Part shown: positions 1-49,831 of the stretch, one piece after another
Position numbering within the stretch: position 1 is the first letter of the stretch
Layout: each line of letters opens with the position of its first letter
From: Bacillota bacterium
GTDB lineage: Bacteria; Bacillota; GCA-003054495; Carboxydocellales; JAJZTU01
Direction: 5' to 3'
DNA: 49,831 bases
Assembly (NCBI GenBank): GCA_021848765.1
Contig: JAJZTU010000002.1
Location: 1-49,831, forward strand
Program-made: the position numbers and the translations under genes
The notes under the pieces: generated by a model
What the model was told of the DNA's origin: nothing
What the model saw: the letters and a program-made list of their open reading frames with translations, nothing else
Databases searched by the model: none

Positions 1-35
1 AGTCAATAGCTTAATTCACACCGGCTTACTTCACA

Positions 36-731
36 CTACCTGGTAGCTTTAAGGGGATTCACTCTCACCCCTGGCCCCATAGTAGAAGCCACTGTTACAC
101 TGCGAATATACTGGCCCTTGGCTGCTGCAGGCTTGGCTTTTACCAAGGCATCCAGCAGGGTATAGTAGTTCTCACTCAGTTTCTCACCATCAAAGGAAAC
201 CTTACCGATGGGGGCATGAATAATCCCCGACTTGTCAGTCCGGTATTCGATCTTACCGGCCTTGATTTCCTTAACAGCTCTTTCAACATCAAAGCTAACG
301 GTTCCGGTCTTAGGGTTGGGCATTAAGCCTTTAGGTCCAAGCAACCGGCCCAGCTTTCCGACCATCCCCATCATATCCGGAGTGGCTACGGCTACATCAA
401 AACCGATCCAACCGCCTTCAATCTTGGAGATCATATCTTCAGCCCCAACAAAATCAGCGCCGGCTGCCTCAGCTTCCTTAGCCTTATCGCCCTTGGCAAA
501 AACCAAAACTTTAGCGGTTTTGCCGGTGCCATGGGGAAGCACCACCGCGCCCCGTACCTGTTGGTCAGCATGCCGGGGGTCAACTCCCAGTTTGACAGCA
601 ACTTCGACAGTTTCATCAAACTTGGCGGTTGCAACCTTTTTTACAATTCCAATGGCTTCAGTAGGTTCCAGAAGGGCATCCCGGTCCACCTGTTTAAAAG
701 CCTCTTGATACTTCTTGCCATGCTTTGCCAT
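36..731 (-). CDS. rplA: 50S ribosomal protein L1 (uL1)
   Basis: 231-aa ORF starting [11 protein letters not shown]. Conserved uL1 blocks are present ([33 protein letters not shown]). It lies directly downstream of rplK, as in the L11-L1 operon. Confidence 0.97.
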
Positions 732-791
732 GATTAGTTTACCTCCTTTGTGGTCGTAACGGATAATATCCTCCCACTTGAGAGAACCCGG

Positions 792-1214
792 TTAAATAAC
801 ATCAATACCCATGCTGCGGGCCGTACCTTCGATCATCCGCATAGCGGCTTCGAGGGTGGCGGCATTGAGATCCTTCATTTTGAGCTCAGCGATTTCCCGG
901 ACTTTGTCCTTGGAGACCTTAGCTACTTTCTTCTTGTTAGGTTCCCCGGAAGCGGTTTCAATGCCGGCTGCCTTCTTCAGAAGGATGGCGGCAGGGGGAG
1001 TCTTAGTAACGAAAGTAAAGGATCTATCTTCGTAAACTGTGATCTCTACAGGGATAATTAAACCTGCCTGAGGTGCAGTCCGCTCGTTATATTCTTTACA
1101 GAAGGCCATAATGTTGACCCCGTGCTGACCGAGAGCAGGACCTACCGGAGGAGCAGGAGTGGCCTTCCCCGCAGGACATTGCAGTTTAATCAAGCCAACT
1201 ACCTTTTTTGCCAT
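792..1214 (-). CDS. rplK: 50S ribosomal protein L11 (uL11)
   Basis: The uL11 signature [34 protein letters not shown] is present. The ORF-track start at 1223 is a GTG inside the Shine-Dalgarno sequence. The ATG at 1214 follows AAGGAGGTG plus a 6-nt spacer. Confidence 0.96.
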
Positions 1215-1280
1215 ATTTTCCACCTCCTTAAAAACAAAATGTGGTAATCACGGGCCTGACAGGCCCTCCCACCGGAAACC

Positions 1281-1808
1281 CTAATCAGCTTTCTCTACCT
1301 GAGAAAACTCTAACTCTACAGGGGTTTCCCGCCCAAACATAGCGACAAGGGCTTTAAGTTTACCCTTTTCGGGGTAAATCTCTTCAACAGTTGCAATGAA
1401 GTTTTCGAAAGGACCTGATACAACCCGCACATTCTGCCCAACCGCAAAATGCACTTTGGTCTTCAACTCATCCATACCCATCTGCTTTAGGATGTGCAAG
1501 GCTTCAGATTCGTGCAAGGGGATGGGTTTGGCTCCACTTCCAACAAAACCGGTTACTCCCGAAGTGTTCCTTACCACATACCAGGAGTCATCTGTCATAA
1601 TCATTTCCACCAAAACATATCCCGGAAATATTTTACGTTTGGAAATCTTACGTTTTCCGTTTTTGATTTCCACTTCATCTTCCATAGGGACAAGAATCCT
1701 AAAGATCTTATCGCCCATGTTCATTGACTCTACGCGCTTCTCAAGGTTTGCTTTTACCTTGTTTTCATATCCGGAATAAGTATGGATGACAAACCACTTT
1801 TTCTCCAT
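1281..1808 (-). CDS. nusG: transcription termination/antitermination factor NusG
   Basis: 175 aa. NGN domain begins MEKKWFVIHTYSGYENKV and a KOW region (GQNVRVVSGPF) follows. It sits in the conserved secE-nusG-rplK position. Confidence 0.97.
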   Translation of the reverse strand: MEKKWFVIHTYSGYENKVKANLEKRVESMNMGDKIFRILVPMEDEVEIKNGKRKISKRKIFPGYVLVEMIMTDDSWYVVRNTSGVTGFVGSGAKPIPLHESEALHILKQMGMDELKTKVHFAVGQNVRVVSGPFENFIATVEEIYPEKGKLKALVAMFGRETPVELEFSQVEKAD

Positions 1809-1857
1809 AGTACAAGGGACCCGCTATTCGTAGGCCCCTCACCCCCCAGCTCTCATT

Positions 1858-2145
1858 TTACTTTTTCACCAATAGTTGCAAGAGGGCACTTAAGCCCAAG
1901 TCAGCCACCCAGATAAGAACTGACATCAACGCTACAGTCACCAGAACCACGGAAGTATAGGTAATTACCTGCTGGCGATCCGGCCAGTGTACCTTCTTTA
2001 ACTCAGACTTAGTCCCGTTAAAAAACTTCTTTAGTTCTTCGATCCTGTTAACCTTTGCTGCTTCTTTCCTGGGCGCCTCCTTCTTGGCCGGTTCCTTTGC
2101 CTCTTTCTTGACAACCTTACCGGCTTCCTTGGTAGCTTCCGCCAT
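1858..2145 (-). CDS. secE: preprotein translocase subunit SecE
   Basis: The ATG at 2145 (MAEATKEAGK...) is preceded by AAGGATGTGG. The protein has a Lys/Glu-rich N-tail and one C-terminal TM helix (VVLVTVALMSVLIWVADLGL). It lies between rpmG and nusG. The longer ORF-track N-terminus has no support. Confidence 0.85.
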   Translation of the reverse strand: MAEATKEAGKVVKKEAKEPAKKEAPRKEAAKVNRIEELKKFFNGTKSELKKVHWPDRQQVITYTSVVLVTVALMSVLIWVADLGLSALLQLLVKK

Positions 2146-2196
2146 GCTTTTCCACATCCTTAGAACTGAATTACTGTGTACAAAGATTTGCCGCAA

Positions 2197-2346
2197 TTAG
2201 CGGGTCTCCTTATGCACGGTATGGGTTTGGCAGAATTTGCAGTATTTTTTCATTTCGATTCTGTCCGGGTTGTTCTTTTTATTTTTATTAGTTGTATAAT
2301 TACGCCTCTTGCAGTCAGTGCAAGCCATTGTAATGCCGACCCTCAT
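2197..2346 (-). CDS. rpmG: 50S ribosomal protein L33 (bL33, Zn-ribbon type)
   Basis: 49 aa: [49 protein letters not shown], with CxxC...CxxC. The ATG at 2346 follows GGAGGTGG. The 132-aa ORF-track extension runs through repeats and is not coding. Confidence 0.95.
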
Positions 2347-2410
2347 TGTGCCACCTCCCCAAGAACTACTACTTATCGACAGTGGTCCAGATTTGTCCGT
2401 TACCCTAAGT

Positions 2411-2439
2411 AATTTATCACAATTAGCAAACGGTGTCAA
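2411..2439 (-). promoter_or_regulatory. sigma-A type promoter for rpmG-secE-nusG (TTGACA-17-TAAATT)
   Basis: On the minus strand, the -35 TTGACA is at 2434-2439 and the -10 TAAATT at 2411-2416, with an exact 17-nt spacer. It lies about 65 nt upstream of the rpmG ATG. Confidence 0.6.
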
Positions 2440-2440
2440 T

Positions 2441-2513
2441 AGTTTCCTTCCGGCGTTTCCTTCTGGTATAGTTTTCTTCTGGTATAGTTTCCTTCTGGCG
2501 TTTCCTTCTGGCC
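2441..2513. repeat. five tandem copies of a 12-nt motif (plus GTTTCCTTCTGG, minus CCAGAAGGAAAC)
   Basis: Copies start at 2442, 2455, 2471, 2487 and 2500, giving spacings of 13/16/16/13 nt. The array directly abuts the -35 of the rpmG promoter. Confidence 0.9.
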
Positions 2514-2716
2514 ATAATTCGCGGAAATGCCCACTCAAATCTTTCCCGGCCGAATTAACGACCGGTCGGAGGGATTCTGTTGCGCACCGGGACAATAACC
2601 GTTACCGGACGGAGCAATGCACGCCCCCACTGGCAGGCACTTCGACCGAAATTTTCTTCCATCACAGGTGGTCGTTCTCAGCTAGGGGCAACTACCTAAT
2701 CCCAGTGCAGGCTTAG

Positions 2717-2766
2717 ACTATAGCCGGCGCACGCAGTTGCAGGCATATGCCTATAGCCAGCGCACG
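2717..2766. repeat. direct repeat CTATAGCC(G/A)GCGCACGC x2 flanking the 12-bp palindrome AGGCATATGCCT
   Basis: Read directly from the sequence. A third degenerate copy, CTATAGCTTAGCGCAACGC, lies at 2819-2837. Confidence 0.85.
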
Positions 2767-2871
2767 CTTTCTGACGGTATGTACCACTAAACGCTAGTAT
2801 TACCACATTCGGCATATTCTATAGCTTAGCGCAACGCTGTTAGTCAGAACCTTGACCCTCCTTTTCACCCA

Positions 2872-3085
2872 GGGCGGGTACCTGCCGGTGGGGAGCGACT
2901 CGCGGAGTACGGTAGCAGCTCTTAGCGCGGGTGTGCAATAAAATTGACCTTGCCGCCACGGAAGGCGGCAACCCCGCTGGGGTCACGGACGACCCATCAG
3001 CGGGGTTGGTCAATTTTATTAGCACACCGAGCTTAGAGCTGCACCGTACGGAGCGCGGAGACGACCCACTGGCAGGTACCCGCCC
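2872..3085. repeat. 214-nt imperfect palindrome predicted to fold as a long stem capped by a two-hairpin junction
   Basis: Outer arms GGGCGGGTACCTGCC (2872-2886) and GGCAGGTACCCGCCC (3071-3085) pair. Inner perfect 13-bp arms AATAAAATTGACC / GGTCAATTTTATT also pair. The two inner hairpins (2950-2971 and 2972-3005) have apical loops ACGGAA and ACGGAC. Confidence 0.85.
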
Positions 3086-3186
3086 GGAGACAAACAAGTC
3101 CGACCAAAGAGCAACGCAGTTGAGCAGGAGAGAAGTGAGTTCAACCGAAGCAAAGAGGTAAGCCTACACAAAACATAAATAGCGCA

Positions 3187-3222
3187 ACAAAACAAAAAAC
3201 CAGTCCCGCTTTGCGGAACCGG
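3187..3222 (-). terminator. rho-independent terminator after the tRNA cluster
   Basis: Minus strand reads CCGGTTCCGC-AAA-GCGGGACTGG, a 10-bp stem with 2 G-U pairs, followed by TTTTTTGTTTTGTT. Confidence 0.8.
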
Positions 3223-3234
3223 ATCGTTTACATT

Positions 3235-3311
3235 TGGTAGCGGCGGAGGGACTTGAACCCCCGACACTGCGGGTATGAACCGCATGCTCTAGCCAGCTGA
3301 GCTACGCCGCC
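3235..3311 (-). tRNA. tRNA-Met (CAT), elongator type, CCA encoded
   Basis: Sequence: GGCGGCGTAGCTCAGCTGGCTAGAGCATGCGGTTCATACCCGCAGTGTCGGGGGTTCAAGTCCCTCCGCCGCTACCA. It folds as a cloverleaf with anticodon loop TTCATAC. A G1-U72 start makes an initiator unlikely. A lysidine-modified Ile2 tRNA cannot be excluded. Confidence 0.85.
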
Positions 3312-3314
3312 ATG

Positions 3315-3390
3315 TGGAGCTGATAGCCGGGATTGAACCGGCGACCTTATCCTTACCAAGGATACGCTCTACCTACTGAGCTATATCAGC
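3315..3390 (-). tRNA. tRNA-Thr (GGT), CCA encoded
   Basis: Sequence: GCTGATATAGCTCAGTAGGTAGAGCGTATCCTTGGTAAGGATAAGGTCGCCGGTTCAATCCCGGCTATCAGCTCCA. It folds as a standard cloverleaf with anticodon GGT. Confidence 0.93.
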
Positions 3391-3391
3391 A

Positions 3392-3467
<76 letters not shown>

Positions 3468-3487
3468 ATGAATTAGGACACTATTAT

Positions 3488-3516
3488 AATGTACCATACT
3501 TTGACCGGTTATGCAA
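3488..3516 (-). promoter_or_regulatory. candidate promoter of the tRNA cluster (TTGCAT-17-TACATT, TG-extended)
   Basis: The -35 is at 3511-3516 and the -10 at 3488-3493. An overlapping TATAAT lies at 3483-3488. The element is 20-50 nt upstream of tRNA-fMet. Confidence 0.45.
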
Positions 3517-3555
3517 GAGTTAATGTTTTCCAATTAACCCAGCACTCCTTTTTTC

Positions 3556-3590
3556 GGTTAAAAAAGATGCCTAAATTTCTCTAGGCATCT
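3556..3590 (-). terminator. rho-independent terminator (end of the sigH 3' region or of the candidate sRNA)
   Basis: Minus strand reads AGATGCCTA-GAGAAATT-TAGGCATCT, a 9-bp perfect stem, followed by TTTTTAACC. Confidence 0.75.
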
Positions 3591-3693
3591 CTCCTGCCGA
3601 TAAAGAAAACTCGGCTTACGCCAAGCGCTAGCGTGGGCGGAAGCCTTAGTTGCACTTATGCCTAGAAACTTTGATAAAAGTTCCTAAGGTGCA
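3556..3693 (-). ncRNA. candidate ~140-nt small RNA or 3'UTR-derived RNA, family unknown
   Basis: The segment is bracketed by a consensus-like promoter (3700-3728) and the terminator at 3556-3590. It has no ORF longer than 5 codons. A 10-bp hairpin GGCTTCCGCC...GGCGTAAGCC is predicted. Confidence 0.3.
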
Positions 3694-3699
3694 AAATTA

Positions 3700-3728
3700 A
3701 TTATACAAGGAACCTCCGGTCCGGTCAA
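3700..3728 (-). promoter_or_regulatory. sigma-A type promoter TTGACC-17-TATAAT immediately after the sigH stop
   Basis: The -35 is at 3723-3728 and the -10 at 3700-3705, with an exact 17-nt spacer. Confidence 0.5.
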
Positions 3729-3746
3729 GAGGTATTTTCTGGCCAC

Positions 3747-4412
3747 TTACTGCTGCTGTTCCTCGGAGTCTCTGTTCTCCAGGTAACGCTCCAGCTTGCG
3801 TTTTACCCTTTGCAGGGCATTGTCAATAGACTTAACGTGACGCTTCAAATCAACTGCGATTTCTTGATAGGACTTACCTTCCAGATAAGACATGAGCACT
3901 TTCCATTCCAGTGAGCTCAATATCTCTCCCATCTTTTCCTCAATGTCATCAAACTCTTCCCGGCTGATGATCAGCTCTTCCGGATCAGTAATCTTAGTCC
4001 CGGAAATAACATCCAACAAAGTCCGGTCAGAATCTTCGTCATAAATCGGTTTGTTTAGGGAAACATATGAATTGAGGGGAATATGTTTTTGCCTTGTAGC
4101 CGTCTTAATGGCGGTAATAATCTGCCTGGTAATGCACAGCTCAGCAAAAGCACGAAAGGAAGATAGTTTATCCTGGCGGAAGTCCCGAATAGCTTTGTAC
4201 AGTCCGATCATGCCTTCCTGGATAATGTCTTCACGATCAGCCCCGATGAGAAAATAAGAACGAGCTTTAGCCCGGACAAAGTTTTTGTACTTATTAATCA
4301 AGTACTCCAGGGCTGTAGCATCGCCTTCCTTTGCGAACTCCACGATATCCTCATCGAGCATGACATCAAACCTCACCAGGATTTCTGTCTGTGCATTTAG
4401 ACTCAAGGTCAT
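3747..4412 (-). CDS. sigH: RNA polymerase sporulation sigma factor SigH
   Basis: 221 aa with near-identical blocks to B. subtilis SigH, recalled from memory: NFVRAKARSYFLIGADREDI.QEGMIGLYK.IRDF, FAELCITRQIITAIKTATRQKHIPLNSY and HVKSIDNALQRVKRKLE. The exact start is uncertain because the SD is only 2 nt from the ATG at 4412. Confidence 0.92.
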   Translation of the reverse strand: MTLSLNAQTEILVRFDVMLDEDIVEFAKEGDATALEYLINKYKNFVRAKARSYFLIGADREDIIQEGMIGLYKAIRDFRQDKLSSFRAFAELCITRQIITAIKTATRQKHIPLNSYVSLNKPIYDEDSDRTLLDVISGTKITDPEELIISREEFDDIEEKMGEILSSLEWKVLMSYLEGKSYQEIAVDLKRHVKSIDNALQRVKRKLERYLENRDSEEQQQ

Positions 4413-4573
4413 CGCCTCCGCTTTACGTTTTAGTGGTCAAGCTTTTGACCTTATTCCTAAAATCGCTCACAAAAAAACAGGAACAGTTAACTCCATCTAT
4501 TGCGTCTCAGAACAATAATCCCGGAGGCTTCTTGACTAAAAACGCGTTATCTGCCCTTGCAATTACATTGAAT

Positions 4574-4602
4574 ATTATACATGTATAAAACAAAGCAGTC
4601 AA
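4574..4602 (-). promoter_or_regulatory. sigma-A type promoter for sigH (TTGACT-17-TGTATAAT)
   Basis: The -35 is at 4597-4602 and the -10 at 4574-4579 with a TG extension. The predicted leader is about 150 nt. Confidence 0.6.
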
Positions 4603-4632
4603 GCTACTTTTGTGCACTTTTCTTTCCAGCTC

Positions 4633-5142
4633 CTACCTTTTTCTCCTCCACTTTTCCAATTCCCGACGCGTTTCTTCATCTAAAAACTGAGCTAACTCTT
4701 TTCTCTCCACGGGATTAACCGCAGCTTTGGCAGCTACTTCCAGTCTTTGTCTACTTACCATTTCCCATAACTCCCTGGCGGGAATGCGGTAGGCCCCCTG
4801 TCCAAAAACTACCCTTTGCTCATCCCAGTCAGAGGTTACCACAAAGACATTGCCTTTGGAAAAACAGGCAGGAACCAATCTTTCAATTACAGTGTCTGCC
4901 GTTTCGTCTTCAGCTGTATAAATTACCAGTAAGTTCCCGTATTGCTCCCGCTTACCCGGGTTGCCTTTAACCCTGTGGGCATCGAAGACTACTATGACTT
5001 CATTTCCTTGGTAGCCCTGAAAGTTCTGGAGAATGTCCAAAAGTTTTATCCTGGCATCTTCAAAATTACCGGCTGCCAATTTTGCCAGCTGAGGCCAGGC
5101 GAAGATTACATTGTAGCCGTCAACAATCAGTACATCCTCCAT
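4633..5142 (-). CDS. yacP: NYN-domain ribonuclease, YacP/Rae1 family
   Basis: MEDVLIVDGYNVIFAWP...VVFDAH...IYTAEDETADTVIERL matches the YacP-like NYN fold. The ATG at 5142 follows AGGAGG plus a 6-nt spacer. It holds the conserved rlmB-yacP-sigH position. Confidence 0.88.
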   Translation of the reverse strand: MEDVLIVDGYNVIFAWPQLAKLAAGNFEDARIKLLDILQNFQGYQGNEVIVVFDAHRVKGNPGKREQYGNLLVIYTAEDETADTVIERLVPACFSKGNVFVVTSDWDEQRVVFGQGAYRIPARELWEMVSRQRLEVAAKAAVNPVERKELAQFLDEETRRELEKWRRKR

Positions 5143-5152
5143 CAAAAGCCTC

Positions 5153-5884
5153 CTACCTGCGCTGGCGTAAAACTTCATATAATATGAGGGAGGTAGCAAC
5201 ACCGGCATTTAAAGACGAAATTTTTCCCTTCATAGGTATACGGACCAAAAAATCACATTTTTCTTTAATTAATCTGCCGATACCCTTACCTTCACTACCA
5301 ACCACAATGCCTAAAGGACCGCCCAGGTCTTGCTCCCAATATACCTTGTCCCCCTGGGCATCGGTTCCCACTATCCACAAGCCCTGCTTTTTCAAATTGT
5401 CAATTGTTTGCGCAATATTGCTTACCCGGGCTACCGGTACATATTCCACAGCACCCGCTGATGCCTTGGCCACAGCTTCGGTAAGACCGGCGCTGCGGCG
5501 CTTGGGGATAATTACCCCATGAGCCCCCGCCCCGTCGGCTGTGCGCAGGATAGAGCCTAAATTGCGGGGGTCCTCAACCTCATCCAGGAGCAGGACAAGC
5601 GGGTCCTCCCCCTTAGCTCCGGCTATAGCAAGAATATCCTCTACTTCGACGTAATCCCTGGCCGCCCCTAAGGCCACTACTCCCTGGTGGCTGGCCCCTT
5701 CAGCCAGATTGTCCAGGTACGGGCGTTCCACTTCCTGTACAGGTATCCTCTTGGCAAGCGCCTTCGCCCTGATTTCCGAAAGTGAGCCGCCGGTGGCGCC
5801 TTTCGCAATGAGCAGCTTATTAATGCTCCGGTCACCCTTGAGAGCTTCCAACACCGGGTTGCGGCCAAAGATTTTATCCGACAC
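5153..5884 (-). CDS. rlmB: 23S rRNA (guanosine-2'-O-)-methyltransferase, TrmH/SpoU family (RlmB/YacO)
   Basis: 243 aa with SpoU motifs (EDPRNLGSILRTADGAGAHGVI, GSEGKGI, IPMKGKISSLNAGVA). It uses a GTG start preceded by AAGGATGA. Confidence 0.92.
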   Translation of the reverse strand: MSDKIFGRNPVLEALKGDRSINKLLIAKGATGGSLSEIRAKALAKRIPVQEVERPYLDNLAEGASHQGVVALGAARDYVEVEDILAIAGAKGEDPLVLLLDEVEDPRNLGSILRTADGAGAHGVIIPKRRSAGLTEAVAKASAGAVEYVPVARVSNIAQTIDNLKKQGLWIVGTDAQGDKVYWEQDLGGPLGIVVGSEGKGIGRLIKEKCDFLVRIPMKGKISSLNAGVATSLILYEVLRQRR

Positions 5885-5902
5885 TTTTCATCATCCTTTG
5901 TA

Positions 5903-6646
5903 TTAATTTAGATACCGGTATTTTTCCCGCATTTCTTTAGCCTGTCCACAGGTCAGCTTACCCTCAGGACAGGCCCCGCTAACACACCCTGGCCCGGCAT
6001 GCTTAAATAAAACCGGGGCAACCCTTTTAACCAGGCGGAGCATCTCCTGGGCTAAAGCCCTGATTTCCCACTGAGCCCTGTTACAGCAGCGCAGTTCGAA
6101 GAAATGATACAACTCCCTGGCATTCATAGTTACCAGCATTTTGGTTTCTGCCGCATTGGGCAGGACAAACCTGGCATCCTCATGGGAAGCTTCACCGAGA
6201 TTGCCCAACTGCTCATTCCAGAAATCATACCAGGCTTGAATCTGTCCCATCTGCTTTTCAAATTCAGCAACATATTCCGGACCCAAAGCCTCAATCCGGG
6301 GGGGAATGATGTAAGCAAAAACCCGCCCCTGACTGCCGGAACTGGATTCACCGACATAGCGCTGGGACTTTACACTGAAACTGGCAATCCGGTGGCGGGT
6401 GATTTGGGCCAGCAGCGCTCTGGATACACCCTCGATACCAAAGGTAAAACTGGCATGCTCCACCGGAGAAAGGTGCCCGATATCTATGAGCTTTTCGATA
6501 AACTTGGATTGATCTGCACTCTCAATTCCTTTAATCAGCTCGTCGATGTCCGCCCCGGAATAACATAGCTTAGCACCCATGGCCACCACTTCTTCCGGAT
6601 TAAAAGTATGGCGGAGGAGTTCTACTTTGAGCTGCTGTCTGGCCAT
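5903..6646 (-). CDS. thyX: FAD-dependent thymidylate synthase ThyX
   Basis: 247 aa with the ThyX signature RHRIASFSVKSQRY (RHRxxSxxxxSxR). Its start overlaps the mrnC stop as TAATG. Confidence 0.93.
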   Translation of the reverse strand: MARQQLKVELLRHTFNPEEVVAMGAKLCYSGADIDELIKGIESADQSKFIEKLIDIGHLSPVEHASFTFGIEGVSRALLAQITRHRIASFSVKSQRYVGESSSGSQGRVFAYIIPPRIEALGPEYVAEFEKQMGQIQAWYDFWNEQLGNLGEASHEDARFVLPNAAETKMLVTMNARELYHFFELRCCNRAQWEIRALAQEMLRLVKRVAPVLFKHAGPGCVSGACPEGKLTCGQAKEMREKYRYLN

Positions 6647-7077
6647 TAGGAAATACCCCCCTCTACCACCTCTACAGCTTTAGCAAATATTTCAGCAATC
6701 CGCTCATGCCGGCCTTTAAAATAGAGATAACCGATCAGACACTCGAAAGCAGTGGCATAGCGATAATCGATAACCTCTGCATTTTTGGGAACGTGGAGTG
6801 ATTTGGTATTACGCCCCCGGCGCACCACACTTGCTTCGGTTTCGTCCAGGGTATCCTCCAGCGCCCTAAGTACCCGGGCCTGGGTTTTGGCCTGGACAAA
6901 CTTCACTGCGCCCCTGTGCAGTTGGTTGACCTTGACCCTGCCGTCACCGATAAGGTGGGAGCGCACATATAGCTCGTACACCGCATCCCCTAAGTAAGCC
7001 AGGACCAGGCAGGACACCTGCTCAGGCGGCATCTTCAGTTCAAAATTCATATCCAGCATTAATTGCGCCTCTTCCAC
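6646..7077 (-). CDS. mrnC: mini-ribonuclease III (MrnC/YazC)
   Basis: LAYLGDAVYELYVRSHL...VVRRGRN...YRYATAFECLIGYLY is the Mini-III signature. The start is either the GTG at 7077 or an ATG at 7059 that is TAATG-coupled to the cysS stop. Confidence 0.88.
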   Translation of the reverse strand: MEEAQLMLDMNFELKMPPEQVSCLVLAYLGDAVYELYVRSHLIGDGRVKVNQLHRGAVKFVQAKTQARVLRALEDTLDETEASVVRRGRNTKSLHVPKNAEVIDYRYATAFECLIGYLYFKGRHERIAEIFAKAVEVVEGGIS

Positions 7078-8510
7078 CGTACTCCCTGGGGAGTATCTTC
7101 CATGACAACCCCCAGCTTGCCAAGCTCATCCCTGATCTTGTCTGCAGTAGCCCAATCCTTATTAACCCTTGCTTCCTGGCGGATGGAGATAATCAACTCC
7201 ATTAACCCGTCAGTTAAACCGTCATCTCCTGCCGCTATAACCTGAGTCTGCTCAAACAAGCCTAACACTTTCCCAAGTCTGAGGAGAGTCCCCCTGGCTT
7301 GGTCCAAAGCCGCCCCATCCTCAAGAGACAACGCTTGTCCCTTCAGATTGCTGATATAGGTATTAATTTCCCTGGCCAATTCAAAAAGCGCCGCAGCAGC
7401 CAGAGCGGTATTAAAATCATCATCCATAGCTTCCTGGAACCTGGCAGCGGCCTCTTTACCAGCCTGGCTCAAGGGCGTTAGATCATCCTGCCCCGGATGC
7501 GGGCCGGGCCAACCCTTGAGGACCGCTTCTACAGAAGCCAGGGTGTTTTTCAAGCGTTCCAGAGCCTTTTGACTCTCTTCCAGCTTACCGTCGTGAAAGT
7601 CCAGAGGACTCCGGTAATGGGTGGACAGCATAAAGAAGCGTACTACCTCAGGATTGTATTTGGCTAAAATCTCCCGCACAGTAAAGAAGTTGCCGAGGGA
7701 TTTCGACATCTTTTCTTGATTAACAGTGATAAAGCCGTTGTGCATCCAGTAACGGGCAACGGGCCTGCCGTCAGAGTACGCCTCTGACTGGGCAATTTCG
7801 TTTTCGTGGTGAGGAAAGATAAGGTCAAAACCACCACCGTGGATATCAAAGCTCTCACCCAAATACGTTAAGGACATCACCGAACATTCGATGTGCCAGC
7901 CCGGCCTTCCCGGCCCCCAAGGGCTGTTCCAGGAAGGTTCACCTGGCTTGGCGCTCTTCCAGAGAGCAAAATCCATTGGGTCCTGTTTGCGTTCATCCAC
8001 TTCCACCCTGGCCCCGGCCTGCATATCATCCAGAGAACGCCCGGAAAGCTTGCCATAGCCGGCGAATTTTTTCACCGAATAATAGACATCCCCTTCAACC
8101 ACATAGGCGTAGCCTTTGGCAATCAGGCCTTTAATCATCTCGATGATTTCCGGAATATGCTCACTGACCTTGGGATGGACAGTGGCCTCCCGCACGCCTA
8201 GGGCCCGGGAGTCCCGGAAATACTCTTCAATATACTTAGCTGCCAGGCTCAGGGCATCTGTTTTCTCTTCCAAAGCCCTGTTGATTATCTTATCGTCAAT
8301 ATCAGTAAAATTCTGGACGTAATTCACTTCAAATCCCCGGTACTCCAAATAACGGCGCACAGTATCGAACACAATCAGCGGCCGGGCATTTCCCAGGTGA
8401 ATAAAGTTATAGGTGGTCGGCCCACACACATACATGCTGACCTTGCCGGCATCCCTGGGCTTAAAACTTTCCTTCTGCTTTGTCAAAGTATTGTACAGCT
8501 TTAAGGTCAC
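7059..8510 (-). CDS. cysS: cysteine--tRNA ligase
   Basis: Class I HIGH ([10 protein letters not shown]) and KMSKS (EKMSKSLGN) motifs are present. The conserved N-terminus (M)TLKLYNTLT begins at the GTG at 8510, which follows AAGGAGG plus an 8-nt spacer. The ORF-track start at 8558 lies inside cysE. Confidence 0.95.
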
Positions 8511-9168
8511 TACTTCGTCCTCCTTCCAACTCGCTAATCCGCTGCTCAAGCCGTTCAACTTTGCGCTGCAGGCAGAGAATCATCTCTGCTACCGGATCGG
8601 GCACTTGGTCATGCTTTAAGTCCACAGCCTCTCCGGTGTTGTTTACTGTTATTCCGTCCCGGACTACCACCTTGCCGGGAACACCCACTACAGTTGATTT
8701 TGGCGGCACGGGTTTTACTACTACCGAACCGGCCCCAATCTTGGAGTCATCTCCCACCTTGAAGGAACCCAAAACCTTGGCCCCTGCACTAATTACTACG
8801 TTATTACCAATGGTCGGGTGACGCTTCCCTTTTTCTTTGCCTGTACCTCCCAAGGTTACCCCCTGGTAGATGGTAACATTATCACCAATTTCTGCAGTCT
8901 CGCCGATTACCACCCCGGAGCCATGGTCAATAAAAAGGCCCTCTCCTATCTTAGCCCCTGGGTGAATTTCTATGCCGGTGGCAAAGCGGGAAATTTGGGA
9001 TATCAATCTGGCCAGGACCATCCAGTTTCTCTTGTAAAAACTATGGGCCACCCGATGCAGCAAAATAGCGTGAAAACCAGGGTAACACAGGATGACTTCC
9101 AGAACACTCTTGGCAGCCGGATCGCGTTCAAAGATAACCCGGATGTCCCGCTTGAGCCTGTTAAACAT
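8461..9168 (-). CDS. cysE: serine O-acetyltransferase
   Basis: Starts [19 protein letters not shown]... and carries hexapeptide-repeat LbH blocks ([31 protein letters not shown]). The ATG is at 9168. The 3' end overlaps cysS by 50 nt. Confidence 0.93.
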
Positions 9169-9210
9169 GTCTATCCCCCCAATTATTCTCAAACAGCCGG
9201 CTTGGAAAAT

Positions 9211-9490
9211 GAATAAATTAAACCCCCGTCTCTGGTCAGAGACGGAGGTTATCCGCGGTTCCACTCTGGTTGGATCATTAAGACCCCTCTCAGGAGGGAG
9301 ACAGTTAGGCACAGCTCCCCTAAACGGCTGTAACGGGCCTCCCGGCCAGGCCTACTGTCTTCAGCTTGGCAACTCCCAGGTGCACTTTCAGTCAAAACCG
9401 TTCCCAGGACTGCTTTCAGCCTGGGCAGTCCCTCTCTGATGGCGGAATTGACCTACTCTTCCCTTTCCTCGTTCTTATGCTATAGAATTA
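9211..9490 (-). promoter_or_regulatory. T-box leader (Cys specifier) controlling cysE-cysS
   Basis: All on the minus strand. An AGAGA box (ATCAGAGAGG) is present. A specifier-like GAAAG-UGC-A has its UGC at 9382-9384. The T-box core AGAGTGGAACCGCGG lies at 9251-9270. The terminator CCTCCGTCTCTGACCAGAGACGGGGG plus TTTAATTTATT occupies 9211-9248. Confidence 0.78.
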
Positions 9491-9496
9491 CTTTCA

Positions 9497-9525
9497 ATTA
9501 TACACAGGACGAATTAGTGTGTCAA
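9497..9525 (-). promoter_or_regulatory. consensus sigma-A promoter TTGACA-17-TATAAT for the T-box/cysE-cysS unit
   Basis: The -35 is at 9520-9525 and the -10 at 9497-9502. Both hexamers are perfect. Confidence 0.75.
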
Positions 9526-9587
9526 CGTAATCCAGTCCCGCCTTTAAGGTACTTATTGACCTGTTCTTTACCAGTCGCAGCCCCACC

Positions 9588-11060
9588 CTAAAGGTTGGCC
9601 ATGGTAGCAGAGATTCTTTTGGCGATGCGTTCCTTGCCCAGAATAGGGATCATGTAGAAGAGCTCAGGTCCGTGGGTCTGGCCGGTCAGGGCAACCCTAA
9701 TAGGCATGTACACCTTCTTGCCTCCGAGCTTTAGCTCCTTGGTCAGTGACTTGAGGAGGGCTTTTACACTCCCTTCGTCTACCACCGGCATTGCGGCCAG
9801 TTTGTCCTGAAACGCGTCCAGGACTTGAGGCACTTGTTCTTCCCTGAGGATTTCGCGGGCTTCCTCGCTTTCGAACCGGATATCGTCATGGAAAAAAATT
9901 CCCACATGTTCGGTAATTTGGGCTACATAGGCAAGGTGCTCCTGCACTGATTTGACCATGAGAGTTAACCACTTGTATTTATCCGGAGAATTAGCCGGAG
10001 TAATTTCACCCTCAACATAGCCCGCCTCCCTCAGAAAAGGGATAGCCAGGTCAACGATCCGCTCCGCCGGGCTTTGGCGAATATAGTAGCCATTAATCCA
10101 GTTCAGCTTATCCAAATCAAACACCGCCGGGTTTTTGGCCACCCGGTCCAGAGAAAACTGCTCGATTAACCGGTCAACGCTGAAGATTTCTTCTTCCCCG
10201 ACCGGCGACCAGCCCAAAAGGACTAAAAAGTTAATCAGGGCCTCCGGCAAGTATCCCTTGCTGCGGTATTGTTCCACAGCGGTCGAGCCATGGCGCTTGC
10301 TCATCTTAGAGCGGTCCTTGCCCAAAATGAGGGAAACATGGGCAAAGTCCGGGCCTTTCAGCCCCAGAGCCTGGTAAAGCAGAATTTGCCGGGGAGTGTT
10401 CGAGAGATGCTCTTCTCCCCGCACGACATGAGTAATCTTCATTGTACTGTCATCAATAACAACAGCAAAGTTATAGGTAGGGATTCCATCAGACTTGACA
10501 ATTACAAAATCGCCCATGCCACTGCTCTCGAACTTAACCTCACCGCGCACCAAGTCGTTTACCACTATGGTCTGGTCATCGGGAACCCGGAAACGCACTA
10601 CCGGCTTACGCCCCTCGGCGACCAGACGCTCCCGGCCGGCAGTTGTCAGGTTCCGGCACTTGCCCAGATAGCGCGGGGTCTCGTTCTTGGCCAGCAGGGC
10701 CTCCCGTTCAGCCTCCAGTTCCTCTTCGGTACAATAACAGTAATAGGCACTTCCGTTGGCCAAAAGCCTGTCCGTGGCCTCCCGGTAAAGGGGCAACCTC
10801 TCTGTCTGGCGGTAGGGGCCATAATCGCCACCTGCAGCAATCCCTTCATCCCAATCCAGACCTAACCAGCGCAATGAATCCAGGATGTTTTCCTCCGACT
10901 CCCGGCTGGACCTTTCCAAATCGGTGTCCTCAATGCGCACAATCATTTGCCCGCCTAATTTGCGGGCCAGAAGCCAGTTAAAAAGGGCGGAACGAGCGCC
11001 CCCAATATGTAACGGCCCGGTGGGACTGGGAGCAAACCGGACCCTGAGCTTTCCATCCAT
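9588..11060 (-). CDS. gltX: glutamate--tRNA ligase
   Basis: Starts [29 protein letters not shown] (HIGH motif) and has KMSKRHG (KMSKS motif). The ATG at 11060 follows GAGGAGG. The ORF-track start at 11096 is unsupported. Confidence 0.95.
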
Positions 11061-11143
11061 CAATGGTACCTCCTCATTTAATCTGTCAAATCGCAACTAT
11101 TATATCAAATATATACCAGACGTGGCAACCGTTAGCCCAAACG

Positions 11144-12043
11144 TTACTTCCCTGCACTGGCGCCACCTTTGAAGATAGCCATAATCTGGTTGATAAACCC
11201 CAGGATGGCAGTCCAAAGCTTGTCCAGAATGCCTTTGGCCTGTTCCTGTTTCTCCAGGACCAGATTAATCTTCTCCTGAATTCCGGCAAGCTGGCCACGA
11301 AACTCTTCAATACTGACAGGGGTCTTACTGATGCGGACCATCAACTCGACAATTCTGTCAATCTGGTCAGCACTTAAATTGATATTCAGCTGTCCGGCGA
11401 TGTTAATGACAACAGACTTAATTTCCTCCGGGCTGGTGAGCTTGTTCTGCAAGACTTTTTCTTTAACCAGCACTATTAACTTAGTGGCTTTGTCCTTATC
11501 CTGAATCTGCTGGCCCAGTTCACCGGTGCGGACCAGTTCTTCATGGGCTGCCTGTTTGCGTTCCTCGGAAAGCTTAGTCCCGGTAGCGGTTTCAAAAGCC
11601 TTAAACACCCCGGTCAAAGCCGCCGTGCCTGAAACAGGGAAGGGGGCTGCTGCGATAACTTTGGCATCTTTGACTCCGGCAGTGATTAGGGCGTTGGAAT
11701 ACATGGCTCCGGTTACCCAAGTGATGTTGTAGGTTTCAGCGCTTACCCCACGTCCTGCCGGAAGCAGTTCTACGTAGGCTGAAGAAATCGACCTGGTCCC
11801 TATAACATTTTCCGGGACCAAGCCTTTTAAATACCGTTTTTCTTCTGCATTGGAGACCTCTACCTTAGTTACCGCGCCTGCCGTATTAGCTGTAATCCCA
11901 AACACCCGTAACATAGCGTCTTTTTGCTCTTGGTTCAAGTCCGCCCCAAAGGTCACTACCTGACCGGCGGCGCCCCAGGCCAAAGAAACCGTTGCCGGCA
12001 TTATCATCCACAAAAAGAGCAGCGTTAAGCGAAATAATCTCAT
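11144..12043 (-). CDS. secreted DUF1002-like (YpuA-like) protein
   Basis: 299 aa. An N-terminal signal peptide (MRLFRLTLLFLWMIMPATVSLAWG) is followed by GADLNQEQKDAMLRVFG and a repeated helical region. The family call is from memory of YpuA-type proteins. Confidence 0.6.
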   Translation of the reverse strand: MRLFRLTLLFLWMIMPATVSLAWGAAGQVVTFGADLNQEQKDAMLRVFGITANTAGAVTKVEVSNAEEKRYLKGLVPENVIGTRSISSAYVELLPAGRGVSAETYNITWVTGAMYSNALITAGVKDAKVIAAAPFPVSGTAALTGVFKAFETATGTKLSEERKQAAHEELVRTGELGQQIQDKDKATKLIVLVKEKVLQNKLTSPEEIKSVVINIAGQLNINLSADQIDRIVELMVRISKTPVSIEEFRGQLAGIQEKINLVLEKQEQAKGILDKLWTAILGFINQIMAIFKGGASAGK

Positions 12044-12107
12044 TTATCCAAGCCTCCTTCGTGATTTTTCCCCGGTAGTATATGTACTTTTCCACATTTT
12101 CAATACT

Positions 12108-12581
12108 CTACCTGGGAAGAACACTTACAACAGCATAGGCCGCAATCCCCTCTCCTGTGCCGGTAAAGCCCAGGCCCTCTGTTGTGGTAGCCTTGACATT
12201 GACCTGGCCTTCCTCCACCCCCATCACCCGGGCGATGTTGCTAACCATCCCGGGTATATAGGGTGCCAACTTGGGCTTTTGCGCCACTATCACAGCATCC
12301 AGGTTGTTTAAGGCATACCCTTTGTCAGCAATAATATCCCTGACCCTTTCTAACAAAACCAGACTGGAAATACCTTTATAGCTAGGATCACTGTCCGGAA
12401 AATGCTTTCCTATATCCCCTGCACCCACTGCTCCAAGCAGGGCATCTTTGATAGCATGAAGCAGCACATCAGCATCAGAATGTCCCAATAACCCCAGGTG
12501 GTAAGGTACTTCTACGCCACCCAAAATCAGTTCTCTGCCTTCCACCAGCCGGTGAACATCATAACCAATACCAACCCTCAC
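12108..12581 (-). CDS. ispF: 2-C-methyl-D-erythritol 2,4-cyclodiphosphate synthase
   Basis: [12 protein letters not shown]...[18 protein letters not shown]...GDIG is the canonical IspF sequence. Confidence 0.97.
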
Positions 12582-12625
12582 AGCACTCTCTCCTTCCTGA
12601 AATGCAATCAGCGGCTGTGATTACT

Positions 12626-13336
12626 TTATCCATCCGAATCAAGTCTGCCCTTGAGAATGGCTTCTCCCAGCAGCAAGTCCTCAGGGGTAGTAATCTTGAT
12701 GTTTTCATAGGAACCTTGAACCAGCTTAACCTTGCGTCCAATATATTCTACAAGGGATGCATCATCCGTCCCCAAAAATCCGTCAGTTGCCGCCTGTTGA
12801 TGAGCTTCCAGGATCAAACTATAACGAAAAACCTGGGGAGTCTGGATTTGCCAGAGCCGGCTGCGGTCCGGGGTGCCGGCTACAATACCGTCCGGCCCGG
12901 CCTCCTTAATAGTATCCTTGACCGGAACTGCCGCAACCGCAGCGCCCATGGCCAGCGCCTGATCCACAGCCTTGTCGATGATACCGGCGGTTAAGAAGGG
13001 CCTGGCCCCATCATGAATGAGCACTAACCCTGTATCTGCAGGCAGAGCCTTAATACCGTTGAAAACAGAATGCTGGCGCTCCTTGCCCCCAGCTACAATC
13101 CTTAACACTTTTCTCAGTTGATATTTTTCAACAATCTCAGTTCGGCAAAATTCCCGTTCCCCATCCCGGCAGACAATAATCATCCCCTCCACTCTGGGGT
13201 GATTCTCTAACACCGTCAGGGTGTGCACTAAAATGGGCAACCCGGCCAAGCAGAGAAACTGCTTATTGACCTGATTGCCCATACGTTTACCCTGTCCGGC
13301 TGCCGGGATGATTGCCACGATCTTATCCAATGGCAT
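12626..13336 (-). CDS. ispD: 2-C-methyl-D-erythritol 4-phosphate cytidylyltransferase
   Basis: VAIIPAAGQGKRMG...KQFL is the IspD N-terminal signature. It is paired with ispF. Its start overlaps the yacL stop by 14 nt. Confidence 0.95.
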   Translation of the reverse strand: MPLDKIVAIIPAAGQGKRMGNQVNKQFLCLAGLPILVHTLTVLENHPRVEGMIIVCRDGEREFCRTEIVEKYQLRKVLRIVAGGKERQHSVFNGIKALPADTGLVLIHDGARPFLTAGIIDKAVDQALAMGAAVAAVPVKDTIKEAGPDGIVAGTPDRSRLWQIQTPQVFRYSLILEAHQQAATDGFLGTDDASLVEYIGRKVKLVQGSYENIKITTPEDLLLGEAILKGRLDSDG

Positions 13337-14468
13337 TCACCTCATTTAATTGACGCTGTCCGGACTGTTCCGCTTTCTTGTCTGCGAGTTTAGGTTTAGC
13401 AAAAATCATCCGTCCGGCTGCAGTTTGCAGGACACTGGTTACCAGTACACCTATAGTCTGTCCGATATATTTCTTGCCGCTGTCAACAACTATCATTGTA
13501 CCGTCATCCAGGTAGGCTACACCTTGACCAACTTCCTTGCCGTCTTTAACCACCTGGACTACCATCTCTTCCCCGGGCAGCACCACCGGTTTAACTGCAT
13601 TGGCCAGTTCATTGATATTTAGCACACATACTCCCTGAAGCTCAGCAACTTTGTTCAGGTTAAAATCATTGGTTACAATTTTACCTTCCATAAGCTGAGC
13701 GAGTTTTACTAATTTGGAATCCACCTCGGCCACATCTTCAAAATCTTTATCATAAATGTGGACCTTCATCCCGAACTCTTTGCGAATTTTGTTCAAAATA
13801 TCCAGCCCGCGGCGGCCCCGATTACGTTTTAGTAAATCCGACGAATCGGCGATGTGCCGAAGTTCCTCAAGCACAAAACCCGGGATAACCAGGGCTCCTT
13901 CTACAAAGCCACTCTTAACGATGTCAGCTATTCTCCCGTCAATAATTACACTTGTGTCTAATATTTTAGGGTGCAGAAGCTTCTTTGCTTCGGCTTTAGC
14001 AGGCTTTTCTTTGCTAAACCGGGGAAAAATGGAAAATACACTCAGTAACTCTTCCTTTTTCTTAGTTCCCAGGCTTAAGCCCAGATAACCAAATAACATT
14101 GCTCCCACGGATTTAACCAAGGTTCCTACCATAGGAAAACCCGTGAAGGCCTCTCCTAATAAAACAGCAATAATAAGTCCGGCGATCAAACCAATAACTC
14201 CGCTTACGATTTCCTGGATGGGGATCCTCTGCAACCGCTGCTCCAGCCAGGTTACGGTCTGGACAATACGGTTAACCAACCAAGGGGCCAGGAGAATACC
14301 CACAACTACCCCCACAACCAGGCCCAAACCAATAGCAACACTGGGCAGAAGTTTTGGCTCAATCAATGTAAAAGAGTGGAATTTCTCAACAGGGATAAAT
14401 CTCCCTACAAAACCTCCCGCTCCGGTGAGGATGAGAATAACCATAATGCGCAGGATTCTAATGACCAT
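13323..14468 (-). CDS. yacL: membrane-anchored PIN/TRAM-domain protein (YacL family)
   Basis: 381 aa. N-terminal TM helices are followed by a PIN domain (ILDTSVIIDGRI...LEELRHIADS) and a C-terminal TRAM-like beta domain. It holds the conserved position upstream of ispD. Confidence 0.88.
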   Translation of the reverse strand: MVIRILRIMVILILTGAGGFVGRFIPVEKFHSFTLIEPKLLPSVAIGLGLVVGVVVGILLAPWLVNRIVQTVTWLEQRLQRIPIQEIVSGVIGLIAGLIIAVLLGEAFTGFPMVGTLVKSVGAMLFGYLGLSLGTKKKEELLSVFSIFPRFSKEKPAKAEAKKLLHPKILDTSVIIDGRIADIVKSGFVEGALVIPGFVLEELRHIADSSDLLKRNRGRRGLDILNKIRKEFGMKVHIYDKDFEDVAEVDSKLVKLAQLMEGKIVTNDFNLNKVAELQGVCVLNINELANAVKPVVLPGEEMVVQVVKDGKEVGQGVAYLDDGTMIVVDSGKKYIGQTIGVLVTSVLQTAAGRMIFAKPKLADKKAEQSGQRQLNEVNAIG

Positions 14469-14560
14469 TTTAGATTACTCACCTCCTTTTGCCAATATTT
14501 TAACAGGCACATGGTTAGATTATACAATAGCCCGGAGTAAAAATCCACAGAGAACATAGG

Positions 14561-15031
14561 TTAGCCTAAGACTCTGGCCAGCATTCCTTCAGCGCTTTCA
14601 CCCTCCCTGGCCAAACTCAATTCACTGAGCAGAATTTGGCGGGCTGTATCTAACATTTTTCTTTCCCCTGTTGAGAGGCCTTTTTCCTTCTCCCTCAAGG
14701 AAAGATTCCGCACCACTTCCGCTACCTCAAAAATGTTGCCGCTCTTAATCTTCTCCAGGTGCTGTCTGTAGCGCAGACTCCAATTAGTGGTGACCACATC
14801 GCTACGATCTTGAAGAATAGTGATTACCCGGTCTACCTCCCGGGCATCAATAACCTCTCTCAGGCCCAGATTGGAACCACTGGTAATTGGCACCATTACT
14901 TTCATGTTGCCAATGGGAAGTCTCATAATGTAATACTTGCGTTTTTCTCCCAAGACCTCCTTTTCCTCAATAGCCTCAATTACACCGGCACCGTGCATGG
15001 GGTAAACCACCTTGTCCCCGACACTAAACAC
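14561..15031 (-). CDS. carD: CarD/CdnL-family RNA polymerase-binding transcription factor
   Basis: MFSVGDKVVYPMHGAGVIEAIEEKEVLGEKRKYYIM is a typical CarD_TRCF N-domain. Confidence 0.92.
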   Translation of the reverse strand: MFSVGDKVVYPMHGAGVIEAIEEKEVLGEKRKYYIMRLPIGNMKVMVPITSGSNLGLREVIDAREVDRVITILQDRSDVVTTNWSLRYRQHLEKIKSGNIFEVAEVVRNLSLREKEKGLSTGERKMLDTARQILLSELSLAREGESAEGMLARVLG

Positions 15032-15150
15032 CTGAACCCCCCCTTAATAAAGAAGCTTAGCTTGCGCTAAAGAAAGCTAGGTTAGCACTGAACACCAGTA
15101 AAGTTCCATAGCAGGACAAAGATATTAAGGCATCATGATTGTGCTTTTTT

Positions 15151-15179
15151 ATTATACCATACTATAGGATTAGTGTCAA
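15151..15179 (-). promoter_or_regulatory. consensus sigma-A promoter TTGACA-17-TGGTATAAT for carD
   Basis: The -35 is at 15174-15179 and the -10 at 15151-15156 with a TG extension. Confidence 0.7.
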
Positions 15180-15240
15180 AATTGGATATTATAGCATAGG
15201 GCCAACGTCATGTCAATAGAGAAATAGCCGTCCACTCACA

Positions 15241-15270
15241 TTGACAAGACAGGTTTTCTATCAGTATAAT
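15241..15270 (+). promoter_or_regulatory. sigma-A promoter TTGACA-18-TATAAT for the plus-strand gene 15327-15722
   Basis: Both hexamers are perfect. It is divergent from the carD promoter. Confidence 0.65.
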
Positions 15271-15326
15271 AAGGCTAGAAATACCCCACGGGCACAAGGT
15301 ATCTCAGTGTGAAAGGAGTCCTATTA

Positions 15327-15722
15327 ATGAAAGATTTGCTATGTGATGAATTTCAGAATACTGTCTCAGAACTCCTTATTCGCCACCAAAGTATTCTGGA
15401 CGTTCTTTCCAAGTCGCAGGAAGCATGTGCCCGTACTAACCGCGCAGTGGTCAAAGCCGTTACGAATTGCGGGTGTATCAAGGTCGAAGCATCCAAAAAA
15501 GAGTTTCCGGATGAGGCTTCCCTTGATGATTTGAAGACTATAATGGAATCTCATGTTAAAGGGAGTCTTTGTAAAAACTGCACAGAAATTATCGAAGATG
15601 AATTAGGACGGTCGCTGTTTTATCTGGCCGCCCTCTGCAATCTGCTTAATCTGAACCTTTATGACATCTTCATCAAGGAACAGAAAAAGCTGTCGACGCT
15701 CAGAGTATTTAACTTTAGGTAA
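15327..15722 (+). CDS. small Cys-rich hypothetical protein with a MazG-like C-terminal helix
   Basis: The ATG at 15327 follows AAAGGAG plus a 9-nt spacer. The 131-aa product carries CGC...CKNC. Its C-terminal ELGRSLFYLAALCNLLNLNLYD resembles the MazG/NTP-pyrophosphohydrolase helix. It is the only intact plus-strand gene in the window and is followed by a strong terminator. Confidence 0.6.
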   Translation: MKDLLCDEFQNTVSELLIRHQSILDVLSKSQEACARTNRAVVKAVTNCGCIKVEASKKEFPDEASLDDLKTIMESHVKGSLCKNCTEIIEDELGRSLFYLAALCNLLNLNLYDIFIKEQKKLSTLRVFNFR

Positions 15723-15754
15723 AACCCGTGCAAACATTGACAGTTCCAAGATTT

Positions 15755-15788
15755 AGAGCATGCTGATTTACAGCATGCTCTTTTGTTT
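15755..15788 (+). terminator. rho-independent terminator
   Basis: AGAGCATGCTG-ATTTA-CAGCATGCTCT, an 11-bp perfect stem, followed by TTTGTTT. Confidence 0.85.
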
Positions 15789-15796
15789 ACCGGCCC

Positions 15797-16873
15797 TTAT
15801 GTATGGCGGTCCAACATAATTTGGTCCCGGAATCTGTTCAACCCCTCCTTAATAGCCCTGGCTCTAACTTCACCGATTCCTTCTACCTCGTCCAGTTCCT
15901 CTATAGTGGCCTGAAGTATCTCCTGCAAGGTACCAAAGGTTTGGACCAAGTTTTCAATTACAGGCCAAGGCAGCCTGGGGACTTTATCCAGAATCCGGTA
16001 GCCCCGGGGGCTAACCGGCTGATCCAGGGCGCCCACATTGCCCATAAAACCCAGAGCCCTGCTGATCAGGGACAGGTCCAGCAAGTCCTCTGCAGACCAG
16101 TTACGGATAGTCTGCAAAATCTCTTCCGGAGTCTTTTCATGCAGAATGGTACAGTAGTCCTGAATTATCAGCAACCCTTCCGGTTCAACATCAGTCACCA
16201 GTTCGTCCAACTGCATGCTGACCAGTCGACCCTCAGTACCCAACTCGCTTATATAACGCTCGATTTCCTTGACAATCCGCAGGACCATCTCAGTCCGCTG
16301 GATGGCCTTGGCCACATCATACACTGTAACCATGTCGGCTAATTCCAGTTCACTGAGGTTTACCAAGGCCCTGTCCAGAACCGTCTTGTATTTTTCCAAA
16401 GTCTGCACTGCCTGATTTGCTTTAGCCAGAATTACGCTAATATCCCGGAGCACATATTTCATGGCCCCTTTATAAAGAGTAATCACGCTCCGGCGCTGGG
16501 AAATTGATACTACCATTTCCCCTGTTTGGCGGGCCACCCGCTCTGCAGTCCTGTGCCTAATTCCCGTTTCCACCGAAGGAATTCCCGGATCAGGTATCAG
16601 TTGTGTATTGGCAGCCAAGATTCGTTTGGCATCACTACTTAACACAATTGCCCCATCCATCTTGCCTAGTTCGTAAATACTGGCAGGACTGAACTCGGAG
16701 TTGATTTCAAAGCCGCCCTCTACCAACTCCATCACTTGAGGGCTGTCACCAATTACAATCAGAGCCCCTGTTTTAGCCCGCAGGATATTCTCCAAACCTT
16801 CACGCAGCGGTGTCCCAGGCGCTAAAATCCGCAAGGACTGCATGAATTTATCATCAATTCGCTCCTCTTTCAA
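15797..16873 (-). CDS. disA: DNA integrity scanning protein DisA (diadenylate cyclase)
   Basis: 358 aa. DAC domain blocks ([20 protein letters not shown]) and a C-terminal HhH region are present. It lies immediately downstream of radA. Confidence 0.96.
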
Positions 16874-18253
16874 TCAGACACCCCCAAAGGCCTCATCAAG
16901 AGCCTGTAGTACCGAATCTGTACCGATTATTTGCATAGCTTTCCCTTGCAGTTTCCTGGCATTGGCCGCAGGAACAACACAACTGGTAAAGCCCAGTTTT
17001 GCCGCTTCCCGCACCCGTTTTTCCAGGTGGCTCACTGCCCGGATTTCACCGGTCAAACCAATTTCCCCCATCACTGCCAGGCCGGGGTCCAATGGCCTAT
17101 CCCTTAAGCTGGAGGCTAAAGCCATGGCAATCCCCAAATCAACAGCCGGCTCGGACAGCTTAACACCTCCGGCGACATTCACATAGATATCCTGGCTGCC
17201 CAAATGCAGTCCGACTCTTTTTTCCAGTACCGCAGCAATCAAGACTACCCGGTTGAAGTCTACGCCTGCCGTCATCCTGCGCGGCATCCCAAAGGTAGTC
17301 GGGGTAACCAAAGCCTGAATCTCTACCAGCACAGGCCTGGTACCTTCCATACTCACCGTTACCACAGAACCCGCTTCCCCCTTGGGACGCTGGGCCATGA
17401 ACAGCTCCGAGGGGTTAACCACCTCCCGGAGGCCCCCTTCGGTCATTTCAAAGATTCCTATTTCATTGGTGGAACCGAAGCGATTTTTCACCGCCCGCAG
17501 TACCCGGAAGCTGTTGTGGCGCTCCCCTTCAAAATAAAGCACTGTATCCACCATGTGTTCCAGAACCCTTGGACCTGCAATAGCGCCTTCCTTGGTGACA
17601 TGGCCAACCAAAAAAATAGCTGTACCGGTGCTTTTAGCCATTCTCAGCAAGTGGGCCGTACATTCCCGGACTTGCCCAACGCTTCCGGGAGCAGAGGAAA
17701 TTTCTTCCCTGAAGACAGTCTGGATGGAGTCCACAATTAACACCCTTGGCTTGATAGCGGATAAATGCCCTTCCACCATGCCCAGGTTGGTTTCTGCAAG
17801 GACAAACAGCTGTGAACCTAAGGCGCCCAGACGCTGGGCACGCATGCCAATTTGGCGGTCGGACTCCTCGCCGGAAGCATAAATCACCGGACCATTGATC
17901 CTGCTCACTGCATTGGCAACCTGAAGGAGTAGTGTGGATTTGCCGATCCCGGGGTCTCCGCCAACTAATACCAGGGAACCGGGGACAATCCCGCCTCCCA
18001 GCACCCGGTCTAATTCCTGGCTCCCCGTGCCCAGGCGAATTTCCTCACCCAAGCCGATTTCAGTAATCGGCTGTGGCTTTGCTAAGCTGTCCGGCCAGAT
18101 ACCACCGGTAAAGCTACCGCCTCTGGCGGCCTCCCTGGAGACTAATTCCTCCACCATAGTATTCCAGGCTCCACAGCCAGGGCACCTGCCCACCCATTTA
18201 AATTCCTCGTGACCACATTGTTGGCAAAAGAACTTTGTTTTTAGTTTAGCCAT
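16874..18253 (-). CDS. radA: DNA repair protein RadA/Sms
   Basis: An N-terminal Zn ribbon (CQQCGHEEFKWVGRCPGCGAWN), a Walker A (GDPGIGKST), a KNRFG motif and a Lon-like C-domain are all present. Confidence 0.97.
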   Translation of the reverse strand: MAKLKTKFFCQQCGHEEFKWVGRCPGCGAWNTMVEELVSREAARGGSFTGGIWPDSLAKPQPITEIGLGEEIRLGTGSQELDRVLGGGIVPGSLVLVGGDPGIGKSTLLLQVANAVSRINGPVIYASGEESDRQIGMRAQRLGALGSQLFVLAETNLGMVEGHLSAIKPRVLIVDSIQTVFREEISSAPGSVGQVRECTAHLLRMAKSTGTAIFLVGHVTKEGAIAGPRVLEHMVDTVLYFEGERHNSFRVLRAVKNRFGSTNEIGIFEMTEGGLREVVNPSELFMAQRPKGEAGSVVTVSMEGTRPVLVEIQALVTPTTFGMPRRMTAGVDFNRVVLIAAVLEKRVGLHLGSQDIYVNVAGGVKLSEPAVDLGIAMALASSLRDRPLDPGLAVMGEIGLTGEIRAVSHLEKRVREAAKLGFTSCVVPAANARKLQGKAMQIIGTDSVLQALDEAFGGV

Positions 18254-18282
18254 TTGTGCCTCCGGCTATTTGCTGAAGTATA

Positions 18283-18311
18283 ATTATACCAGTTTTTGTG
18301 GTATTAAGCAA
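18283..18311 (-). promoter_or_regulatory. sigma-A promoter TTGCTT-17-TGGTATAAT for radA-disA
   Basis: The -35 is at 18306-18311 and the -10 at 18283-18288 with a TG extension. It lies 30 nt upstream of the radA ATG region. Confidence 0.6.
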
Positions 18312-18314
18312 TGA

Positions 18315-18340
18315 CTGATATCGCAGACTGATATCGCAGA
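18315..18340. repeat. perfect tandem duplication of the 13-mer CTGATATCGCAGA
   Basis: Read directly from the sequence. Each unit contains GATATC. The pair begins 4 nt upstream of the radA -35. Confidence 0.95.
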
Positions 18341-18453
18341 CACCACGTCCCGGTCAAAGTCGTGGCCGAAAAAAATTATTGGCCAATAAATTTCAGCTGC
18401 GGGTCGACTCCGGATGGGATGGTTACCTTCCGGGCACTGTACTCCACTTCCAC

Positions 18454-18488
18454 ACAAAAAACCCCCTGGTTCTCCTAAACCAAAAGGG
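18454..18488 (-). terminator. rho-independent terminator inside the clpC-radA spacer
   Basis: Minus strand reads CCCTTTTGGTT-TAGGAG-AACCAGGGGG (one bulge) followed by TTTTTTGTGTGG. Confidence 0.6.
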
Positions 18489-18861
18489 TTTCTACTAAAA
18501 TCTCAAGTAAATCTGCTAAAACTCCTTTAGTGAGGTTTAAAGTTCTTGACACTTGGCAAAAAATATACTACATTTAATTTAACAAACATGAATTAATGTT
18601 ATCTAAATGTTTGTTAGGGTGGGTCAAGGCTGCGAGAGCGGCGGTTTTCAAGTTACATAGGAGTTTTGTTATAGCAGGTAATTGCAGTACCTGCTATACA
18701 CCTTTTATCGCCCTTTCGGGCTTTTTTTATCGCTTCTTCTAAGCATATCTTCGCCCACACCCACTGTTCGGAATACTGCCGGTACCTTGCAAAGTTGTAC
18801 TTAAAGAATTTTGCCACAACCTCAATTTTTCCCTTAGGGTAAGGTCAAGAGTATCAGTGAA

Positions 18862-18901
18862 AATTTTTTAAAAATACGGAAGGCACCCATTAGGTGCCTT
18901 C
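18862..18901 (-). terminator. rho-independent terminator after clpC
   Basis: GAAGGCACC-TAATG-GGTGCCTTC, a 9-bp stem, followed by CGTATTTTTAAAAAATTTT. Confidence 0.7.
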
Positions 18902-18948
18902 AAATGACCGGTAACTCGTTTTTATTTTTTCCGGGAACTCTGCAGGCA

Positions 18949-21435
18949 TTAACTCTCAGCCTGCTTATCCGCTTTCTTGCGGCCTTTGCCTTTTTTCTTC
19001 AGGGCAATCTTTCCGTCCTGAGCATCCACCACTACGGTGTCGCCGGTAGCGAAGGCGCCTTTGAGCATCTCTTCAGAGAGTTCGTCTTCGACCATCCTCT
19101 GAATGGAGCGGCGTAGAGGCCTGGCTCCGAAGGCGGGGTCATAACCCTTTTCGATCAGCACATCCTTAGCCGCATCGGTCACCTCAATGGTGATTTCGCT
19201 GTCCTTCAGGCGCTTAGCCAGGGTACTCAGCATCAGGTTGATGATTTCTTTAATGTGCTCTTTCTCCAGGGCATGGAACACGATGGTTTCATCTATCCGG
19301 TTCAGGAACTCGGGCCTAAACGTATGCTTAAGTGAATCCATGACCCGTTCCTTCATTTTTTCGTAATCGGCTGCCGCCACGTTTTTAGCATTAAAGCCCA
19401 TGACACTTTCCCGCTTCAGGGTGCTGGCGCCTACGTTGGAGGTCATAATGATTACGGTGTTGCGGAAGTCTACGGTACGGCCCCTGGTGTCGGTGAGCCG
19501 GCCGTCCTCCAGTACCTGGAGCAGAATGTTAAACACCTCAGGATGGGCTTTTTCCACTTCGTCCAGCAGCACTACGGAGTAGGGCTTCCTGCGTACCGCT
19601 TCGGTGAGCTGGCCGCCCTCGTCGTGCCCGATATAGCCGGGAGGGGCGCCTACCAGGCGGGATACAGCATGTTTTTCCATATACTCGGACATGTCAATCC
19701 GCACCATAGCATCCTCATCACCGAACAGGGCTTCCGCCAGGGCCCGGCCCAATTCAGTTTTACCCACCCCGGTAGGGCCCAGGAAGATGAAGGAGCCAAT
19801 GGGCCGCTTAGGGTCTTTGAGGCCTGCCCTGGCCCGCCTGATGGCCCGGGATACCGCTTTAACGGCATCATCCTGGCCAATTACCCGTTCATGGAGGATT
19901 TTTTCCATGTTCAGCAGCCTGGTGGACTCTTCTTCGGCCAGCTTTTTGACCGGGACTCCGGTCCAGCTGGCTACAATGTGGGCAATGTCCTCATCAGTAA
20001 CCGTTGAGCGTTCCCCTACCTTTTCATTGTTCCAGTCAACCTTCCTCTGTTCCAACTCTTCCTTGAGCCGCTGCTCTGTGTCACGCAGCTGGGCAGCTTT
20101 TTCAAATTCCTGACCCAGTACGGCAGCTTCTTTTTCTTTTTGGATTTTTTCCAACTCCTTCTCTTTCTCCTTGAGGTCAGGAGGAGCGACAAAGGAGCGC
20201 AGCCTTACCCGGGAAGCAGCTTCATCGATCAGGTCAATTGCCTTGTCAGGCATAAACCGGTCCGTAATATAGCGGTCAGATAGTTTTACTGCAGCTTCAA
20301 TAGCTTCATCACTAATCTTAACCCTGTGATGAGCCTCATAACGGTCCCGGAGCCCCCGCAGGATTTCCATCGCTTCTTCAACCGTAGGTTCACCTACCTT
20401 AATGGGCTGGAAGCGCCTTTCCAGAGCCGGGTCTTTTTCAATATGCTTACGGTATTCATCCAGGGTGGTAGCTCCGATGCACTGGAGCTCTCCTCTGGCC
20501 AGGGCTGGTTTTAGGATGTTGGCTGCATCAATTGCTCCCTCTGCCGCACCGGCCCCAATCAGCGTATGCAGCTCATCAATAAAGAGAATGATATTTTGAG
20601 CCTGGCGAATCTCATCAGTGACTTTTTTCAGTCTTTCTTCAAATTCCCCTCTGAACTTGGAACCGGCTACCACAGAGGCTAAATCCAAGGTTACCACCCG
20701 TTTATTCAGCAGGGTCTCAGGGACCTTTCCTTCCACAATCCGCTGGGCGAGTCCTTCAGCAATAGCGGTTTTACCGACACCGGGCTCACCAATCAGGCAG
20801 GGGTTGTTTTTGGTCCGGCGGCTCAATACCTGGATGACCCGCTCAATCTCATTTTCCCGCCCAACAACCGGGTCAAGTTTACTTTCCCTGGCCATATCAG
20901 TGAGGTCCCGTCCAAATTCGTTCAGAGTCGGGGTGCTGGCCTGTGGTTTAGCCTGGTGGTGACCGGCTGCACCGGCATTCGCAGTCCCCCCGGGAGAAAC
21001 CAATCCACCAAGCAGGCGCAGCACCTGGTTCCTCACCCGGTCTAAATTCGCGCCAAGGTTCTGCAGCACCCGGGCGGCAACACCTTCTCCTTCCCTGATC
21101 AATCCCAGGAGCAGGTGCTCAGTCCCAATATAGTTATGTCCCAGTCTCCTGGCCTCATCAAAGGAAAGCTCCAGCACCTTTTTAGCCCTGGGGGTAAGCC
21201 CGATTTCCCCTTTTACCGGACCCTCTCCTTTGCCAACAATCTTTTCTACTTCTGTCCTTACGCTCTCCAGGCTGATTCCTAAGGACTGCAGAGCCTTAGC
21301 CGCAATTCCTTCACCCTCTACAATCAGTCCCAGTAAAAGCTGCTCAGTCCCCACATAGTTATAGTTCAAGCGCCGGGCTTCATCCTGGGCCAGCATCAAT
21401 ACTTTTTGAGCCCGTTCAGTAAATCTGCCAAACAT
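18949..21435 (-). CDS. clpC: ATP-dependent Clp protease ATP-binding subunit ClpC
   Basis: 828 aa. It has an [14 protein letters not shown]-domain repeat, two AAA+ modules ([10 protein letters not shown] and [10 protein letters not shown]) and a UVR-like linker. The ATG at 21435 follows GGAGGTG. Confidence 0.97.
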
Positions 21436-21453
21436 AATGTCCACCTCCAATAA

Positions 21454-22524
21454 TTACTTTCCTTCAAACATGGCCAGCCTCTCCCTGATCAGTGCAGCCC
21501 GGCGTACGTCCCTTTCTCCGGGTGACAGTTCAGTGCCGGAAAGCTTCTGGAGATAAGCCGGCCTGGTCAAAACCATTAGCTCATTTAGAACCTTCCCATC
21601 CACACCTTTAATAATCCCCAGGTCGATGCCCAGCCGGACCGCTGACAGCAGGTTGATGGCCTCTTGGGAATCCATTATCCGGGCAAAGCGGAGGACTCCA
21701 TAGGAGCGGTTTACCTTATCTTCCAGGGCCTCTCTGCTGTCTTTAAGCAGCAATTCCCTGGCTGCCCTTTCCTGATTGATAATCTGTTTGGCCACTGCCT
21801 CCAGGTTGCCGATTATTTCTTCTTCTCCCCGGCCCAAGGTAATCTGGTTCGATATCTGAAAGAGGTTTCCCGCAGCCTCACTACCTTCGCCATAAAGTCC
21901 CCGCACCGTCAGCCCCACCTGGGTAATGGCTGTAATCAGCCGGTTCAGCTGGTTAACCATCACCAGGGCCGGGAGGTGCATCATCACTGAAGCCCGCAAA
22001 CCGGTCCCCACATTGGTGGGACAAGCAGTAAGGTATCCCCGGCGCTCACAGAAGGCAATATCTAAGGTTTTCTCCAGCAGGTCATCCACCCGGCCGGCAG
22101 CTTTCCACGCCTCCTGCAGTTGAAGTCCCGGCAGGAGGCATTGAATCCGGAGGTGGTCCTCCTCGTTGACCATGATGCTTACCGTCTCGTCTTCGCTTAA
22201 AACCACAGCCTTAAAATCCCCGGGCTGCGCGTGCTGGGGACTCACCAGGTGTTTTTCCACCAGGATTTGCCGCTCGTTAGGGGACAATTGGTTCATCATG
22301 GTAAACTCCAATTTACCTTTTTTACGGTTGAGCGGCTTTTCCACAGCCAGGCGCACCCCGGCCAGGACTTTGTTTCCATCGGCCTCACCCATTAGGTGGG
22401 GAAAAGGTACTGCCTCCAGGTTCCGGGCTAAGCGTATCCTACTGCTGATGACAATATCGGCATCAGGCCCGGTCCCTTTCATCCACGCACTCAACGCATT
22501 GTTAATGGTGTCTTTTAGAGACAT
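21454..22524 (-). CDS. mcsB: protein arginine kinase McsB
   Basis: 356 aa with an ATP:guanido phosphotransferase domain (RIRLARN, CPTNVGTGLRASVM). It lies between mcsA and clpC. Confidence 0.95.
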   Translation of the reverse strand: MSLKDTINNALSAWMKGTGPDADIVISSRIRLARNLEAVPFPHLMGEADGNKVLAGVRLAVEKPLNRKKGKLEFTMMNQLSPNERQILVEKHLVSPQHAQPGDFKAVVLSEDETVSIMVNEEDHLRIQCLLPGLQLQEAWKAAGRVDDLLEKTLDIAFCERRGYLTACPTNVGTGLRASVMMHLPALVMVNQLNRLITAITQVGLTVRGLYGEGSEAAGNLFQISNQITLGRGEEEIIGNLEAVAKQIINQERAARELLLKDSREALEDKVNRSYGVLRFARIMDSQEAINLLSAVRLGIDLGIIKGVDGKVLNELMVLTRPAYLQKLSGTELSPGERDVRRAALIRERLAMFEGK

Positions 22525-23046
22525 CTACCTCCCCTCCTTCTCCACTGCTTTTTCCAGTTCCTTAATCCTGTCCCGCAGGCTTGCCGCCTGTTCAAATTCC
22601 TCCCGTGCCACTGCCTGCTGCAGTTGGGTGCGCAGGTTAGCCAGTTCCTTAGAGAGCTTCAATGAGCCTCCTCTTCTTTCCGGCACCTTTCCGGTATGGC
22701 GGTTAGCCCCGTGAATCCTGCGCAAGACCGTGTCCAGGGGTTCGGAAAACTGGTCATAACATTTACTGCAACCCAGGAGTCCTGATCGCGCAAACTCCTG
22801 ATAAGTTATTCCGCAATTATCGCACTTCACTACTTCCGGATAAGAGGTTGTTACAGGCTGACCCCAGGTTTCCCCGCTAAACAACCCGCTCAGGAAGTCA
22901 AAGACACTGGGCGGTTGGTGAAAAGCTCCCAAGTGCTGCCCACTATGCGCGCAAACCTCACACAGGTGGGACTCCCGTTTCTCTCCGTTGGTAATCTTAG
23001 TTACATGAACCGTCGCCGGCCGCTCCTTGCATTTATCACAGATCAT
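22525..23046 (-). CDS. mcsA: McsA, activator of McsB (Zn-finger/UVR-domain protein)
   Basis: It carries CDKC...CEVC and CDNC...CSKC zinc-finger pairs plus a C-terminal UVR motif (FEQAASLRDRIKELE). Confidence 0.9.
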   Translation of the reverse strand: MICDKCKERPATVHVTKITNGEKRESHLCEVCAHSGQHLGAFHQPPSVFDFLSGLFSGETWGQPVTTSYPEVVKCDNCGITYQEFARSGLLGCSKCYDQFSEPLDTVLRRIHGANRHTGKVPERRGGSLKLSKELANLRTQLQQAVAREEFEQAASLRDRIKELEKAVEKEGR

Positions 23047-23073
23047 CAGCCCGATCCTCCTTTGCCGGAATCC

Positions 23074-23541
23074 TTATTCCCCCCTAAGGGTAGTTAAAAG
23101 GGCCGTCTTTAGCAACCTGGCCCGCAGGTAATCCCTTCCCGGCAGGTCTCCCTTCAGTACCCGCCGGTCTGTCACTGCCTCTAAAATCAATTTTTCCCGC
23201 TTAGTTAAAAAATCCTCCTCAAAAAGCCGCTGAATAATCCCATGGGCCTCCTGCTGACTGATGGCCTCACCGATGATTTCCCCAATGAGTTCCAGCCAAT
23301 GGTCCTCCCCGCCATCGTGCCAAACCCGGACAATCCGTACATACCCTCCGCCGCCCCGCCGGCTTTCCACCAGGTAGCCCCGCTGGAAAGTAAAACGGGT
23401 CGCCAAAACATAATTTATCTGGGAGGGGACACAGCGGAACTTTTCGGCCAGTTCATTGCGCTGAATTTCAATCGACCCTGCTGTACTTCTATGGAGTAAA
23501 TCCTTCAGGTATTCTTCAATATAGTCACTAAGATTGGCCAT
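23074..23541 (-). CDS. ctsR: class III stress-gene repressor CtsR
   Basis: MANLSDYIEEYLK...VPSQINYVLATRFT...GYLVESRRGGGGY.RI is the CtsR wHTH and glycine-rich signature. Confidence 0.95.
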   Translation of the reverse strand: MANLSDYIEEYLKDLLHRSTAGSIEIQRNELAEKFRCVPSQINYVLATRFTFQRGYLVESRRGGGGYVRIVRVWHDGGEDHWLELIGEIIGEAISQQEAHGIIQRLFEEDFLTKREKLILEAVTDRRVLKGDLPGRDYLRARLLKTALLTTLRGE

Positions 23542-23578
23542 AGTAACCTCCCCTCACTTCTTCTGATTCGTCATTACC

Positions 23579-23595
23579 TTTGACTTTCTTTGACC
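23579..23595 (-). promoter_or_regulatory. CtsR operator (heptad direct repeat GGTCAAA-GAA-AGTCAAA)
   Basis: It matches the known CtsR box A/GGTCAAAnAnA/GGTCAAA. It lies just downstream of TATAAT/TATAAA-like -10 elements and about 40 nt upstream of the ctsR ATG. Confidence 0.8.
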
Positions 23596-23707
23596 TTTAT
23601 AATTTTATTATAACCCCTGCAAGTAGTTGTTATGCAAGGCCGTTCAGGCCCGAAATAGCCGGCTAACAACCCCCTACAGCGATTTGCATCTGATTTTTTA
23701 CCAACGG

Positions 23708-24367
23708 CTAACGCTCTTGGTTATTCTTAAGCCCGCAAATATCCAGCAGGTCAGAAAAATGTCCCAATACAAAGTGGGGCTTCTGTTCCTGCAGTGTTTC
23801 CCGGGGATGGACACTCCACCCTACAGCAGCGCTGGAAACTCCTGCGTTGAGGGCACATCTGAGATCATAGGGACTGTCCCCGACCATCAGCGCCCCTTCC
23901 TTCCCCTGGCTAAGCTGATGCAGGGCCAGCTCAATAGGTTCCGGGTGGGGTTTAGGGTTTTTTACATCTTCAATAGTTATGCAGGTCCTAATGAACTGGT
24001 CAAGACCAAATAGCTTTAACCCCCACTGGCTGGTCATTTTCAGCTTGGAGGTCACTACGCCCAGGGTTACCCCCGCCTTTTGCAGAGCTTCCATAGTTTC
24101 AAAGATTCCCGGGAAAACCTTAATCAACTCATCATGGTTGGCGTACATAAAATCCCTGTAAGTAGCAATAAGCTCATCCACCCGGTTAGCATCATACCTG
24201 GCCAGAGTGTCCCGCAGGGGTTCCCCAAAGTAGGGGTAAAACTCTTCATCGGACAACTGTAAGCCCAGATGCCTGCTCAGGGTGTGTTGAAAGGACTTAA
24301 TGATGAGATCATTAGTATTAAGGATAGTTCCATCTAAGTCAAATAATACACAGGAAAAAGTCTTCAC
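23708..24367 (-). CDS. HAD-superfamily hydrolase (PpaX/phosphoglycolate-phosphatase-like subfamily IA)
   Basis: HAD motif I is VLFDLDGTILNT, motif II VVTSK and motif IV GDSPYD. It uses a GTG start after AGGGGG. Substrate is not assignable. Confidence 0.8.
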   Translation of the reverse strand: MKTFSCVLFDLDGTILNTNDLIIKSFQHTLSRHLGLQLSDEEFYPYFGEPLRDTLARYDANRVDELIATYRDFMYANHDELIKVFPGIFETMEALQKAGVTLGVVTSKLKMTSQWGLKLFGLDQFIRTCITIEDVKNPKPHPEPIELALHQLSQGKEGALMVGDSPYDLRCALNAGVSSAAVGWSVHPRETLQEQKPHFVLGHFSDLLDICGLKNNQER

Positions 24368-24602
24368 CGCTAAGCCCCCTAACCTCTGCCATTAAAAACC
24401 AGAGTTCACCGTAAAACAGCTATAAAGCGCGTCATTACTTAATTTGTTATAAAATTTCTATACTAATTTTACAGTATCTTCGCCGGAGAAACAACCATGC
24501 GAACTAACTTGAAATTATTCGCCCGGGAAACACCGGCGTTATCGGCAGAGGCTTTGGCTAGTTGGTTTGAGTTCCTTTCTCCTGAAGTTGATATCTAAAT
24601 TA

Positions 24603-25976
24603 TTATATAATCTTTCCCGGGTTTAACAAATTGTTTGGATCACAACTCCGTTTTACCTTCTTAAACGCCTCTATTGCCACCGGCGAAAACTCCAAACCCA
24701 AATACTCCTTCTTTAACAGACCGATTCCATGTTCACCGCTCATGGTCCCTTTGAGTTCAAGTGCTACCCGGCACATCTCCACCTCGGCCTCATGCACCCG
24801 GTGTACTTCATCCTTTATTCTTTGGTCAAAAAGCACCAGAGGGTGGCAATTCCCGTCTCCGGCATGGGCCAAAATTCCGATAGCTAAGTTATATTTTTTG
24901 GAACAATTCACAATGCCGTTAACCATCGCCGGAAAGTTAGATCTGGGAACCGTAATATCCTGTAATGAATAATTTGGACGCCTACGTGCAACTGAGCCGA
25001 TAACTGTCCTCCTGGCCAACCACAATTGATCAACTTCCTGTGCCGTACGGGCTATTTTAAATTCCCTTACCCCGGCCCGGTTACAAATGGTTTTAATTAA
25101 TTCAACCTGGGCATCTAAATCCACATCATAGCCATCTACTTCAATTATCAAAAGCGCTCCTGCATCTCTAGGTAAGCCGACCTTGCAGTGATCCTCTGCT
25201 GTGTTAATCAGCAGGTTATCCATCATTTCTAAGGTAGTTGGAATGATTCCCGCAGCGACAATATCCGCAACGGTTTGAGAAGCAGCTTCCACTGCCTCAT
25301 AGATTGCAAGCATGGTGCGCTTGGCCGGAGGTTTAGGAAGGATTCGCACTGTAATTTTGGTAACCAGGCCGAGAGTACCCTCTGAACCCACAAACAGGCG
25401 AGTTAAATCATAACCTGCTTCACTGTTCCAGTGTCGCCCCCCTGTTTCAATAACCTTACCGTCCGGCATAACCACCTCGAGACCTAAAATATAGTCCCGT
25501 GTTACCCCATATTTAAAGCAGCGAGGCCCCCCTGAACACTCTCCCACGTTGCCTCCCATGGTTGAAGCTTTGTAACTGGCAGGGTCAGGAGGATAATAAA
25601 AACCTATTTTATCAAGTTTTTCCTGTAAATCAAAATTTACAACACCCGGTTCTACCACCGCAACAAAGTTATCTTTATCTATCTCCAGGATTCTGTTCAT
25701 TCGGCTAAAGCAGATAACTATACTATCCTTTACCGGTACACTTCCACCACTAAGATTCGTTCCAGCGCCCCTGGGAACTAAAGGAATTTGGACTTCGTTT
25801 AAGTACTTTACCAATTCAACTACGTGTTGTGCATTACTGGGGAAAACAACTCCTAGAGGCAATTGGGTCAACAAAGTTGCATCATAACCATAGGCTACTA
25901 AGCTTACCTTGTCAGTAACTACGTTTTCCTTACCCAATATCTTTATTAATTTCTTAATCACGAACTCATTTAACAT
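24603..25976 (-). CDS. FAD-linked 2-hydroxyacid oxidase/dehydrogenase, GlcD-like catalytic subunit
   Basis: It has an FAD_binding_4 (PCMH) N-domain (VPRGAGTNLSGGSVP) and a C-terminal GEHGIGLLK motif. The ATG at 25976 follows GGGGGGA. An alternative start lies at 26000. Confidence 0.88.
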   Translation of the reverse strand: MLNEFVIKKLIKILGKENVVTDKVSLVAYGYDATLLTQLPLGVVFPSNAQHVVELVKYLNEVQIPLVPRGAGTNLSGGSVPVKDSIVICFSRMNRILEIDKDNFVAVVEPGVVNFDLQEKLDKIGFYYPPDPASYKASTMGGNVGECSGGPRCFKYGVTRDYILGLEVVMPDGKVIETGGRHWNSEAGYDLTRLFVGSEGTLGLVTKITVRILPKPPAKRTMLAIYEAVEAASQTVADIVAAGIIPTTLEMMDNLLINTAEDHCKVGLPRDAGALLIIEVDGYDVDLDAQVELIKTICNRAGVREFKIARTAQEVDQLWLARRTVIGSVARRRPNYSLQDITVPRSNFPAMVNGIVNCSKKYNLAIGILAHAGDGNCHPLVLFDQRIKDEVHRVHEAEVEMCRVALELKGTMSGEHGIGLLKKEYLGLEFSPVAIEAFKKVKRSCDPNNLLNPGKII

Positions 25977-25990
25977 AATATCCCCCCCGG

Positions 25991-27319
25991 TTAATTCCAT
26001 AGACTTACACCTGGAGCCAATATACCCTTCGGATCAAACTGGGTTCGTAGCCGGTTCCCCAGATTCATTATCTCATTATACATTTCCATGTCATTTTTTG
26101 CCTTGCACAGTAGTTTGCGTCCCAGACTATGGGAGATATTTCCACCAAGCGACATGGCTAAATTATTGATTTTATCCAAAAGCGACTCGAGCGATTGTGC
26201 AGTAATATTATTGGGAATTAATCTTATGTTTCCGGTAAATCCATATACAATTAGTCCTGGACAGTTAGCCAGGTCACCAGTGATATCTTCCAATCCCTTT
26301 AAGGCTTTACCTATATTCGCCGGCCCAACGAAGAAGTCAACCCCGGTAGAATCACCTGAATTTAACCCGGCCTTAACCTCTAACCAACTATCCCAAATAC
26401 TCTCGTACTGCTCACAATCTTTAATGATTTGGACGTCACTGGCACCGTAAAGATTAAAAACACCGGCAATCTCTTCTGATAATTGCCTGGTAGATTCCTT
26501 AAAGCCCTCTAAATCAACCATTGCCAGATAATCAGAACTTACATTAAGTCCCGGTTTACCGGCAACAATATTTTGGGCCAGTGGCCAATTTAGTAAATTC
26601 AACCTGGTGGGATAAATACCACGGGCGATAAGCGTAGTGAATACTGAGCAGGCCTTCTGAGGGGAGGCAAAGCTCGCCAGCACGGTTTGTCTGGATGCAG
26701 GTTTGGGCAACAGCTTTATCAGCAGCTTTGTAAAAATACCCAGCGTACCTTGACTGCCCACCATAAAATGAATCAAATCATAGCCCGATACGTTTTTGAT
26801 ACATTTGTTACCCACATACAATATTTCTCCGGTAGGTAAAACCATTTCCCATCCCAGAATATAAGTTCTAGGGGTCCCAAAATTAAAAGACTTGGAATCC
26901 GCTCCTCCAATAGCAAAACACCCGCCAAGGGAACTTGTAAAACTATTAAAAGGCTCAGGAGGAAAATCTAAACCTGCTTCGGAAACCTTTTGCCGGAATT
27001 CCTTATGTGAAAGCCCGGGCTCCACAATCGCTACCAAGTTTTCACGGTCTATCTCCAAAATCTTATTCATCCGTCCTAAACCCAAGGCAAGGCACCCGTC
27101 CATTCCTTTAATATCTACGATATTGCCGCCCACAGCAATTTTCAGATTCATTTCATTAGCTAATTTTACCACACCGGATACTTGAGAAGTATTTCCCGGT
27201 AATACAACTGCCAAGGGCTTGCCGTTTCCCTTTAAATACTTGAGCATCTCAGGTGCATACTGAATAACATTCTCATTGCCAACCAATTCCCTGATTCTGT
27301 TAATTGCAGTTTCTTTCAT
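25991..27319 (-). CDS. FAD-binding PCMH-type protein, GlcE-like partner subunit (divergent)
   Basis: It has the same fold as the neighbouring gene (…GTLGIFTKLLIKLLPKP…), but the glycine-rich and C-terminal catalytic motifs are degenerate. The ATG at 27319 follows GAGGGGTG. Confidence 0.75.
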   Translation of the reverse strand: MKETAINRIRELVGNENVIQYAPEMLKYLKGNGKPLAVVLPGNTSQVSGVVKLANEMNLKIAVGGNIVDIKGMDGCLALGLGRMNKILEIDRENLVAIVEPGLSHKEFRQKVSEAGLDFPPEPFNSFTSSLGGCFAIGGADSKSFNFGTPRTYILGWEMVLPTGEILYVGNKCIKNVSGYDLIHFMVGSQGTLGIFTKLLIKLLPKPASRQTVLASFASPQKACSVFTTLIARGIYPTRLNLLNWPLAQNIVAGKPGLNVSSDYLAMVDLEGFKESTRQLSEEIAGVFNLYGASDVQIIKDCEQYESIWDSWLEVKAGLNSGDSTGVDFFVGPANIGKALKGLEDITGDLANCPGLIVYGFTGNIRLIPNNITAQSLESLLDKINNLAMSLGGNISHSLGRKLLCKAKNDMEMYNEIMNLGNRLRTQFDPKGILAPGVSLWN

Positions 27320-27380
27320 TGTATTCACCCCTCTACTCATACCCGTCATCTAAACTCACCTTGCACCCTGCCCTCACCCG

Positions 27381-28835
27381 CTACCCGATACGTTCAATAC
27401 TTCCTCTCATCAGTGCAATAATTTCAACAAGTGTTTCTTTGTTTCCTACATTGCCGGGAAAGACAACATAAGGCATTCCCGGAAACTTCGTTTCCTGACC
27501 TAATAACCAGACCGGAATTCCCGGATAAACCTGCCCCAGTACTTTGGCAGCTTTAACTCCCAGGCCGCTTGTTGCCACATCGTTGGAAGTTATACCGCCT
27601 TTAGCTACTAAAAACCGGGGTTGCACTTCTAACCCCTGCACAATCTTAACCAAGGATGCGGACACTTTATTACCTACCGACAAGTTTCCTTCTTTGCTCG
27701 AGTGGGTAACAAGCTGCCGGCTGGTATAAACCATAACATCATTTCCTTGCCTGATCAGGTCATTAACCTTGGCGCTCACTCTCTCGATTTCTTCATCTCT
27801 TGTCGTAGGCTCCAAAATTTTAAGTACATCGACTTCAATTGCCCGTAAACCGGGCAGCTTTATAGCTGCCTCTATCTGGCTGCTGGTCTTGCCTACATAA
27901 GAGCCAACCACAACCAATCCGCCTAAATTTTCAGATCCGGGGATAGATAATTCCTGATGGTTTAGAAGAGACCGGCTGGAAATGCCGCCACGCACTTTTA
28001 CGAAAGAAGCGCTCGATCTAACTATAAAGCGTTTTCCTTGGGCCTCTGCATCTAATAGACCTAAAACGAACACTTCCAGATCTCTATAGGAAGCGCTGTT
28101 GACAACAATAGTTTTTCCACCGGTTACCCGGGCCAGCTTTTGAGCTACCAGTCGGGGGCCTCCGGTCCTAATCTCAGAAACGCCAATACTGATAACATCC
28201 CTGACCGCAATCCTGCCACCGGTCTTTTCTTCTATATATAAGCCCAAATTGGAATTACGATAGCCAAATACACTATCCCGGGCAAACTCTGTCTCAGCTG
28301 CAGGAATCAAAAACTTGCCGTCTTGTACAAAATGAGTGTCGCCAATTGTATATCTTCCGCCCTCCAAAAAAACGGGAACCAGGATTTGCCCGGCAAATAT
28401 TAATCCTTTTTCACCTAAAACCTCTTCGAGGACCTCCACCTCATCGGGGAAATGCCCCCGTAAGGTGGAGTCCCCACGGCTGATCACTGTAAATTCGCAA
28501 CCCAGTTCACTGGCAGCTTGACAGAGATTGTTGGCGATTTCAGCGTTGATTTCTCTGGCCTTTTCCCTCGGAAGGCTGCGAGTGTTAGTCAGGATGAAAA
28601 AGAGATCTTCTTCACTTCCCAGGGAGTTTTTCAATTCTTCCACAGTCCAACTTGTTCTGACAAAAATCCCGTGGACAGTTTGAGAACCGGTCGGGTCATC
28701 GTCTAAAACGACAACCTTCCTTTTCAACTCTTTTACATTCTGCTGGATCTTAAACAGCAAATTACTGTCAGGCCATTCAGGCGGCAGTTCCCCAAACAGC
28801 TCCTCTTTAACCAGCACGCCGCTACTTTCTTTCAT
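27381..28835 (-). CDS. DUF1537 four-carbon acid-sugar kinase family protein (OtnK/DtnK-like)
   Basis: 484 aa. The N-domain has VVVLDDDPTGSQT and SRGDSTLRGH. The C-domain has KGGITSNDV and VFPGNVG. These are typical of the DUF1537 kinase family. Confidence 0.85.
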   Translation of the reverse strand: MKESSGVLVKEELFGELPPEWPDSNLLFKIQQNVKELKRKVVVLDDDPTGSQTVHGIFVRTSWTVEELKNSLGSEEDLFFILTNTRSLPREKAREINAEIANNLCQAASELGCEFTVISRGDSTLRGHFPDEVEVLEEVLGEKGLIFAGQILVPVFLEGGRYTIGDTHFVQDGKFLIPAAETEFARDSVFGYRNSNLGLYIEEKTGGRIAVRDVISIGVSEIRTGGPRLVAQKLARVTGGKTIVVNSASYRDLEVFVLGLLDAEAQGKRFIVRSSASFVKVRGGISSRSLLNHQELSIPGSENLGGLVVVGSYVGKTSSQIEAAIKLPGLRAIEVDVLKILEPTTRDEEIERVSAKVNDLIRQGNDVMVYTSRQLVTHSSKEGNLSVGNKVSASLVKIVQGLEVQPRFLVAKGGITSNDVATSGLGVKAAKVLGQVYPGIPVWLLGQETKFPGMPYVVFPGNVGNKETLVEIIALMRGSIERIG

Positions 28836-28866
28836 TTCACCACCTCATTTGCTGCCTGGACTTTGC

Positions 28867-29808
28867 CTACTTCTTGGCTGAAATCACTTCTTTCACGGCT
28901 TTGATGATATTTTCTCTGGTTAAACCAAGAGCTTCATGCAGTTCCGGCATTTTTGCGGACAGGCCAAATCTATCCTGGACACCAACCATCCTTACAGGTA
29001 CCGGGAGATTCTGGGCCAAAAGCTCCGCTACAGCGCCGCCAAGACCCCCGATTACCGTATGTTCTTCAGCTGTCACCACCGCTCCGGTCCTGGAAGCAGC
29101 CTCAAGAATACAACTGCTGTCCAGAGGTTTTATAGTATGCACATTAATAACGTCAACAGAAATCCCTTCAGCCTTTAATTCTTCCGCAGCTTCCAATGCC
29201 TTGGAAAGCATCACTCCACAGGCTAAAATGCTTGCATCTTTACCCTCAAGATACACATTAGCCTTTCCAATCACAAACCGGCCTGCTTCCCGGTTAACTA
29301 TCGGAGTAGGCATCCGGCCAACCCGCAGATAGGCAGGTCCTTCATGTTCTCCTAATGCCCGGACTGCCTTTGCCATTTCAACCCCGTCAGCAGGCTCAAT
29401 TACTGTCATCCTTGGCAATGCTCTCATCAGAGTAATATCTTCCAGCGGAAGATGAGTCGGCCCCTCCTGGCCGGGTGATGTGCCGGAATTATGTCCGATA
29501 ACCTTTACATTAAGATTGGCATAACAAACTGAAATTCTTATTTGATCCCAGGCTCTCCCGGTCAAAAAGTTGGCATAGGCATTAACAAAAGGAGTTTTAC
29601 CTGCCAGGGCCAAGCCCGCTCCTGTCCCAACCAGGTCCGCCTCCGCAATTCCTAGATTAAAAAACCTGTGGGGAAACTCTTTTTGAAACAATGAGGTCAT
29701 GGTGGCTTTCGAACAATCCGCATCAAGTACAAGAATGTCTTCGTTTTCCGCCCCCAATTGAACCAGAGCTTTGCCAAAGGCTTCCCGTGGCGCCAGAGTT
29801 TTGCTCAT
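28867..29808 (-). CDS. transketolase, C-terminal (pyrimidine-binding) subunit
   Basis: 313 aa starting REAFGKALVQLG, with FNLGIAEADLVG and a C-terminal transketolase domain. It starts 1 nt after the N-subunit stop. Confidence 0.92.
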   Translation of the reverse strand: MSKTLAPREAFGKALVQLGAENEDILVLDADCSKATMTSLFQKEFPHRFFNLGIAEADLVGTGAGLALAGKTPFVNAYANFLTGRAWDQIRISVCYANLNVKVIGHNSGTSPGQEGPTHLPLEDITLMRALPRMTVIEPADGVEMAKAVRALGEHEGPAYLRVGRMPTPIVNREAGRFVIGKANVYLEGKDASILACGVMLSKALEAAEELKAEGISVDVINVHTIKPLDSSCILEAASRTGAVVTAEEHTVIGGLGGAVAELLAQNLPVPVRMVGVQDRFGLSAKMPELHEALGLTRENIIKAVKEVISAKK

Positions 29809-29809
29809 T

Positions 29810-30637
29810 CTATCTCAACTCCTTCAATGCAATTTCTAACTGTTCATCATTGGGTGCAACACCGTGCCAACCCACTTGATTTTCCATAAACGATACACCT
29901 TTACCCTTTACGGTATGGGCCAAAATCACAGTGGGCCTCCCCTTGACCTCCTTAGCTTTTTCGAATGAGTTATAGATTTCCTGCAGATGATGACCGTCTA
30001 TTTCAATGGCATTCCAACCAAAGGCCTCCCACTTGGCACGCAGGCTGCCCAAGGTTTTTACTTCATCAACCGGTCCATCCAACTGCAAACGGTTATAATC
30101 TACTATCGCACAAACATTATCCAGTTTATAGTGAGCTGAGGTCATGGCTGCCTCCCATACCTGACCTTCCTGGATCTCACCGTCTCCCAGGAGAACATAT
30201 GCCCTTTGCTCTGTGCCTTTTAACCTGGCCGCAAGAGCAACCCCATTGGCAATAGACAAACCTTGCCCTAGAGACCCTGAAGAAATATCTACGCCGGGGG
30301 TACACTCACTGCTTGGATGCCCGTGTAAACGGCTGCCTGCCTGGCGTAAAGTCATTAATTCCTCTGCCGGAAAAAAACCTCTCTCTGCAAGAGCAGCGTA
30401 CAATACAGGTGCAGCATGGCCCTTAGATAGAAAAAAGTAATCGCGCCTGTCCCAATCCGGATTTTCAGGGTCAACTCGCATTATCTTCATATAAAGGACT
30501 GCCATCACTTCCACTGCAGACAAAGAACCCCCCGGATGACCACTTCCGGCTTTATTGGTTGTCGTTAAAATCCACTGTCTCATCCTCTTGCAGTTGTCAG
30601 CCAGTTCGTGTAACTGAGGTTCAACAAATTGCACCAT
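29810..30637 (-). CDS. transketolase, N-terminal (ThDP-binding) subunit
   Basis: 275 aa with GSGHPGGSLS, KGHAAP, GSLGQGLS and GDGEIQEGQVWEA, which are the ThDP/Mg motifs. Confidence 0.92.
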   Translation of the reverse strand: MVQFVEPQLHELADNCKRMRQWILTTTNKAGSGHPGGSLSAVEVMAVLYMKIMRVDPENPDWDRRDYFFLSKGHAAPVLYAALAERGFFPAEELMTLRQAGSRLHGHPSSECTPGVDISSGSLGQGLSIANGVALAARLKGTEQRAYVLLGDGEIQEGQVWEAAMTSAHYKLDNVCAIVDYNRLQLDGPVDEVKTLGSLRAKWEAFGWNAIEIDGHHLQEIYNSFEKAKEVKGRPTVILAHTVKGKGVSFMENQVGWHGVAPNDEQLEIALKELR

Positions 30638-30699
30638 TTTTTACCTCCCAGTTATCAAAATTTTCATGTCAGTTAAGACCTCGGCCCTTGATCTATTTT

Positions 30700-31941
30700 T
30701 TACCGGTAAGCCTGAGCTAACAAATCAGCTATATGAACCACTTTTTGTTCCTTTCCCGCAAGCCTCAAGGACCCCTGAATTCTATGCTGGCAGGCCGGGC
30801 AGCTGGTCACTACCAATTCAGCATTGGTCTCTTCAATATTCCGGACCTTCTGGGCCGAAATATCCTTGGCAATATCATGGAAATAAGCCTGGAAGAGTCC
30901 GGAGGCGCCACAGCAACGGCTGGCTTCCGCCATCTCCACAAATTGTATACCTGGAATACTTTTTAGAATTTTTCGAGGCTGTTCGGTAATTCCTTGACCA
31001 CGGACCATATGACAGGGGTCATGGTAGGTAACTCTTGCAGGATTTGGTAAGAGTGTGACCGTATCCAGCTCAAAGTTGTCCAATAAAAACTCCGAAAAAT
31101 CAAAAACCTTTTGACAAAACTCCTTTACCTTGGGCAGGAAGTTTGGCTCATCGGCAAAAAGTTCTGGATAATGCTCCTTTAACATGGATCCACAGGACGC
31201 ACAGGCTGTAATTACGGCATCCACACCATAGTTTTCGAACAGTAGAATATTTGTGCGCGCTACTTCCTTGGCAGTTTCAAATTCCCCGTACGAAAACATG
31301 GGAGTTCCGCAACAAACCTGCTGTTTGGGTACTATTACCTCACATTGGTTACTGTTTAGAACCTTAATAACAGAGTGCCCTGTACCGTCCATAGTGTGAT
31401 TCATCATACACCCTACAAAGAATGCTACGCGTTTAACCGGATTCTGAACAGCGTTAAATTCGGGAACCTGATCGGTAAATTTTTCACTGGCAACCGGTAG
31501 ACCTTTAACATCAATTCCCCGGAATTCTGCAAATCCTCCGAGACGATTTAGAATGGTCCTGCGGAAACCGTCAAAAAATTTAAACGCTAACTCCAAATTC
31601 CCCGGTTTAGGAAAGACCCACTTTAACCCTACAGCTTTGCTAAAAGGTAACCCTTGTTTCAGTTTCAGATCTCGCCGTGCAGCTAAAATCAGCTTGTGGG
31701 CTTTAACTCCACTGGGACAGGAAACTGCACATTCACCACACAACAAACAGCTATTAATGGCATTTTCATAGGCCTCATCAATCTCGAGTTCCCCGTCAGC
31801 TACAGCTTTGATTAATCTGACCCTTCCCCTTGGAACATATACCTCACTTAAATGGGTTTTGTAAACTTTACAAGCGGTATGACAGAAACCACACCTGGCA
31901 CAGGTGTTAAGCGCTTCATAAACTTCATCGAGAACCCCCAT
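30700..31941 (-). CDS. Fe-S oxidoreductase, GlcF/HdrD-like (two 4Fe-4S motifs plus two CCG domains)
   Basis: It has CARCGFCHTAC and CLLCGECAVSCP ferredoxin motifs, plus VCCGTP and RCCGASG CCG motifs. At 413 aa its size matches GlcF. Confidence 0.85.
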   Translation of the reverse strand: MGVLDEVYEALNTCARCGFCHTACKVYKTHLSEVYVPRGRVRLIKAVADGELEIDEAYENAINSCLLCGECAVSCPSGVKAHKLILAARRDLKLKQGLPFSKAVGLKWVFPKPGNLELAFKFFDGFRRTILNRLGGFAEFRGIDVKGLPVASEKFTDQVPEFNAVQNPVKRVAFFVGCMMNHTMDGTGHSVIKVLNSNQCEVIVPKQQVCCGTPMFSYGEFETAKEVARTNILLFENYGVDAVITACASCGSMLKEHYPELFADEPNFLPKVKEFCQKVFDFSEFLLDNFELDTVTLLPNPARVTYHDPCHMVRGQGITEQPRKILKSIPGIQFVEMAEASRCCGASGLFQAYFHDIAKDISAQKVRNIEETNAELVVTSCPACQHRIQGSLRLAGKEQKVVHIADLLAQAYR

Positions 31942-32010
31942 CTAACCCCCCCTCCTTTACCCCAGGGCCCTTCAGCCCTGGGGAAATATTTAAACGCTAT
32001 GAAATTGGTC

Positions 32011-32925
32011 CTAAAGTCTGGCCCAAGCCTCCCGTAGAGTGCGTTTGGCATTGGCGATTATTAAATCAGGTTCTTCACCTTGCATTGGCCTCACTTCGAA
32101 GGCCACTACTCTGGGATCATTGTCACGCAAATATCCGATATCCAGTAAAACCTTCAAGAATTCAGTCAGTTCAGGCACATCAACATCTCCTTCAGCAATA
32201 CCAAAACGGGGATGCTGATCACCGTAAGCCGGATGATTGTTATGCTTTGTAATACAGTTGCCGATATGAACGTGTACTAAATGATCTTTGGCAATGGTCA
32301 GGCTTTCCCGCGCTGTTTCCCTCTGCTGCGGCAAATGACTTAAGTCAATCATTAAGCCAAAATTTGAACAGACTTTCTTGACCCCTTCAGCTACTTTAAC
32401 AGCATCCCCGGTGGAACCAATAAGGCAGCATTTGTCCACGTCCCGGTCAAAGACTTCCAGAATTATGCCCAGACCAAATTTTTCTTGGGCATAACTACAA
32501 ATGTCTGTTAAAGAAGCGACCAACAATTCAAGGGCAGCCGGTCTTTGTAGATCTCCCGGGTCACGGCCGCTTAGAAGGGCGAGATTTTTAGCCCCTACCT
32601 GGTATGCCTGTTCCAGCAGCTCTTTAATCCTGGTTACTGCGTTAGACCTTTCCTGGGCATCAAAAGAATTAAGATTCAACTTGTTGCCTAACTGTACGGG
32701 CTGAGCTCCAAATCCAACGGCTAAACGGGAGTGGTGTAAAATTGTGCCTGCTTTGCCTCTGATTTCCGGATCGTTAATCCTGGTTACTTCTATGGCCCCG
32801 AAAAAGTCGTCAGTGGCAATTTTGCTTATAGTTTCAATAATCGGGCCATCACCGCCAATTGTAGCAGGGTAGGCCATAAATTGAACAATTCCAACCTTCA
32901 TCATGGAATGAAGATCTTTCAGCAT
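32011..32925 (-). CDS. xylose-isomerase-like TIM-barrel protein (sugar phosphate isomerase/epimerase; Hyi/OtnI/IolE-like)
   Basis: 304 aa. The metal-ligand pattern ...LEVF.., DLSH, HVHIGN, FEV is typical of the AP_endonuc_2 fold. A strong SD (AGGAGGG) precedes it. Confidence 0.8.
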   Translation of the reverse strand: MLKDLHSMMKVGIVQFMAYPATIGGDGPIIETISKIATDDFFGAIEVTRINDPEIRGKAGTILHHSRLAVGFGAQPVQLGNKLNLNSFDAQERSNAVTRIKELLEQAYQVGAKNLALLSGRDPGDLQRPAALELLVASLTDICSYAQEKFGLGIILEVFDRDVDKCCLIGSTGDAVKVAEGVKKVCSNFGLMIDLSHLPQQRETARESLTIAKDHLVHVHIGNCITKHNNHPAYGDQHPRFGIAEGDVDVPELTEFLKVLLDIGYLRDNDPRVVAFEVRPMQGEEPDLIIANAKRTLREAWARL

Positions 32926-32951
32926 CCGGATACCCTCCTATTGTTATTACT

Positions 32952-34724
32952 TTAGACGGTTTCCTTTACACCTTTAATAGTGCCGTCTCTGGATACTGAA
33001 CAGACAGCCAGAGGATCTACCAGCACTTCAATTAAATACGGACGTTCCAAGGCAAAAGCCCTGTCCAGGGCTTCCCGGATTTGTTCTGGTTTTTCTACCA
33101 GTTCTGCACCCACACCCATTGATTTAGCCAGGGCCACAAAATCAATCCCCCGGTTATGACCCATTTCTGCATTTTCATAATCCAGCTCAGTGGATATCCA
33201 CCGCTCGTTGAAGAATAAGTTTTGCTGCTGGCGGATTAAGCCGAGGAGTGAGTTGTTAAGCAGGAATACTACAACAGGGATATTATGCTTAGCTGCCGTA
33301 GCAAGGTCCTGAAGAGACATCCCTAAACTGCCATCGCCCAGCAGATTTACACATTGCACCTCAGGTTTGGCCAATTTTGCTGCCATGGCTGCACCAAGAC
33401 CCCAACCCATAGTTCCTGCCCGGCCGGTTATTAAATATGTTCTAGGCTCATAAGAATCAAACAATTGGGAAGACCAAATCTGGCTAATACCGCAATCATG
33501 GGTAACAATGGCATTTCTCTTCAAGTGTTTCCGCAACTCAGCGATAGCCTGTTGGGGTTTCATCGGGATGGTGTCAAACTCGGTCTGCCGTGCCAATTTA
33601 GGCTTGTCCTCCCCTAAGATTCTGATTCTTTCTTCTGCCTTGTCGTCAGGCTGAAAATTATTGCTCTTTATTACTGCATTCAGTTTTTGTAAAAACCCTT
33701 TTAAGTCAGCGGCTATCCCCAATTCGGTTGGAACCTGGCGGCCTATTTCCTGTTCGTCAAAGTTGACATGAATGATTTTACGTCCTTCTTTAAATACACC
33801 TACACTACCGGTGCCCCGGTCACCAAAACGCCCGCCCAAGCAAATAACCAAGTCAGACTCCAGAATTGTTTTATTGCCAAGGGGTGTCTGACAGATGGTA
33901 CCCATCATACCTGCAAATAACTCGTGATCATTCGGGAAACAGTCTTTGCCCATCAGTGTGCAAACCACCGGAATCCGAAGAGTCTCCGCCAAAGTCATCA
34001 ACTCAGAAGTTGAGTCAGACAATACCACTCCACCCCCCACCAATAAGACAGGGCGCTCCGCTGCTTTGAGCATCTCAAAAGCCTTCTGCACTTCTTTATC
34101 GGTAGCCTGAGGCAGAACTTCCGGCTCCTCTGCGACTAATTCACTGAGATCGACTTCAACCATTCCCTTCTGTACATCAAGAGGCAGGTCAATTAACACC
34201 GGACCTTTACGACCGGTGGTAGCTGTCCGCCAAGCTTCTTTGATAATTTTGGGCAACTCCTCAGCTTTTTCTACCAGGTAAGCTGCTTTAGTAACCGGCT
34301 TAGCCATTTCTGTAATGGGAGCTTCCTGGAATGCATCTTTACCTACGAAGGCAAAAGGTACTTGGCCTGTGAAAGCAAGCAACGGTACAGAATCTACATA
34401 TGCGCTGTAAAGTCCGGTTAAAAAGTTAGTGGCAGCGGGTCCTGATGTACAGGCACAAACCCCAACTTTCCCGGTAACTCTGGAATATCCGTCAGCCATA
34501 AAAATTGCCATTTGTTCGTGACGAACTACATAAGAGTGAATCTTGTCACTGTCCAAAACCGCATCATAAAAAGGCAGTATGGCAGCACCTGGGATTCCGT
34601 ATAATTGAGTAACCCCTTTCTGTTCTAAAAAATAAACAAGTACCTGTGCTGCTGTCATCTTTTGCGTAATCGCTTCTTGCTGCAGATTTGTTTCCCCTTC
34701 TTTTTCTGTTCCCCAAAGAGCCAT
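32952..34724 (-). CDS. thiamine-diphosphate enzyme of the acetolactate synthase / glyoxylate carboligase family
   Basis: 590 aa with GIPGAAILPFYDA, RHEQMAIFMADGYSR, TSGPAATN and a C-terminal GDGS...NN ThDP motif (LLGDGSLGMSL...LNNS). A strong SD (AAGGAGGAG) precedes it. Confidence 0.88.
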   Translation of the reverse strand: MALWGTEKEGETNLQQEAITQKMTAAQVLVYFLEQKGVTQLYGIPGAAILPFYDAVLDSDKIHSYVVRHEQMAIFMADGYSRVTGKVGVCACTSGPAATNFLTGLYSAYVDSVPLLAFTGQVPFAFVGKDAFQEAPITEMAKPVTKAAYLVEKAEELPKIIKEAWRTATTGRKGPVLIDLPLDVQKGMVEVDLSELVAEEPEVLPQATDKEVQKAFEMLKAAERPVLLVGGGVVLSDSTSELMTLAETLRIPVVCTLMGKDCFPNDHELFAGMMGTICQTPLGNKTILESDLVICLGGRFGDRGTGSVGVFKEGRKIIHVNFDEQEIGRQVPTELGIAADLKGFLQKLNAVIKSNNFQPDDKAEERIRILGEDKPKLARQTEFDTIPMKPQQAIAELRKHLKRNAIVTHDCGISQIWSSQLFDSYEPRTYLITGRAGTMGWGLGAAMAAKLAKPEVQCVNLLGDGSLGMSLQDLATAAKHNIPVVVFLLNNSLLGLIRQQQNLFFNERWISTELDYENAEMGHNRGIDFVALAKSMGVGAELVEKPEQIREALDRAFALERPYLIEVLVDPLAVCSVSRDGTIKGVKETV

Positions 34725-34775
34725 TTCTTCTCCTCCTTAAAATTAATGATTCTATCCTTTTACTCAAACCATAGA

Positions 34776-36137
34776 TTAATGGGAAATATCCTCCAGCGCC
34801 CTTCCTTTGGTCTCTTCCCCCAGAACCAGTACCACCAGGGCAGCGATTATAAAGGAGGCAGCACCCAGGGCAAAGACTCCGGATTGGCCGGCCTTTGGTA
34901 ATACAAGAGCTACAATATATGGACCTAAAAGCGAACCCAGACGACCGATTGAAGAAGCCATCCCTGCCCCCGTGGCCCTGGCCCGGGTAGGATAAAGTTC
35001 GGGAGTATAAGCGTATAAGACAGACCACATACCAAACATAAAAAACTGCATACATAAACCGTAAGTAACGAGGGCGGTTACATTAGCGGCTGTACCGTAG
35101 AAATAGGCAGCAGTTGCGGAACCGAGCAGCATGATTGCAGCAGAAGGTTTACGGCCAAGGGCTTCAACCAGATAAGCTGCTGTAAAGAACCCAGGTACAC
35201 CTGCCAGAGAAATAGTCAGAGTATAGAACACTGATTTAGTTACTGAGTAGCCGGCCTGCTGCAGAAAGGCACCCAGCCAAGTGGTTAGGCCATAATAACC
35301 CAGCAGGGCAAAAAACCATAAGGACCAGACCATAATTGTCCGCTTAACGTACCCAGGTGACCACAGGTCCAGGAAGGAAAACTTTCGCTCACCTGAATCG
35401 ACAACATTAGGTACCTTCACCGGAGGGGGTAACTCCTTAAGACCCGAAGCTGTTTGCACTTTTTCTTCGAAAGCGGTCATTACTTTATCGGCTTCTTGAT
35501 TACGGCCAACGCTTTCCAGCCAGCGAGGTGACTCCGGAACAAACCTGCGAATAATCAGTACAAAAATCGCGGGAATACCCTCGGCTAAAAATACCCAGCG
35601 CCAACCACCGACGGGCAGAATAAAGTAAGCCAGCAAACCAGCCCCGAGAAAACCAAGAGGCCAAAAACCTTCTAATAAGGCAATGTAGCGACCGCGTTTA
35701 GAGGCAGGGATAAATTCAGATATTAAAGACTGGCCAATCGGGAATTCCATTCCCATTCCAAAACCTAACAAAATCCGGAAAATTGCCAGTTGAGTTGGTG
35801 TTTGAGCCGCAGCGCAAAGGAAACTGGCCAAGCCCCATAATACCATACTCCACTGAAAGACAACTTTACGACCGAAGCGGTCGGCCAGCATGCCGGATAT
35901 ACCGGCACCTAAAAACATCCCCAAAAAACTGGCACTGGATAAAAGGCCGGCCTGGACAGCAGTTAGCTTAAAAAATGTCTTGAGAGAACCTAAAACGAAG
36001 GTCAGCATAGCCAGATCCACGGAATCGAAGAACCATGCAGTAGCAATAATCAAGAATATTTTATTTTGGTAGGAGCTTAGAGGCAATCGTTCCAGCCTTT
36101 GGGGAATGCCGACATGTTGATTTAACTGTACAGACAT
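34776..36137 (-). CDS. MFS transporter (Sugar_tr/metabolite:H+ symporter type)
   Basis: 12-TM profile with GMLADRFGRK and PESPRWL motifs. The start is at ATG 36137 (SD AAGGGAG) or ATG 36143. Confidence 0.9.
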   Translation of the reverse strand: MSVQLNQHVGIPQRLERLPLSSYQNKIFLIIATAWFFDSVDLAMLTFVLGSLKTFFKLTAVQAGLLSSASFLGMFLGAGISGMLADRFGRKVVFQWSMVLWGLASFLCAAAQTPTQLAIFRILLGFGMGMEFPIGQSLISEFIPASKRGRYIALLEGFWPLGFLGAGLLAYFILPVGGWRWVFLAEGIPAIFVLIIRRFVPESPRWLESVGRNQEADKVMTAFEEKVQTASGLKELPPPVKVPNVVDSGERKFSFLDLWSPGYVKRTIMVWSLWFFALLGYYGLTTWLGAFLQQAGYSVTKSVFYTLTISLAGVPGFFTAAYLVEALGRKPSAAIMLLGSATAAYFYGTAANVTALVTYGLCMQFFMFGMWSVLYAYTPELYPTRARATGAGMASSIGRLGSLLGPYIVALVLPKAGQSGVFALGAASFIIAALVVLVLGEETKGRALEDISH

Positions 36138-36151
36138 ATTCATTCTCCCTT

Positions 36152-36793
36152 CTACTTTGCAACCAGTAATACATTAGCTTTGGAAACAGCATCCCCGGCA
36201 TCGGGTGAAAAGAAGTCTGCGCCGATAGAATCAGCAAATTTCTGGGTAACCGGGGCACCGCCCACACCTATAAATACGCTCTCGCGCAAACCGCTATCCG
36301 CAATAACCTTGATGGTTTTGCCCATAACCTCCATGGTCGTAGTGAGCAATGCACTCATCAACACAAAGTCAGGACTATGCTCCTTAATTGCTTGGACAAA
36401 GTTTTCCGGCGATACATTAATGCCAATATCCACTATCTCGTAACCGCCACCCTCCATCATCATGCACACCAGATTTTTGCCAATGTCGTGCAAATCTCCC
36501 TGAACAGTTCCAATAACCGCTTTACCTTTAGTTGCAGCATTCTGGCCGGCCAACAGCGGTTTGATGATGTTAAGACCGGCGTACATTGCCCGAGCGCCGA
36601 TCATCATTTCAGAAATAAAGAATTCACCTTTCTGGAACTTTTCACCCACAGTGCTCATGGCAGGGATTAATCCTTCATTGAGAATAGCCTGTGGTGTTAT
36701 ACCCGAATCCAGAGCGGCTTGAGTCAGTTCATCTACTTTTGCCTGTTGTCCATTTATTACAGCTTCTTGAATTTCAATTAATAAATTTGACAT
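36152..36793 (-). CDS. corrinoid (B12-binding) methyl-carrier protein, MtvC/MtaC/MtgC-like
   Basis: 213 aa. An N-terminal helical cap precedes a Rossmann B12 domain with DxHxxG (GDLHDIGKN), SALLTTT and GGAPV. The ATG at 36793 follows GGAGGGA and lies 2 nt after the upstream stop. Confidence 0.9.
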   Translation of the reverse strand: MSNLLIEIQEAVINGQQAKVDELTQAALDSGITPQAILNEGLIPAMSTVGEKFQKGEFFISEMMIGARAMYAGLNIIKPLLAGQNAATKGKAVIGTVQGDLHDIGKNLVCMMMEGGGYEIVDIGINVSPENFVQAIKEHSPDFVLMSALLTTTMEVMGKTIKVIADSGLRESVFIGVGGAPVTQKFADSIGADFFSPDAGDAVSKANVLLVAK

Positions 36794-36795
36794 CT

Positions 36796-37893
36796 TTATC
36801 CCTCCAGCGGGTATTTCCCGTATTTTTTGATTGCATTGGACATAGCCCATACATTCTCAACTTTACAATAATCAGTTAAGCTGTTGGCACTGCTGATAAT
36901 ATAACCACCGCCGGGTCCAGCTGTAAGAATGCGGTTACGTACTTCTGCATCCACTTCTTCTTCAGTGCCAAGGGGCAGGGTATAATCCAAATCAATATTA
37001 CCAACAATACAAACTCGATGTCCGTATTCTTTTTTCATTTTGCCAATGTCCATAGCTGCAGGTTGAAGAGGGTGAATAGCGGTCATTCCCAGGCTCAGCA
37101 AATCTTCCATAATGGGAAAAAGGTTACCGTCACTGTGGAAAATCCATGGTTTTTTTATACGTTCAGCTACGATACGCATATTAGGCAAAAAACATTCGCG
37201 AAATATTTTGGGTGACATGAAGGGTCCATGGTTACCTGCCAAGTCATCATTGCACCAAAAGAAGTCAAAATCCATTTCATTTAGATGGTCTACAACCTGG
37301 GCCGACCACTCCGAAAAACGCAAGTGAATCTTTTTAATTAGTTCCGGGTTATCCACGGTAGCATAACTAAATTCATCCAAACCCATACTCTCAAGGGTCG
37401 AAGATGCGCCCAGCCGTATGCGGGCAAAGACCGCATAATCCCCTTTATATTGTTTGATCCATTCAGCTACCTTCTCATACCTGGCAGGATGATGGGGATC
37501 TGGTAAAAATTCATCGAATAAAGCAAGCGATTCTTCTGAAACCAGCAGCCCTTTTTCAATGTAAGTACGTCCTGTGTCCTGATCCGCACCCATTTTAGCA
37601 ATCCAGGGAGGGACGAAATCGAAGGTGACTTTCTTAGGATAATAGTAGCTCTCTTTATAGGTTTCTTTAGTCTGCATAGCTTGACCATCTGAAGCTTGTC
37701 CCATAGGATAGTGAGCGCCAAAAGCGCTAAGACCAAGCTTTTCACATAGCTCCGGGGGAGTAAAATTCGCTGTCCCCATAATTTGTACCTGTAATGCTTC
37801 TTCAATATCATTTTCTACCCAGGGAACCTGATCCGGTACTCCTCTGTTCAGAGCTGTTAACACGCGTTCGCGGGGCGTCATGCTCATTTTCAT
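36796..37893 (-). CDS. uroporphyrinogen-decarboxylase-family (URO-D/MtaA/MtvB-like) methyltransferase
   Basis: At 365 aa it has the length and TIM-barrel pattern of URO-D-family corrinoid methyltransferases (…FFWCNDDLAGN…IFHSDGN…). It is translationally coupled to the corrinoid protein gene. Confidence 0.8.
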   Translation of the reverse strand: MKMSMTPRERVLTALNRGVPDQVPWVENDIEEALQVQIMGTANFTPPELCEKLGLSAFGAHYPMGQASDGQAMQTKETYKESYYYPKKVTFDFVPPWIAKMGADQDTGRTYIEKGLLVSEESLALFDEFLPDPHHPARYEKVAEWIKQYKGDYAVFARIRLGASSTLESMGLDEFSYATVDNPELIKKIHLRFSEWSAQVVDHLNEMDFDFFWCNDDLAGNHGPFMSPKIFRECFLPNMRIVAERIKKPWIFHSDGNLFPIMEDLLSLGMTAIHPLQPAAMDIGKMKKEYGHRVCIVGNIDLDYTLPLGTEEEVDAEVRNRILTAGPGGGYIISSANSLTDYCKVENVWAMSNAIKKYGKYPLEG

Positions 37894-37956
37894 TCCTCCT
37901 AATCGTTATTGGCTAATAATAAATAGTGCTGCTTACTTGAAACCGCTTCATCCTTC

Positions 37957-38007
37957 AACGACTACCTAACGACTTAAAAACGACTACCTAACGACTTAAA
38001 TACGATA
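37957..38007. repeat. heptamer AACGACT (minus AGTCGTT) repeated four times at an exact 11-bp period, plus a degenerate fifth copy
   Basis: Copies start at 37957, 37968, 37979 and 37990, with TACGATA at 38001. Equivalently this is 2.2 copies of a 22-nt unit. The array lies in the 131-nt spacer between DUF1638 and the URO-D methyltransferase. Confidence 0.95.
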
Positions 38008-38024
38008 TTACTCACCTCCTTTGA

Positions 38025-38690
38025 TTAATCTTTGAACATTTCATCGTCTGCGGGAATATCCCCGTCAATAACGACAAAATCCTCATCCCAAGGCCCAAAC
38101 AGCAACTTCTTTAAATAGTCGAAACCACCATTCATTTCTTCATACTGTAATTTAAAGAATCGGGCAAATTCAGTTACATACTGTTTACTGGGTTCATGAA
38201 CTTGACCGGAAGTTCTAATCAACACTGTGCGCTGATAATTTTTCATACATTCCCAGGCTGCCCAAAGAGCTGTATCCTCGCCATACTTGTCAACTGACCT
38301 GTGATACTCTTTCAGAGGATCTTCCGCCGCTTCTATCCAGCCCCTGGTAAAGTAATAGGTGCCCGGGTTTTGATGAAACTCCCGGTAGTACTTAGCTCTG
38401 GAGCCCATAGAAATACCAATGCAGTCATCAATTCTTGGAATAATCATCTTCTGATGAGGTGCAGCCCGAAGTCCAATTACAGCTCTACTGCACAACCCGT
38501 ATCCCAACAGAAGTACGGAATACCCACAAGACTCGTCAATGGTCTTTTGAAGCTGTTCAGCAAGCATCTTAGGGGTACGGTGTAACCCCTGTTCCAGATA
38601 AATAAAGTCATAATGTACTTCTCCCAAGGATTCAATTTGGTTCTTTAATACATCGCAAGCTATAACTAGAGTGCGGTTAGCTGCTCCCAA
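38025..38690 (-). CDS. DUF1638-family protein (function unknown)
   Basis: 221 aa. LVIACDVL...LEQGLHRTPKML...LLGYGLCS...IPRIDDCI matches my recollection of DUF1638, a family seen next to corrinoid methyltransferase genes. It uses a TTG start after GGAGATGA. Confidence 0.6.
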   Translation of the reverse strand: MGAANRTLVIACDVLKNQIESLGEVHYDFIYLEQGLHRTPKMLAEQLQKTIDESCGYSVLLLGYGLCSRAVIGLRAAPHQKMIIPRIDDCIGISMGSRAKYYREFHQNPGTYYFTRGWIEAAEDPLKEYHRSVDKYGEDTALWAAWECMKNYQRTVLIRTSGQVHEPSKQYVTEFARFFKLQYEEMNGGFDYLKKLLFGPWDEDFVVIDGDIPADDEMFKD

Positions 38691-38770
38691 GGACGATCAT
38701 CTCCAGTCTTGCTTATCGCCGACCCCTTCACACAGGTTAAATTCGAACAATTTTATCAGCATTCCTAAGC

Positions 38771-39565
38771 TCATGCTTTTATCTTGCCTGCTCGCACCCC
38801 TGCAATGTAATCCATGCAATATTCATCCTGGCCGGATAAGCTCCTGGAAGCAGCCAGCAAAGACATAATGGTCTGATCCAGGGGATCCAGAATAAAAGCA
38901 TCCATTCGCATGGCTACACTCATAACCATAAATACCCGATTCAACAGTTTGCGCTCCGGCAGTCCGTAGGAAACATTCGACAGCCCAGAAACCAAATGAA
39001 CTCCAGGATATTTTTGACGCAGAGCACGGGTGCTCTCCAGGATCTCGACGCCAAAGTTATGATTTACCCCCAGGGGCTTAACCAAAGGGTCTAGGTAGAT
39101 ATCATCTTCTGAGATTCCCGCTGCAGTTAACCCTGTTACTAATTGATCGGCTACCCGTAAGCGATCTTCCACCGATTCGGGCATACCCTTGCTGTCCATG
39201 CAGAGAGCTATAACTTTGGTTTTATATTGCTTTACCAAGGGCAACACCTCTTCCCACCGTTCATTTTCGGCGGAAATGGAATTTATCATAGGCTTTTGCC
39301 GGCAAAGTTCCAAACCAACCTTAATTGCAGCCGGGTTCGGGCTATCAATACATAAGGGAACATCAACAACCTCCTGGACAAGTTCCACCAACCATTGCAT
39401 ATTCTCAATTTCATTGCCACCAGCAGCAGCATTAACGTCGATAAAGTGAGCACCTGCTTCCACCTGGCGGCGCGCAAGGTCTTTTAAGTATACTTCATCC
39501 CTCTGCTCAATCGCTTGTGCTATGGCCTTACGTGTAGAGTTAATGAGTTCACCTATAACTATCAC
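38771..39565 (-). CDS. pterin-binding methyltransferase (methyl-corrinoid:tetrahydrofolate, AcsE/MtvA/MtgA-like)
   Basis: 264 aa with a DHPS-like pterin-binding barrel (FIDVNAA, PLCIDSPNP, MINSIS, GLSNVSYGLPER). It uses a GTG start after AAAGGAGG. Confidence 0.88.
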   Translation of the reverse strand: MIVIGELINSTRKAIAQAIEQRDEVYLKDLARRQVEAGAHFIDVNAAAGGNEIENMQWLVELVQEVVDVPLCIDSPNPAAIKVGLELCRQKPMINSISAENERWEEVLPLVKQYKTKVIALCMDSKGMPESVEDRLRVADQLVTGLTAAGISEDDIYLDPLVKPLGVNHNFGVEILESTRALRQKYPGVHLVSGLSNVSYGLPERKLLNRVFMVMSVAMRMDAFILDPLDQTIMSLLAASRSLSGQDEYCMDYIAGVRAGKIKA

Positions 39566-39671
39566 TTAAAATATACCTCCTTTTATCTAGCCCTGATATG
39601 GAAGGGTATGAACGCGGTAACTTATAGCAATAAATAAGGTTTGGTTATAACCGGTCTCGGCCTAATCTAGC

Positions 39672-39687
39672 TGCAAAAGTCATACCA
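39672..39687 (-). promoter_or_regulatory. sigma-54 (-24/-12) promoter TGGTATGACTTTTGCA
   Basis: It matches TGGCACG-N4-TTGCW at 14 of 16 positions, including the invariant GG and GC at correct spacing. It lies about 105 nt upstream of the first operon gene and downstream of a sigma-54 activator gene. Confidence 0.75.
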
Positions 39688-39889
39688 ATTCAAAAACCTG
39701 AATTTCCAGACCTTTCTGTTAACATAGTGATTCCACAGTTAATCACCAGTGTATTATTAAACCGAAATATATCTTTATCTAAATATATAAAACTATCAGG
39801 ATTTCCGATCCGATTCAAATTATACTCGCCCGAATAAATTTTGAATCACTTTAGTCAACAATCCCGGTGAGGGTCTGTGTATAAAGCGC

Positions 39890-39916
39890 ATAAAAAAAAG
39901 GCCTAACCTAGGCCTT
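39890..39916 (-). terminator. rho-independent terminator of the activator gene
   Basis: AAGGCCT-AGGTT-AGGCCTT followed by TTTTTTTT, immediately after the stop codon. Confidence 0.8.
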
Positions 39917-41638
39917 TTAACAGCTATTGCTATCAATTCCGTATTTAGTCATTTTTTTGACAATACTAGACTGGCTAATCCCAAGACTTGCAGCTGCTTT
40001 GCGAGTACTTCTAAATTTGTGATATGCTTGAGTAATTAGCCGCTTTTCCTCTCTCTCCAAGGCCGTTTTTAACAAGGTTAAGTCCTGGCCGCCCTGCTCA
40101 GCCATGGAATCTGGGATACCCGAAACCAACTCAATGCAATCATCACGACAGGTAACCACCCATCGCTCAATGGTATTTTCCAACTCACGAATATTCCCCG
40201 GCCAATCGTAATTCAAAAGACGTTCCATCGCATCGGGATGGATCCATTTCTGATAATTATATTGCTTGTTAAACTTGCCTAAAAACTCTGCTACTAGCGG
40301 AAAAATGTCTTCCTTGCGGTCTCGCAGGGGAGGTAATAAAATTGGGACAACGTTCAGGCGATAAAACAGGTCCGCGCGAAAAGTTTTATTTTTTACCATT
40401 TCCTGCAGGTCCCTATTGGTAGCGGCAATAATGCGTACATCCAGACTAATAGCTTTTTTGCCACCAATCCTGGTGATTTCCTTATCTTGAAGCGCCCGTA
40501 GAATTTTTACCTGCAGATCAAGGGGTAGTTCCCCTACTTCATCAAGGAATAGGGTCCCACCCTGAGCCAGTTCAAATAAACCAAGTTTTCCTTCTTTAAG
40601 CGCCCCGGTAAAGGCTCCCGGTTCATACCCGAATAACTCGGATTCAAGTAAATTAGCAGGAATCGCCCCACAGTTTATTTTAATAAATGCTTTTTTTCCC
40701 CGCTTGCTGGCCCGATGAATAAGTTGAGCAATCAGTTCTTTACCTACTCCGGACTCACCCAGAATCAGGACAGTTGAATCAACACGTGCTACATGAAAGG
40801 CTAAATCAAGCTTTTGTTTCATCACCGGGTTATTGGTTATGATTTTGCGAAATGACTGTTGGGATCGTAAATGTTCCAATTCTTGATAATACCGGTTCCT
40901 AATCTCTTCGCTTTCAGCAAGTTGTTCCTTCAATAAACTTAATTCAGTAACATCTCGAATAGCAGTAACCACACGCACCAGTTCACCGGCTTCATTATAA
41001 ACAGGGTTACCTGTAAGTAAAAGTTCTTTACTGTTTCTTATGTCGATAATAGTAACACGCGAATTCCTTTCCACCACCATTTCGGTAACTGAGCGACGCA
41101 TGTAACCTTCTTTAACTAATTCCCGCACGTGCTTACCTACAAATTCCTGAGTTGTAATCCCTGTCATTCGTTGATAAGCATTATTAGCCCGTAATATAAA
41201 ACCATTTCTATCGGCTACAACAATCCCGTCATCAACCGACTCTATGATAGCATCTAATTCTTTGTTCATGGCTTTTACAGTATCCAATTGGTGAGAAAGT
41301 TCCTCAAAATCCGAAATATCTTGAAATACGCCTACGGCTCCGATAGTTTCTTTACCACGCCTAATCGGGCTGCGGTTGGAAATAATTACTCGATTCCTAA
41401 TAGTCATACGTTGGCTAAGTTCTGCCCGCCCGCTCTCCATAACCTCCAAGAGCTTGGTATTAGGAATAACTTTATCCACCCTCTTCCCCAGAGCATGATC
41501 CTGTGGATAATCCATGATTTGCGAAGCTGCTTTGTTGAAAACTACGATCTGTCCCGCTCGGTTTATTGCAATAATGCCATTGTGCGTAGAATCCAGAATC
41601 TCACGCCAATAGGTTATTTCCAATTCGGGATAGGGCAT
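39917..41638 (-). CDS. sigma-54-dependent transcriptional activator (PAS-PAS-AAA+-Fis HTH)
   Basis: 573 aa. Two PAS-like sensor repeats are followed by a Walker A (GESGVGKE), the GAFTGA motif (EPGAFTGA), an R-finger region and a C-terminal HTH (AAASLGISQSSIVKK). Confidence 0.93.
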   Translation of the reverse strand: MPYPELEITYWREILDSTHNGIIAINRAGQIVVFNKAASQIMDYPQDHALGKRVDKVIPNTKLLEVMESGRAELSQRMTIRNRVIISNRSPIRRGKETIGAVGVFQDISDFEELSHQLDTVKAMNKELDAIIESVDDGIVVADRNGFILRANNAYQRMTGITTQEFVGKHVRELVKEGYMRRSVTEMVVERNSRVTIIDIRNSKELLLTGNPVYNEAGELVRVVTAIRDVTELSLLKEQLAESEEIRNRYYQELEHLRSQQSFRKIITNNPVMKQKLDLAFHVARVDSTVLILGESGVGKELIAQLIHRASKRGKKAFIKINCGAIPANLLESELFGYEPGAFTGALKEGKLGLFELAQGGTLFLDEVGELPLDLQVKILRALQDKEITRIGGKKAISLDVRIIAATNRDLQEMVKNKTFRADLFYRLNVVPILLPPLRDRKEDIFPLVAEFLGKFNKQYNYQKWIHPDAMERLLNYDWPGNIRELENTIERWVVTCRDDCIELVSGIPDSMAEQGGQDLTLLKTALEREEKRLITQAYHKFRSTRKAAASLGISQSSIVKKMTKYGIDSNSC

Positions 41639-41946
41639 ATCTTTCCACCTCGCTTTTTATTTCGCATGTAGTTCGACAACTTTCAACTTCGCCAGTTTTT
41701 CCTTCAAAAATGTTAACAAACATCCTCCCTGATTGTCCAAATCCTAATGATAAGGAGCATAAGTATCGACAAGCTTACCACAGAATCTGCATTTTTTCAA
41801 GTGTTTTGAAAGAACAAATCGTGTTTGTATTATTGTTATATCCTTATCCATTGGGGTGCTGGGGCCTGATTCTGTTATGCTGAACCCGACTTTGACAGTA
41901 AATAGGGTATTTTGACTACCCTGTGGCTACAAAAGCCAGTAAAATT

Positions 41947-42006
41947 GGGCTGTAGACAAGAGAGGTCAGGAGCGAAAAAGTTCCCAACCTCTCTTGTCTA
42001 CAGCCC
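41947..42006. repeat. perfect 20-bp inverted repeat with a 20-nt loop
   Basis: GGGCTGTAGACAAGAGAGGT (41947-41966) pairs with ACCTCTCTTGTCTACAGCCC (41987-42006). It lies about 90 nt downstream of the oxidoreductase operon stop and is followed on the minus strand by AATTTTACTGGCTTTTG. Confidence 0.9.
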
Positions 42007-42098
42007 ATCAAACACGGTTTTGTCAGCAATCCGAGCGGACTCTCCCTGTAACCGGGAAGAGGCCGCTTTATAGTCCGTACCTCATCTAAGCCTGGCTT

Positions 42099-42353
42099 CT
42101 ACTTCTCTTTTTCCTTCTTTTCCACCAGCAGGGCGGTATCCGGGCACACGGTCTGGCAAATCCCGCAGGCGATGCATTTTTGGGGGTCAGCAATTACTGA
42201 AGGTGTACCATAGACACCCAAAGTCTCGGACCAGGTAATGCAATCAACCGGACATTTTTCAACACACAGGCCACAGCCTTTGCACAGGCTGGGGAAAACA
42301 GCCCAAAATCCCTTTTCAGCTTCAACCCGATCATATTTTCTGGCTTCAGTCAT
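42099..42353 (-). CDS. 2-oxoacid:ferredoxin oxidoreductase delta subunit (2x[4Fe-4S] ferredoxin)
   Basis: 84 aa with CKGCGLCVEKCP and CIACGICQTVCP motifs. Confidence 0.9.
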   Translation of the reverse strand: MTEARKYDRVEAEKGFWAVFPSLCKGCGLCVEKCPVDCITWSETLGVYGTPSVIADPQKCIACGICQTVCPDTALLVEKKEKEK

Positions 42354-42365
42354 CCTTGAGCCTCC

Positions 42366-42932
42366 TTACTGTGCCTTTTGTACGAGGTCAATGCCCCGTT
42401 CCAAAGCGCCAAAGTTCAATTCTCTCAACTTGGGGTTCTCCTGGAACTTGTAGCCCAATTTTTCTTCGATAGCGGCCTTAACCCGGTCAAGGGGCACTAC
42501 ACCGGTAGCCCCAATAACCGCACCCATAATCAAGATGTTGAAAACCCGGGGATGAAATTCTTCTTTGGATACCTCAATAGCAGGAATAGCCAGGACCCTG
42601 CCGGCGTTCTTGGGCAGTTGGTCCTCAATCCCTTCAATGGAGGTATCATAGACAAAAGTAGTGTTTCCGTCTACATAGCGCTGGGTCCGGAGTACCGCCC
42701 GTTCACTGAGGGCAACAACAATGTCTCCCTTTTGGAACTTGGGAGATCCGATAGCTTCGTCGGAAATCTGGAGGTAGGCTACAGAAACCCCACCCCGCTG
42801 CTCCACACCAAAGTTAGGAATATAAAGGGCTTCCCGGCCCTCGGTATTGGCGGCTTCCGCCAGGATTTCTGCGACCGACTGGACGCCCTGACCCCCTTCG
42901 CCCGCCAAAACAATTTTGACAGCTTTAGCCAT
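42366..42932 (-). CDS. 2-oxoacid:ferredoxin oxidoreductase gamma subunit
   Basis: 188 aa starting VLAGEGGQGVQS, the typical POR/KOR gamma N-terminus. Confidence 0.9.
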   Translation of the reverse strand: MAKAVKIVLAGEGGQGVQSVAEILAEAANTEGREALYIPNFGVEQRGGVSVAYLQISDEAIGSPKFQKGDIVVALSERAVLRTQRYVDGNTTFVYDTSIEGIEDQLPKNAGRVLAIPAIEVSKEEFHPRVFNILIMGAVIGATGVVPLDRVKAAIEEKLGYKFQENPKLRELNFGALERGIDLVQKAQ

Positions 42933-42937
42933 TGCGC

Positions 42938-43690
42938 CTACGCCTCCTTTTTTTGACCAGGTGCTTTAATTTCGCCCACCTTAAAGTACTTGGTCATTTC
43001 TTTTTCCACGAACTCCCAGGTCTTGGCAGCATTGGTCCGCCAGTTGGTGGGACAGGTGGAAAGAGCTTCAACAAAGGAAAAGCCATTTCCGGCCATCTGG
43101 TTTTCCAAAGCTTTCTTCAGGAAACCCTTAAGTTGACGTAAGTTGGCAACTGTTCCCCTAGCCACATAAGCTCCGTCCTGGGTAATAGCAGCAACTGCCT
43201 CCGGGCCCTGAGTGGGGTAACCGGCTTGTTCTATATCCCGGCCATAAGGAGATGTCTCGGTCTTTTGCCCGGGCAGGGTAGTAGGAGCCATCTGACCGCC
43301 GGTCATACCGTATTGAGTGTTGTTGACCAAAACGGCTAAAATCCGCTCATTCCGGGCAGCAGCATTAAAGAGGTGCTGGGAACCGATAGCGTAACCGCCC
43401 CCGTCACCCATGTAAGCAATACAAACCAGATCAGGGTTGGCCCGTTTAACACCGGTTACCACAGGGGTAGTCCGGCCATGGTGGGTCTGCACTGTATCAC
43501 AGTTAAAGAAATCCCAGGCCAGCAGGGAGCAGCCGATATCGGCGCCAAATACCACTTTATCCTGGATACCCAGTTCATCTATAGCCTCTCCCAGAGCTTT
43601 TAATACTAAGCCGTGACCGCAGCCAGGGCAGAATTTATGCGGTTTGGATTCTTCACGCCAGCATTTGGGCATGCGCGGTGCAACTGACAT
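42938..43690 (-). CDS. 2-oxoacid:ferredoxin oxidoreductase beta subunit (ThDP-binding)
   Basis: FCPGCGHG and GDGG.YAIG are the ThDP motifs. The ATG at 43690 follows AAGGAGG plus a 9-nt spacer. Confidence 0.9.
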   Translation of the reverse strand: MSVAPRMPKCWREESKPHKFCPGCGHGLVLKALGEAIDELGIQDKVVFGADIGCSLLAWDFFNCDTVQTHHGRTTPVVTGVKRANPDLVCIAYMGDGGGYAIGSQHLFNAAARNERILAVLVNNTQYGMTGGQMAPTTLPGQKTETSPYGRDIEQAGYPTQGPEAVAAITQDGAYVARGTVANLRQLKGFLKKALENQMAGNGFSFVEALSTCPTNWRTNAAKTWEFVEKEMTKYFKVGEIKAPGQKKEA

Positions 43691-43713
43691 CACTAACAAC
43701 CTCCTTCCCTAAA

Positions 43714-44799
43714 TTAAAGGGTAGCTTTGATTTTAGCCACGATTTCTTCGGAAGTAACACCCACACCGGGTTTAAAAATAGTATCAATGGTAGCGGCAGA
43801 GCCATAAATGTTGGTCTGAACCAGCTTATTGAACTGGCCCAGGGCAGACTCGACCACCAGAAGTCTCTTGGCATTGTCGGCAACCTTGCGGAGCTGGTCG
43901 CCAGGGAAGGGACGCAGGGTAACCGGCCGGAAGTAGCCTACTTTATAGCCCGCACCGCGCAGTTCCAGCATAGCGCTTAGAGCAGCCCGGGATACAACAC
44001 CATGGGAGACAATGACGATTTCGGCATCGTCAACTTCCCTGGCATCAAATTCTACAATCTCAGGAGCTACGGAATCATATTCCTTAGCCATGGACATAAC
44101 AACTTCATACAATTCTTCCTCAGTGTTATAAGTATTTCTCATGTGGGTAACTTCCCTGTCTTTCCCGATGGAACCAGGCTTGCCCAGGTAAGGGGTAGGC
44201 TTAATGAGCTCTATGCCCCGGGCCTGGGGGTCATAAATGGTGACCGACTCTCTCATCTTGGCCTGATAGCCGTCACCAAGCACAAAGGTAGGGAAACGAT
44301 ACTTCCAGGCAGTATTAAATGCCTTAATGGTATAGTCAAAGAGGTCCTGGTGAGTTGCGGTAGAATATACCACCCGGAAGCCTTCACCGTTACCGCCATA
44401 GGTGGTCATGGTAACTTCCTGTTGAGAGTAGATAACAGTCGCAGTGGACGGGCCGCCGCGCTGCTGGATAACAAACACTGCGGGAATCCGCATCATTTCA
44501 GCCATGGACATGGGTTCCTGCATCAGGGTATTACCGGGTCCGGCAGTAGCGGTAAAGGCCTTGGCACCGGACAAAACCCCACCCAAGGTGGTGAAACCGG
44601 CGGAAAGTTCGTCCTCAGTCTGGAGGAACCGCTTACCGTACTTAGGAGCCATTCTGGTCCAGTAGTGCATGATTTCGTTCTGGGGAGTGATGGGATAACC
44701 GTACATGATGTCAGCCTCACCGGCAACAGCCGCATAGGCTACAACCTCGTTACCCGTCAAGAAAGCTTTTCTCTCGCCTTGGATTGGCTTTTCAGCCAT
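43714..44799 (-). CDS. 2-oxoacid:ferredoxin oxidoreductase alpha subunit (KorA/VorA-like)
   Basis: 361 aa with FLTGNEVVAYAAV...YGYPITPQNEI, the alpha-subunit signature. Whether the substrate is 2-oxoglutarate or another 2-oxoacid cannot be decided from sequence alone. Confidence 0.9.
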   Translation of the reverse strand: MAEKPIQGERKAFLTGNEVVAYAAVAGEADIMYGYPITPQNEIMHYWTRMAPKYGKRFLQTEDELSAGFTTLGGVLSGAKAFTATAGPGNTLMQEPMSMAEMMRIPAVFVIQQRGGPSTATVIYSQQEVTMTTYGGNGEGFRVVYSTATHQDLFDYTIKAFNTAWKYRFPTFVLGDGYQAKMRESVTIYDPQARGIELIKPTPYLGKPGSIGKDREVTHMRNTYNTEEELYEVVMSMAKEYDSVAPEIVEFDAREVDDAEIVIVSHGVVSRAALSAMLELRGAGYKVGYFRPVTLRPFPGDQLRKVADNAKRLLVVESALGQFNKLVQTNIYGSAATIDTIFKPGVGVTSEEIVAKIKATL

Positions 44800-44853
44800 G
44801 GGTCAAACACCTCCTGTAAAATTTGAAATCTATGGCAAGTAGGGGGGCCATCA

Positions 44854-45519
44854 TCACCAGAAAGCCTTGGGCATAAACCGGCGCAAAATACGTACCGGAT
44901 GCCCCAAGCGGTCTACTCCACCCGGAAAATGAGCAGCCAGGCGTTCATCAACCGAAGTAGCCACCACAGGCAGATTCAAGAGCCGGGCGGCCTCTGCCAC
45001 AACCTCTGCCCCGGCTTCAATTACATCTGCTGTGGTATCATCACCGAGATGAGTATTATTGAGCAAGCCTTGGACTAAGCCCATCCCCTGGACATGTTCA
45101 ATGATATCGGGAATGGAGAAGGTCATGGGCCTACTAACATTAATCACCGCAAAAACTTTCAAATCAGGGTCAGTGAGAGCTCCTTCCACCAGGTTCAAGG
45201 TTTTGGCGCCTTCAACCCCGTAGCCGATATCCATAATGATATCTCCCTCCCGCCGGAGCACCCATTTCATCTCCGGCTTGAGGATATTCCCCGCTTCTCC
45301 CAGGCCCATAGTATTGCGAGTCTCCCAGGCTACCACATCGATACCCAGTTGTCTCAGCTCATCCTGGATAGGACGCAGGGTGTAAAAGGGTTCCACCAGG
45401 TCCAGGTCTACTAAAGTAACCTTTCTACCCTGGCGGGCCAGCTCAATGGCCCGGTTAATGGCATTTTCACTTTTGCCACTGGCATATTCCCCTATGTAAG
45501 CCTCAACTAATCTTTGCAT
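44854..45519 (-). CDS. P-loop NTPase (SIMIBI class, MinD/ParA/CooC-like)
   Basis: 221 aa. Walker A is GEYASGKS, followed by VTLVDLDLVEP. It has no other recognisable domain. It is the first gene of the oxidoreductase transcription unit. Confidence 0.6.
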   Translation of the reverse strand: MQRLVEAYIGEYASGKSENAINRAIELARQGRKVTLVDLDLVEPFYTLRPIQDELRQLGIDVVAWETRNTMGLGEAGNILKPEMKWVLRREGDIIMDIGYGVEGAKTLNLVEGALTDPDLKVFAVINVSRPMTFSIPDIIEHVQGMGLVQGLLNNTHLGDDTTADVIEAGAEVVAEAARLLNLPVVATSVDERLAAHFPGGVDRLGHPVRILRRFMPKAFW

Positions 45520-45596
45520 AGTTACACCCCCTCAGAAAGATTGAGGGCCATTTCCCCTAGTTTGTTTCGGCGCAAAACTTTTTATCACAAGTGGGC

Positions 45597-45648
45597 AAAA
45601 AAAGAATCAGCGGGAAAAGTGTTTATCCAAACTCTTCCACCCCGCTAA
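45597..45648 (-). terminator. rho-independent terminator-like hairpin downstream of bofA
   Basis: Minus strand reads TTAGCGGGGTGGAAGAGT-loop-ACTTTTCCCGCTGA followed by TTCTTTTTTT. Confidence 0.55.
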
Positions 45649-45664
45649 GCTCGCGTTAAGATAT

Positions 45665-45693
45665 AGTATATTTAAATTGATTTCACAAGTCAA
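45665..45693 (-). promoter_or_regulatory. sigma-A-like promoter TTGACT-17-TATACT
   Basis: The -35 is at 45688-45693 and the -10 at 45665-45670. It sits between the bofA stop and the hairpin at 45597-45648. Confidence 0.45.
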
Positions 45694-45745
45694 GGCAAAA
45701 ACCGTTAACAATGGTAGAATTACATTGCTTTTGGCAAAATATACT

Positions 45746-46018
45746 CTATACAATAACCAATCTGAGTGCAATAAGCAGTACAAGTCCCGGGATACCCAAG
45801 AACCCCACAGTAAGCGCAGACAGGGGATTAATGGCTATACTGAAGTTCACAATCACCCCTAAGAAATTCAGTACCATTAAAGCCAGTCCTCCCAATACCC
45901 CATTGACCAAAAGCTTAAACAAGATCTTCATCGGAGTCTCGAAGAAGGTACCCAATAGATAGAACAGGACAATACCAAACCCTATGAGCAGGAGAACCCC
46001 CACACTCACCGTATTCAC
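45746..46018 (-). CDS. bofA: pro-sigma-K processing inhibitor BofA
   Basis: A 90-aa two-TM protein whose C-terminal half (...LTVGFLGIPGLVLLIAL) resembles B. subtilis BofA (ILGIPGIAALVV). It holds the conserved recR-(yaaL)-bofA position. It uses a GTG start. Confidence 0.85.
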   Translation of the reverse strand: MNTVSVGVLLLIGFGIVLFYLLGTFFETPMKILFKLLVNGVLGGLALMVLNFLGVIVNFSIAINPLSALTVGFLGIPGLVLLIALRLVIV

Positions 46019-46156
46019 CCCCTCTCCCCGTCCGGCCGGCCGGCAGCAACTGGCACACCAGTTTGAACCGGTCTGCTACTTGTCCCCGCAAATGCCGTTT
46101 TGGGGACTTCACTCCTAATGAATATGCGGGGAGGGAGGTTTTTAGAATCTCTGAGC

Positions 46157-46753
46157 TTAGATTTCCCGGCGCCCTTCAAAGGCCCGGATCAGGGTCACCT
46201 CATCGGCATACTCCAGGTCACCGCCGACGGGCAGGCCGTGGGCAATCCGGGTAACCTTGATACCCATGGGTTTCAGCAAGCGTGCTATGTACATGGCTGT
46301 TGCTTCGCCTTCCACATTGGGGTTGGTGGCCAGCACAACCTCCTGCACTGTCCCATCCCCCATCCGGCCCAGCAGTTCTTTAATACGCAGGTTCTCCGGG
46401 CCTATACCATCCATTGGGGAAATGGCTCCGTGGAGCACATGATACAGTCCTTTGAATTCCCTGGTTTTCTCCAGGGCAACCACATCCCTCGGCTCCTCCA
46501 CCACGCAGAGGATTCCCCGCTTTCTGGCGGTATCAGTGCAAACATGGCAGGGGTCCTGTTCAGTGATATTGCAGCATACCGAGCAGTACCGGGTCTTATC
46601 CTTGGCTTCCACAATAGCCCGGGCGAGGGCCACACCCTCTTCCCGGGGTGAATTTAACAGGTGAAAGGCCAGTCTCTGGGCCGTTTTGGGTCCAATACCG
46701 GGAAGCTTGGCCAGCTCTTCAATCAGTTTGGCTACCGGTTCCGCATAGTACAT
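46157..46753 (-). CDS. recR: recombination protein RecR
   Basis: 198 aa with HhH ([17 protein letters not shown]), a C4 zinc finger ([16 protein letters not shown]), Toprim and Walker B-like motifs. Confidence 0.97.
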
Positions 46754-46808
46754 GTTTCACTTCCCCCCACAGACCAGCGTTTACAGGAAAACCGGACTTC
46801 AAAGCGCT

Positions 46809-47132
46809 TTAAAACAGTCCCGGAATTTTCAATCCCCCGGTAATCTTGCTCATTTCAGAGGCAACCATATCCTGGGACTTGCGAATAGCTTCATTGACAG
46901 CAGCCATAATTAAGTCCTGGAGCATTTCCACATCATCGGGGTCCACAGCCTCAGGCTTAATTTCCACCTTTTGAATCTCCTGCTTGCCATTAGCCACTAC
47001 TGTGACCATACCGCCCCCGGCAGTAGCTTCCACTGTTTTCAGGGCAATTTCTTCCTGCATCTTGGCCATATCCTGCTGCATTTTCTGGACCTGTTTCATC
47101 ATTTTGTTCATGTTTCCCATGTTTCCTAACAT
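46809..47132 (-). CDS. ybaB: nucleoid-associated protein YbaB/EbfC
   Basis: 107 aa with [18 protein letters not shown]...[11 protein letters not shown], typical of the family. It lies between dnaX and recR. Confidence 0.95.
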
Positions 47133-47229
47133 AATTATTATTCCTCCCTTGTTTAATCAGATTTAATTTAACCTAAGCCAAATCTATTTGGATAATCCGG
47201 ACATTAACCCATTTAGATAATCCAGCCGG

Positions 47230-48858
47230 CTAATCCTTTATCTCAATTAATTCCTCACCAAATAACACCTTGGCCTCCCTGATAAGTGAAGCCCGGTCTC
47301 CTTCCTGCTTTTCCTGAACCGGACTTTGTGCCCCTTTCAGCTCACTGGCAATGACACAGCGCAGTTGGACCAGCTGTTGGACTATCCTGCTTACCGCCTG
47401 CTCCACCGCCTGTTTATTGTCCGGCTGTTCCACCTTATCCCGGTGAAAGGAATATTCATCTTTAAACAGCAGGGTCAGGCAGTTGCCATTGATATGGTAA
47501 GGCTGGCCCTCTACCAAAAGAGCCTGGGCGGCACGCCGCTGTTTTTTCACCAGTTCCAGAACCTCCGGCCAGTTCTGTTGAATCCTGGCCAGAAGCGCTT
47601 CATCCCCTGCACCAAGCTCCACCTGCTGCCTTCTGGCCCTGGCCGCCGAGGCCCTGGGCACAGCTGCGGCTTTAGGTGGCTCTCCCCCCTGCACAGGATT
47701 GCTTTGAATCCGGACAACTTTATTTTCCAGGTCCTCAACCCGTTTAACAATAGCTGATAAATCCTGGTTGCCTTTGAACTGCACAGCCTTGATAATCCCC
47801 AGTTCCAATACCAGGCGGGGCTGGGTGGTCCAGCGCATTCCCTGTTCGGTATCGGTGAAGATGCCGATAATGCCCATAATTTCCTCTTGACTGAACTGGG
47901 AACTCTGCTCCTGCAGTCTTGCCAGGTCATTCACCGAAGTGCGCACAATCTCCGCCGGATTACGGCAAACCCTGACCAGGATCAAATCCCGGCAGTAATC
48001 AATAAGGTCCCGTAAAAACTGCCGCAGGTCCTTGCCTTCTTTGCTCAGGGTATCCACTGCCTGCAGCGCAGCCGTCACATCCCCTTCAGCCGCTGCCGCC
48101 ATTACCCGGCCAATCAGCGTGCTGCTCACCGTACCTACCACCGCATGGACCGCCGCAGCATCTACCTGATTGCCGCCAAAGGCCACACACTGGTCCAAAA
48201 TACTCAAAGCATCCCGCATTCCGCCTTCAGCAGTTTTGGCAATCAGAAACAAGGCCTCCCCGGAAATCTCCAGTGCCCCTTGTTCTCCGATAAACCTAAG
48301 CCGGTCAATAATGTCCTGGAGGGAAATCCGCCGGAAATCAAAACGCTGGCACCTGGACATAATGGTCAGCGGAATTTTGTGAGGCTCGGTGGTGGCCAGC
48401 ACAAAGACCACATACCCGGGTGGTTCCTCCAGGGTCTTTAACAGGGCATTAAAGGCCTCATTGGTTAACATATGCACTTCATCTATAATATAAACCTTGT
48501 ATTTCCCTTCTGAAGGAGCAAACTTCACTTTTTCCCGCAGGTCACGGATTTCGTCAATCCCCCGGTTGGAAGCAGCATCGATTTCCAGTACGTCCATACT
48601 GGAACCCTGATTAATCCGCCGGCAATTCTCACACTCATTACAGGGTTCAATACCCTTTCTGTCCAGACAGTTCAAGGCTTTGGCCAGTACCTTGGCCGTA
48701 CTGGTTTTTCCCGTCCCCCTGGGCCCGCAAAAAAGGTAGGCATGGGCAATCCGGTCGCTTTCCATGGCGTTCTGCAAAGTCCGGCTAATATGATTTTGCC
48801 CGATTATATCAGCAAAGGTTTTAGGCCTCCACTCCCGGTACATGGCTACATAGGCCAC
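47230..48858 (-). CDS. dnaX: DNA polymerase III subunit gamma/tau
   Basis: (M)AYVAMYREWRPKTFADIIGQ, GPRGTGKTS, a Zn module CNECENC and DEVHML are present. The preferred start is the GTG at 48858 (SD GGGGTGA plus 5 nt). Alternatives are GTG 48867 and ATG 48843. Confidence 0.93.
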   Translation of the reverse strand: MAYVAMYREWRPKTFADIIGQNHISRTLQNAMESDRIAHAYLFCGPRGTGKTSTAKVLAKALNCLDRKGIEPCNECENCRRINQGSSMDVLEIDAASNRGIDEIRDLREKVKFAPSEGKYKVYIIDEVHMLTNEAFNALLKTLEEPPGYVVFVLATTEPHKIPLTIMSRCQRFDFRRISLQDIIDRLRFIGEQGALEISGEALFLIAKTAEGGMRDALSILDQCVAFGGNQVDAAAVHAVVGTVSSTLIGRVMAAAAEGDVTAALQAVDTLSKEGKDLRQFLRDLIDYCRDLILVRVCRNPAEIVRTSVNDLARLQEQSSQFSQEEIMGIIGIFTDTEQGMRWTTQPRLVLELGIIKAVQFKGNQDLSAIVKRVEDLENKVVRIQSNPVQGGEPPKAAAVPRASAARARRQQVELGAGDEALLARIQQNWPEVLELVKKQRRAAQALLVEGQPYHINGNCLTLLFKDEYSFHRDKVEQPDNKQAVEQAVSRIVQQLVQLRCVIASELKGAQSPVQEKQEGDRASLIREAKVLFGEELIEIKD

Positions 48859-48961
48859 TAGCTTCACCCCGTCTCACTTCTAACACCAGAAACTAATTCG
48901 CTGCGGTTTATCCCTAATCCTCTTTTTAGCATCTGAATATTCGTCCCGGCCAAAGCTCAGG

Positions 48962-48995
48962 CCAAATACTGAAAAGAGATGGCTTTAACCATCTC
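48962..48995 (-). terminator. hairpin plus T-tract after the SRP RNA
   Basis: GAGATGG-TTAAAG-CCATCTC followed by TTTTCAGTATTT. Confidence 0.5.
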
Positions 48996-49010
48996 CTGTC
49001 AACTATATTA

Positions 49011-49281
49011 TAGCCGTGCACCTGCCGTTGAATTTACCTTCCAAGCGTTACCTGCGCAGTTAACTCGAACCAGGCGCCCCCACGGCACACGCCGGACATC
49101 CCTTAGTGCTGCTTCCGTCAGGACCTGACACGGTTCAGGAGCTTACGTTGCGTAGGACCCGGTCGTCAACATCACTTACGCAAGCCAGACCTCACAAGCA
49201 TAAACCCGAAGGCAGGAGTTCGACCCCGCTATAGCGGATTGCGGGTACAGGGCACCGCTACCTCCCCGTCTAGCACGACAA
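49011..49281 (-). ncRNA. ffs: signal recognition particle RNA, long Bacillus type (scRNA/6S-like, with Alu domain)
   Basis: The minus strand starts GTCGTGCTAGACGGGGAGGTAGCGGTGCCCTGTACC. It contains the domain IV core GTCAGGTCCTGACGGAAGCAGCACTAAGG and ends ...GGCAGGTGCACGGC. It is nearly collinear with B. subtilis scRNA as I recall it. It lies upstream of dnaX, as in Bacillus. Confidence 0.93.
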
Positions 49282-49345
49282 AACTATTAACTTTAATTGA
49301 GCATAGATACCGGAATGATTAAGCTCCAACCAACGTGGCTTGATT

Positions 49346-49374
49346 ATTATACAATTAATTTTAATCAGATGCAA
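49346..49374 (-). promoter_or_regulatory. sigma-A promoter TTGCAT-17-TATAAT for the SRP RNA precursor
   Basis: The -35 is at 49369-49374 and the -10 at 49346-49351. It lies about 60 nt upstream of the mature 5' end, consistent with a processed precursor. Confidence 0.65.
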
Positions 49375-49578
49375 GGGATTTTAGCCGTTATCGCAGCTTT
49401 GAGGCAATAAAATTAATGGCACAATTACCATATCCAGCTAGCTAAGCTTATAACACGAACCTGTTTACGGCATCATCTAAATCTTTGGCTAACTCCACCG
49501 GCCGAAAGCGCAATAAATATTAATATTTTTAAGTTATTTAATCTTTTACCTAAAATTATTTATATTTTCATGATTTTA

Positions 49579-49619
49579 TTTACATTATTTAAGCACAAAC
49601 ATATAATATGCTTAAATAA
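49579..49619 (+). promoter_or_regulatory. promoter TTTACA-17-TATAAT embedded in an 11-bp perfect inverted repeat (putative operator)
   Basis: The -35 is at 49579-49584 and the -10 at 49602-49607. The arms TTATTTAAGCA (49585-49595) and TGCTTAAATAA (49609-49619) flank the -10. Confidence 0.6.
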
Positions 49620-49639
49620 TCAAAAAGGGAAGATGATTT

Positions 49640-49831
49640 ATGGATAAGATAGACTTAGATATACTCAAATTATTGAAAAAGAATGGCAGAATGACCAGTT
49701 CTGACATAAGTAAACGAGTACAACTGTGATTCAATATTAGAATGCCATCATCTAGCCGGAGAGTGCGATTATTTATTAAAAGTGGTTGTTGAAAATACTG
49801 CTGCACTAGAAAACTTCGTTACAAACACACT
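49640..49831 (+). pseudogene. Lrp/AsnC-family regulator remnant with an internal deletion (runs off the window end)
   Basis: ATG 49640 encodes the HTH start MDKIDLDILKLLKKNGRMTSSDISKRVQL, then a TGA at 49727. About 20 nt later, in another frame, ECHHLAGECDYLLKVVVENTAALENFVTNT is the late RAM-domain segment of Lrp/AsnC proteins. About 60 codons that normally separate these segments are missing. Confidence 0.6.

Follow-up and report, generated by a model that had tools for sequence, protein, structure and literature searches.

An inserted copy of a dispersed TwoAYGGAY repeat in the spacer between a tRNA cluster and rpmG of a Bacillota genome

What occupies the 888 bp that separate rpmG (2197-2346) from tRNA-Met (3235) in the Bacillota genome considered here, and does the long palindrome found within this gap belong to the neighboring operons, to a structured RNA or to a mobile element? 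The window analyzed is a stretch of 49,831 nucleotides (GenBank assembly GCA_021848765.1, contig JAJZTU010000002.1), to which all unlabeled coordinates refer, and the source genome (G000) is a 3.33-Mb draft in 374 contigs with a completeness of 83%. Every gene in this terminal part of the window is encoded on the minus strand. The first of them in transcription order is sigH, followed by a tRNA-Met/Thr/Met cluster and, beyond the gap, by rpmG, secE, nusG, rplK and rplA; the intrinsic terminator of the tRNAs and a strong promoter-like site in front of rpmG lie within the gap (Table 1). When SigH was used to place the genome among its relatives, the nearest records were from uncultured Bacillota and the next ones were named Desulfosporosinus and Desulfotomaculum records. 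A first-pass annotation made from the letters alone had described the gap as devoid of a credible ORF, and this was borne out: the frames of 76-135 aa within the gap, including the mirror-image ORFs that cross the palindrome, gave no Pfam match, and in the 2197-2595 frame the Pfam match is limited to the L33 part.

The same annotation had dissected the palindrome into perfect outer arms of 15 bp, perfect inner arms of 13 bp and an apex split into twin hairpins with the loops ACGGAA and ACGGAC. Both pairs of arms are indeed perfect and were also recovered by a repeat search of the sequence, and the twin hairpins had been placed exactly to the base. The span originally proposed, 2872-3085, encloses a real palindrome and is shorter than the repeat unit, which extends from 2863 to 3109. 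Folding in silico, suggested at the time as a check, showed an exceptionally stable structure on either strand: RNAfold gives -165.5 kcal/mol for the plus strand and -160.2 for the minus strand, whereas shuffled sequences average about -88 (z = -15.1 and -14.4, respectively; none of 200 shuffles is as good).

Table 1. Coordinates of the features in and around the rpmG-tRNA spacer of the window.
Feature	Position	Strand	Basis or remark
sigH	4412-3747	-	First gene in transcription order at this window end
tRNA-Met, tRNA-Thr, tRNA-Met cluster	3467-3235	-	Downstream of sigH
Intrinsic terminator of the tRNA-Met/Thr/Met cluster	3222-3200	-	Hairpin and T-run; context, outside the element
Insert relative to sister genera, 743 bp	2449-3191		blastn against G002 and G003
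3' tail, degenerate reiterated units (AAGTCCGACCAAAG..., GAGTTCAACCGAAG...)	3087-3160	+	Copy alignment with flanks; tandem tails elsewhere
Intact copy of the ~250-nt repeat, full shared unit, ~247 nt	2863-3109	+	nhmmer, profile of the genome's own copies; blastn ~2864-3110
TwoAYGGAY (RF01731) match, full model 1-168	2900-3056	+	cmscan
5' half of the perfect 15-bp outer arm, GGGCGGGTACCTGCC	2872-2886	+	Sequence; helices 1-2 of the consensus structure; pairs with 3071-3085
3' half of the perfect 15-bp outer arm, GGCAGGTACCCGCCC	3071-3085	+	Sequence
5' half of the inner P1 stem, AATAAAATTGACC	2937-2949	+	Helices 9-10: all pairs covary, cells almost all Watson-Crick; pairs with 3008-3020
3' half of the inner P1 stem, GGTCAATTTTATT	3008-3020	+	Sequence and consensus structure
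Apical hairpin 1, 8-bp stem, loop ACGGAA (2958-2963)	2950-2971	+	Helix 11; context CACGGAAG fits CANGGANG
Apical hairpin 2, two-tier stem, loop ACGGAC (2985-2990)	2972-3005	+	Helices 12-13; context UCACGGACGA
Degenerate 33-nt tandem units upstream of the intact copy	2706-2847	+	TRF period 33; direct repeats
Relic second copy, 5' arm only, head-to-head with the intact copy	2564-2643	-	nhmmer profile 15-96, E = 3e-5 (window); direct repeats
Short tandem repeats ATAGTTTCCTTCTGGCGTTTCCTTCTGG, reiterating the ancestral AGGAAACTAT junction by the rpmG -35	2439-2511	+	Direct repeats; comparison with G001-G003
rpmG promoter-like site, TTGACA-17-TAAATT with TG	2439-2411	-	Conserved in G001-G003; context, outside the element
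rpmG	2346-2197	-	Followed by secE, nusG, rplK, rplA

By eye, the palindrome had been matched to none of RNase P, tmRNA, 6S, SRP, OLE or a T-box, but it is not unclassifiable: in the Rfam scan, cmscan assigns it to RF01731, TwoAYGGAY, with 57.9 bits, the gathering score of the family being 43 (E = 6.6e-9 to 1.6e-8), and besides the tRNAs and this match all other Rfam families have E > 0.6 in the gap. This RNA family was described in 2010 and has remained an orphan. Its description lists two AYGGAY terminal loops and a P1 stem that is 'often very large', with occurrences in Clostridia, gamma-proteobacteria and the human gut (PMC2864571, supplement), and the example P1 stem of the original description measures 24 bp (PMC2864571). 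Like the family as described, the window copy is a full-length match to the covariance model with two AYGGAY-type loops and a very long closing stem; in the consensus of the copies, helices 8-10 of P1 comprise 31 pairs, and a further outer rod lies beyond them. Similarly, the element is intergenic, occurs in Clostridia-type Bacillota and shows no tie to 5'-UTRs (compare Weinberg et al., 2010). Here, unlike in the described family, an outer rod, a 5' leader and a 3' tail of reiterated units surround the motif and bring the unit to about 250 nt; there are about 25 full copies per genome, often as head-to-head pairs. In addition, loop 1 of the window copy, ACGGAA, departs from the TwoAYGGAY consensus by having A instead of Y at its final position. 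The family is thus one already catalogued, still an orphan, to which the window contributes one ordinary further copy.

More precisely, the palindrome is one intact copy (2863-3109, plus strand) of a dispersed structured repeat of about 250 nt, the core of which is TwoAYGGAY RF01731. In the source genome, cmsearch reports 16 TwoAYGGAY matches, with the window copy among the 12 above the gathering score, and blastn finds about 30 places of 70-93% identity spanning window positions 2864-3110. A profile search recovers 25 full copies and 27 fragments, whose pairwise identity has a median of 77% and a maximum of 95%. The nhmmer profile scores the window copy at 229 bits on the plus strand versus 53 bits on the minus strand, so the unit has a polarity despite its palindromy. 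Alignment of the copies with their flanks shows that the unit ends in the inverted repeats CCAGGKCGGRTACCTG and CAGGTAYCCGMCCGG, and short tandem arrays flank many copies. All copies in this genome are intergenic, and many are located at contig ends. Their orientation with respect to neighboring genes was considered and given no weight, the ORF calls being crude and including a spurious ORF in the window gap. Among 41 relatives, the repeat is present in 8, with a patchy distribution and multiple copies wherever it occurs; in a phylum-wide sample, the TwoAYGGAY motif was found in 40 of 401 genomes, and blastn searches of plasmid and phage collections gave no match to the element.

Adjacent copies follow a single arrangement. 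In three genera of this family, all 13 of 13 adjacent pairs are head-to-head, with a minus-strand copy followed by a plus-strand copy: the pairs lie at window positions 2564-3109, on contigs C20, C363, C68 and C258 of the source genome and, in G001 and G002, at loci L047, L049, L051, L053, L028 and L036. The spacers between partners measure 67-653 bp and are mutually unrelated in sequence. An origin of the pairs by local inverted duplication was rejected, as partners are 61-79% identical, belong to different subfamilies and are not nearest relatives; within a pair, the two copies are no more alike than random copies. The copy set is old and diverged, which makes it useful: it provides strong covariation, a call of the folded strand, an insertion polymorphism at a conserved ribosomal locus and a clear head-to-head bias.

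The structural alignment comprises 37 full copies from three genera, for which RNAalifold gives a consensus of 74 pairs in 13 helices. Covariation in the stems, another check proposed by the first-pass annotation, is extensive: across the 37 copies, 96.9% of the cells are paired and compensatory double changes occur at 60 of the 74 pairs. None of 500 shuffles reaches the observed level, and sliding the partner by 1-3 columns reduces pairing to 30-42%. The strand on which this fold is maintained can be read from its mispairs, since an A·C combination on one strand is a G·U on the opposite strand. On the plus strand, the alignment contains 95 G·U versus 17 A·C, about half of the G·U cells coming from three columns common to many copies, and this excess indicates that the plus strand, on which the AYGGAY loops are displayed, is kept folded as a single strand. 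The plus strand folds alone into a long imperfect rod that ends in a three-way junction and two AYGGAY hexaloops on C-G closing pairs. In the inner P1 stem and both apical hairpins, 1169 of 1184 cells are Watson-Crick and 2 are G·U; such a near-absence of wobble pairs is unusual for an RNA helix. The earlier suggestion of a structured RNA recognized by a protein or ligand is thus supported by the compensatory plus-strand fold and by the conserved loops, with the correction that the structure belongs to the known RF01731 and is not an unmatched one.

The history of the spacer can be traced by comparison with G002 and G003, which represent two genera of the same family and order as the source genome. 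Their homology to the window ends at 2448, just upstream of the rpmG -35, and starts again at 3192 (G002) or at 3234, where the tRNA gene ends (G003); the corresponding spacer from the tRNA-Met terminator to the rpmG promoter is only 110-136 bp long in both. The repeat profile finds no remnant in these 'empty' spacers. Insertion thus brought the copy into the spacer that separates the tRNA-Met terminator from the rpmG promoter, and the decayed older copy of opposite orientation and the tandem repeats are likewise absent from the sister genera. G001 has an intact copy directly beside the same rpmG promoter; this copy is oriented like the relic, and the contig begins within it. In the window, one more unit of the 33-nt array is found at 3105-3127, which results in an imperfect 15/21 direct repeat around the intact copy.

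Several smaller observations concern the insertion point itself. The tandem repeats at 2439-2511 seem to have arisen through repeated junction events at a single insertion point, and the G001 copy ends at the point of these junction repeats. Additionally, the G002 spacer (L021, about 3240-3290) contains the stretch AACAGCCGCAAAGCCTTGGGAATACTGG, with a short AGCCGCAAAGCC, which resembles the 5' leader and first bases of some copies (AGCCGCAAAGC..TTTACCCAGG) and may be either a footprint or a favored target site.

The location of the copy exactly between the tRNA terminator and the rpmG promoter might suggest a locus-specific cis element for the rpmG-secE-nusG operon or for the tRNA cluster, which would insulate the two units from each other, block read-through or provide an RNase III site between them. 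The very stable fold on both strands would suit such a function, as would an apex that resembles a two-way terminator, with GC hairpins followed by AAUUUUAUU. However, about 25 unrelated loci carry the repeat unit, several subfamilies have lost the T-run, and no match to the profile derived from the source genome was found near sigH in G002, in G003 or in 80 further relatives fetched through SigH. Because of the copy number and the empty orthologous sites, this explanation is largely refuted and must be regarded as extremely improbable. For annotation purposes, what fills the 0.85-kb 'gap' upstream of rpmG is debris of repeats, not a new regulatory RNA of the ribosomal operon.

If the element is not tied to its locus, it could be mobile DNA and nothing more, i.e., a MITE- or REPIN-like palindrome recognized as single-stranded DNA or as a cruciform by a transposase acting in trans (for instance, of the HUH/Y1 type), with the GGA loops as the recognition site and no RNA function. 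Many of the above results agree with this possibility: the numerous dispersed copies and solo-end fragments, the empty sites in the sister genera, the inverted-repeat ends CCAGGKCGGRTACCTG and CAGGTAYCCGMCCGG, the imperfect direct repeat around the window copy, the almost purely Watson-Crick inner stems and the head-to-head clustering of 13 out of 13 pairs. Likewise, no promoter was found for the copy, which is antisense to its neighbors, and the single-strand signature is also expected of single-stranded-DNA transposition. As in REPIN/REP sequences with their RAYTs and in MITEs, the units are short, non-coding, intergenic and multi-copy, differ in presence and absence between relatives, form an inverted doublet or long hairpin and are located between terminators and promoters. 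Unlike in those elements, the unit is of far greater length and has a branched apex that is conserved, its copies are strongly diverged and structurally intact, and no copy-flanked RAYT/Y1 gene, regular target-site duplication or matching insertion-sequence ends were found.

The first-pass annotation had also considered a MITE-like element, and this stands insofar as the element has many dispersed copies and is missing from this site in the sister genera. It does not extend to a plain MITE: terminal inverted repeats and 25 full copies are present, but the copies are diverged (median identity 77%), the fold is kept in all of them, and neither a clean target-site duplication shared across copies nor an autonomous partner was found. 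The 15/21 repeat that flanks the window copy is also a unit of the local tandem array, and no common pattern appears across copies. No autonomous transposase-encoding element sharing these ends turned up in the genome, which is 83% complete. A link to RAYT/IS200 elements was examined and rejected, because none of the three Y1_Tnp (PF01797) genes of the source genome, located on contigs C342, C298 and C324, lies near a copy; on these contigs, the repeat profile finds nothing even at E <= 10. Furthermore, the fact that old copies all keep the fold and the loop motif fits selection better than neutral decay after insertion, and the nesting of the motif within CsrA-encoding genomes (see below) is left unexplained by a purely DNA-based element. 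Such an element is unlikely to be the explanation. The repeat behaves as an old, probably mobile element that folds as a single strand, and its spread would depend on trans-acting machinery that recognizes the conserved ends or loops.

Mobility could also involve an RNA intermediate. In a SINE-like retroelement, the plus-strand RNA would be copied in trans, e.g., by the reverse transcriptase of a group II intron, and the repeats of the 3' tail would arise as side products when synthesis is primed or the enzyme jumps between templates. The fold signature on one strand and the reiterated 3'-terminal units at many copies are in line with this mechanism, and the genome does encode group II intron reverse transcriptases. 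In a 2026 preprint (10.64898/2026.09.22.753630), the terms TwoAYGGAY, reverse transcriptase and cDNA are mentioned 52, 14 and 24 times, respectively; nothing is concluded here from these counts. On the other hand, the copies have no A-rich tail and no consistent target duplication, a bacterial precedent has not been shown, and the only reverse transcriptases found are those of two ordinary group II introns, one of them frameshifted and neither near a copy. Correspondingly, a reverse transcriptase link was rejected after inspection of the RVT_1 matches, which are these two introns with their D1-D4 and D5-D6 RNA domains, and a SINE-like origin is considered very unlikely. The frameshifted gene (contig C224, 6099-6727; L018) is split into parts of 204 and 209 aa, and its intact paralogue is found on contig C47.

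A function for the folded plus strand is suggested by its loops, which read C-A-[C/U/A]-G-G-A-[C/U]-G in nearly all of the 37 copies. RsmE/CsrA sites have been described as A/U-CANGGANG-U/A, and the SELEX consensus is quoted as RUACARGGAUGU (PMC6849547). The loop consensus of the copies equals the CANGGANG core and fits the SELEX consensus as well, and loop 2 of the window copy (UCACGGACGA) fits A/U-CANGGANG-U/A at all ten positions. TwoAYGGAY RNAs have been proposed as CsrA-binding RNAs of Clostridia (Gardner and Eldai, 2015; PMC4333381). Since each of the two loops fits A/U-CANGGANG-U/A, it is proposed that they clamp a CsrA dimer; as RNA, the element would present both loops to a single dimer.

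The distribution of CsrA is compatible with this proposal. The source genome encodes CsrA (PF02599, 92 bits) on contig C52, which, like the Y1 and reverse transcriptase contigs, contains no repeat copy according to the profile, and a CsrA gene is present in 8 of 8 motif-bearing relatives. In the phylum sample, CsrA was found in 39 of 40 genomes with the motif versus 231 of 361 (64%) without it (p = 1.1e-6 in a Fisher test that ignores phylogeny), and the lone motif-bearing genome outside this count shows only a sub-threshold CsrA match. This co-occurrence may instead stem from lifestyle or genome size.

The element shares several features with the Csr/Rsm decoys CsrB, CsrC and RsmX/Y/Z. These include GGA in hexaloops on short GC stems, the fit to A/U-CANGGANG-U/A and two candidate sites about 27 nt apart, a distance that suits one CsrA dimer; moreover, TwoAYGGAY belongs to Rfam clan CL00106, and csrA is present in the genome. 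Classical decoys, however, are regulated genes that occur only once, have a promoter and a terminator of their own and contain 5-22 GGA sites, whereas the element has two sites per unit, scattered copies, no recognizable promoter and the behavior of a mobile repeat. A consensus scan found no sigma-70-like promoter on the plus strand upstream of the copy. Two further points were counted against an RNA role. First, relative to both flanking operons the motif is on the antisense strand, in a copy that has a terminator on one side and a promoter on the other. Second, the relic at the same site indicates that the decay of single copies is tolerated.

The best functional reading at present, a putative two-site CsrA clamp, agrees with everything tested. 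Based on the loop sequences, each copy might tentatively be viewed as a portable two-site decoy or target of CsrA, a possibility that falls short of an even chance. If the loops do clamp CsrA, Clostridia-type bacteria would possess an equivalent of the CsrB/RsmZ decoys of Proteobacteria, in the form of a mobile repeat dispersed over the genome. Overall, the observations are probably best explained by an inserted TwoAYGGAY copy with a plus-strand fold, a putative two-loop CsrA clamp and putative spread by mobilization in trans.

A more elaborate version of the clamp proposal is conceivable, although improbable. TwoAYGGAY units could be self-spreading RNA modules in which a hairpin 'shell', formed by the arms, the leader and the reiterated tail, carries the two-site CsrA clamp as its cargo and homes head-to-head beside existing copies, the shell being open to other cargos. 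If so, the genome would tune its pool of free CsrA by gaining and losing mobile decoys. This idea derives from the uniformly divergent pairs, whose partners are not closest relatives, from the nesting of the motif within CsrA-encoding genomes and from contig C209 of the source genome, where a second repeat of 232 nt lies between fragments of the shell arms. The arrangement on C209 spans positions 1194-1672, with the 232-nt repeat between the 3'-arm (1194-1252) and 5'-arm (1601-1672) fragments of a minus-strand TwoAYGGAY unit, and it gives the impression that the interior between the outer arms can be exchanged, as in a cargo swap.

The second repeat is a separate family of the source genome. 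It is about 232 nt long, reads GGCCTAAAGCC...CGGGTCGCTTAGCCGG and is closed by a long-range GGGAGGAGGTGGGG/CCCCACCCCCTCC stem. Eight full copies were located (C176:1195-1426, C230:20489-20719, C217:3190-3420, C170:635-865, C1:8642-8874, C359:4541-4770, C244:8399-8622 and C209:1315-1535), six of which are followed, about 65 nt downstream and in the same orientation, by a TwoAYGGAY copy. This family has no Rfam match and a fold z-score of only -2.65, and it is absent from the window. Locus L006, on contig C170, additionally carries, at 1441-1627 of the locus and about 0.9 kb from a TwoAYGGAY copy, a lysine riboswitch (RF00168, 123.5 bits), which is ordinary and unrelated to the repeat.

Follow-up and report, generated by a model that had tools for sequence, protein, structure and literature searches.

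Two separately conserved gene modules, a corrinoid methyltransferase set and a putative glyoxylate-type carbon cassette, fused behind one sigma-54 promoter in a Bacillota bacterium

The window, a stretch of 49,831 nucleotides from a Bacillota bacterium, contains a block of 13 structural genes that all lie on the minus strand and run from 39565 down to 24603. The original prediction described a 14-gene operon; the same-strand run is present, but according to a check of the open reading frames the number 14 is reached only if the upstream activator is included. If the gene starts are taken from the calls on the identical contig L084, the intergenic gaps are 80, 137, 2, 14, 51, 26, 69, 62, 1, 31, 61 and -10 nt, i.e. 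the spacing is as tight as proposed, although the range is -10 to 137 nt instead of 1-131 nt. None of the terminator-like matches falls inside a gap of the operon, and their total number is at chance level (24 found, 21 expected), in agreement with the earlier view that no convincing intrinsic terminator separates the genes. The junction between the two modules of the block, from the MFS permease gene to the ThDP enzyme gene, is 51 nt long and carries an AAGGAGG ribosome-binding site, and folding detected no hairpin or other structure there. In the free-standing cassette of locus L086 the corresponding upstream gap is 243 nt. The whole block is a low-GC island. Searches with Pfam and NCBIfam profiles confirmed all the domains assigned earlier, and the motifs GAFTGA (residue 341), GDLHDIG (118) and PESPRWL (203) are all present.

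Upstream of the block, at 39917 to 41638 on the minus strand, lies the gene of a sigma-54 enhancer-binding activator with two PAS domains, an AAA+ domain carrying GAFTGA and an HTH_50 domain (Pfam Sigma54_activat 236 bits, PAS twice). It is closed, as predicted, by a strong intrinsic terminator at 39918-39896 on the same strand, formed by a 10-bp stem, a 3-nt loop and a T run. Orthologues of the activator with 62-76% identity adjoin the methyltransferase module in loci L001, L002, L004, L005 and L006, and judging by these neighbourhoods the activator is a member of that module. The near-consensus -24/-12 element TGGTATGACTTTTGCA (GG-N10-GC, 39672 to 39687, minus strand) is validated by its positional conservation in six loci, and not by pattern statistics, the bare pattern giving 22 matches with up to 2 mismatches where 27.8 are expected. 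A strict match occurs exactly once in each of L001, L002, L004, L005, L006 and L019, in the corresponding region upstream of the module, and in the four loci where gene starts were checked (L001, L004, L006, L019) it is directly 5' of the first gene. On this conservation we regard the predicted sigma-54 promoter as real. The palindrome GTGATTAACTGTGGAATCAC (GTGATT-N8-AATCAC, 39727 to 39746, no strand assigned), located 40 nt upstream of the -24 element, is a candidate UAS. It is the single such site in the window, with 0.3 expected by chance, and in 1.27 Mb of 80 related loci it is found only in L002, L004, L005, L006 and L019, each time at a distance of 49-149 nt upstream of the -24 element. 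The palindrome is probably the activator binding site. Given the tight gaps, the unstructured 51-nt junction with its ribosome-binding site and the conserved activator, palindrome and promoter, the 13 genes appear to form a single unit driven by sigma-54.

The first structural gene (38771 to 39565; all genes described here are on the minus strand) encodes MT II, a methyl-corrinoid:tetrahydrofolate methyltransferase of the MeTr/AcsE type (Pterin_bind 85 bits) that scores 355 bits against NF005719, where the cutoff is 259. It is followed by a DUF1638 protein (38025 to 38690, PF07796 135 bits). A genetic link of DUF1638 to RamA-type activase has been published (PMC5764234, PMC12478193), and the protein is linked, as an accessory factor, to the reductive reactivation of corrinoid proteins. 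The corrinoid protein (36152 to 36850) consists of a B12-binding cap (PF02607, B12-binding_2) and a Rossmann domain (PF02310, B12-binding) with the GDLHDIG motif, and it obtains 186-223 bits with corrinoid-protein family models. The gene call on L084 gives 213 amino acids, and the true start of the gene is probably at 36793. The MFS permease (34776 to 36143) had been described as Sugar_tr-type, but it scores best with the aromatic-acid/H+ symporter subfamily (TIGR00895, 281 bits) and not with the sugar porters (124 bits); MhpT and PcaK come next. In L001-L004, L009 and L074 a permease orthologue with 73-76% identity is the neighbour of the URO-D gene, and L175 too has an MFS gene called next to URO-D. 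The permease is presumed to import a methylated carboxylate.

MT I (36796 to 37893), the substrate:corrinoid methyltransferase, belongs to the URO-D superfamily, with a Pfam URO-D match of 70 bits in its C-terminal half only. It has 817 homologues, and the best 120 of these are 61-89% identical; across its clade, which ranges from Firmicutes to Burkholderiales, identity is 60-89%. Clustering at 50% leaves the clade in one cluster (598 bits), ahead of the next with 412 bits; by these comparisons MT I belongs to a tight, uncharacterised clade of the superfamily. It lies outside the characterised aryl O-demethylase clade; the original prediction had named a place inside such a clade as evidence against itself. 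CdmB, which groups with MtvB, OdmB, VdmB and MtoB (PMC13222342), is as remote from MT I (31.6 bits) as MtaA is (28.6 bits). The H-x-C zinc motif of MtaA (H-I-C-G-N) is an invariant H-S-D-G-N in the MT I family and the G-C-G of MtaA aligns with S-A-N-S, i.e. the Zn-ligand cysteines are replaced by H-S-D and S/N. Because of this replacement the substrate of MT I would not be a thiol or thioether.

The first gene of the second module, the carbon cassette, encodes a three-domain ThDP carboligase (32952 to 34724) that is intermediate between glyoxylate carboligase and acetolactate synthase. Among the PDB matches Gcl (416 bits) is better than ALS (352 bits), and the enzyme reaches the family cutoff of neither Gcl nor ALS. 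It is 39.6% identical to E. coli Gcl and 75% identical to the collinear L086 orthologue, but unlike Gcl, which has a valine at that place, it keeps the canonical Glu (RHEQ). The next gene (32011 to 32925) encodes a divergent TIM-barrel isomerase/epimerase of the AP_endonuc_2 family (Pfam 69 bits). The proposed likeness to Hyi/OtnI holds at the superfamily level only; no BLASTP match to E. coli Hyi or OtnI was obtained. The AF2 model has a pLDDT of 93, and its Foldseek neighbours are ketose 3-epimerases with a TM-score of about 0.7. Orthologues of the TIM barrel are paired with a Gcl-like ThDP enzyme, resembling gcl-hyi, or with a GlcDEF-like trio, or lie between a GarL-type aldolase and a transketolase, and the protein may be a tartronate semialdehyde/hydroxypyruvate isomerase. 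The transketolase is split into an N-terminal, ThDP-binding subunit (29810 to 30637; Transketolase_N 187 bits, NF004559 361 bits), with the catalytic His and the GDG..N motif conserved, and a C-terminal, pyrimidine-binding subunit (28867 to 29808; Transket_pyr and Transketolase_C), with the equivalents of Glu411, Arg358, His461, His473 and Arg520 conserved. Catalytic and phosphate-binding residues are thus kept.

The DUF1537-family kinase (27381 to 28835; SBD_N 183 bits, NBD_C 138 bits) is also divergent. Its assignment as a four-carbon acid-sugar kinase stands for the superfamily and fails for the characterised models: it reaches 71, 45 and 37 bits with DtnK, OtnK and OiaK (cutoffs 450, 350 and 700), and no PDB sequence matches it. 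Homologues with 54-59% identity stand where GarK would be, behind GarL-like and GarR-like genes, and a glycerate (or C3/C4 hydroxy-acid) kinase is a plausible function. The acid-sugar flavour proposed for the locus is weak, as neither kinase nor TIM barrel passes any model of a characterised acid-sugar family; their gene contexts point to glyoxylate/tartronate-semialdehyde chemistry.

Three further cassette genes form a GlcDEF-like dehydrogenase. The Fe-S subunit (30700 to 31941) has 2x[4Fe-4S] and two CCG domains of the GlcF/LdhH C-terminal type (Fer4, CCG 137 bits); it obtains 160 bits with the GlcF family (cutoff 333), and its identity is 24% with E. coli GlcF (full length), 60% with the Peptococcaceae CEB3 orthologue and 59% with that of L086. 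In the GlcE position lies a second FAD-binding subunit (25991 to 27349; FAD_binding_4 and FAD-oxidase_C), 54% identical to its CEB3 orthologue. The catalytic flavoprotein subunit (24603 to 26000; FAD_binding_4/FAD-oxidase_C) is GlcD-like, with 514 bits against TIGR00387 glcD (cutoff 568), and is 40.4% identical to E. coli GlcD, 70% to the CEB3 and L086 proteins and 76% to that of L085.

The methyltransferase genes hold together as a genuine conserved module. Among 80 loci with MT I orthologues of more than 60% identity, the corrinoid protein gene is found in 66, the pterin methyltransferase in 56 and DUF1638 in 51. Carboxylate transporters accompany the module; in Firmicutes the transporter is an AAHS-type MFS, in about 26 Burkholderiales loci it is TRAP DctPM, and Deltaproteobacteria, Chloroflexi and Actinobacteria have a Liv-type ABC system. 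From these transporter types the substrate of the module would be a carboxylate. Most orthologues are in Burkholderiales, where the place of the GlcDEF-like enzyme is taken by RACo, MTHFR and a homocysteine methyltransferase domain, and Moorella and Thermanaeromonas have an MFS-URO-D pair without carbon genes.

The ThDP enzyme, TIM barrel, transketolase and DUF1537 kinase are found in none of these 80 loci. Together with the GlcDEF-like dehydrogenase they form a collinear cassette elsewhere, without any corrinoid genes, beside malate synthase G, beside LrgAB with pyruvate kinase/GAPDH/PGK/PFOR, or beside aldehyde dehydrogenase and Fe-ADH; in L086 and L169 a UxaA/GarD-type dehydratase precedes it. 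The transketolase-kinase pair recurs with a TIM barrel, class II aldolase, dehydrogenase and sugar or carboxylate transporters. This strain is the only one in which the methyltransferase and the complete cassette lie side by side. The arrangement is therefore not that of one conserved system, as had been proposed, but a lineage-specific fusion of two separately conserved modules behind one sigma-54 promoter. Since Gcl is the nearest solved structure of the ThDP enzyme, the transketolase residues are kept, and both the cassette neighbours and the contexts of TIM barrel and kinase agree, the cassette probably handles glyoxylate-type carbon.

The recurring link between the modules is the dehydrogenase. 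Four lineages of two phyla have a GlcD-type enzyme plus CCG Fe-S subunit next to the methyltransferase operon or, in three cases, within it: the window, Peptococcaceae CEB3 (60/54/70% identity), Desulfosporosinus paludis, and a deltaproteobacterium with the single operon GlcD-GlcE-CCG-ABC-CP-URO-D-MeTr-DUF1638. For the GlcD proteins of all four the best model is GlcD (485-544 bits). The module in CEB3 and the deltaproteobacterium is paired with this enzyme only, with no sugar-type genes, and in D. paludis it is followed by DmpFG, an SDR, a LarA-like protein and an FAH-family protein. From this recurrence we infer that the demethylation product is a 2-hydroxy acid. Of the substrates originally proposed, a methylated small aliphatic hydroxy-acid is favoured by it.

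According to our preferred reading, to which we give a probability of roughly 45%, a methoxy-carboxylate of the methoxyacetate type is demethylated, oxidised to glyoxylate and assimilated via the cassette; the substrate and every catalytic step of the second module are predicted from the genes. The first module (activator, MeTr, DUF1638, MT I, corrinoid protein, permease) would import a small methylated carboxylic acid, MT I would pass the methyl group to the Co(I)-corrinoid protein, and MT II from there to tetrahydrofolate, with DUF1638 helping in cofactor reactivation together with an activase encoded elsewhere. The product would be a D-2-hydroxy acid, in the simplest case glycolate from methoxyacetate, which the GlcD/GlcE/CCG dehydrogenase would oxidise to glyoxylate. 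Two glyoxylate would give tartronate semialdehyde and CO2 by the Gcl/ALS-like enzyme, and the TIM barrel would interconvert tartronate semialdehyde and hydroxypyruvate. Two routes, used singly or together, could then bring the carbon into central metabolism: transketolase with hydroxypyruvate as donor and triose phosphate as acceptor, or phosphorylation of glycerate or a related C3/C4 hydroxy acid by the DUF1537 kinase. The anaerobic conversion of methoxyacetate into glycolate and acetate by fermentation is on record (Schuppert and Schink 1990, as cited in PMC8048578); we found in the literature no enzymes assigned to it and no pathway described for this gene arrangement. One sigma-54 switch in an anaerobe would govern two uncharacterised gene sets, B12-type methyl removal and a C2-acid (glycolate/glyoxylate-type) cassette; this suggests that small methoxylated acids are consumed in a way not described before. 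Against this reading count the absence of a tartronate semialdehyde reductase gene from the operon, the aromatic-type MFS, the ketose 3-epimerase-like TIM barrel and the canonical Glu of the ThDP enzyme. The GlcDEF-like enzyme is present in only 3 of the 80 other methyltransferase loci, the adjacency is limited to this strain, and the D. paludis downstream set is different. Methoxyacetate is also not obviously abundant in nature, yet the methyltransferase clade is very widespread.

The two modules could instead be unrelated, which we find unlikely: the methyltransferase genes and permease would serve to O-demethylate an aromatic acid with methoxy groups (vanillate, syringate or methoxy-phenylpropanoate type) and harvest the methyl group only, and the cassette would be an independent glycolate/C2-C4 acid pathway, read through in an acquired island. 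The low GC of the block, the conservation of each module without the other and the subfamily of the permease all fit, and the MFS-URO-D pair of Moorella and Thermanaeromonas is what methyl-only use would give. TRAP and Liv-type (Peripla_BP_6) systems and GntR/IclR regulators also serve lignin-derived aromatic acids. However, MT I is no closer to CdmB than to MtaA, and an aromatic product leaves the recurrence of GlcDEF in four lineages unexplained. At this locus the cassette has no regulator of its own, and its 51-nt junction, compared with 243 nt in L086, has no space for a promoter.

Still less probable is that the substrate is a sugar acid, deoxy-sugar acid or cyclitol carrying an O-methyl group (for instance 4-O-methylglucuronate, 2-O-methyl-fucose derivatives, pinitol), with the skeleton processed via TIM barrel, DUF1537 kinase and transketolase and the C2 side products via the GlcDEF-like and ThDP enzymes. 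Kinases of the DUF1537 type, AP_endonuc_2 epimerases and split transketolases typically belong to acid-sugar/apiose pathways (Zhang et al. 2016; Carter et al. 2018). The structural neighbours of the TIM barrel, the varied partners of the transketolase-kinase pair and the dehydratase of L086 and L169 agree with such a role, and the SDR, FAH-family protein, DmpG and LarA-like protein of D. paludis resemble deoxy-sugar-acid routes. The operon in the window, however, has no sugar dehydrogenase or dehydratase and its permease falls outside the sugar porters; the acid-sugar models reject both kinase and TIM barrel, none of the 80 methyltransferase loci contains these sugar-type genes, and CEB3 and the deltaproteobacterium make do with the GlcDEF-like enzyme. 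A methylthio-carboxylate (3-methylmercaptopropionate, 2-hydroxy-4-methylthiobutyrate) or other non-ether donor, as for MtsA/MtpA in methanogens, is very improbable: the URO-D superfamily includes methylthiol and MMPA methyltransferases, the transporters suit a carboxylate and the Burkholderiales loci also contain a homocysteine S-methyltransferase domain and MTHFR, but the MT I family lacks the His-x-Cys...Cys zinc site of thiol-handling members and a mercapto-acid product gives the GlcDEF-type enzyme no obvious role.

The gap between the TIM-barrel and CCG protein genes contains a GC-rich hairpin, CCCCAGGGC-UGAA-GCCCUGGGG (31956 to 31986, minus strand), that has no U tract. The gap folds with a dG of -27.1 kcal/mol (z -2.29), whereas in the collinear L086 cassette it is only 15 nt long; the hairpin is possibly a transcript-stabilising or processing element.

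The operon in the window is a fusion of two separately conserved modules, because the loci that carry its methyltransferase genes lack the genes of its carbon cassette, and copies of the cassette occur without corrinoid genes. The original prediction had proposed corrinoid and acid-sugar or C2-type genes as one co-occurring system. Among relatives this is not what is found: every one of the 80 loci with an orthologous URO-D gene lacks the ThDP enzyme, TIM barrel, DUF1537 kinase and both subunits of the transketolase, and the same holds for the 39 methyltransferase loci with at least 8 kb on each side.

Contigs of the nearest kinase homologues repeat the gene order of the window without any corrinoid genes. 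On one of them, L086, the order is TRAP transporter, GarD/UxaA-like dehydratase, ThDP enzyme, TIM barrel, CCG Fe-S protein, TK_N, TK_C, kinase, cyclophilin-like protein, GlcE, GlcD, cupin, SDR and malate synthase G. The shared proteins are similar to those of the window (identity 75% for the ThDP enzyme, 68% TIM barrel, 59% CCG, 74% TK_N, 77% TK_C, 62% kinase, 46% GlcE and 70% GlcD). A second free-standing cassette consists of PFOR, ThDP enzyme, TIM barrel, CCG, TK_N, TK_C, kinase, beta-hydroxyacid dehydrogenase, class II aldolase, cyclophilin-like protein, GlcE, GlcD, cupin, LrgAB, pyruvate kinase, GAPDH and PGK. Parts of the cassette are also found: TIM barrel, CCG, GlcE and GlcD together with genes for an aldehyde dehydrogenase and an Fe-ADH (locus L169), a GarL-type aldolase and the TIM barrel followed by a full-length transketolase 46% identical to that of the window (L170), and the TIM barrel beside a ThDP enzyme as in gcl-hyi (L171). 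Transketolase and kinase recur as well with a TIM barrel, a class II aldolase and dehydrogenases. The instances of the full cassette come from exact-protein look-ups; a metagenome scan anchored on the kinase gave 80 loci at 56% identity or less, none with the full cassette and with the transketolase-kinase sub-module only.

The regulator and the operon lie together in a lower-GC block of 17.8 kb (about 24.4-42.0 kb), where GC is 0.44-0.46 and changes abruptly at either edge, the flanks having 0.50. The block sits between a block with a four-subunit 2-oxoacid:ferredoxin oxidoreductase, recR and dnaX and a ppaX-ctsR-mcsAB-clpC-radA-disA-ispD-gltX-cysES block, typical of Firmicutes. A search of the boundaries for flanking direct repeats, integrase or transposase found none. 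The block is probably an acquired island.

Where the two modules meet, between the MFS and ThDP genes, the junction is 51 nt long with a ribosome-binding site as its sole signal, while the free-standing cassette of L086 has an upstream region of 243 nt. Sigma-70-like hexamers, TTGCCC-16-TATAAT, occur within the 3' end of the MFS gene (34846-34873, minus strand), some 120 nt before the start codon of the ThDP gene, and could serve the cassette as an internal promoter. Promoter-like matches in the region number 35 against 29 +/- 6.5 expected, so the hexamers are no more than would occur by chance and were rejected. An assembly chimera was also rejected, as the junction is present on a second contig, 100% identical over 14,972 nt; this contig is from the same strain and gives weak independent support for the junction. 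So far, a single strain is known to carry the fused operon.

Fourteen same-strand genes had been proposed for the operon. Head-to-tail ORFs do run along the minus strand from 39565 to 24603, but they are 13, and the number becomes 14 only when the activator gene (39917-41638) is included. Gene starts taken from L084, an identical contig, give distances between successive genes of 80, 137, 2, 14, 51, 26, 69, 62, 1, 31, 61 and -10 nt. Pfam and NCBIfam recovered every domain named in the original prediction, and the motifs it quoted (GAFTGA, GDLHDIG and PESPRWL) are all present. Its strong terminator closing the activator gene is there too, a 10-bp stem followed by a T run at 39918-39896, and the intergenic gaps of the operon contain no terminator-like match, as it had described; the total of such matches, 24, is close to the 21 +/- 4.8 obtained by chance.

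The five larger gaps of the operon were folded, and nothing unusual was seen except in the gap between the TIM barrel and CCG genes (folding at dG -27.1 kcal/mol, z -2.29). It contains a GC-rich hairpin, CCCCAGGGC-UGAA-GCCCUGGGG (31956-31986, minus strand), without a U tract. The collinear L086 cassette, with 15 nt in this gap, lacks the hairpin. Possible roles of the hairpin are to stabilise the transcript, to serve in its processing or to act as a partial mid-operon attenuator. A riboswitch or attenuator within the operon was considered and rejected, as Rfam finds none in the region and the folding is significant in this gap only. The longest gap within the operon, between the DUF1638 and URO-D genes, holds the 22-nt unit AACGACTACCTAACGACTTAAA in 2.2 tandem copies at 96% match (37957-38005). 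In Peptococcaceae CEB3 (L004), several GGATCAAGGGA-like motif copies are found at about 9760-9870 in the 270-nt leader that runs from the sigma-54 promoter to the URO-D gene. Unlike the window, CEB3 has neither a pterin MeTr nor a DUF1638 gene at that position, and a second URO-D-like gene follows the MFS gene.

The activator, its upstream activator site and the sigma-54 promoter are, judged from sequence, one conserved regulatory unit of the methyltransferase module, because promoter, palindrome and activator all recur in related loci. Taken as a pattern by itself, the -24/-12 element does not exceed chance (22 matches versus 27.8 expected). However, its position is conserved in related loci, and for this reason we accept the element that had been predicted. 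The strict form TGG[CT]A[CT]-N5-T[TC]GC[AT] matches exactly once in each of six related loci (L001, L002, L004, L005, L006 and L019), and in L001, L004, L006 and L019, the four where gene starts were compared, it precedes the first module gene by 85-270 nt. The palindrome GTGATT-N8-AATCAC is placed 40 nt upstream of the -24 element and occurs once in the window, with 0.3 expected; in 1.27 Mb of sequence from the 80 related loci it is found only in L002, L004, L005, L006 and L019, each time 49-149 nt before the promoter. In five loci the methyltransferase module is accompanied by an orthologue of the PAS-PAS-AAA+-HTH activator, 62-76% identical to that of the window. The features of a sigma-54 operon are thus present, with a GAFTGA enhancer-binding protein, a -24 GG/-12 GC element with correct spacing and an upstream activator site; rpoN was not found within the window.

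The URO-D protein scores 70 bits with the Pfam URO-D model (cutoff 23.9), in its C-terminal half only. Its solved relatives are distant: CdmB gives 31.6 bits and MtaA 28.6 bits with phmmer, and 45 and 40.5 bits with the family profile, and the likeness to CdmB is limited to the C-terminal 140 residues. CdmB itself has been placed together with MtvB, OdmB, VdmB and MtoB, which are aryl O-demethylases (PMC13222342). Compared through CdmB as the solved member of that clade, the protein appears to lie outside the characterised aryl O-demethylases because it is remote from CdmB, in keeping with the aliphatic substrate originally proposed. An AlphaFold model built from a 14-sequence alignment has a pLDDT of 58 and was left out of the fold search and of any reasoning about the pocket.

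In the family alignment, the H-I-C-G-N of MtaA aligns with an invariant H253-S-D255-G-N, and its G-C-G with S-A-N-S. The His-x-Cys...Cys zinc site of the CoM/thiol methyltransferases (MtaA, MtbA, MtsA and MtpA) is therefore not found in the alignment of the URO-D family, and the replacement of both the H-x-C and the second Cys argues against a thiol or thioether substrate.

Among 817 homologues, the best 120 are 61-89% identical and span Desulfitobacteriaceae, Moorella, Thermanaeromonas, Chloroflexi, Deltaproteobacteria and Syntrophorhabdales. A genome scan for orthologues adds Actinomycetes and many MAGs of Burkholderiales and Hyphomicrobiales. Cultured carriers of the methyltransferase clade are Desulfosporosinus paludis, Acididesulfobacillus acetoxydans, Thermanaeromonas toyohensis and Moorella (M. 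naiadis). In a 50%-identity library all the orthologues fall into a single cluster (598 bits); the one after it has 412 bits, and 709 related clusters (E <= 1e-30) then form a continuum.

The partners of the URO-D gene are conserved over the 80 orthologous loci: the corrinoid protein is found in 66, the pterin-binding MT II in 56 and DUF1638 in 51. As a URO-D superfamily member with a corrinoid protein and an MT II beside it, the protein is a putative substrate-specific MT I. The corrinoid protein matches PF02607 (76 bits) and PF02310 (89 bits) and has GDLHDIG at residue 118, and the MT II matches NF005719 at 355 bits (cutoff 259). ORF clustering of the 80 loci was noisy in high-GC genomes and was used only to choose recurrent families for Pfam annotation. 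No RamA or RACo activase was detected among the window ORFs scanned with Pfam; DUF1638, which is genetically tied to RamA-type corrinoid reactivation (PMC5764234, PMC12478193), is present. RACo occurs in 24 of the 80 loci. The Burkholderiales loci add RACo, MTHFR and a homocysteine S-methyltransferase domain, beside B12 uptake genes.

The transporter of the module differs between lineages. Firmicutes have an AAHS-type MFS permease (seven loci, 73-76% identity) and Burkholderiales a TRAP DctPM system (about 26 loci); Deltaproteobacteria, Chloroflexi and Actinobacteria carry a Liv-type ABC system. All three fit a carboxylate substrate.

Two loci with the module have features of their own. In the betaproteobacterial MAG locus L082 (1-21089), GntR, corrinoid protein, URO-D, MeTr, RACo, MTHFR (DUF5981), DUF1638 and a homocysteine S-methyltransferase domain directly adjoin a TonB-dependent receptor, a FecCD-type ABC system and the cobamide salvage genes CbiZ/CobD. 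This module looks like a methyl donor supplying both C1 oxidation and a split methionine synthase. In Thermanaeromonas toyohensis (L175, 8557-17620), the genes in order are a PocR/AraC regulator, an MFS gene, the URO-D orthologue, two more URO-D paralogues and DUF1638; an ISL3 transposase and a phage-type integrase come next, which suggests that the methyltransferase module is mobile.

In the cassette, the ThDP enzyme is below the cutoffs of both Gcl models (PRK11269 529 bits, cutoff 791; TIGR01504 455 bits, cutoff 711) and of acetolactate synthase (TIGR00118, 531.4 bits, cutoff 538.35). Its best match among solved structures is Gcl (416 bits, with ALS at 352), and its identity to the Gcl of E. 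coli is 39.6%. It keeps the canonical Glu, RHEQMA, where Gcl has RHVEGA (the Val being V51 of E. coli). Near its gene no ilvN/ilvH-type regulatory subunit gene was found. For the TIM barrel the only NCBIfam match is IolO (37 bits), BLASTP gives no match to E. coli Hyi or YgbM, and neither is in the top 50 Foldseek matches. Its model has a pLDDT of 93, and the nearest structures are ketose 3-epimerases; a Hyi-like role is suggested by gene context only.

The kinase has the two-domain DUF1537 architecture (SBD_N 183 bits, NBD_C 138 bits). Against DtnK, OtnK and OiaK it scores 71, 45 and 37 bits, below the cutoffs of 450, 350 and 700, and it has no BLASTP match to E. coli YgbK and no sequence match in the PDB. 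In L087 and L088 (about 8100-11460), sugar-diacid clusters, kinases 54-59% identical to it occupy the position of GarK, after an HpcH/HpaI (GarL-like) aldolase and a beta-hydroxyacid (GarR-like) dehydrogenase. From this position we suggest that the DUF1537 subfamily stands in for glycerate kinase. The transketolase halves match NF004559 with 361 and 294 bits, and the equivalents of H26, H66, H100, GDG..N, H261, R358, E411, H461, H473 and R520 are conserved, so that the catalytic histidines, the ThDP motif, the Glu that contacts the cofactor and the Arg and His residues for phosphate binding are all retained.

Two FAD_binding_4 proteins and the CCG Fe-S protein make up the three subunits of a GlcDEF-like enzyme, whose genes are contiguous in CEB3 and the related locus L012 and split in the window by the transketolase and kinase genes. 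The subunits miss the equivalog cutoffs (GlcD 514 versus 568, GlcE 88 versus 284 and GlcF 160 versus 333 bits), and glycolate and D-lactate cannot be told apart as its predicted substrate on this basis. Of all the carbon genes, only those for this dehydrogenase occur repeatedly with the methyltransferase module. In Peptococcaceae CEB3 a GlcDEF-like trio (60/54/70% identity, as close as that of L086) is directly upstream of the activator, in Desulfosporosinus paludis a GlcD-CCG pair is within the operon between the corrinoid protein and the MFS, and a deltaproteobacterium has one tight operon of GlcD, GlcE, CCG, ABC transporter, corrinoid protein, URO-D, MeTr and DUF1638. Including the window, the link is seen in four lineages of two phyla. 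The best model for the GlcD-like proteins linked to the module is glycolate oxidase GlcD (485-544 bits, cutoff 568). Because these genes recur with the module, the simplest reading is that demethylation would yield a D-2-hydroxy acid. Moorella and Thermanaeromonas have an MFS-URO-D pair without the dehydrogenase, which is consistent with acetogen-type hosts using the methyl group only.

Desulfosporosinus paludis SB140 (L006, 11882-21026) has the same sigma-54 methyltransferase module with a different carbon set downstream: a DmpF-like acetaldehyde dehydrogenase, apparently disrupted, a DmpG-like aldolase, SDR, GlcD, CCG, an MFS split in two ORFs, a LarA-N-like protein and a FAH-family hydrolase.

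Our main reading, to which we assign a probability of roughly 0.45, is that a methoxy-carboxylate is demethylated and the resulting 2-hydroxy acid oxidised and assimilated. The substrate would enter through the MFS permease, and its methyl group would be moved by the URO-D MT I to the corrinoid protein in the Co(I) state and from there by the pterin MT II to THF. The released 2-hydroxy acid, in the simplest case glycolate, would be oxidised to glyoxylate by the GlcDE/CCG enzyme, two glyoxylate would be joined to tartronate semialdehyde by the ThDP enzyme, and the TIM barrel would interconvert this with hydroxypyruvate. Transketolase could then use hydroxypyruvate as an irreversible C2 donor with a triose phosphate as acceptor, and the DUF1537 kinase may phosphorylate glycerate, additionally to or in place of the transketolase route. 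The operon copy in the window has no tartronate semialdehyde reductase gene. We infer the chemistry of all steps from the observed gene content and its conservation, and the methoxy-carboxylate itself is our best guess.

The two modules could instead be unrelated neighbours, the first serving to O-demethylate methoxylated aromatic acids. This would fit the AAHS-like MFS and the separate occurrence of the modules, but the GlcDEF link recurs, the URO-D protein is distant from the aryl O-demethylase clade and the junction has no promoter, so that we consider this alternative serious though unlikely. A route for an O-methyl sugar acid or cyclitol seems quite improbable: the DUF1537, transketolase and epimerase flavour of the cassette, the GarD-like dehydratases in L086 and L169, and the SDR, FAH, DmpG and LarA-like set downstream in D. 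paludis point towards it, but the 80 methyltransferase loci have no such genes, and the partner loci have GlcDEF alone. Less favoured is a 3-oxo-tetronate route, in which transketolase would add a C2 unit to glyoxylate ahead of an OtnK-like kinase, because the transketolase keeps the sugar-phosphate-binding arginines and the kinase is not OtnK-like. A myo-inositol-like pathway (IolE-like TIM barrel, IolD-like ThDP enzyme, IolB-like cupin and IolJ-like aldolase) was rejected, as the ThDP enzyme is Gcl/ALS-like and not IolD-like, there is no inositol dehydrogenase, and the window has neither the cupin nor the aldolase. With the zinc-cysteine site missing, a methylthio-acid as methyl donor is very hard to believe.

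The methoxy-carboxylate reading can be compared with several known systems. The three-component O-demethylases (Odm/Vdm of Acetobacterium dehalogenans, the O-demethylase of Desulfitobacterium hafniense, Mtv of Moorella thermoacetica and Mto of Methermicoccus) follow the same logic as the window module, with a URO-D-superfamily MT I, a small DxHxxG corrinoid protein and a THF-methylating MT II. Unlike in these, the MT I of the window is in a separate, tightly conserved clade, and its operon has no activase (DUF1638 only), a carboxylate permease, a GlcDEF-like dehydrogenase and sigma-54 control. Its substrate is probably an aliphatic, not an aryl, methyl ether.

The DUF1537 acid-sugar kinase pathways (OtnK, DtnK, DenK and OiaK, with OtnI and OtnC) were reportedly described by Zhang et al. 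in 2016 and Carter et al. in 2018. The window kinase belongs to the same two-domain fold family (SBD_N and NBD_C) and likewise has an AP_endonuc_2 TIM barrel as neighbour. However, the window has no PdxA2-type or LtnD-type dehydrogenase and no OtnC decarboxylase.

The glcDEFGB and gcl-hyi-glxR...glxK genes of E. coli carry out the sequence that we propose, from glycolate through glyoxylate and tartronate semialdehyde to hydroxypyruvate or glycerate and phosphorylated C3. Window proteins are 40% (GlcD), 40% (Gcl) and 24% (GlcF) identical to those of E. coli, and malate synthase G adjoins the L086 cassette. In contrast to E. coli, the ThDP enzyme has the canonical Glu, the TIM barrel and kinase have no detectable homology to Hyi and GlxK, a split transketolase is integral to the cassette, tartronate semialdehyde reductase is missing and the host is an anaerobic Firmicute.

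The CdmBCA chloromethane system of Acetobacterium dehalogenans, with the nearest solved URO-D relative, has the same MT I, corrinoid protein and MT II parts (PMC13222342). Its substrate is gaseous and needs no permease, while window-type modules always carry a carboxylate transporter. In the split methionine synthase of Phaeobacter inhibens and Ruegeria pomeroyi, which has a RamA-like activase, DUF1638 likewise goes with a corrinoid protein and a pterin methyltransferase (PMC5764234, PMC12478193), and the Burkholderiales orthologue loci resemble it in having RACo and a homocysteine-binding domain. In the window, by contrast, the methyl group would come from a dedicated URO-D MT I, and there is no homocysteine domain and no activase gene. 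Type 1 mlp clusters contain several Mlp paralogues, a corrinoid protein and a RACE activase without a THF methyltransferase (PMC10418091). They were rejected as an explanation of the widespread module, as their composition differs: in the window there is a single URO-D gene accompanied by a pterin MT II, and an activase is missing.

Acetobacterium strains ferment methoxyacetate to acetate and glycolate, which is excreted, and as cited in PMC8048578 this work identified no genes (Schuppert and Schink 1990). As far as the cited account goes, the fermentation would match our proposed first step, demethylation to glycolate with the methyl group entering C1 metabolism; where Acetobacterium excretes glycolate, the window organism would oxidise and assimilate it.

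A full-text literature search gave no description of the methyltransferase clade, the cassette or their coupling, in agreement with the claim that the arrangement has no assigned pathway. The catalysis follows a known principle; new are the proposed substrate class, the cassette downstream and the fusion. Taken further, the URO-D clade would be an aliphatic methyl-ether (methoxyacetate-type) O-demethylase found from Firmicutes to Burkholderiales. The cassette would be a new anaerobic glyoxylate assimilation that leads from tartronate semialdehyde via hydroxypyruvate to sugar phosphates by a dedicated transketolase, without the NADH need of the classical glycerate pathway, and the new DUF1537 subfamily would be a C3 hydroxy-acid kinase. 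This combined extension is speculative and we regard it as rather unlikely. If true, short aliphatic methoxy acids would be named as a substrate class, with a gene family for a physiology observed in 1990 without assigned enzymes. A widespread clade annotated just as "uroporphyrinogen decarboxylase family" (more than 800 homologues in at least six phyla, many in groundwater Burkholderiales) would gain a function. It would also define a conserved, unstudied cassette (Gcl-like enzyme, isomerase, GlcDEF-like enzyme, transketolase and DUF1537 kinase) that appears to process glyoxylate in anaerobes, with new functions for the DUF1537 and AP_endonuc_2 families. The locus would also show how a sigma-54 regulon can take over a downstream pathway, so that methyl group and carbon skeleton of a single substrate are both used.

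Outside the operon, in the segments 2900-3056 (plus strand) and 3238-3467 (minus strand), Rfam finds one TwoAYGGAY RNA (57.9 bits, gathering score 43) and, next to it, three tandem tRNA genes. A T-box leader (9235-9478, minus strand, 105 bits) is upstream of cysE-cysS, and the bacterial large SRP RNA (49014-49278, minus strand, 200 bits) is close to dnaX and recR.

Follow-up and report, generated by a model that had tools for sequence, protein, structure and literature searches.

An operon pairing a corrinoid demethylase module with a conserved candidate glycolate/glyoxylate assimilation cassette in a Bacillota genome

The carbon-handling half of the locus at positions 24603-34724 is, judged by its relatives, a conserved, uncharacterised gene cassette and not an ad hoc mosaic. 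We tentatively read it as a glycolate/glyoxylate assimilation cassette co-transcribed with a corrinoid demethylase; the full model stands slightly short of even chances, and within it the oxidation of glycolate and the carboligation of glyoxylate are strongly indicated. The gene calls made in an earlier note on the window (the whole analysed stretch of 49,831 nucleotides) were confirmed. Eight ORFs encode seven proteins, namely an ALS/Gcl-like ThDP enzyme, a TIM barrel, a GlcF-like Fe-S protein, a split transketolase, a DUF1537 kinase, and two GlcD-like flavoproteins, and their domain matches lie far beyond chance:

32952-34724, minus strand: ThDP enzyme of a Firmicute glyoxylate-carboligase clade (590 aa; TPP_enzyme N/M/C, about 1e-41 to 1e-44)
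32011-32925, minus strand: xylose-isomerase-fold TIM barrel (304 aa; Pfam AP_endonuc_2, 6e-19)
30700-31941, minus strand: GlcF-like Fe-S subunit of a 2-hydroxyacid dehydrogenase with two 4Fe-4S motifs and two CCG domains (413 aa; Pfam CCG, 2e-40, and Fer4_8)
29810-30637, minus strand: transketolase N-terminal (PP-domain) subunit (Pfam Transketolase_N, 5e-55)
28867-29808, minus strand: transketolase C-terminal (Pyr and C domain) subunit with altered substrate-phosphate site
27381-28835, minus strand: divergent DUF1537 acid-sugar kinase (484 aa; Pfam SBD_N, 9e-54, and NBD_C, 4e-40)
25991-27349, minus strand: divergent GlcD/GlcE-like flavoprotein subunit (452 aa; Pfam FAD_binding_4, 6e-22, and FAD-oxidase_C, 2e-15)
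24603-26000, minus strand: GlcD-like catalytic flavoprotein subunit (465 aa; TIGR00387 glcD, 514 bits, just below the cut-off of 568)

These ORFs make up the 3' end of a sigma-54 operon of 13 genes, in which they are preceded by a corrinoid methyltransferase module, placed first, and an MFS transporter. Tight spacers (intergenic gaps of -10 to 69 bp) and a lone -24/-12 element, the sole perfect TGGYAYR-N4-YTGCW match in the window, argue for a single operon. Just upstream of this promoter, a 10-bp terminator hairpin (39918-39896) closes the activator gene. The remaining features are as follows:

39917-41638, minus strand: PAS-domain sigma-54 enhancer-binding activator (Pfam Sigma54_activat, 2e-70, PAS, and HTH_50)
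39672-39687, minus strand: sigma-54 (-24/-12) promoter TGGTATGACTTTTGCA, about 106 nt upstream of the first operon gene
38771-39565, minus strand: methyl-corrinoid:tetrahydrofolate methyltransferase (MT II, pterin-binding; Pfam Pterin_bind, 9e-24)
38025-38690, minus strand: DUF1638 protein, accessory of corrinoid methyltransferase systems (Pfam DUF1638, 2.5e-39)
36796-37893, minus strand: predicted URO-D-family methyltransferase I (substrate:corrinoid; MT I; Pfam URO-D, 2e-19)
36152-36850, minus strand: corrinoid (B12-binding) protein (Pfam B12-binding, 3e-25, and B12-binding_2, 2e-21)
34776-36143, minus strand: MFS importer, aromatic-acid/H+ symporter-like (Pfam MFS_1 and Sugar_tr)

The genes of the carbon half recur in the same order elsewhere (46-77% identity), preceded there by other feeder genes. 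In the related locus L043, the order is ThDP enzyme, TIM barrel, Fe-S protein, transketolase N and C subunits, DUF1537 kinase, and two FAD proteins (75, 68, 59, 74, 77, 62, 46, and 70% identity, respectively), and this order is repeated on three ENA contigs. The locus had been described as a mosaic completing no textbook pathway; the second half of that description stands, whereas a local new combination does not fit a syntenic cassette. Tartronate-semialdehyde reductase (TSR), Hyi, OtnI, OtnK, and a PdxA2-type protein were found neither in the locus nor by tblastn in the genome, which is 83% complete and bounds genome-wide absences to that extent; malate synthase and GlxR were also not found at this completeness. 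Glycerate kinase, reported missing together with TSR, is absent from the locus, but a GlxK-type gene lies on contig C250, which leaves some room for a glycerate route and so weighs against the main model.

The ThDP enzyme is strongly indicated by sequence and gene context to be a glyoxylate carboligase. Compared with solved structures, it matched Gcl best (416 bits) and ALS next (352 bits), and a phylogenetic tree separated its clade from AHAS, E. coli Gcl, PoxB, and Oxc. Active-site comparison bore out that the catalytic Glu is kept (RHEQ), a trait of this Firmicute clade; E. coli Gcl has Val51 instead, and Val is found in proteobacterial Gcl. Its relatives point to glyoxylate: a 63% identical protein of Syntrophobotulus glycolicus is encoded in a gcl-hyi-glxR-glxK cluster (downstream Hyi, GlxR, and GlxK 44, 43, and 49% identical to those of E. 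coli), members of allantoin permease/amidohydrolase/Gcl/Hyi/TSR clusters share 63-64%, and an about 60% identical protein of the oxalotroph Ammoniphilus oxalaticus is encoded beside TSR and IclR. A clade member of 'Ca. Dichloromethanomonas elyunquensis' (66%) is annotated Gcl, and when this glyoxylate-fermenting strain RM was given a substrate that yields glyoxylate, a Gcl was strongly induced (log2 +8 to +9; PMC8092247). Against this assignment, the enzyme retains the Glu that proteobacterial Gcl has lost, and it scores below the Gcl equivalog cut-offs.

The Fe-S subunit of the dehydrogenase is 24% identical to E. coli GlcF, and the 452-aa and 465-aa flavoproteins are 26 and 40% identical to E. 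coli GlcD, with orthologues at 46-58% and 66-71%, respectively; the domain matches of the carbon half include FAD-oxidase_C at 1e-64. As noted earlier, the GlcF-like gene stands apart from the flavoprotein genes, with the transketolase and kinase genes between. Fe-S orthologues (54-61% identity) accompany both flavoproteins in four loci (L043, L046, L051, and L078). Gene neighbourhoods in other genomes tie the dehydrogenase to both Gcl and the demethylase, since its orthologues lie beside one or the other: two loci (L094 and L095) combine GlcD (57-58%), the Fe-S protein (46-48%), IclR, and Gcl, and in L051 and L052 the Fe-S/FAD/FAD trio (61, 58, and 69%) immediately precedes orthologues of the sigma-54 activator, MT II, MT I, corrinoid protein, and MFS importer. 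The C2 route proposed in the earlier note is thus supported up to tartronate semialdehyde by the contexts of the ThDP clade and of the GlcD/Fe-S orthologues; the Hyi identity of the TIM barrel, which it also assumed, is not.

The TIM barrel reached 22 bits against the Hyi model TIGR03234 (cut-off 353) and gave no BLAST match, leaving remote profile homology only (hhalign probability to Hyi/OtnI 93.8%, 18% identity); profile and sequence comparison also argued against OtnI. In the hhalign alignment, E157, D194, H220, and E277 match the Hyi site. The AF2 model (pLDDT 95.7) found its best folds among ketose 3-epimerases (TM about 0.7) and not Hyi, so the protein could be an epimerase, which would count against the main model. 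We regard it as a new family of putative enediol-type isomerases or epimerases. Its gene occupies the hyi position after gcl, and of four other genomes with a Gcl-clade member, three have it. The gene most often found next to it encodes a D-2-hydroxyacid dehydrogenase (10 of 19 genomes), and locus L045 combines it with a GarL-type HpcH aldolase and transketolase.

The operon transketolase is an extra paralogue: its N half is 74% identical in L043 and only 58% in the housekeeping copy on contig C224. In the C subunit, S385A, H461N (His shifted by one), and E468Q/D469E (E. coli numbering) are changed and R358 and R520 retained; the changes are common to L043 and found neither in the housekeeping transketolase nor in the fused Atribacterota enzyme. 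S385 contacts the substrate phosphate, and the altered positions govern acceptor specificity (PMC5073344, PMC7661550). As D469E is still acidic, these changes make no specific argument for a carboxylate acceptor. For the neighbouring kinase, the acid-sugar route of the earlier note fits only in broad outline: the protein is a true DUF1537 kinase, and its nearest relatives lie in the series dehydrogenase, isomerase, kinase, class II FBP aldolase. DtnK, OtnK, and OiaK were rejected as identities (NCBIfam 71, 45, and 37 bits; cut-offs 350 to 700), and the family profile matched solved DUF1537 proteins weakly (4xfm, 44.6 bits). Among relatives at 45-50% identity, a dehydrogenase or isomerase gene comes before DUF1537 and a class II FBP aldolase gene after it, and the ENA cassette runs DUF1537, NAD_binding_2, F_bP_aldolase.

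The demethylase module recurs with the regulator. L049 and L051 carry the same module together with an activator orthologue (65-68% identity), and MT II is 70-75% identical there. DUF1638 is tied in the literature to corrinoid methyltransferase systems. The domain also has a link to split-MetH. MT I is weakly similar to CdmB and MtaA and, by its homologues, belongs to an uncharacterised conserved clade; orthologues (60-89% identity) are spread over Desulfitobacteriaceae, Desulfosporosinus, Moorella-like genomes, Chloroflexota, and Deltaproteobacteria, in every case adjoined by an organic-anion type importer. Its constant partner is the MFS importer (281 bits against TIGR00895, under the cut-off), which is 76-77% identical beside MT I in three loci (L050, L051, and L098). 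In Desulfosporosinus SB140, the module adjoins DmpFG, LarA, and a paralogous dehydrogenase instead, a point against the main model. The genome under study holds four RACo homologues (reductive activators) outside the locus. The vitamin-B12 demethylase probably supplies glycolate to the cassette. Its leading, unproven candidate substrate is methoxyacetate, by analogy with Acetobacterium, which ferments methoxyacetate to glycolate and acetate (Schuppert & Schink 1990, as cited in PMC8048578). MT I is widespread, whereas methoxyacetate is not known to be abundant in nature, which speaks against this candidate. The importer types found with MT I (AAHS-type MFS, TRAP, and Liv-ABC) would fit methoxylated aromatic acids too, a further point against the main model.

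In the full model, the MFS importer would take up a methylated organic acid, and MT I, the corrinoid protein, and MT II would carry its methyl group to tetrahydrofolate, leaving a D-2-hydroxy acid, most simply glycolate. As the genome encodes the acetyl-CoA synthase AcsB, the methyl group could enter the Wood-Ljungdahl pathway. The GlcD-like, GlcD/E-like, and GlcF-like complex would then oxidise glycolate to glyoxylate, and the ThDP enzyme would convert two glyoxylate to tartronate semialdehyde and CO2; these are the two strongly indicated steps. Beyond tartronate semialdehyde, the canonical Hyi, GlxR, and GlxK would be replaced. The TIM barrel would interconvert tartronate semialdehyde and hydroxypyruvate, which the operon transketolase would use as irreversible C2 donor with a non-phosphorylated carboxylated aldehyde (tartronate semialdehyde or glyoxylate) as acceptor. 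The product, a keto acid of the form HOCH2-CO-CHOH-R (4-keto-pentonate or 3-oxo-tetronate), would be phosphorylated at its terminal CH2OH by the DUF1537 kinase, and a class II aldolase would yield DHAP and glyoxylate or CO2 by aldol cleavage or beta-decarboxylation. The net conversion would be 3 glyoxylate + ATP to DHAP + 3 CO2 with no reductant needed. We infer the substrate identity and all reactions after tartronate semialdehyde from chemistry and context, and the redox-neutral DHAP branch would be a hybrid of the C2 and acid-sugar routes. Neither in this operon nor in L043 was an aldolase or decarboxylase found for this final reaction; a class II aldolase is present in the sister cassette and, in this genome, only away from the operon.

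A less likely explanation, though one with some claim, is C4 acid-sugar (tetronate) catabolism, in which the FAD/Fe-S dehydrogenase would oxidise D-erythronate or L-threonate to 2-oxo-tetronate and an OtnI-like TIM barrel would form 3-oxo-tetronate. The DUF1537 kinase would phosphorylate this intermediate for decarboxylation to DHAP, or transketolase would split it into glyoxylate, salvaged by Gcl, and a C2 unit; by its chemistry, 3-oxo-tetronate would carry the transketolase donor motif. The D-2-hydroxyacid dehydrogenase/TIM barrel/transketolase trio recurs as a linear module (L026: GntR, Zn-ADH, TK_N, TK_C, 2-Hacid_dh, TIM), DUF1537 relatives lie with dehydrogenases, Hyi/OtnI-like isomerases, and class II aldolases, and L043 carries an upstream TRAP importer and UxaA-type dehydratase. 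However, the dehydrogenase orthologues pair elsewhere with Gcl or with the demethylase alone, which a C2 substrate fits better, and neither kinase nor TIM barrel is an OtnK or OtnI orthologue. Furthermore, the weakened transketolase phosphate site argues against a G3P/Xu5P partner, and an O-methyl tetronate would be an odd natural demethylase substrate.

Somewhat more doubtful is an ordinary glycerate pathway with non-orthologous parts. Here, glycolate would pass via glyoxylate to tartronate semialdehyde, the TIM barrel as Hyi analogue would give hydroxypyruvate, a reductase encoded elsewhere would form D-glycerate, and the DUF1537 kinase or the C250 GlxK would make phosphoglycerate, with transketolase only joining products to the pentose-phosphate pool. 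This agrees with the gcl-hyi-glxR-glxK context of the ThDP clade, NAD_binding_2 adjoining DUF1537 in the ENA cassette, the GlxK and two 2-Hacid_dh genes in the genome, and the frequent pairing of TIM barrel and 2-Hacid_dh. Such a side role sits poorly with a transketolase whose conservation (74-77%) ranks with the highest in the cassette, whose genes lie between those for the Fe-S protein and the kinase, and which is a second paralogue with changed substrate pocket. In addition, TSR was not found in the 83% complete genome, and DUF1537 relatives pair with DHAP-type aldolases, not enolase-pathway genes.

It is improbable that the carbon half is unrelated to the demethylase or handles lactate/pyruvate, with MT I acting on a methoxylated aromatic acid or 2-methoxypropionate, the flavoprotein complex as D-lactate dehydrogenase, and an acetolactate-synthase-like ThDP enzyme. 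The importer families do fit aromatic acids, as known from the CouP and TarP systems; the ThDP enzyme scores 531 against TIGR00118 ALS (cut-off 538), and LarA and a GlcD/FeS pair adjoin the methyltransferase module in SB140. Against this stand co-transcription in one sigma-54 operon, an orthologous dehydrogenase beside the module in a second, different arrangement, the Gcl contexts of a ThDP clade separate from AHAS, the absence of an ALS small subunit, and the lactate-utilisation cluster (C347) and IlvB (C10) already in the genome. A sulfo-transketolase-like sulfonate route, also raised in the earlier note, is highly improbable: despite the split transketolase and isomerase, and a related TIM barrel and dehydrogenase block with a SuyAB-like dehydratase and TauE-family exporter in L046, the Xsc model PRK07525 gave 324 bits (cut-off 620), the FMADGYSR block taken as an Xsc hint is a generic ThDP motif common to IlvI and Gcl, the window holds no sulfite exporter, sulfo-lyase, sulfoquinovose isomerase, or sulfoacetaldehyde reductase, and the ThDP-clade contexts are glyoxylate and allantoin.

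Compared with gcl-hyi-glxR-glxK clusters (E. coli, S. glycolicus, and 'Ca. Dichloromethanomonas elyunquensis'), the locus shares the carboligase clade of S. glycolicus, a TIM-barrel gene directly downstream, and glyoxylate as hub metabolite, but a split transketolase and DUF1537 kinase stand in place of GlxR and GlxK, and the TIM barrel belongs to another family than Hyi. Like GlcDEF of E. coli, it has a GlcD-like flavoprotein, a second degenerate flavoprotein, and a GlcF-like 2x[4Fe-4S] and 2xCCG protein; unlike there, the second subunit has the size of GlcD and not of GlcE, three genes intervene between the Fe-S gene and the flavoprotein genes in a conserved arrangement, a cupin in relatives replaces the absent GlcG, and the subunits fall under all equivalog cut-offs. 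DUF1537 pathways, reportedly described by Zhang et al. 2016 and Carter et al. 2018, run as LtnD/DenD-OtnI-OtnK-OtnC, as DtnK/DenK with PdxA2, or with OiaK. They have in common with this locus a DUF1537 kinase beside a 2-hydroxyacid dehydrogenase and a xylose-isomerase-fold enzyme, a DHAP-type aldolase, which here follows the kinase in relatives, and a probable substrate carrying a HOCH2-CO-CHOH-...-COO- motif, whereas here the dehydrogenase is FAD/Fe-S and not NAD-dependent, OtnC and PdxA2 are absent, and transketolase and Gcl are added.

Split transketolases acting on non-canonical donors are known from the apiose (AptAB) and sulfo-TK (SqwGH) pathways. By description, these too are encoded by two genes of a catabolic operon, next to an isomerase gene, and have an altered substrate pocket; here, apiose and sulfoquinovose genes are absent, and the partners are Gcl and a glycolate-dehydrogenase-like complex. 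The three-component corrinoid O-demethylases OdmABCD, MtvABC, and CdmBCA share the URO-D-fold MT I, B12-binding protein, and pterin-binding MT II, as well as reductive activators, which here lie away from the locus. In contrast to them, MT I forms a separate, highly conserved clade (match to CdmB with E = 7e-7 over about 140 residues) and always lies beside an organic-anion importer, and the demethylase is transcriptionally fused to enzymes that would consume the demethylated carbon skeleton.

The interval 24603-34724 contains eight minus-strand ORFs coding for seven proteins, as the transketolase is split, in agreement with the description in the earlier note. Pfam/NCBIfam searches assigned them as follows:

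32952-34724, minus strand: three-domain ThDP enzyme (TPP_enzyme N, M, and C)
32011-32925, minus strand: xylose-isomerase-fold TIM barrel
30700-31941, minus strand: Fe-S protein (FeS) with two 4Fe-4S motifs and two CCG domains
29810-30637 and 28867-29808, minus strand: transketolase halves
27381-28835, minus strand: DUF1537 kinase (SBD_N and NBD_C)
25991-27349 and 24603-26000, minus strand: two FAD_binding_4/FAD-oxidase_C proteins (FAD_b and FAD_a)

The spacers between these genes range from -10 to 69 bp. Upstream of them, on the same strand, lie genes for an MFS importer, a B12-binding protein (the corrinoid protein, CoP), a URO-D-family methyltransferase (MT I), a DUF1638 protein, and a pterin-binding methyltransferase (MT II). 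A -24/-12 element (TGGTATGACTTTTGCA, 39672-39687), the sole perfect match within the window, comes just after the terminator that ends a PAS/sigma-54 activator gene. Based on the upstream same-strand genes, the tight spacers, and this single element, we assign the carbon genes to the 3' portion of a single 13-gene sigma-54 operon. Its flanks are of housekeeping type, with ppaX-ctsR-mcsAB-clpC on one side and recR-ybaB-dnaX on the other, the latter together with a four-subunit enzyme:

42099-44799, minus strand: 2-oxoacid:ferredoxin oxidoreductase (alpha 361, beta 253, gamma 188, delta ferredoxin 84 aa), directly upstream of the sigma-54 activator gene

As the sister cassettes of three ENA contigs have a fused PFOR gene directly in front of the ThDP gene, the adjacency of oxidoreductase and cassette may have a function, in oxidizing pyruvate, glyoxylate, or oxalate, and need not be a coincidence. 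Between 24001 and 42000, the GC content of the operon (0.42-0.48) is below that of the flanking housekeeping genes (0.50-0.53), and the genes for the TIM barrel, the kinase, the ThDP clade, and MT I were absent from both genomes of the same family, which is consistent with horizontal acquisition.

The earlier note took the mosaic of carbon genes for a new combination of reactions. Via TIM-barrel homologues, we reached contigs carrying the same genes in the same order, revealing a conserved cassette instead of a mosaic confined to this locus. A JGI contig (L043) encodes, in this order, ThDP enzyme, TIM barrel, FeS, both transketolase halves (TK_N and TK_C), DUF1537 kinase, a cyclophilin-like protein, two FAD proteins, and a cupin, with identities to the window of 75 (ThDP), 68 (TIM), 59 (FeS), 74 (TK_N), 77 (TK_C), 62 (DUF1537), 46, and 70% (FAD proteins). 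The three ENA contigs share the order, and directly behind the kinase they encode two further enzymes, an NAD_binding_2 dehydrogenase and a class II FBP aldolase. The separation of the GlcF-like gene from the flavoprotein genes, which the earlier note had pointed out, recurs in L043 and the ENA contigs, so this odd position is ancestral to the cassette. What lies in front of the cassette varies: the corrinoid demethylase and MFS genes in the window; IclR, a TRAP transporter, and a UxaA/SuyAB-type dehydratase in L043, where SDR and malate synthase G genes follow downstream; and IclR and PFOR on the ENA contigs. Among 401 sampled genomes of the phylum, 44 had the TIM family, 10 this DUF1537 subfamily, and five the ThDP clade; the window's genome was the only one with all three. 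A class-level search (five genomes) returned the cassette in none, and a description of it was not found in the literature searched (DUF1537/transketolase, Hyi/transketolase/Gcl in anaerobes, 3-oxo-tetronate/transketolase). Neighbouring genes at the genome loci were called with a simple longest-ORF caller, complemented by tblastn and Pfam tallies.

Related cassettes additionally carry a cyclophilin-like protein (PF04126) after the transketolase or kinase gene and a small cupin after the GlcD-like gene:

L043 15570-15950 and 18807-19145: cyclophilin-like/cupin genes
L045 13017-13391: cyclophilin-like/cupin gene
L078 8913-9251: cyclophilin-like/cupin gene

The cupins of L043 and Desulfosporosinus SB140 are 65% identical. 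Neither protein is encoded in the window's operon or genome, and both may represent accessory or missing catalytic parts. Another variant was seen on MAG contig CDLUJB010000145.1 (L046), which encodes the TIM barrel (66%) and the FeS/FAD/FAD trio (57, 48, and 71%) next to a SuyAB-like split dehydratase, an aldehyde dehydrogenase, an SDR, an Fe-ADH, a TauE-family exporter, and an MFS protein; Gcl, transketolase, and kinase genes are missing from this contig, and it may be a sulfonate or other hydroxy-acid variant of the module.

The ThDP enzyme lies closest to glyoxylate carboligase (Gcl). Among solved structures, its highest-scoring relatives are without exception Gcl (416 bits; ALS, 352 bits), and it is 39.6% identical to E. 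coli Gcl as compared to 32.9% to IlvI. It passed no equivalog model, falling below the Gcl cut-offs (PRK11269, 528.9 vs. 791; TIGR01504, 455 vs. 711) and 7 bits short of the AHAS model TIGR00118 (531.4 vs. 538.35). The phylogenetic placement proposed in the earlier note was carried out, and the maximum-likelihood tree put the enzyme into a well-supported Firmicute clade, apart from E. coli Gcl, PoxB, and Oxc. IlvI and the genome's own IlvB grouped together in a separate clade (100/99 support). A biosynthetic acetolactate synthase (AHAS large subunit) was rejected, given the missed TIGR00118 cut-off, the separate clade, and the lack of an ORF for an IlvN/IlvH-like small subunit at the locus; IolD was likewise discarded, since it did not appear in the top 25 of the 56 families matched by the enzyme. 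The catalytic Glu that had been noticed in the RHEQ motif is indeed retained, in the window's enzyme and in 15 of 15 aligned clade members, as compared to RHVE (Val51) in E. coli Gcl. The gene contexts of the clade are telling. Syntrophobotulus glycolicus, a glycolate/glyoxylate specialist, has a 63%-identical protein, behind which come proteins resembling E. coli Hyi (44% identity), GlxR (43%), and GlxK (49%); two other genomes combine allantoin permease, amidohydrolases, Gcl, Hyi, and tartronate-semialdehyde reductase (TSR); and the oxalotroph Ammoniphilus oxalaticus has a clade member beside TSR and IclR. 'Ca. Dichloromethanomonas elyunquensis' harbors a 66%-identical protein annotated as Gcl, and a Gcl, matched to the clade member by annotation, was among its most induced proteins on dichloroacetate, which yields glyoxylate (PMC8092247). 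Because of these contexts and the reported induction, the Glu-retaining Firmicute clade appears to be a genuine, predicted glyoxylate carboligase. At present, its members are annotated as acetolactate synthase or generic thiamine pyrophosphate-binding protein, so that this conservative result alone is useful for annotation.

The flavoprotein and Fe-S genes reproduce the GlcDEF-like make-up of two FAD_binding_4 proteins and one Fe-S/CCG protein. FAD_a shares 40% identity with E. coli GlcD and narrowly misses TIGR00387 (513.9 vs. a cut-off of 567.9), FAD_b is a degenerate second flavoprotein (GlcE model: 87.6 for FAD_b and 93.3 for FAD_a vs. 284), and FeS is 24% identical to GlcF (GlcF model: 160 vs. 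333). This trio is kept as a unit in four homologous loci (L043, L046, L051, and L078). In two genomes, GlcD-like (57-58%) and FeS (46-48%) genes adjoin IclR and a Gcl-clade gene. Two Desulfitobacteriaceae MAGs, which lack all other cassette genes, have the three genes together (61, 58, and 69%) immediately upstream of those for the orthologous sigma-54 activator, MT II, MT I, CoP, and MFS. The simplest reading, predicted from the adjacency to Gcl, is that the trio oxidizes glycolate to glyoxylate. Elsewhere in the genome (C347, 6549-12181), a GlcD-like protein (46% to FAD_a), an Fe-S/CCG protein, LutB/LutC-like proteins, and a GntR regulator are encoded together, and this cluster is probably the organism's own lactate-utilization system.

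Orthology of the TIM barrel to Hyi or OtnI, a check which the earlier note had asked for, was not borne out: the score against TIGR03234 (Hyi) was 22.4 (cut-off 353), and BLASTP against E. coli Hyi and YgbM gave no match at E < 1e-3. With S. glycolicus Hyi as query, there was no match in the window's genome. IolE was rejected as well, as the only match was to IolO (37 bits vs. a cut-off of 300). Profile alignment by hhalign to Hyi/OtnI revealed a distant relationship that spans the entire barrel (probability 93.8%, 254 columns, 18% identity) and paired E157, D194, H220, and E277 with E143, D178, Q204, and E240 of Hyi. A structure model (pLDDT 95.7) had ketose 3-epimerases, IolI, and Art22 as nearest folds (TM ~0.7, 15-22% identity). 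Taken together, the scores, the remote homology, and the epimerase-like model argue that the barrel is a new family, predicted to act as an enediol-type isomerase or epimerase. The family is large (3522 database proteins at E ≤ 1e-20). Its gene here takes the hyi position right after gcl; elsewhere, its commonest neighbor is a D-2-hydroxyacid dehydrogenase (10 of 19 genomes), it lies beside transketolases in four loci (L026, L028, L036, and L045), and the Atribacterota gene comes after those for a GarL-type HpcH aldolase and a DHDPS-family enzyme. It is present in three of the four other Gcl-clade genomes, which stem from only two genera and make the enrichment merely suggestive. These contexts point to tartronate semialdehyde/hydroxypyruvate as the predicted substrate pair. 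A contig scan added one informative locus, in a Desulfobacteraceae MAG with Mo-hydroxylase, 2-Hacid_dh, and AOR. In another genome (G276), a conserved operon (L026, 4371-10504) comprises GntR, a Zn-dependent MDR dehydrogenase, a split transketolase, a D-2-hydroxyacid dehydrogenase, and the same TIM family, while GlcD, FeS, IclR, and Gcl are encoded on another contig.

Since a housekeeping split transketolase, 58 and 55% identical to the operon copy, is encoded on C224, the operon transketolase is an extra paralogue. The residues for ThDP and Mg binding and for catalysis (E. coli H26, H66, H100, D155, N185, H261, E411, and H473) are all kept across both subunits. S385A, H461N (the residue before it is a His), and E468Q/D469E occur in the window's as well as the L043 transketolase, with R358 and R520 intact; we take H461 to have a phosphate role and D469 an alpha-hydroxyl role. 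The E. coli residues at these pocket positions are kept in the housekeeping C224 and the Atribacterota fused transketolases, and the L026 transketolase has H461Y. S385 touches the substrate phosphate, and mutations at R358, S385, D469, and R520 redirect the E. coli enzyme to aldehydes that are not phosphorylated (PMC5073344, PMC7661550). Judging from these residues, the canonical sugar-phosphate pair is probably not what the operon transketolase acts on, and G3P is an unlikely acceptor because of the altered phosphate pocket. D469E was dismissed as a sign of a glyoxylate acceptor, being too weak, as the residue remains acidic.

The kinase is unambiguously a DUF1537 protein with two-domain architecture (SBD_N PF07005, 9e-54; NBD_C PF17042, 4e-40). 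When compared to known members, as had been suggested, its model scores did not uphold orthology to OtnK (44.6 vs. 350 bits), DtnK/DenK (71.1 vs. 450 bits), or OiaK (36.5 vs. 700 bits). OtnK was rejected further by the lack of a BLASTP match to E. coli YgbK and by a weak match (≤ 44.6 bits) of the subfamily profile to solved DUF1537 structures. Genomes lacking the TIM family encode relatives with 42-50% identity, and there a dehydrogenase (SDR, NAD_binding_2, or 2-Hacid_dh) and/or a Hyi-like or other TIM isomerase precedes DUF1537, followed by a class II FBP aldolase. This gene order suggests a kinase product of the type (P)OCH2-CO-CHOH-R, cleavable by a DHAP-type aldolase, a motif which is also that of the OtnK and OiaK substrates and of every transketolase product.

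Regarding the upstream half of the operon, MT I, CoP, and MT II (URO-D, B12-binding, Pterin_bind) are encoded together as a three-component corrinoid O-demethylase set. A reductive activator gene is absent from the locus, and four RACo homologues are encoded elsewhere in the genome. On contigs C314, C327, C372, C179, C337, C65, C238, and C218, the genome encodes, in all, these four RACo-type activators, at least six further corrinoid-protein/methyltransferase loci, and, on C372, acetyl-CoA synthase; by its predicted genes, this profile is that of a dedicated anaerobic methyl-group user. MT I has marginal similarity to CdmB and MtaA, and its highly conserved clade (60-89% identity) extends over Desulfitobacteriaceae, Desulfosporosinus, Thermanaeromonas, Moorella-like genomes, Chloroflexota, Syntrophorhabdales, and Deltaproteobacteria. 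For Moorella, whose MT I orthologue may be MtvB, a published account lists such URO-D genes only as solitary 'mtaA' copies. MT I always adjoins an organic-anion importer, be it the orthologous MFS protein (76-77%), TRAP-sized genes, or a Liv-type ABC system. Its partner is the dehydrogenase trio alone in L051, and DmpFG, SDR, a paralogous GlcD/FeS pair, LarA, and FAA hydrolase in Desulfosporosinus SB140 (L049); acetogen-like genomes have MT I without such partners. The constant theme of the partners is a predicted 2-hydroxy acid product. At L049, the genes for the DmpF-like acetaldehyde dehydrogenase and the MFS importer (11891-12783 and 17415-18774) are each split into two ORFs, which suggests that the demethylase locus is decaying in this strain. 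As a physiological precedent, Acetobacterium is described as fermenting methoxyacetate to glycolate and acetate (Schuppert & Schink 1990, as cited in PMC8048578), and a gene for a methoxyacetate demethylase was not assigned in the literature searched.

On comparative evidence, the flavoprotein/Fe-S complex would oxidize glycolate to glyoxylate, and the Gcl-clade ThDP enzyme would convert two glyoxylate to tartronate semialdehyde and CO2. We infer that the TIM barrel would then isomerize tartronate semialdehyde to hydroxypyruvate, and that the transketolase would join hydroxypyruvate with tartronate semialdehyde, the carboxylate analogue of G3P, or with glyoxylate, to give 4-keto-pentonate or 3-oxo-tetronate and CO2. 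The DUF1537 kinase would phosphorylate the terminal CH2OH of this keto acid, and a class II aldolase or beta-keto-acid decarboxylation would release DHAP and glyoxylate or CO2. The class II aldolase is part of the ENA sister cassette, and here a single genomic copy is located on C255. For either variant, the net reaction would be 3 glyoxylate + ATP -> DHAP + 3 CO2, with no need for NAD(P)H. Such a route fits the window's genome (83% complete), as Hyi, a GlxR-type reductase, and malate synthase were not found therein. The model is in effect a hybrid of two readings in the earlier note: the C2 reading stands for the leg from glycolate via glyoxylate to tartronate semialdehyde, which the gene contexts support, and the C4 acid-sugar reading falls with regard to OtnK/OtnI orthology. 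An undescribed redox-neutral route from glyoxylate to triose phosphate, built from a Glu-retaining Gcl, a new TIM isomerase, a hydroxypyruvate-donor transketolase, and a new DUF1537 subfamily, together with MT I as the first genetically defined aliphatic (methoxyacetate-type) ether O-demethylase, is a speculative proposal that, as a whole, we consider rather unlikely to hold.

The closest competitor is a tetronate route, in which the dehydrogenase would feed the TIM barrel and then the kinase or transketolase, with Gcl salvaging glyoxylate; it accounts for the recurring dehydrogenase/TIM/transketolase trio but fits less well overall, as it suits the direct adjacencies of the dehydrogenase to Gcl and to the demethylase less well. 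If DUF1537 were the glycerate kinase of an ordinary glycerate pathway, the conserved specialized transketolase would be left unexplained, and co-transcription and the contexts of the ThDP clade argue against a lactate/ALS or aromatic-ether reading. The sulfo-transketolase reading with an Xsc-like ThDP enzyme is rejected on profile scores (PRK07525, 323.9 vs. a cut-off of 620, i.e., ~300 bits short) and absent partner genes, and the FMADGYSR block, in which the earlier note saw a weak similarity to Xsc, contains a generic MADGxxR motif that is common to IlvI and Gcl.

To our knowledge, strict anaerobes assimilate glycolate and glyoxylate only via the glycerate pathway and the malyl-CoA route, and hydroxypyruvate-dependent transketolase chemistry has so far been a biocatalysis tool. 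If the glyoxylate-to-DHAP route is true, its reductant-free transketolase and DUF1537 branch would be a third solution for anaerobes and would give this chemistry a physiological role; it would also provide functions for three uncharacterized widespread families (the TIM barrel, this DUF1537 subfamily, and the cyclophilin-like/cupin companions) and be of interest for synthetic C2-assimilation and photorespiration-bypass design. Cassette and MT I together would then enable an anaerobe to consume both halves of an alkoxy acid completely, and naming the substrate of the MT I clade would expose an overlooked methyl source for subsurface acetogens and sulfate reducers. The predicted carboligase has the three-domain ALS/POX-type ThDP architecture, and its clade has genomic ties to hyi, glxR, and glxK; unlike E. 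coli Gcl, it keeps the 'forbidden' catalytic Glu.
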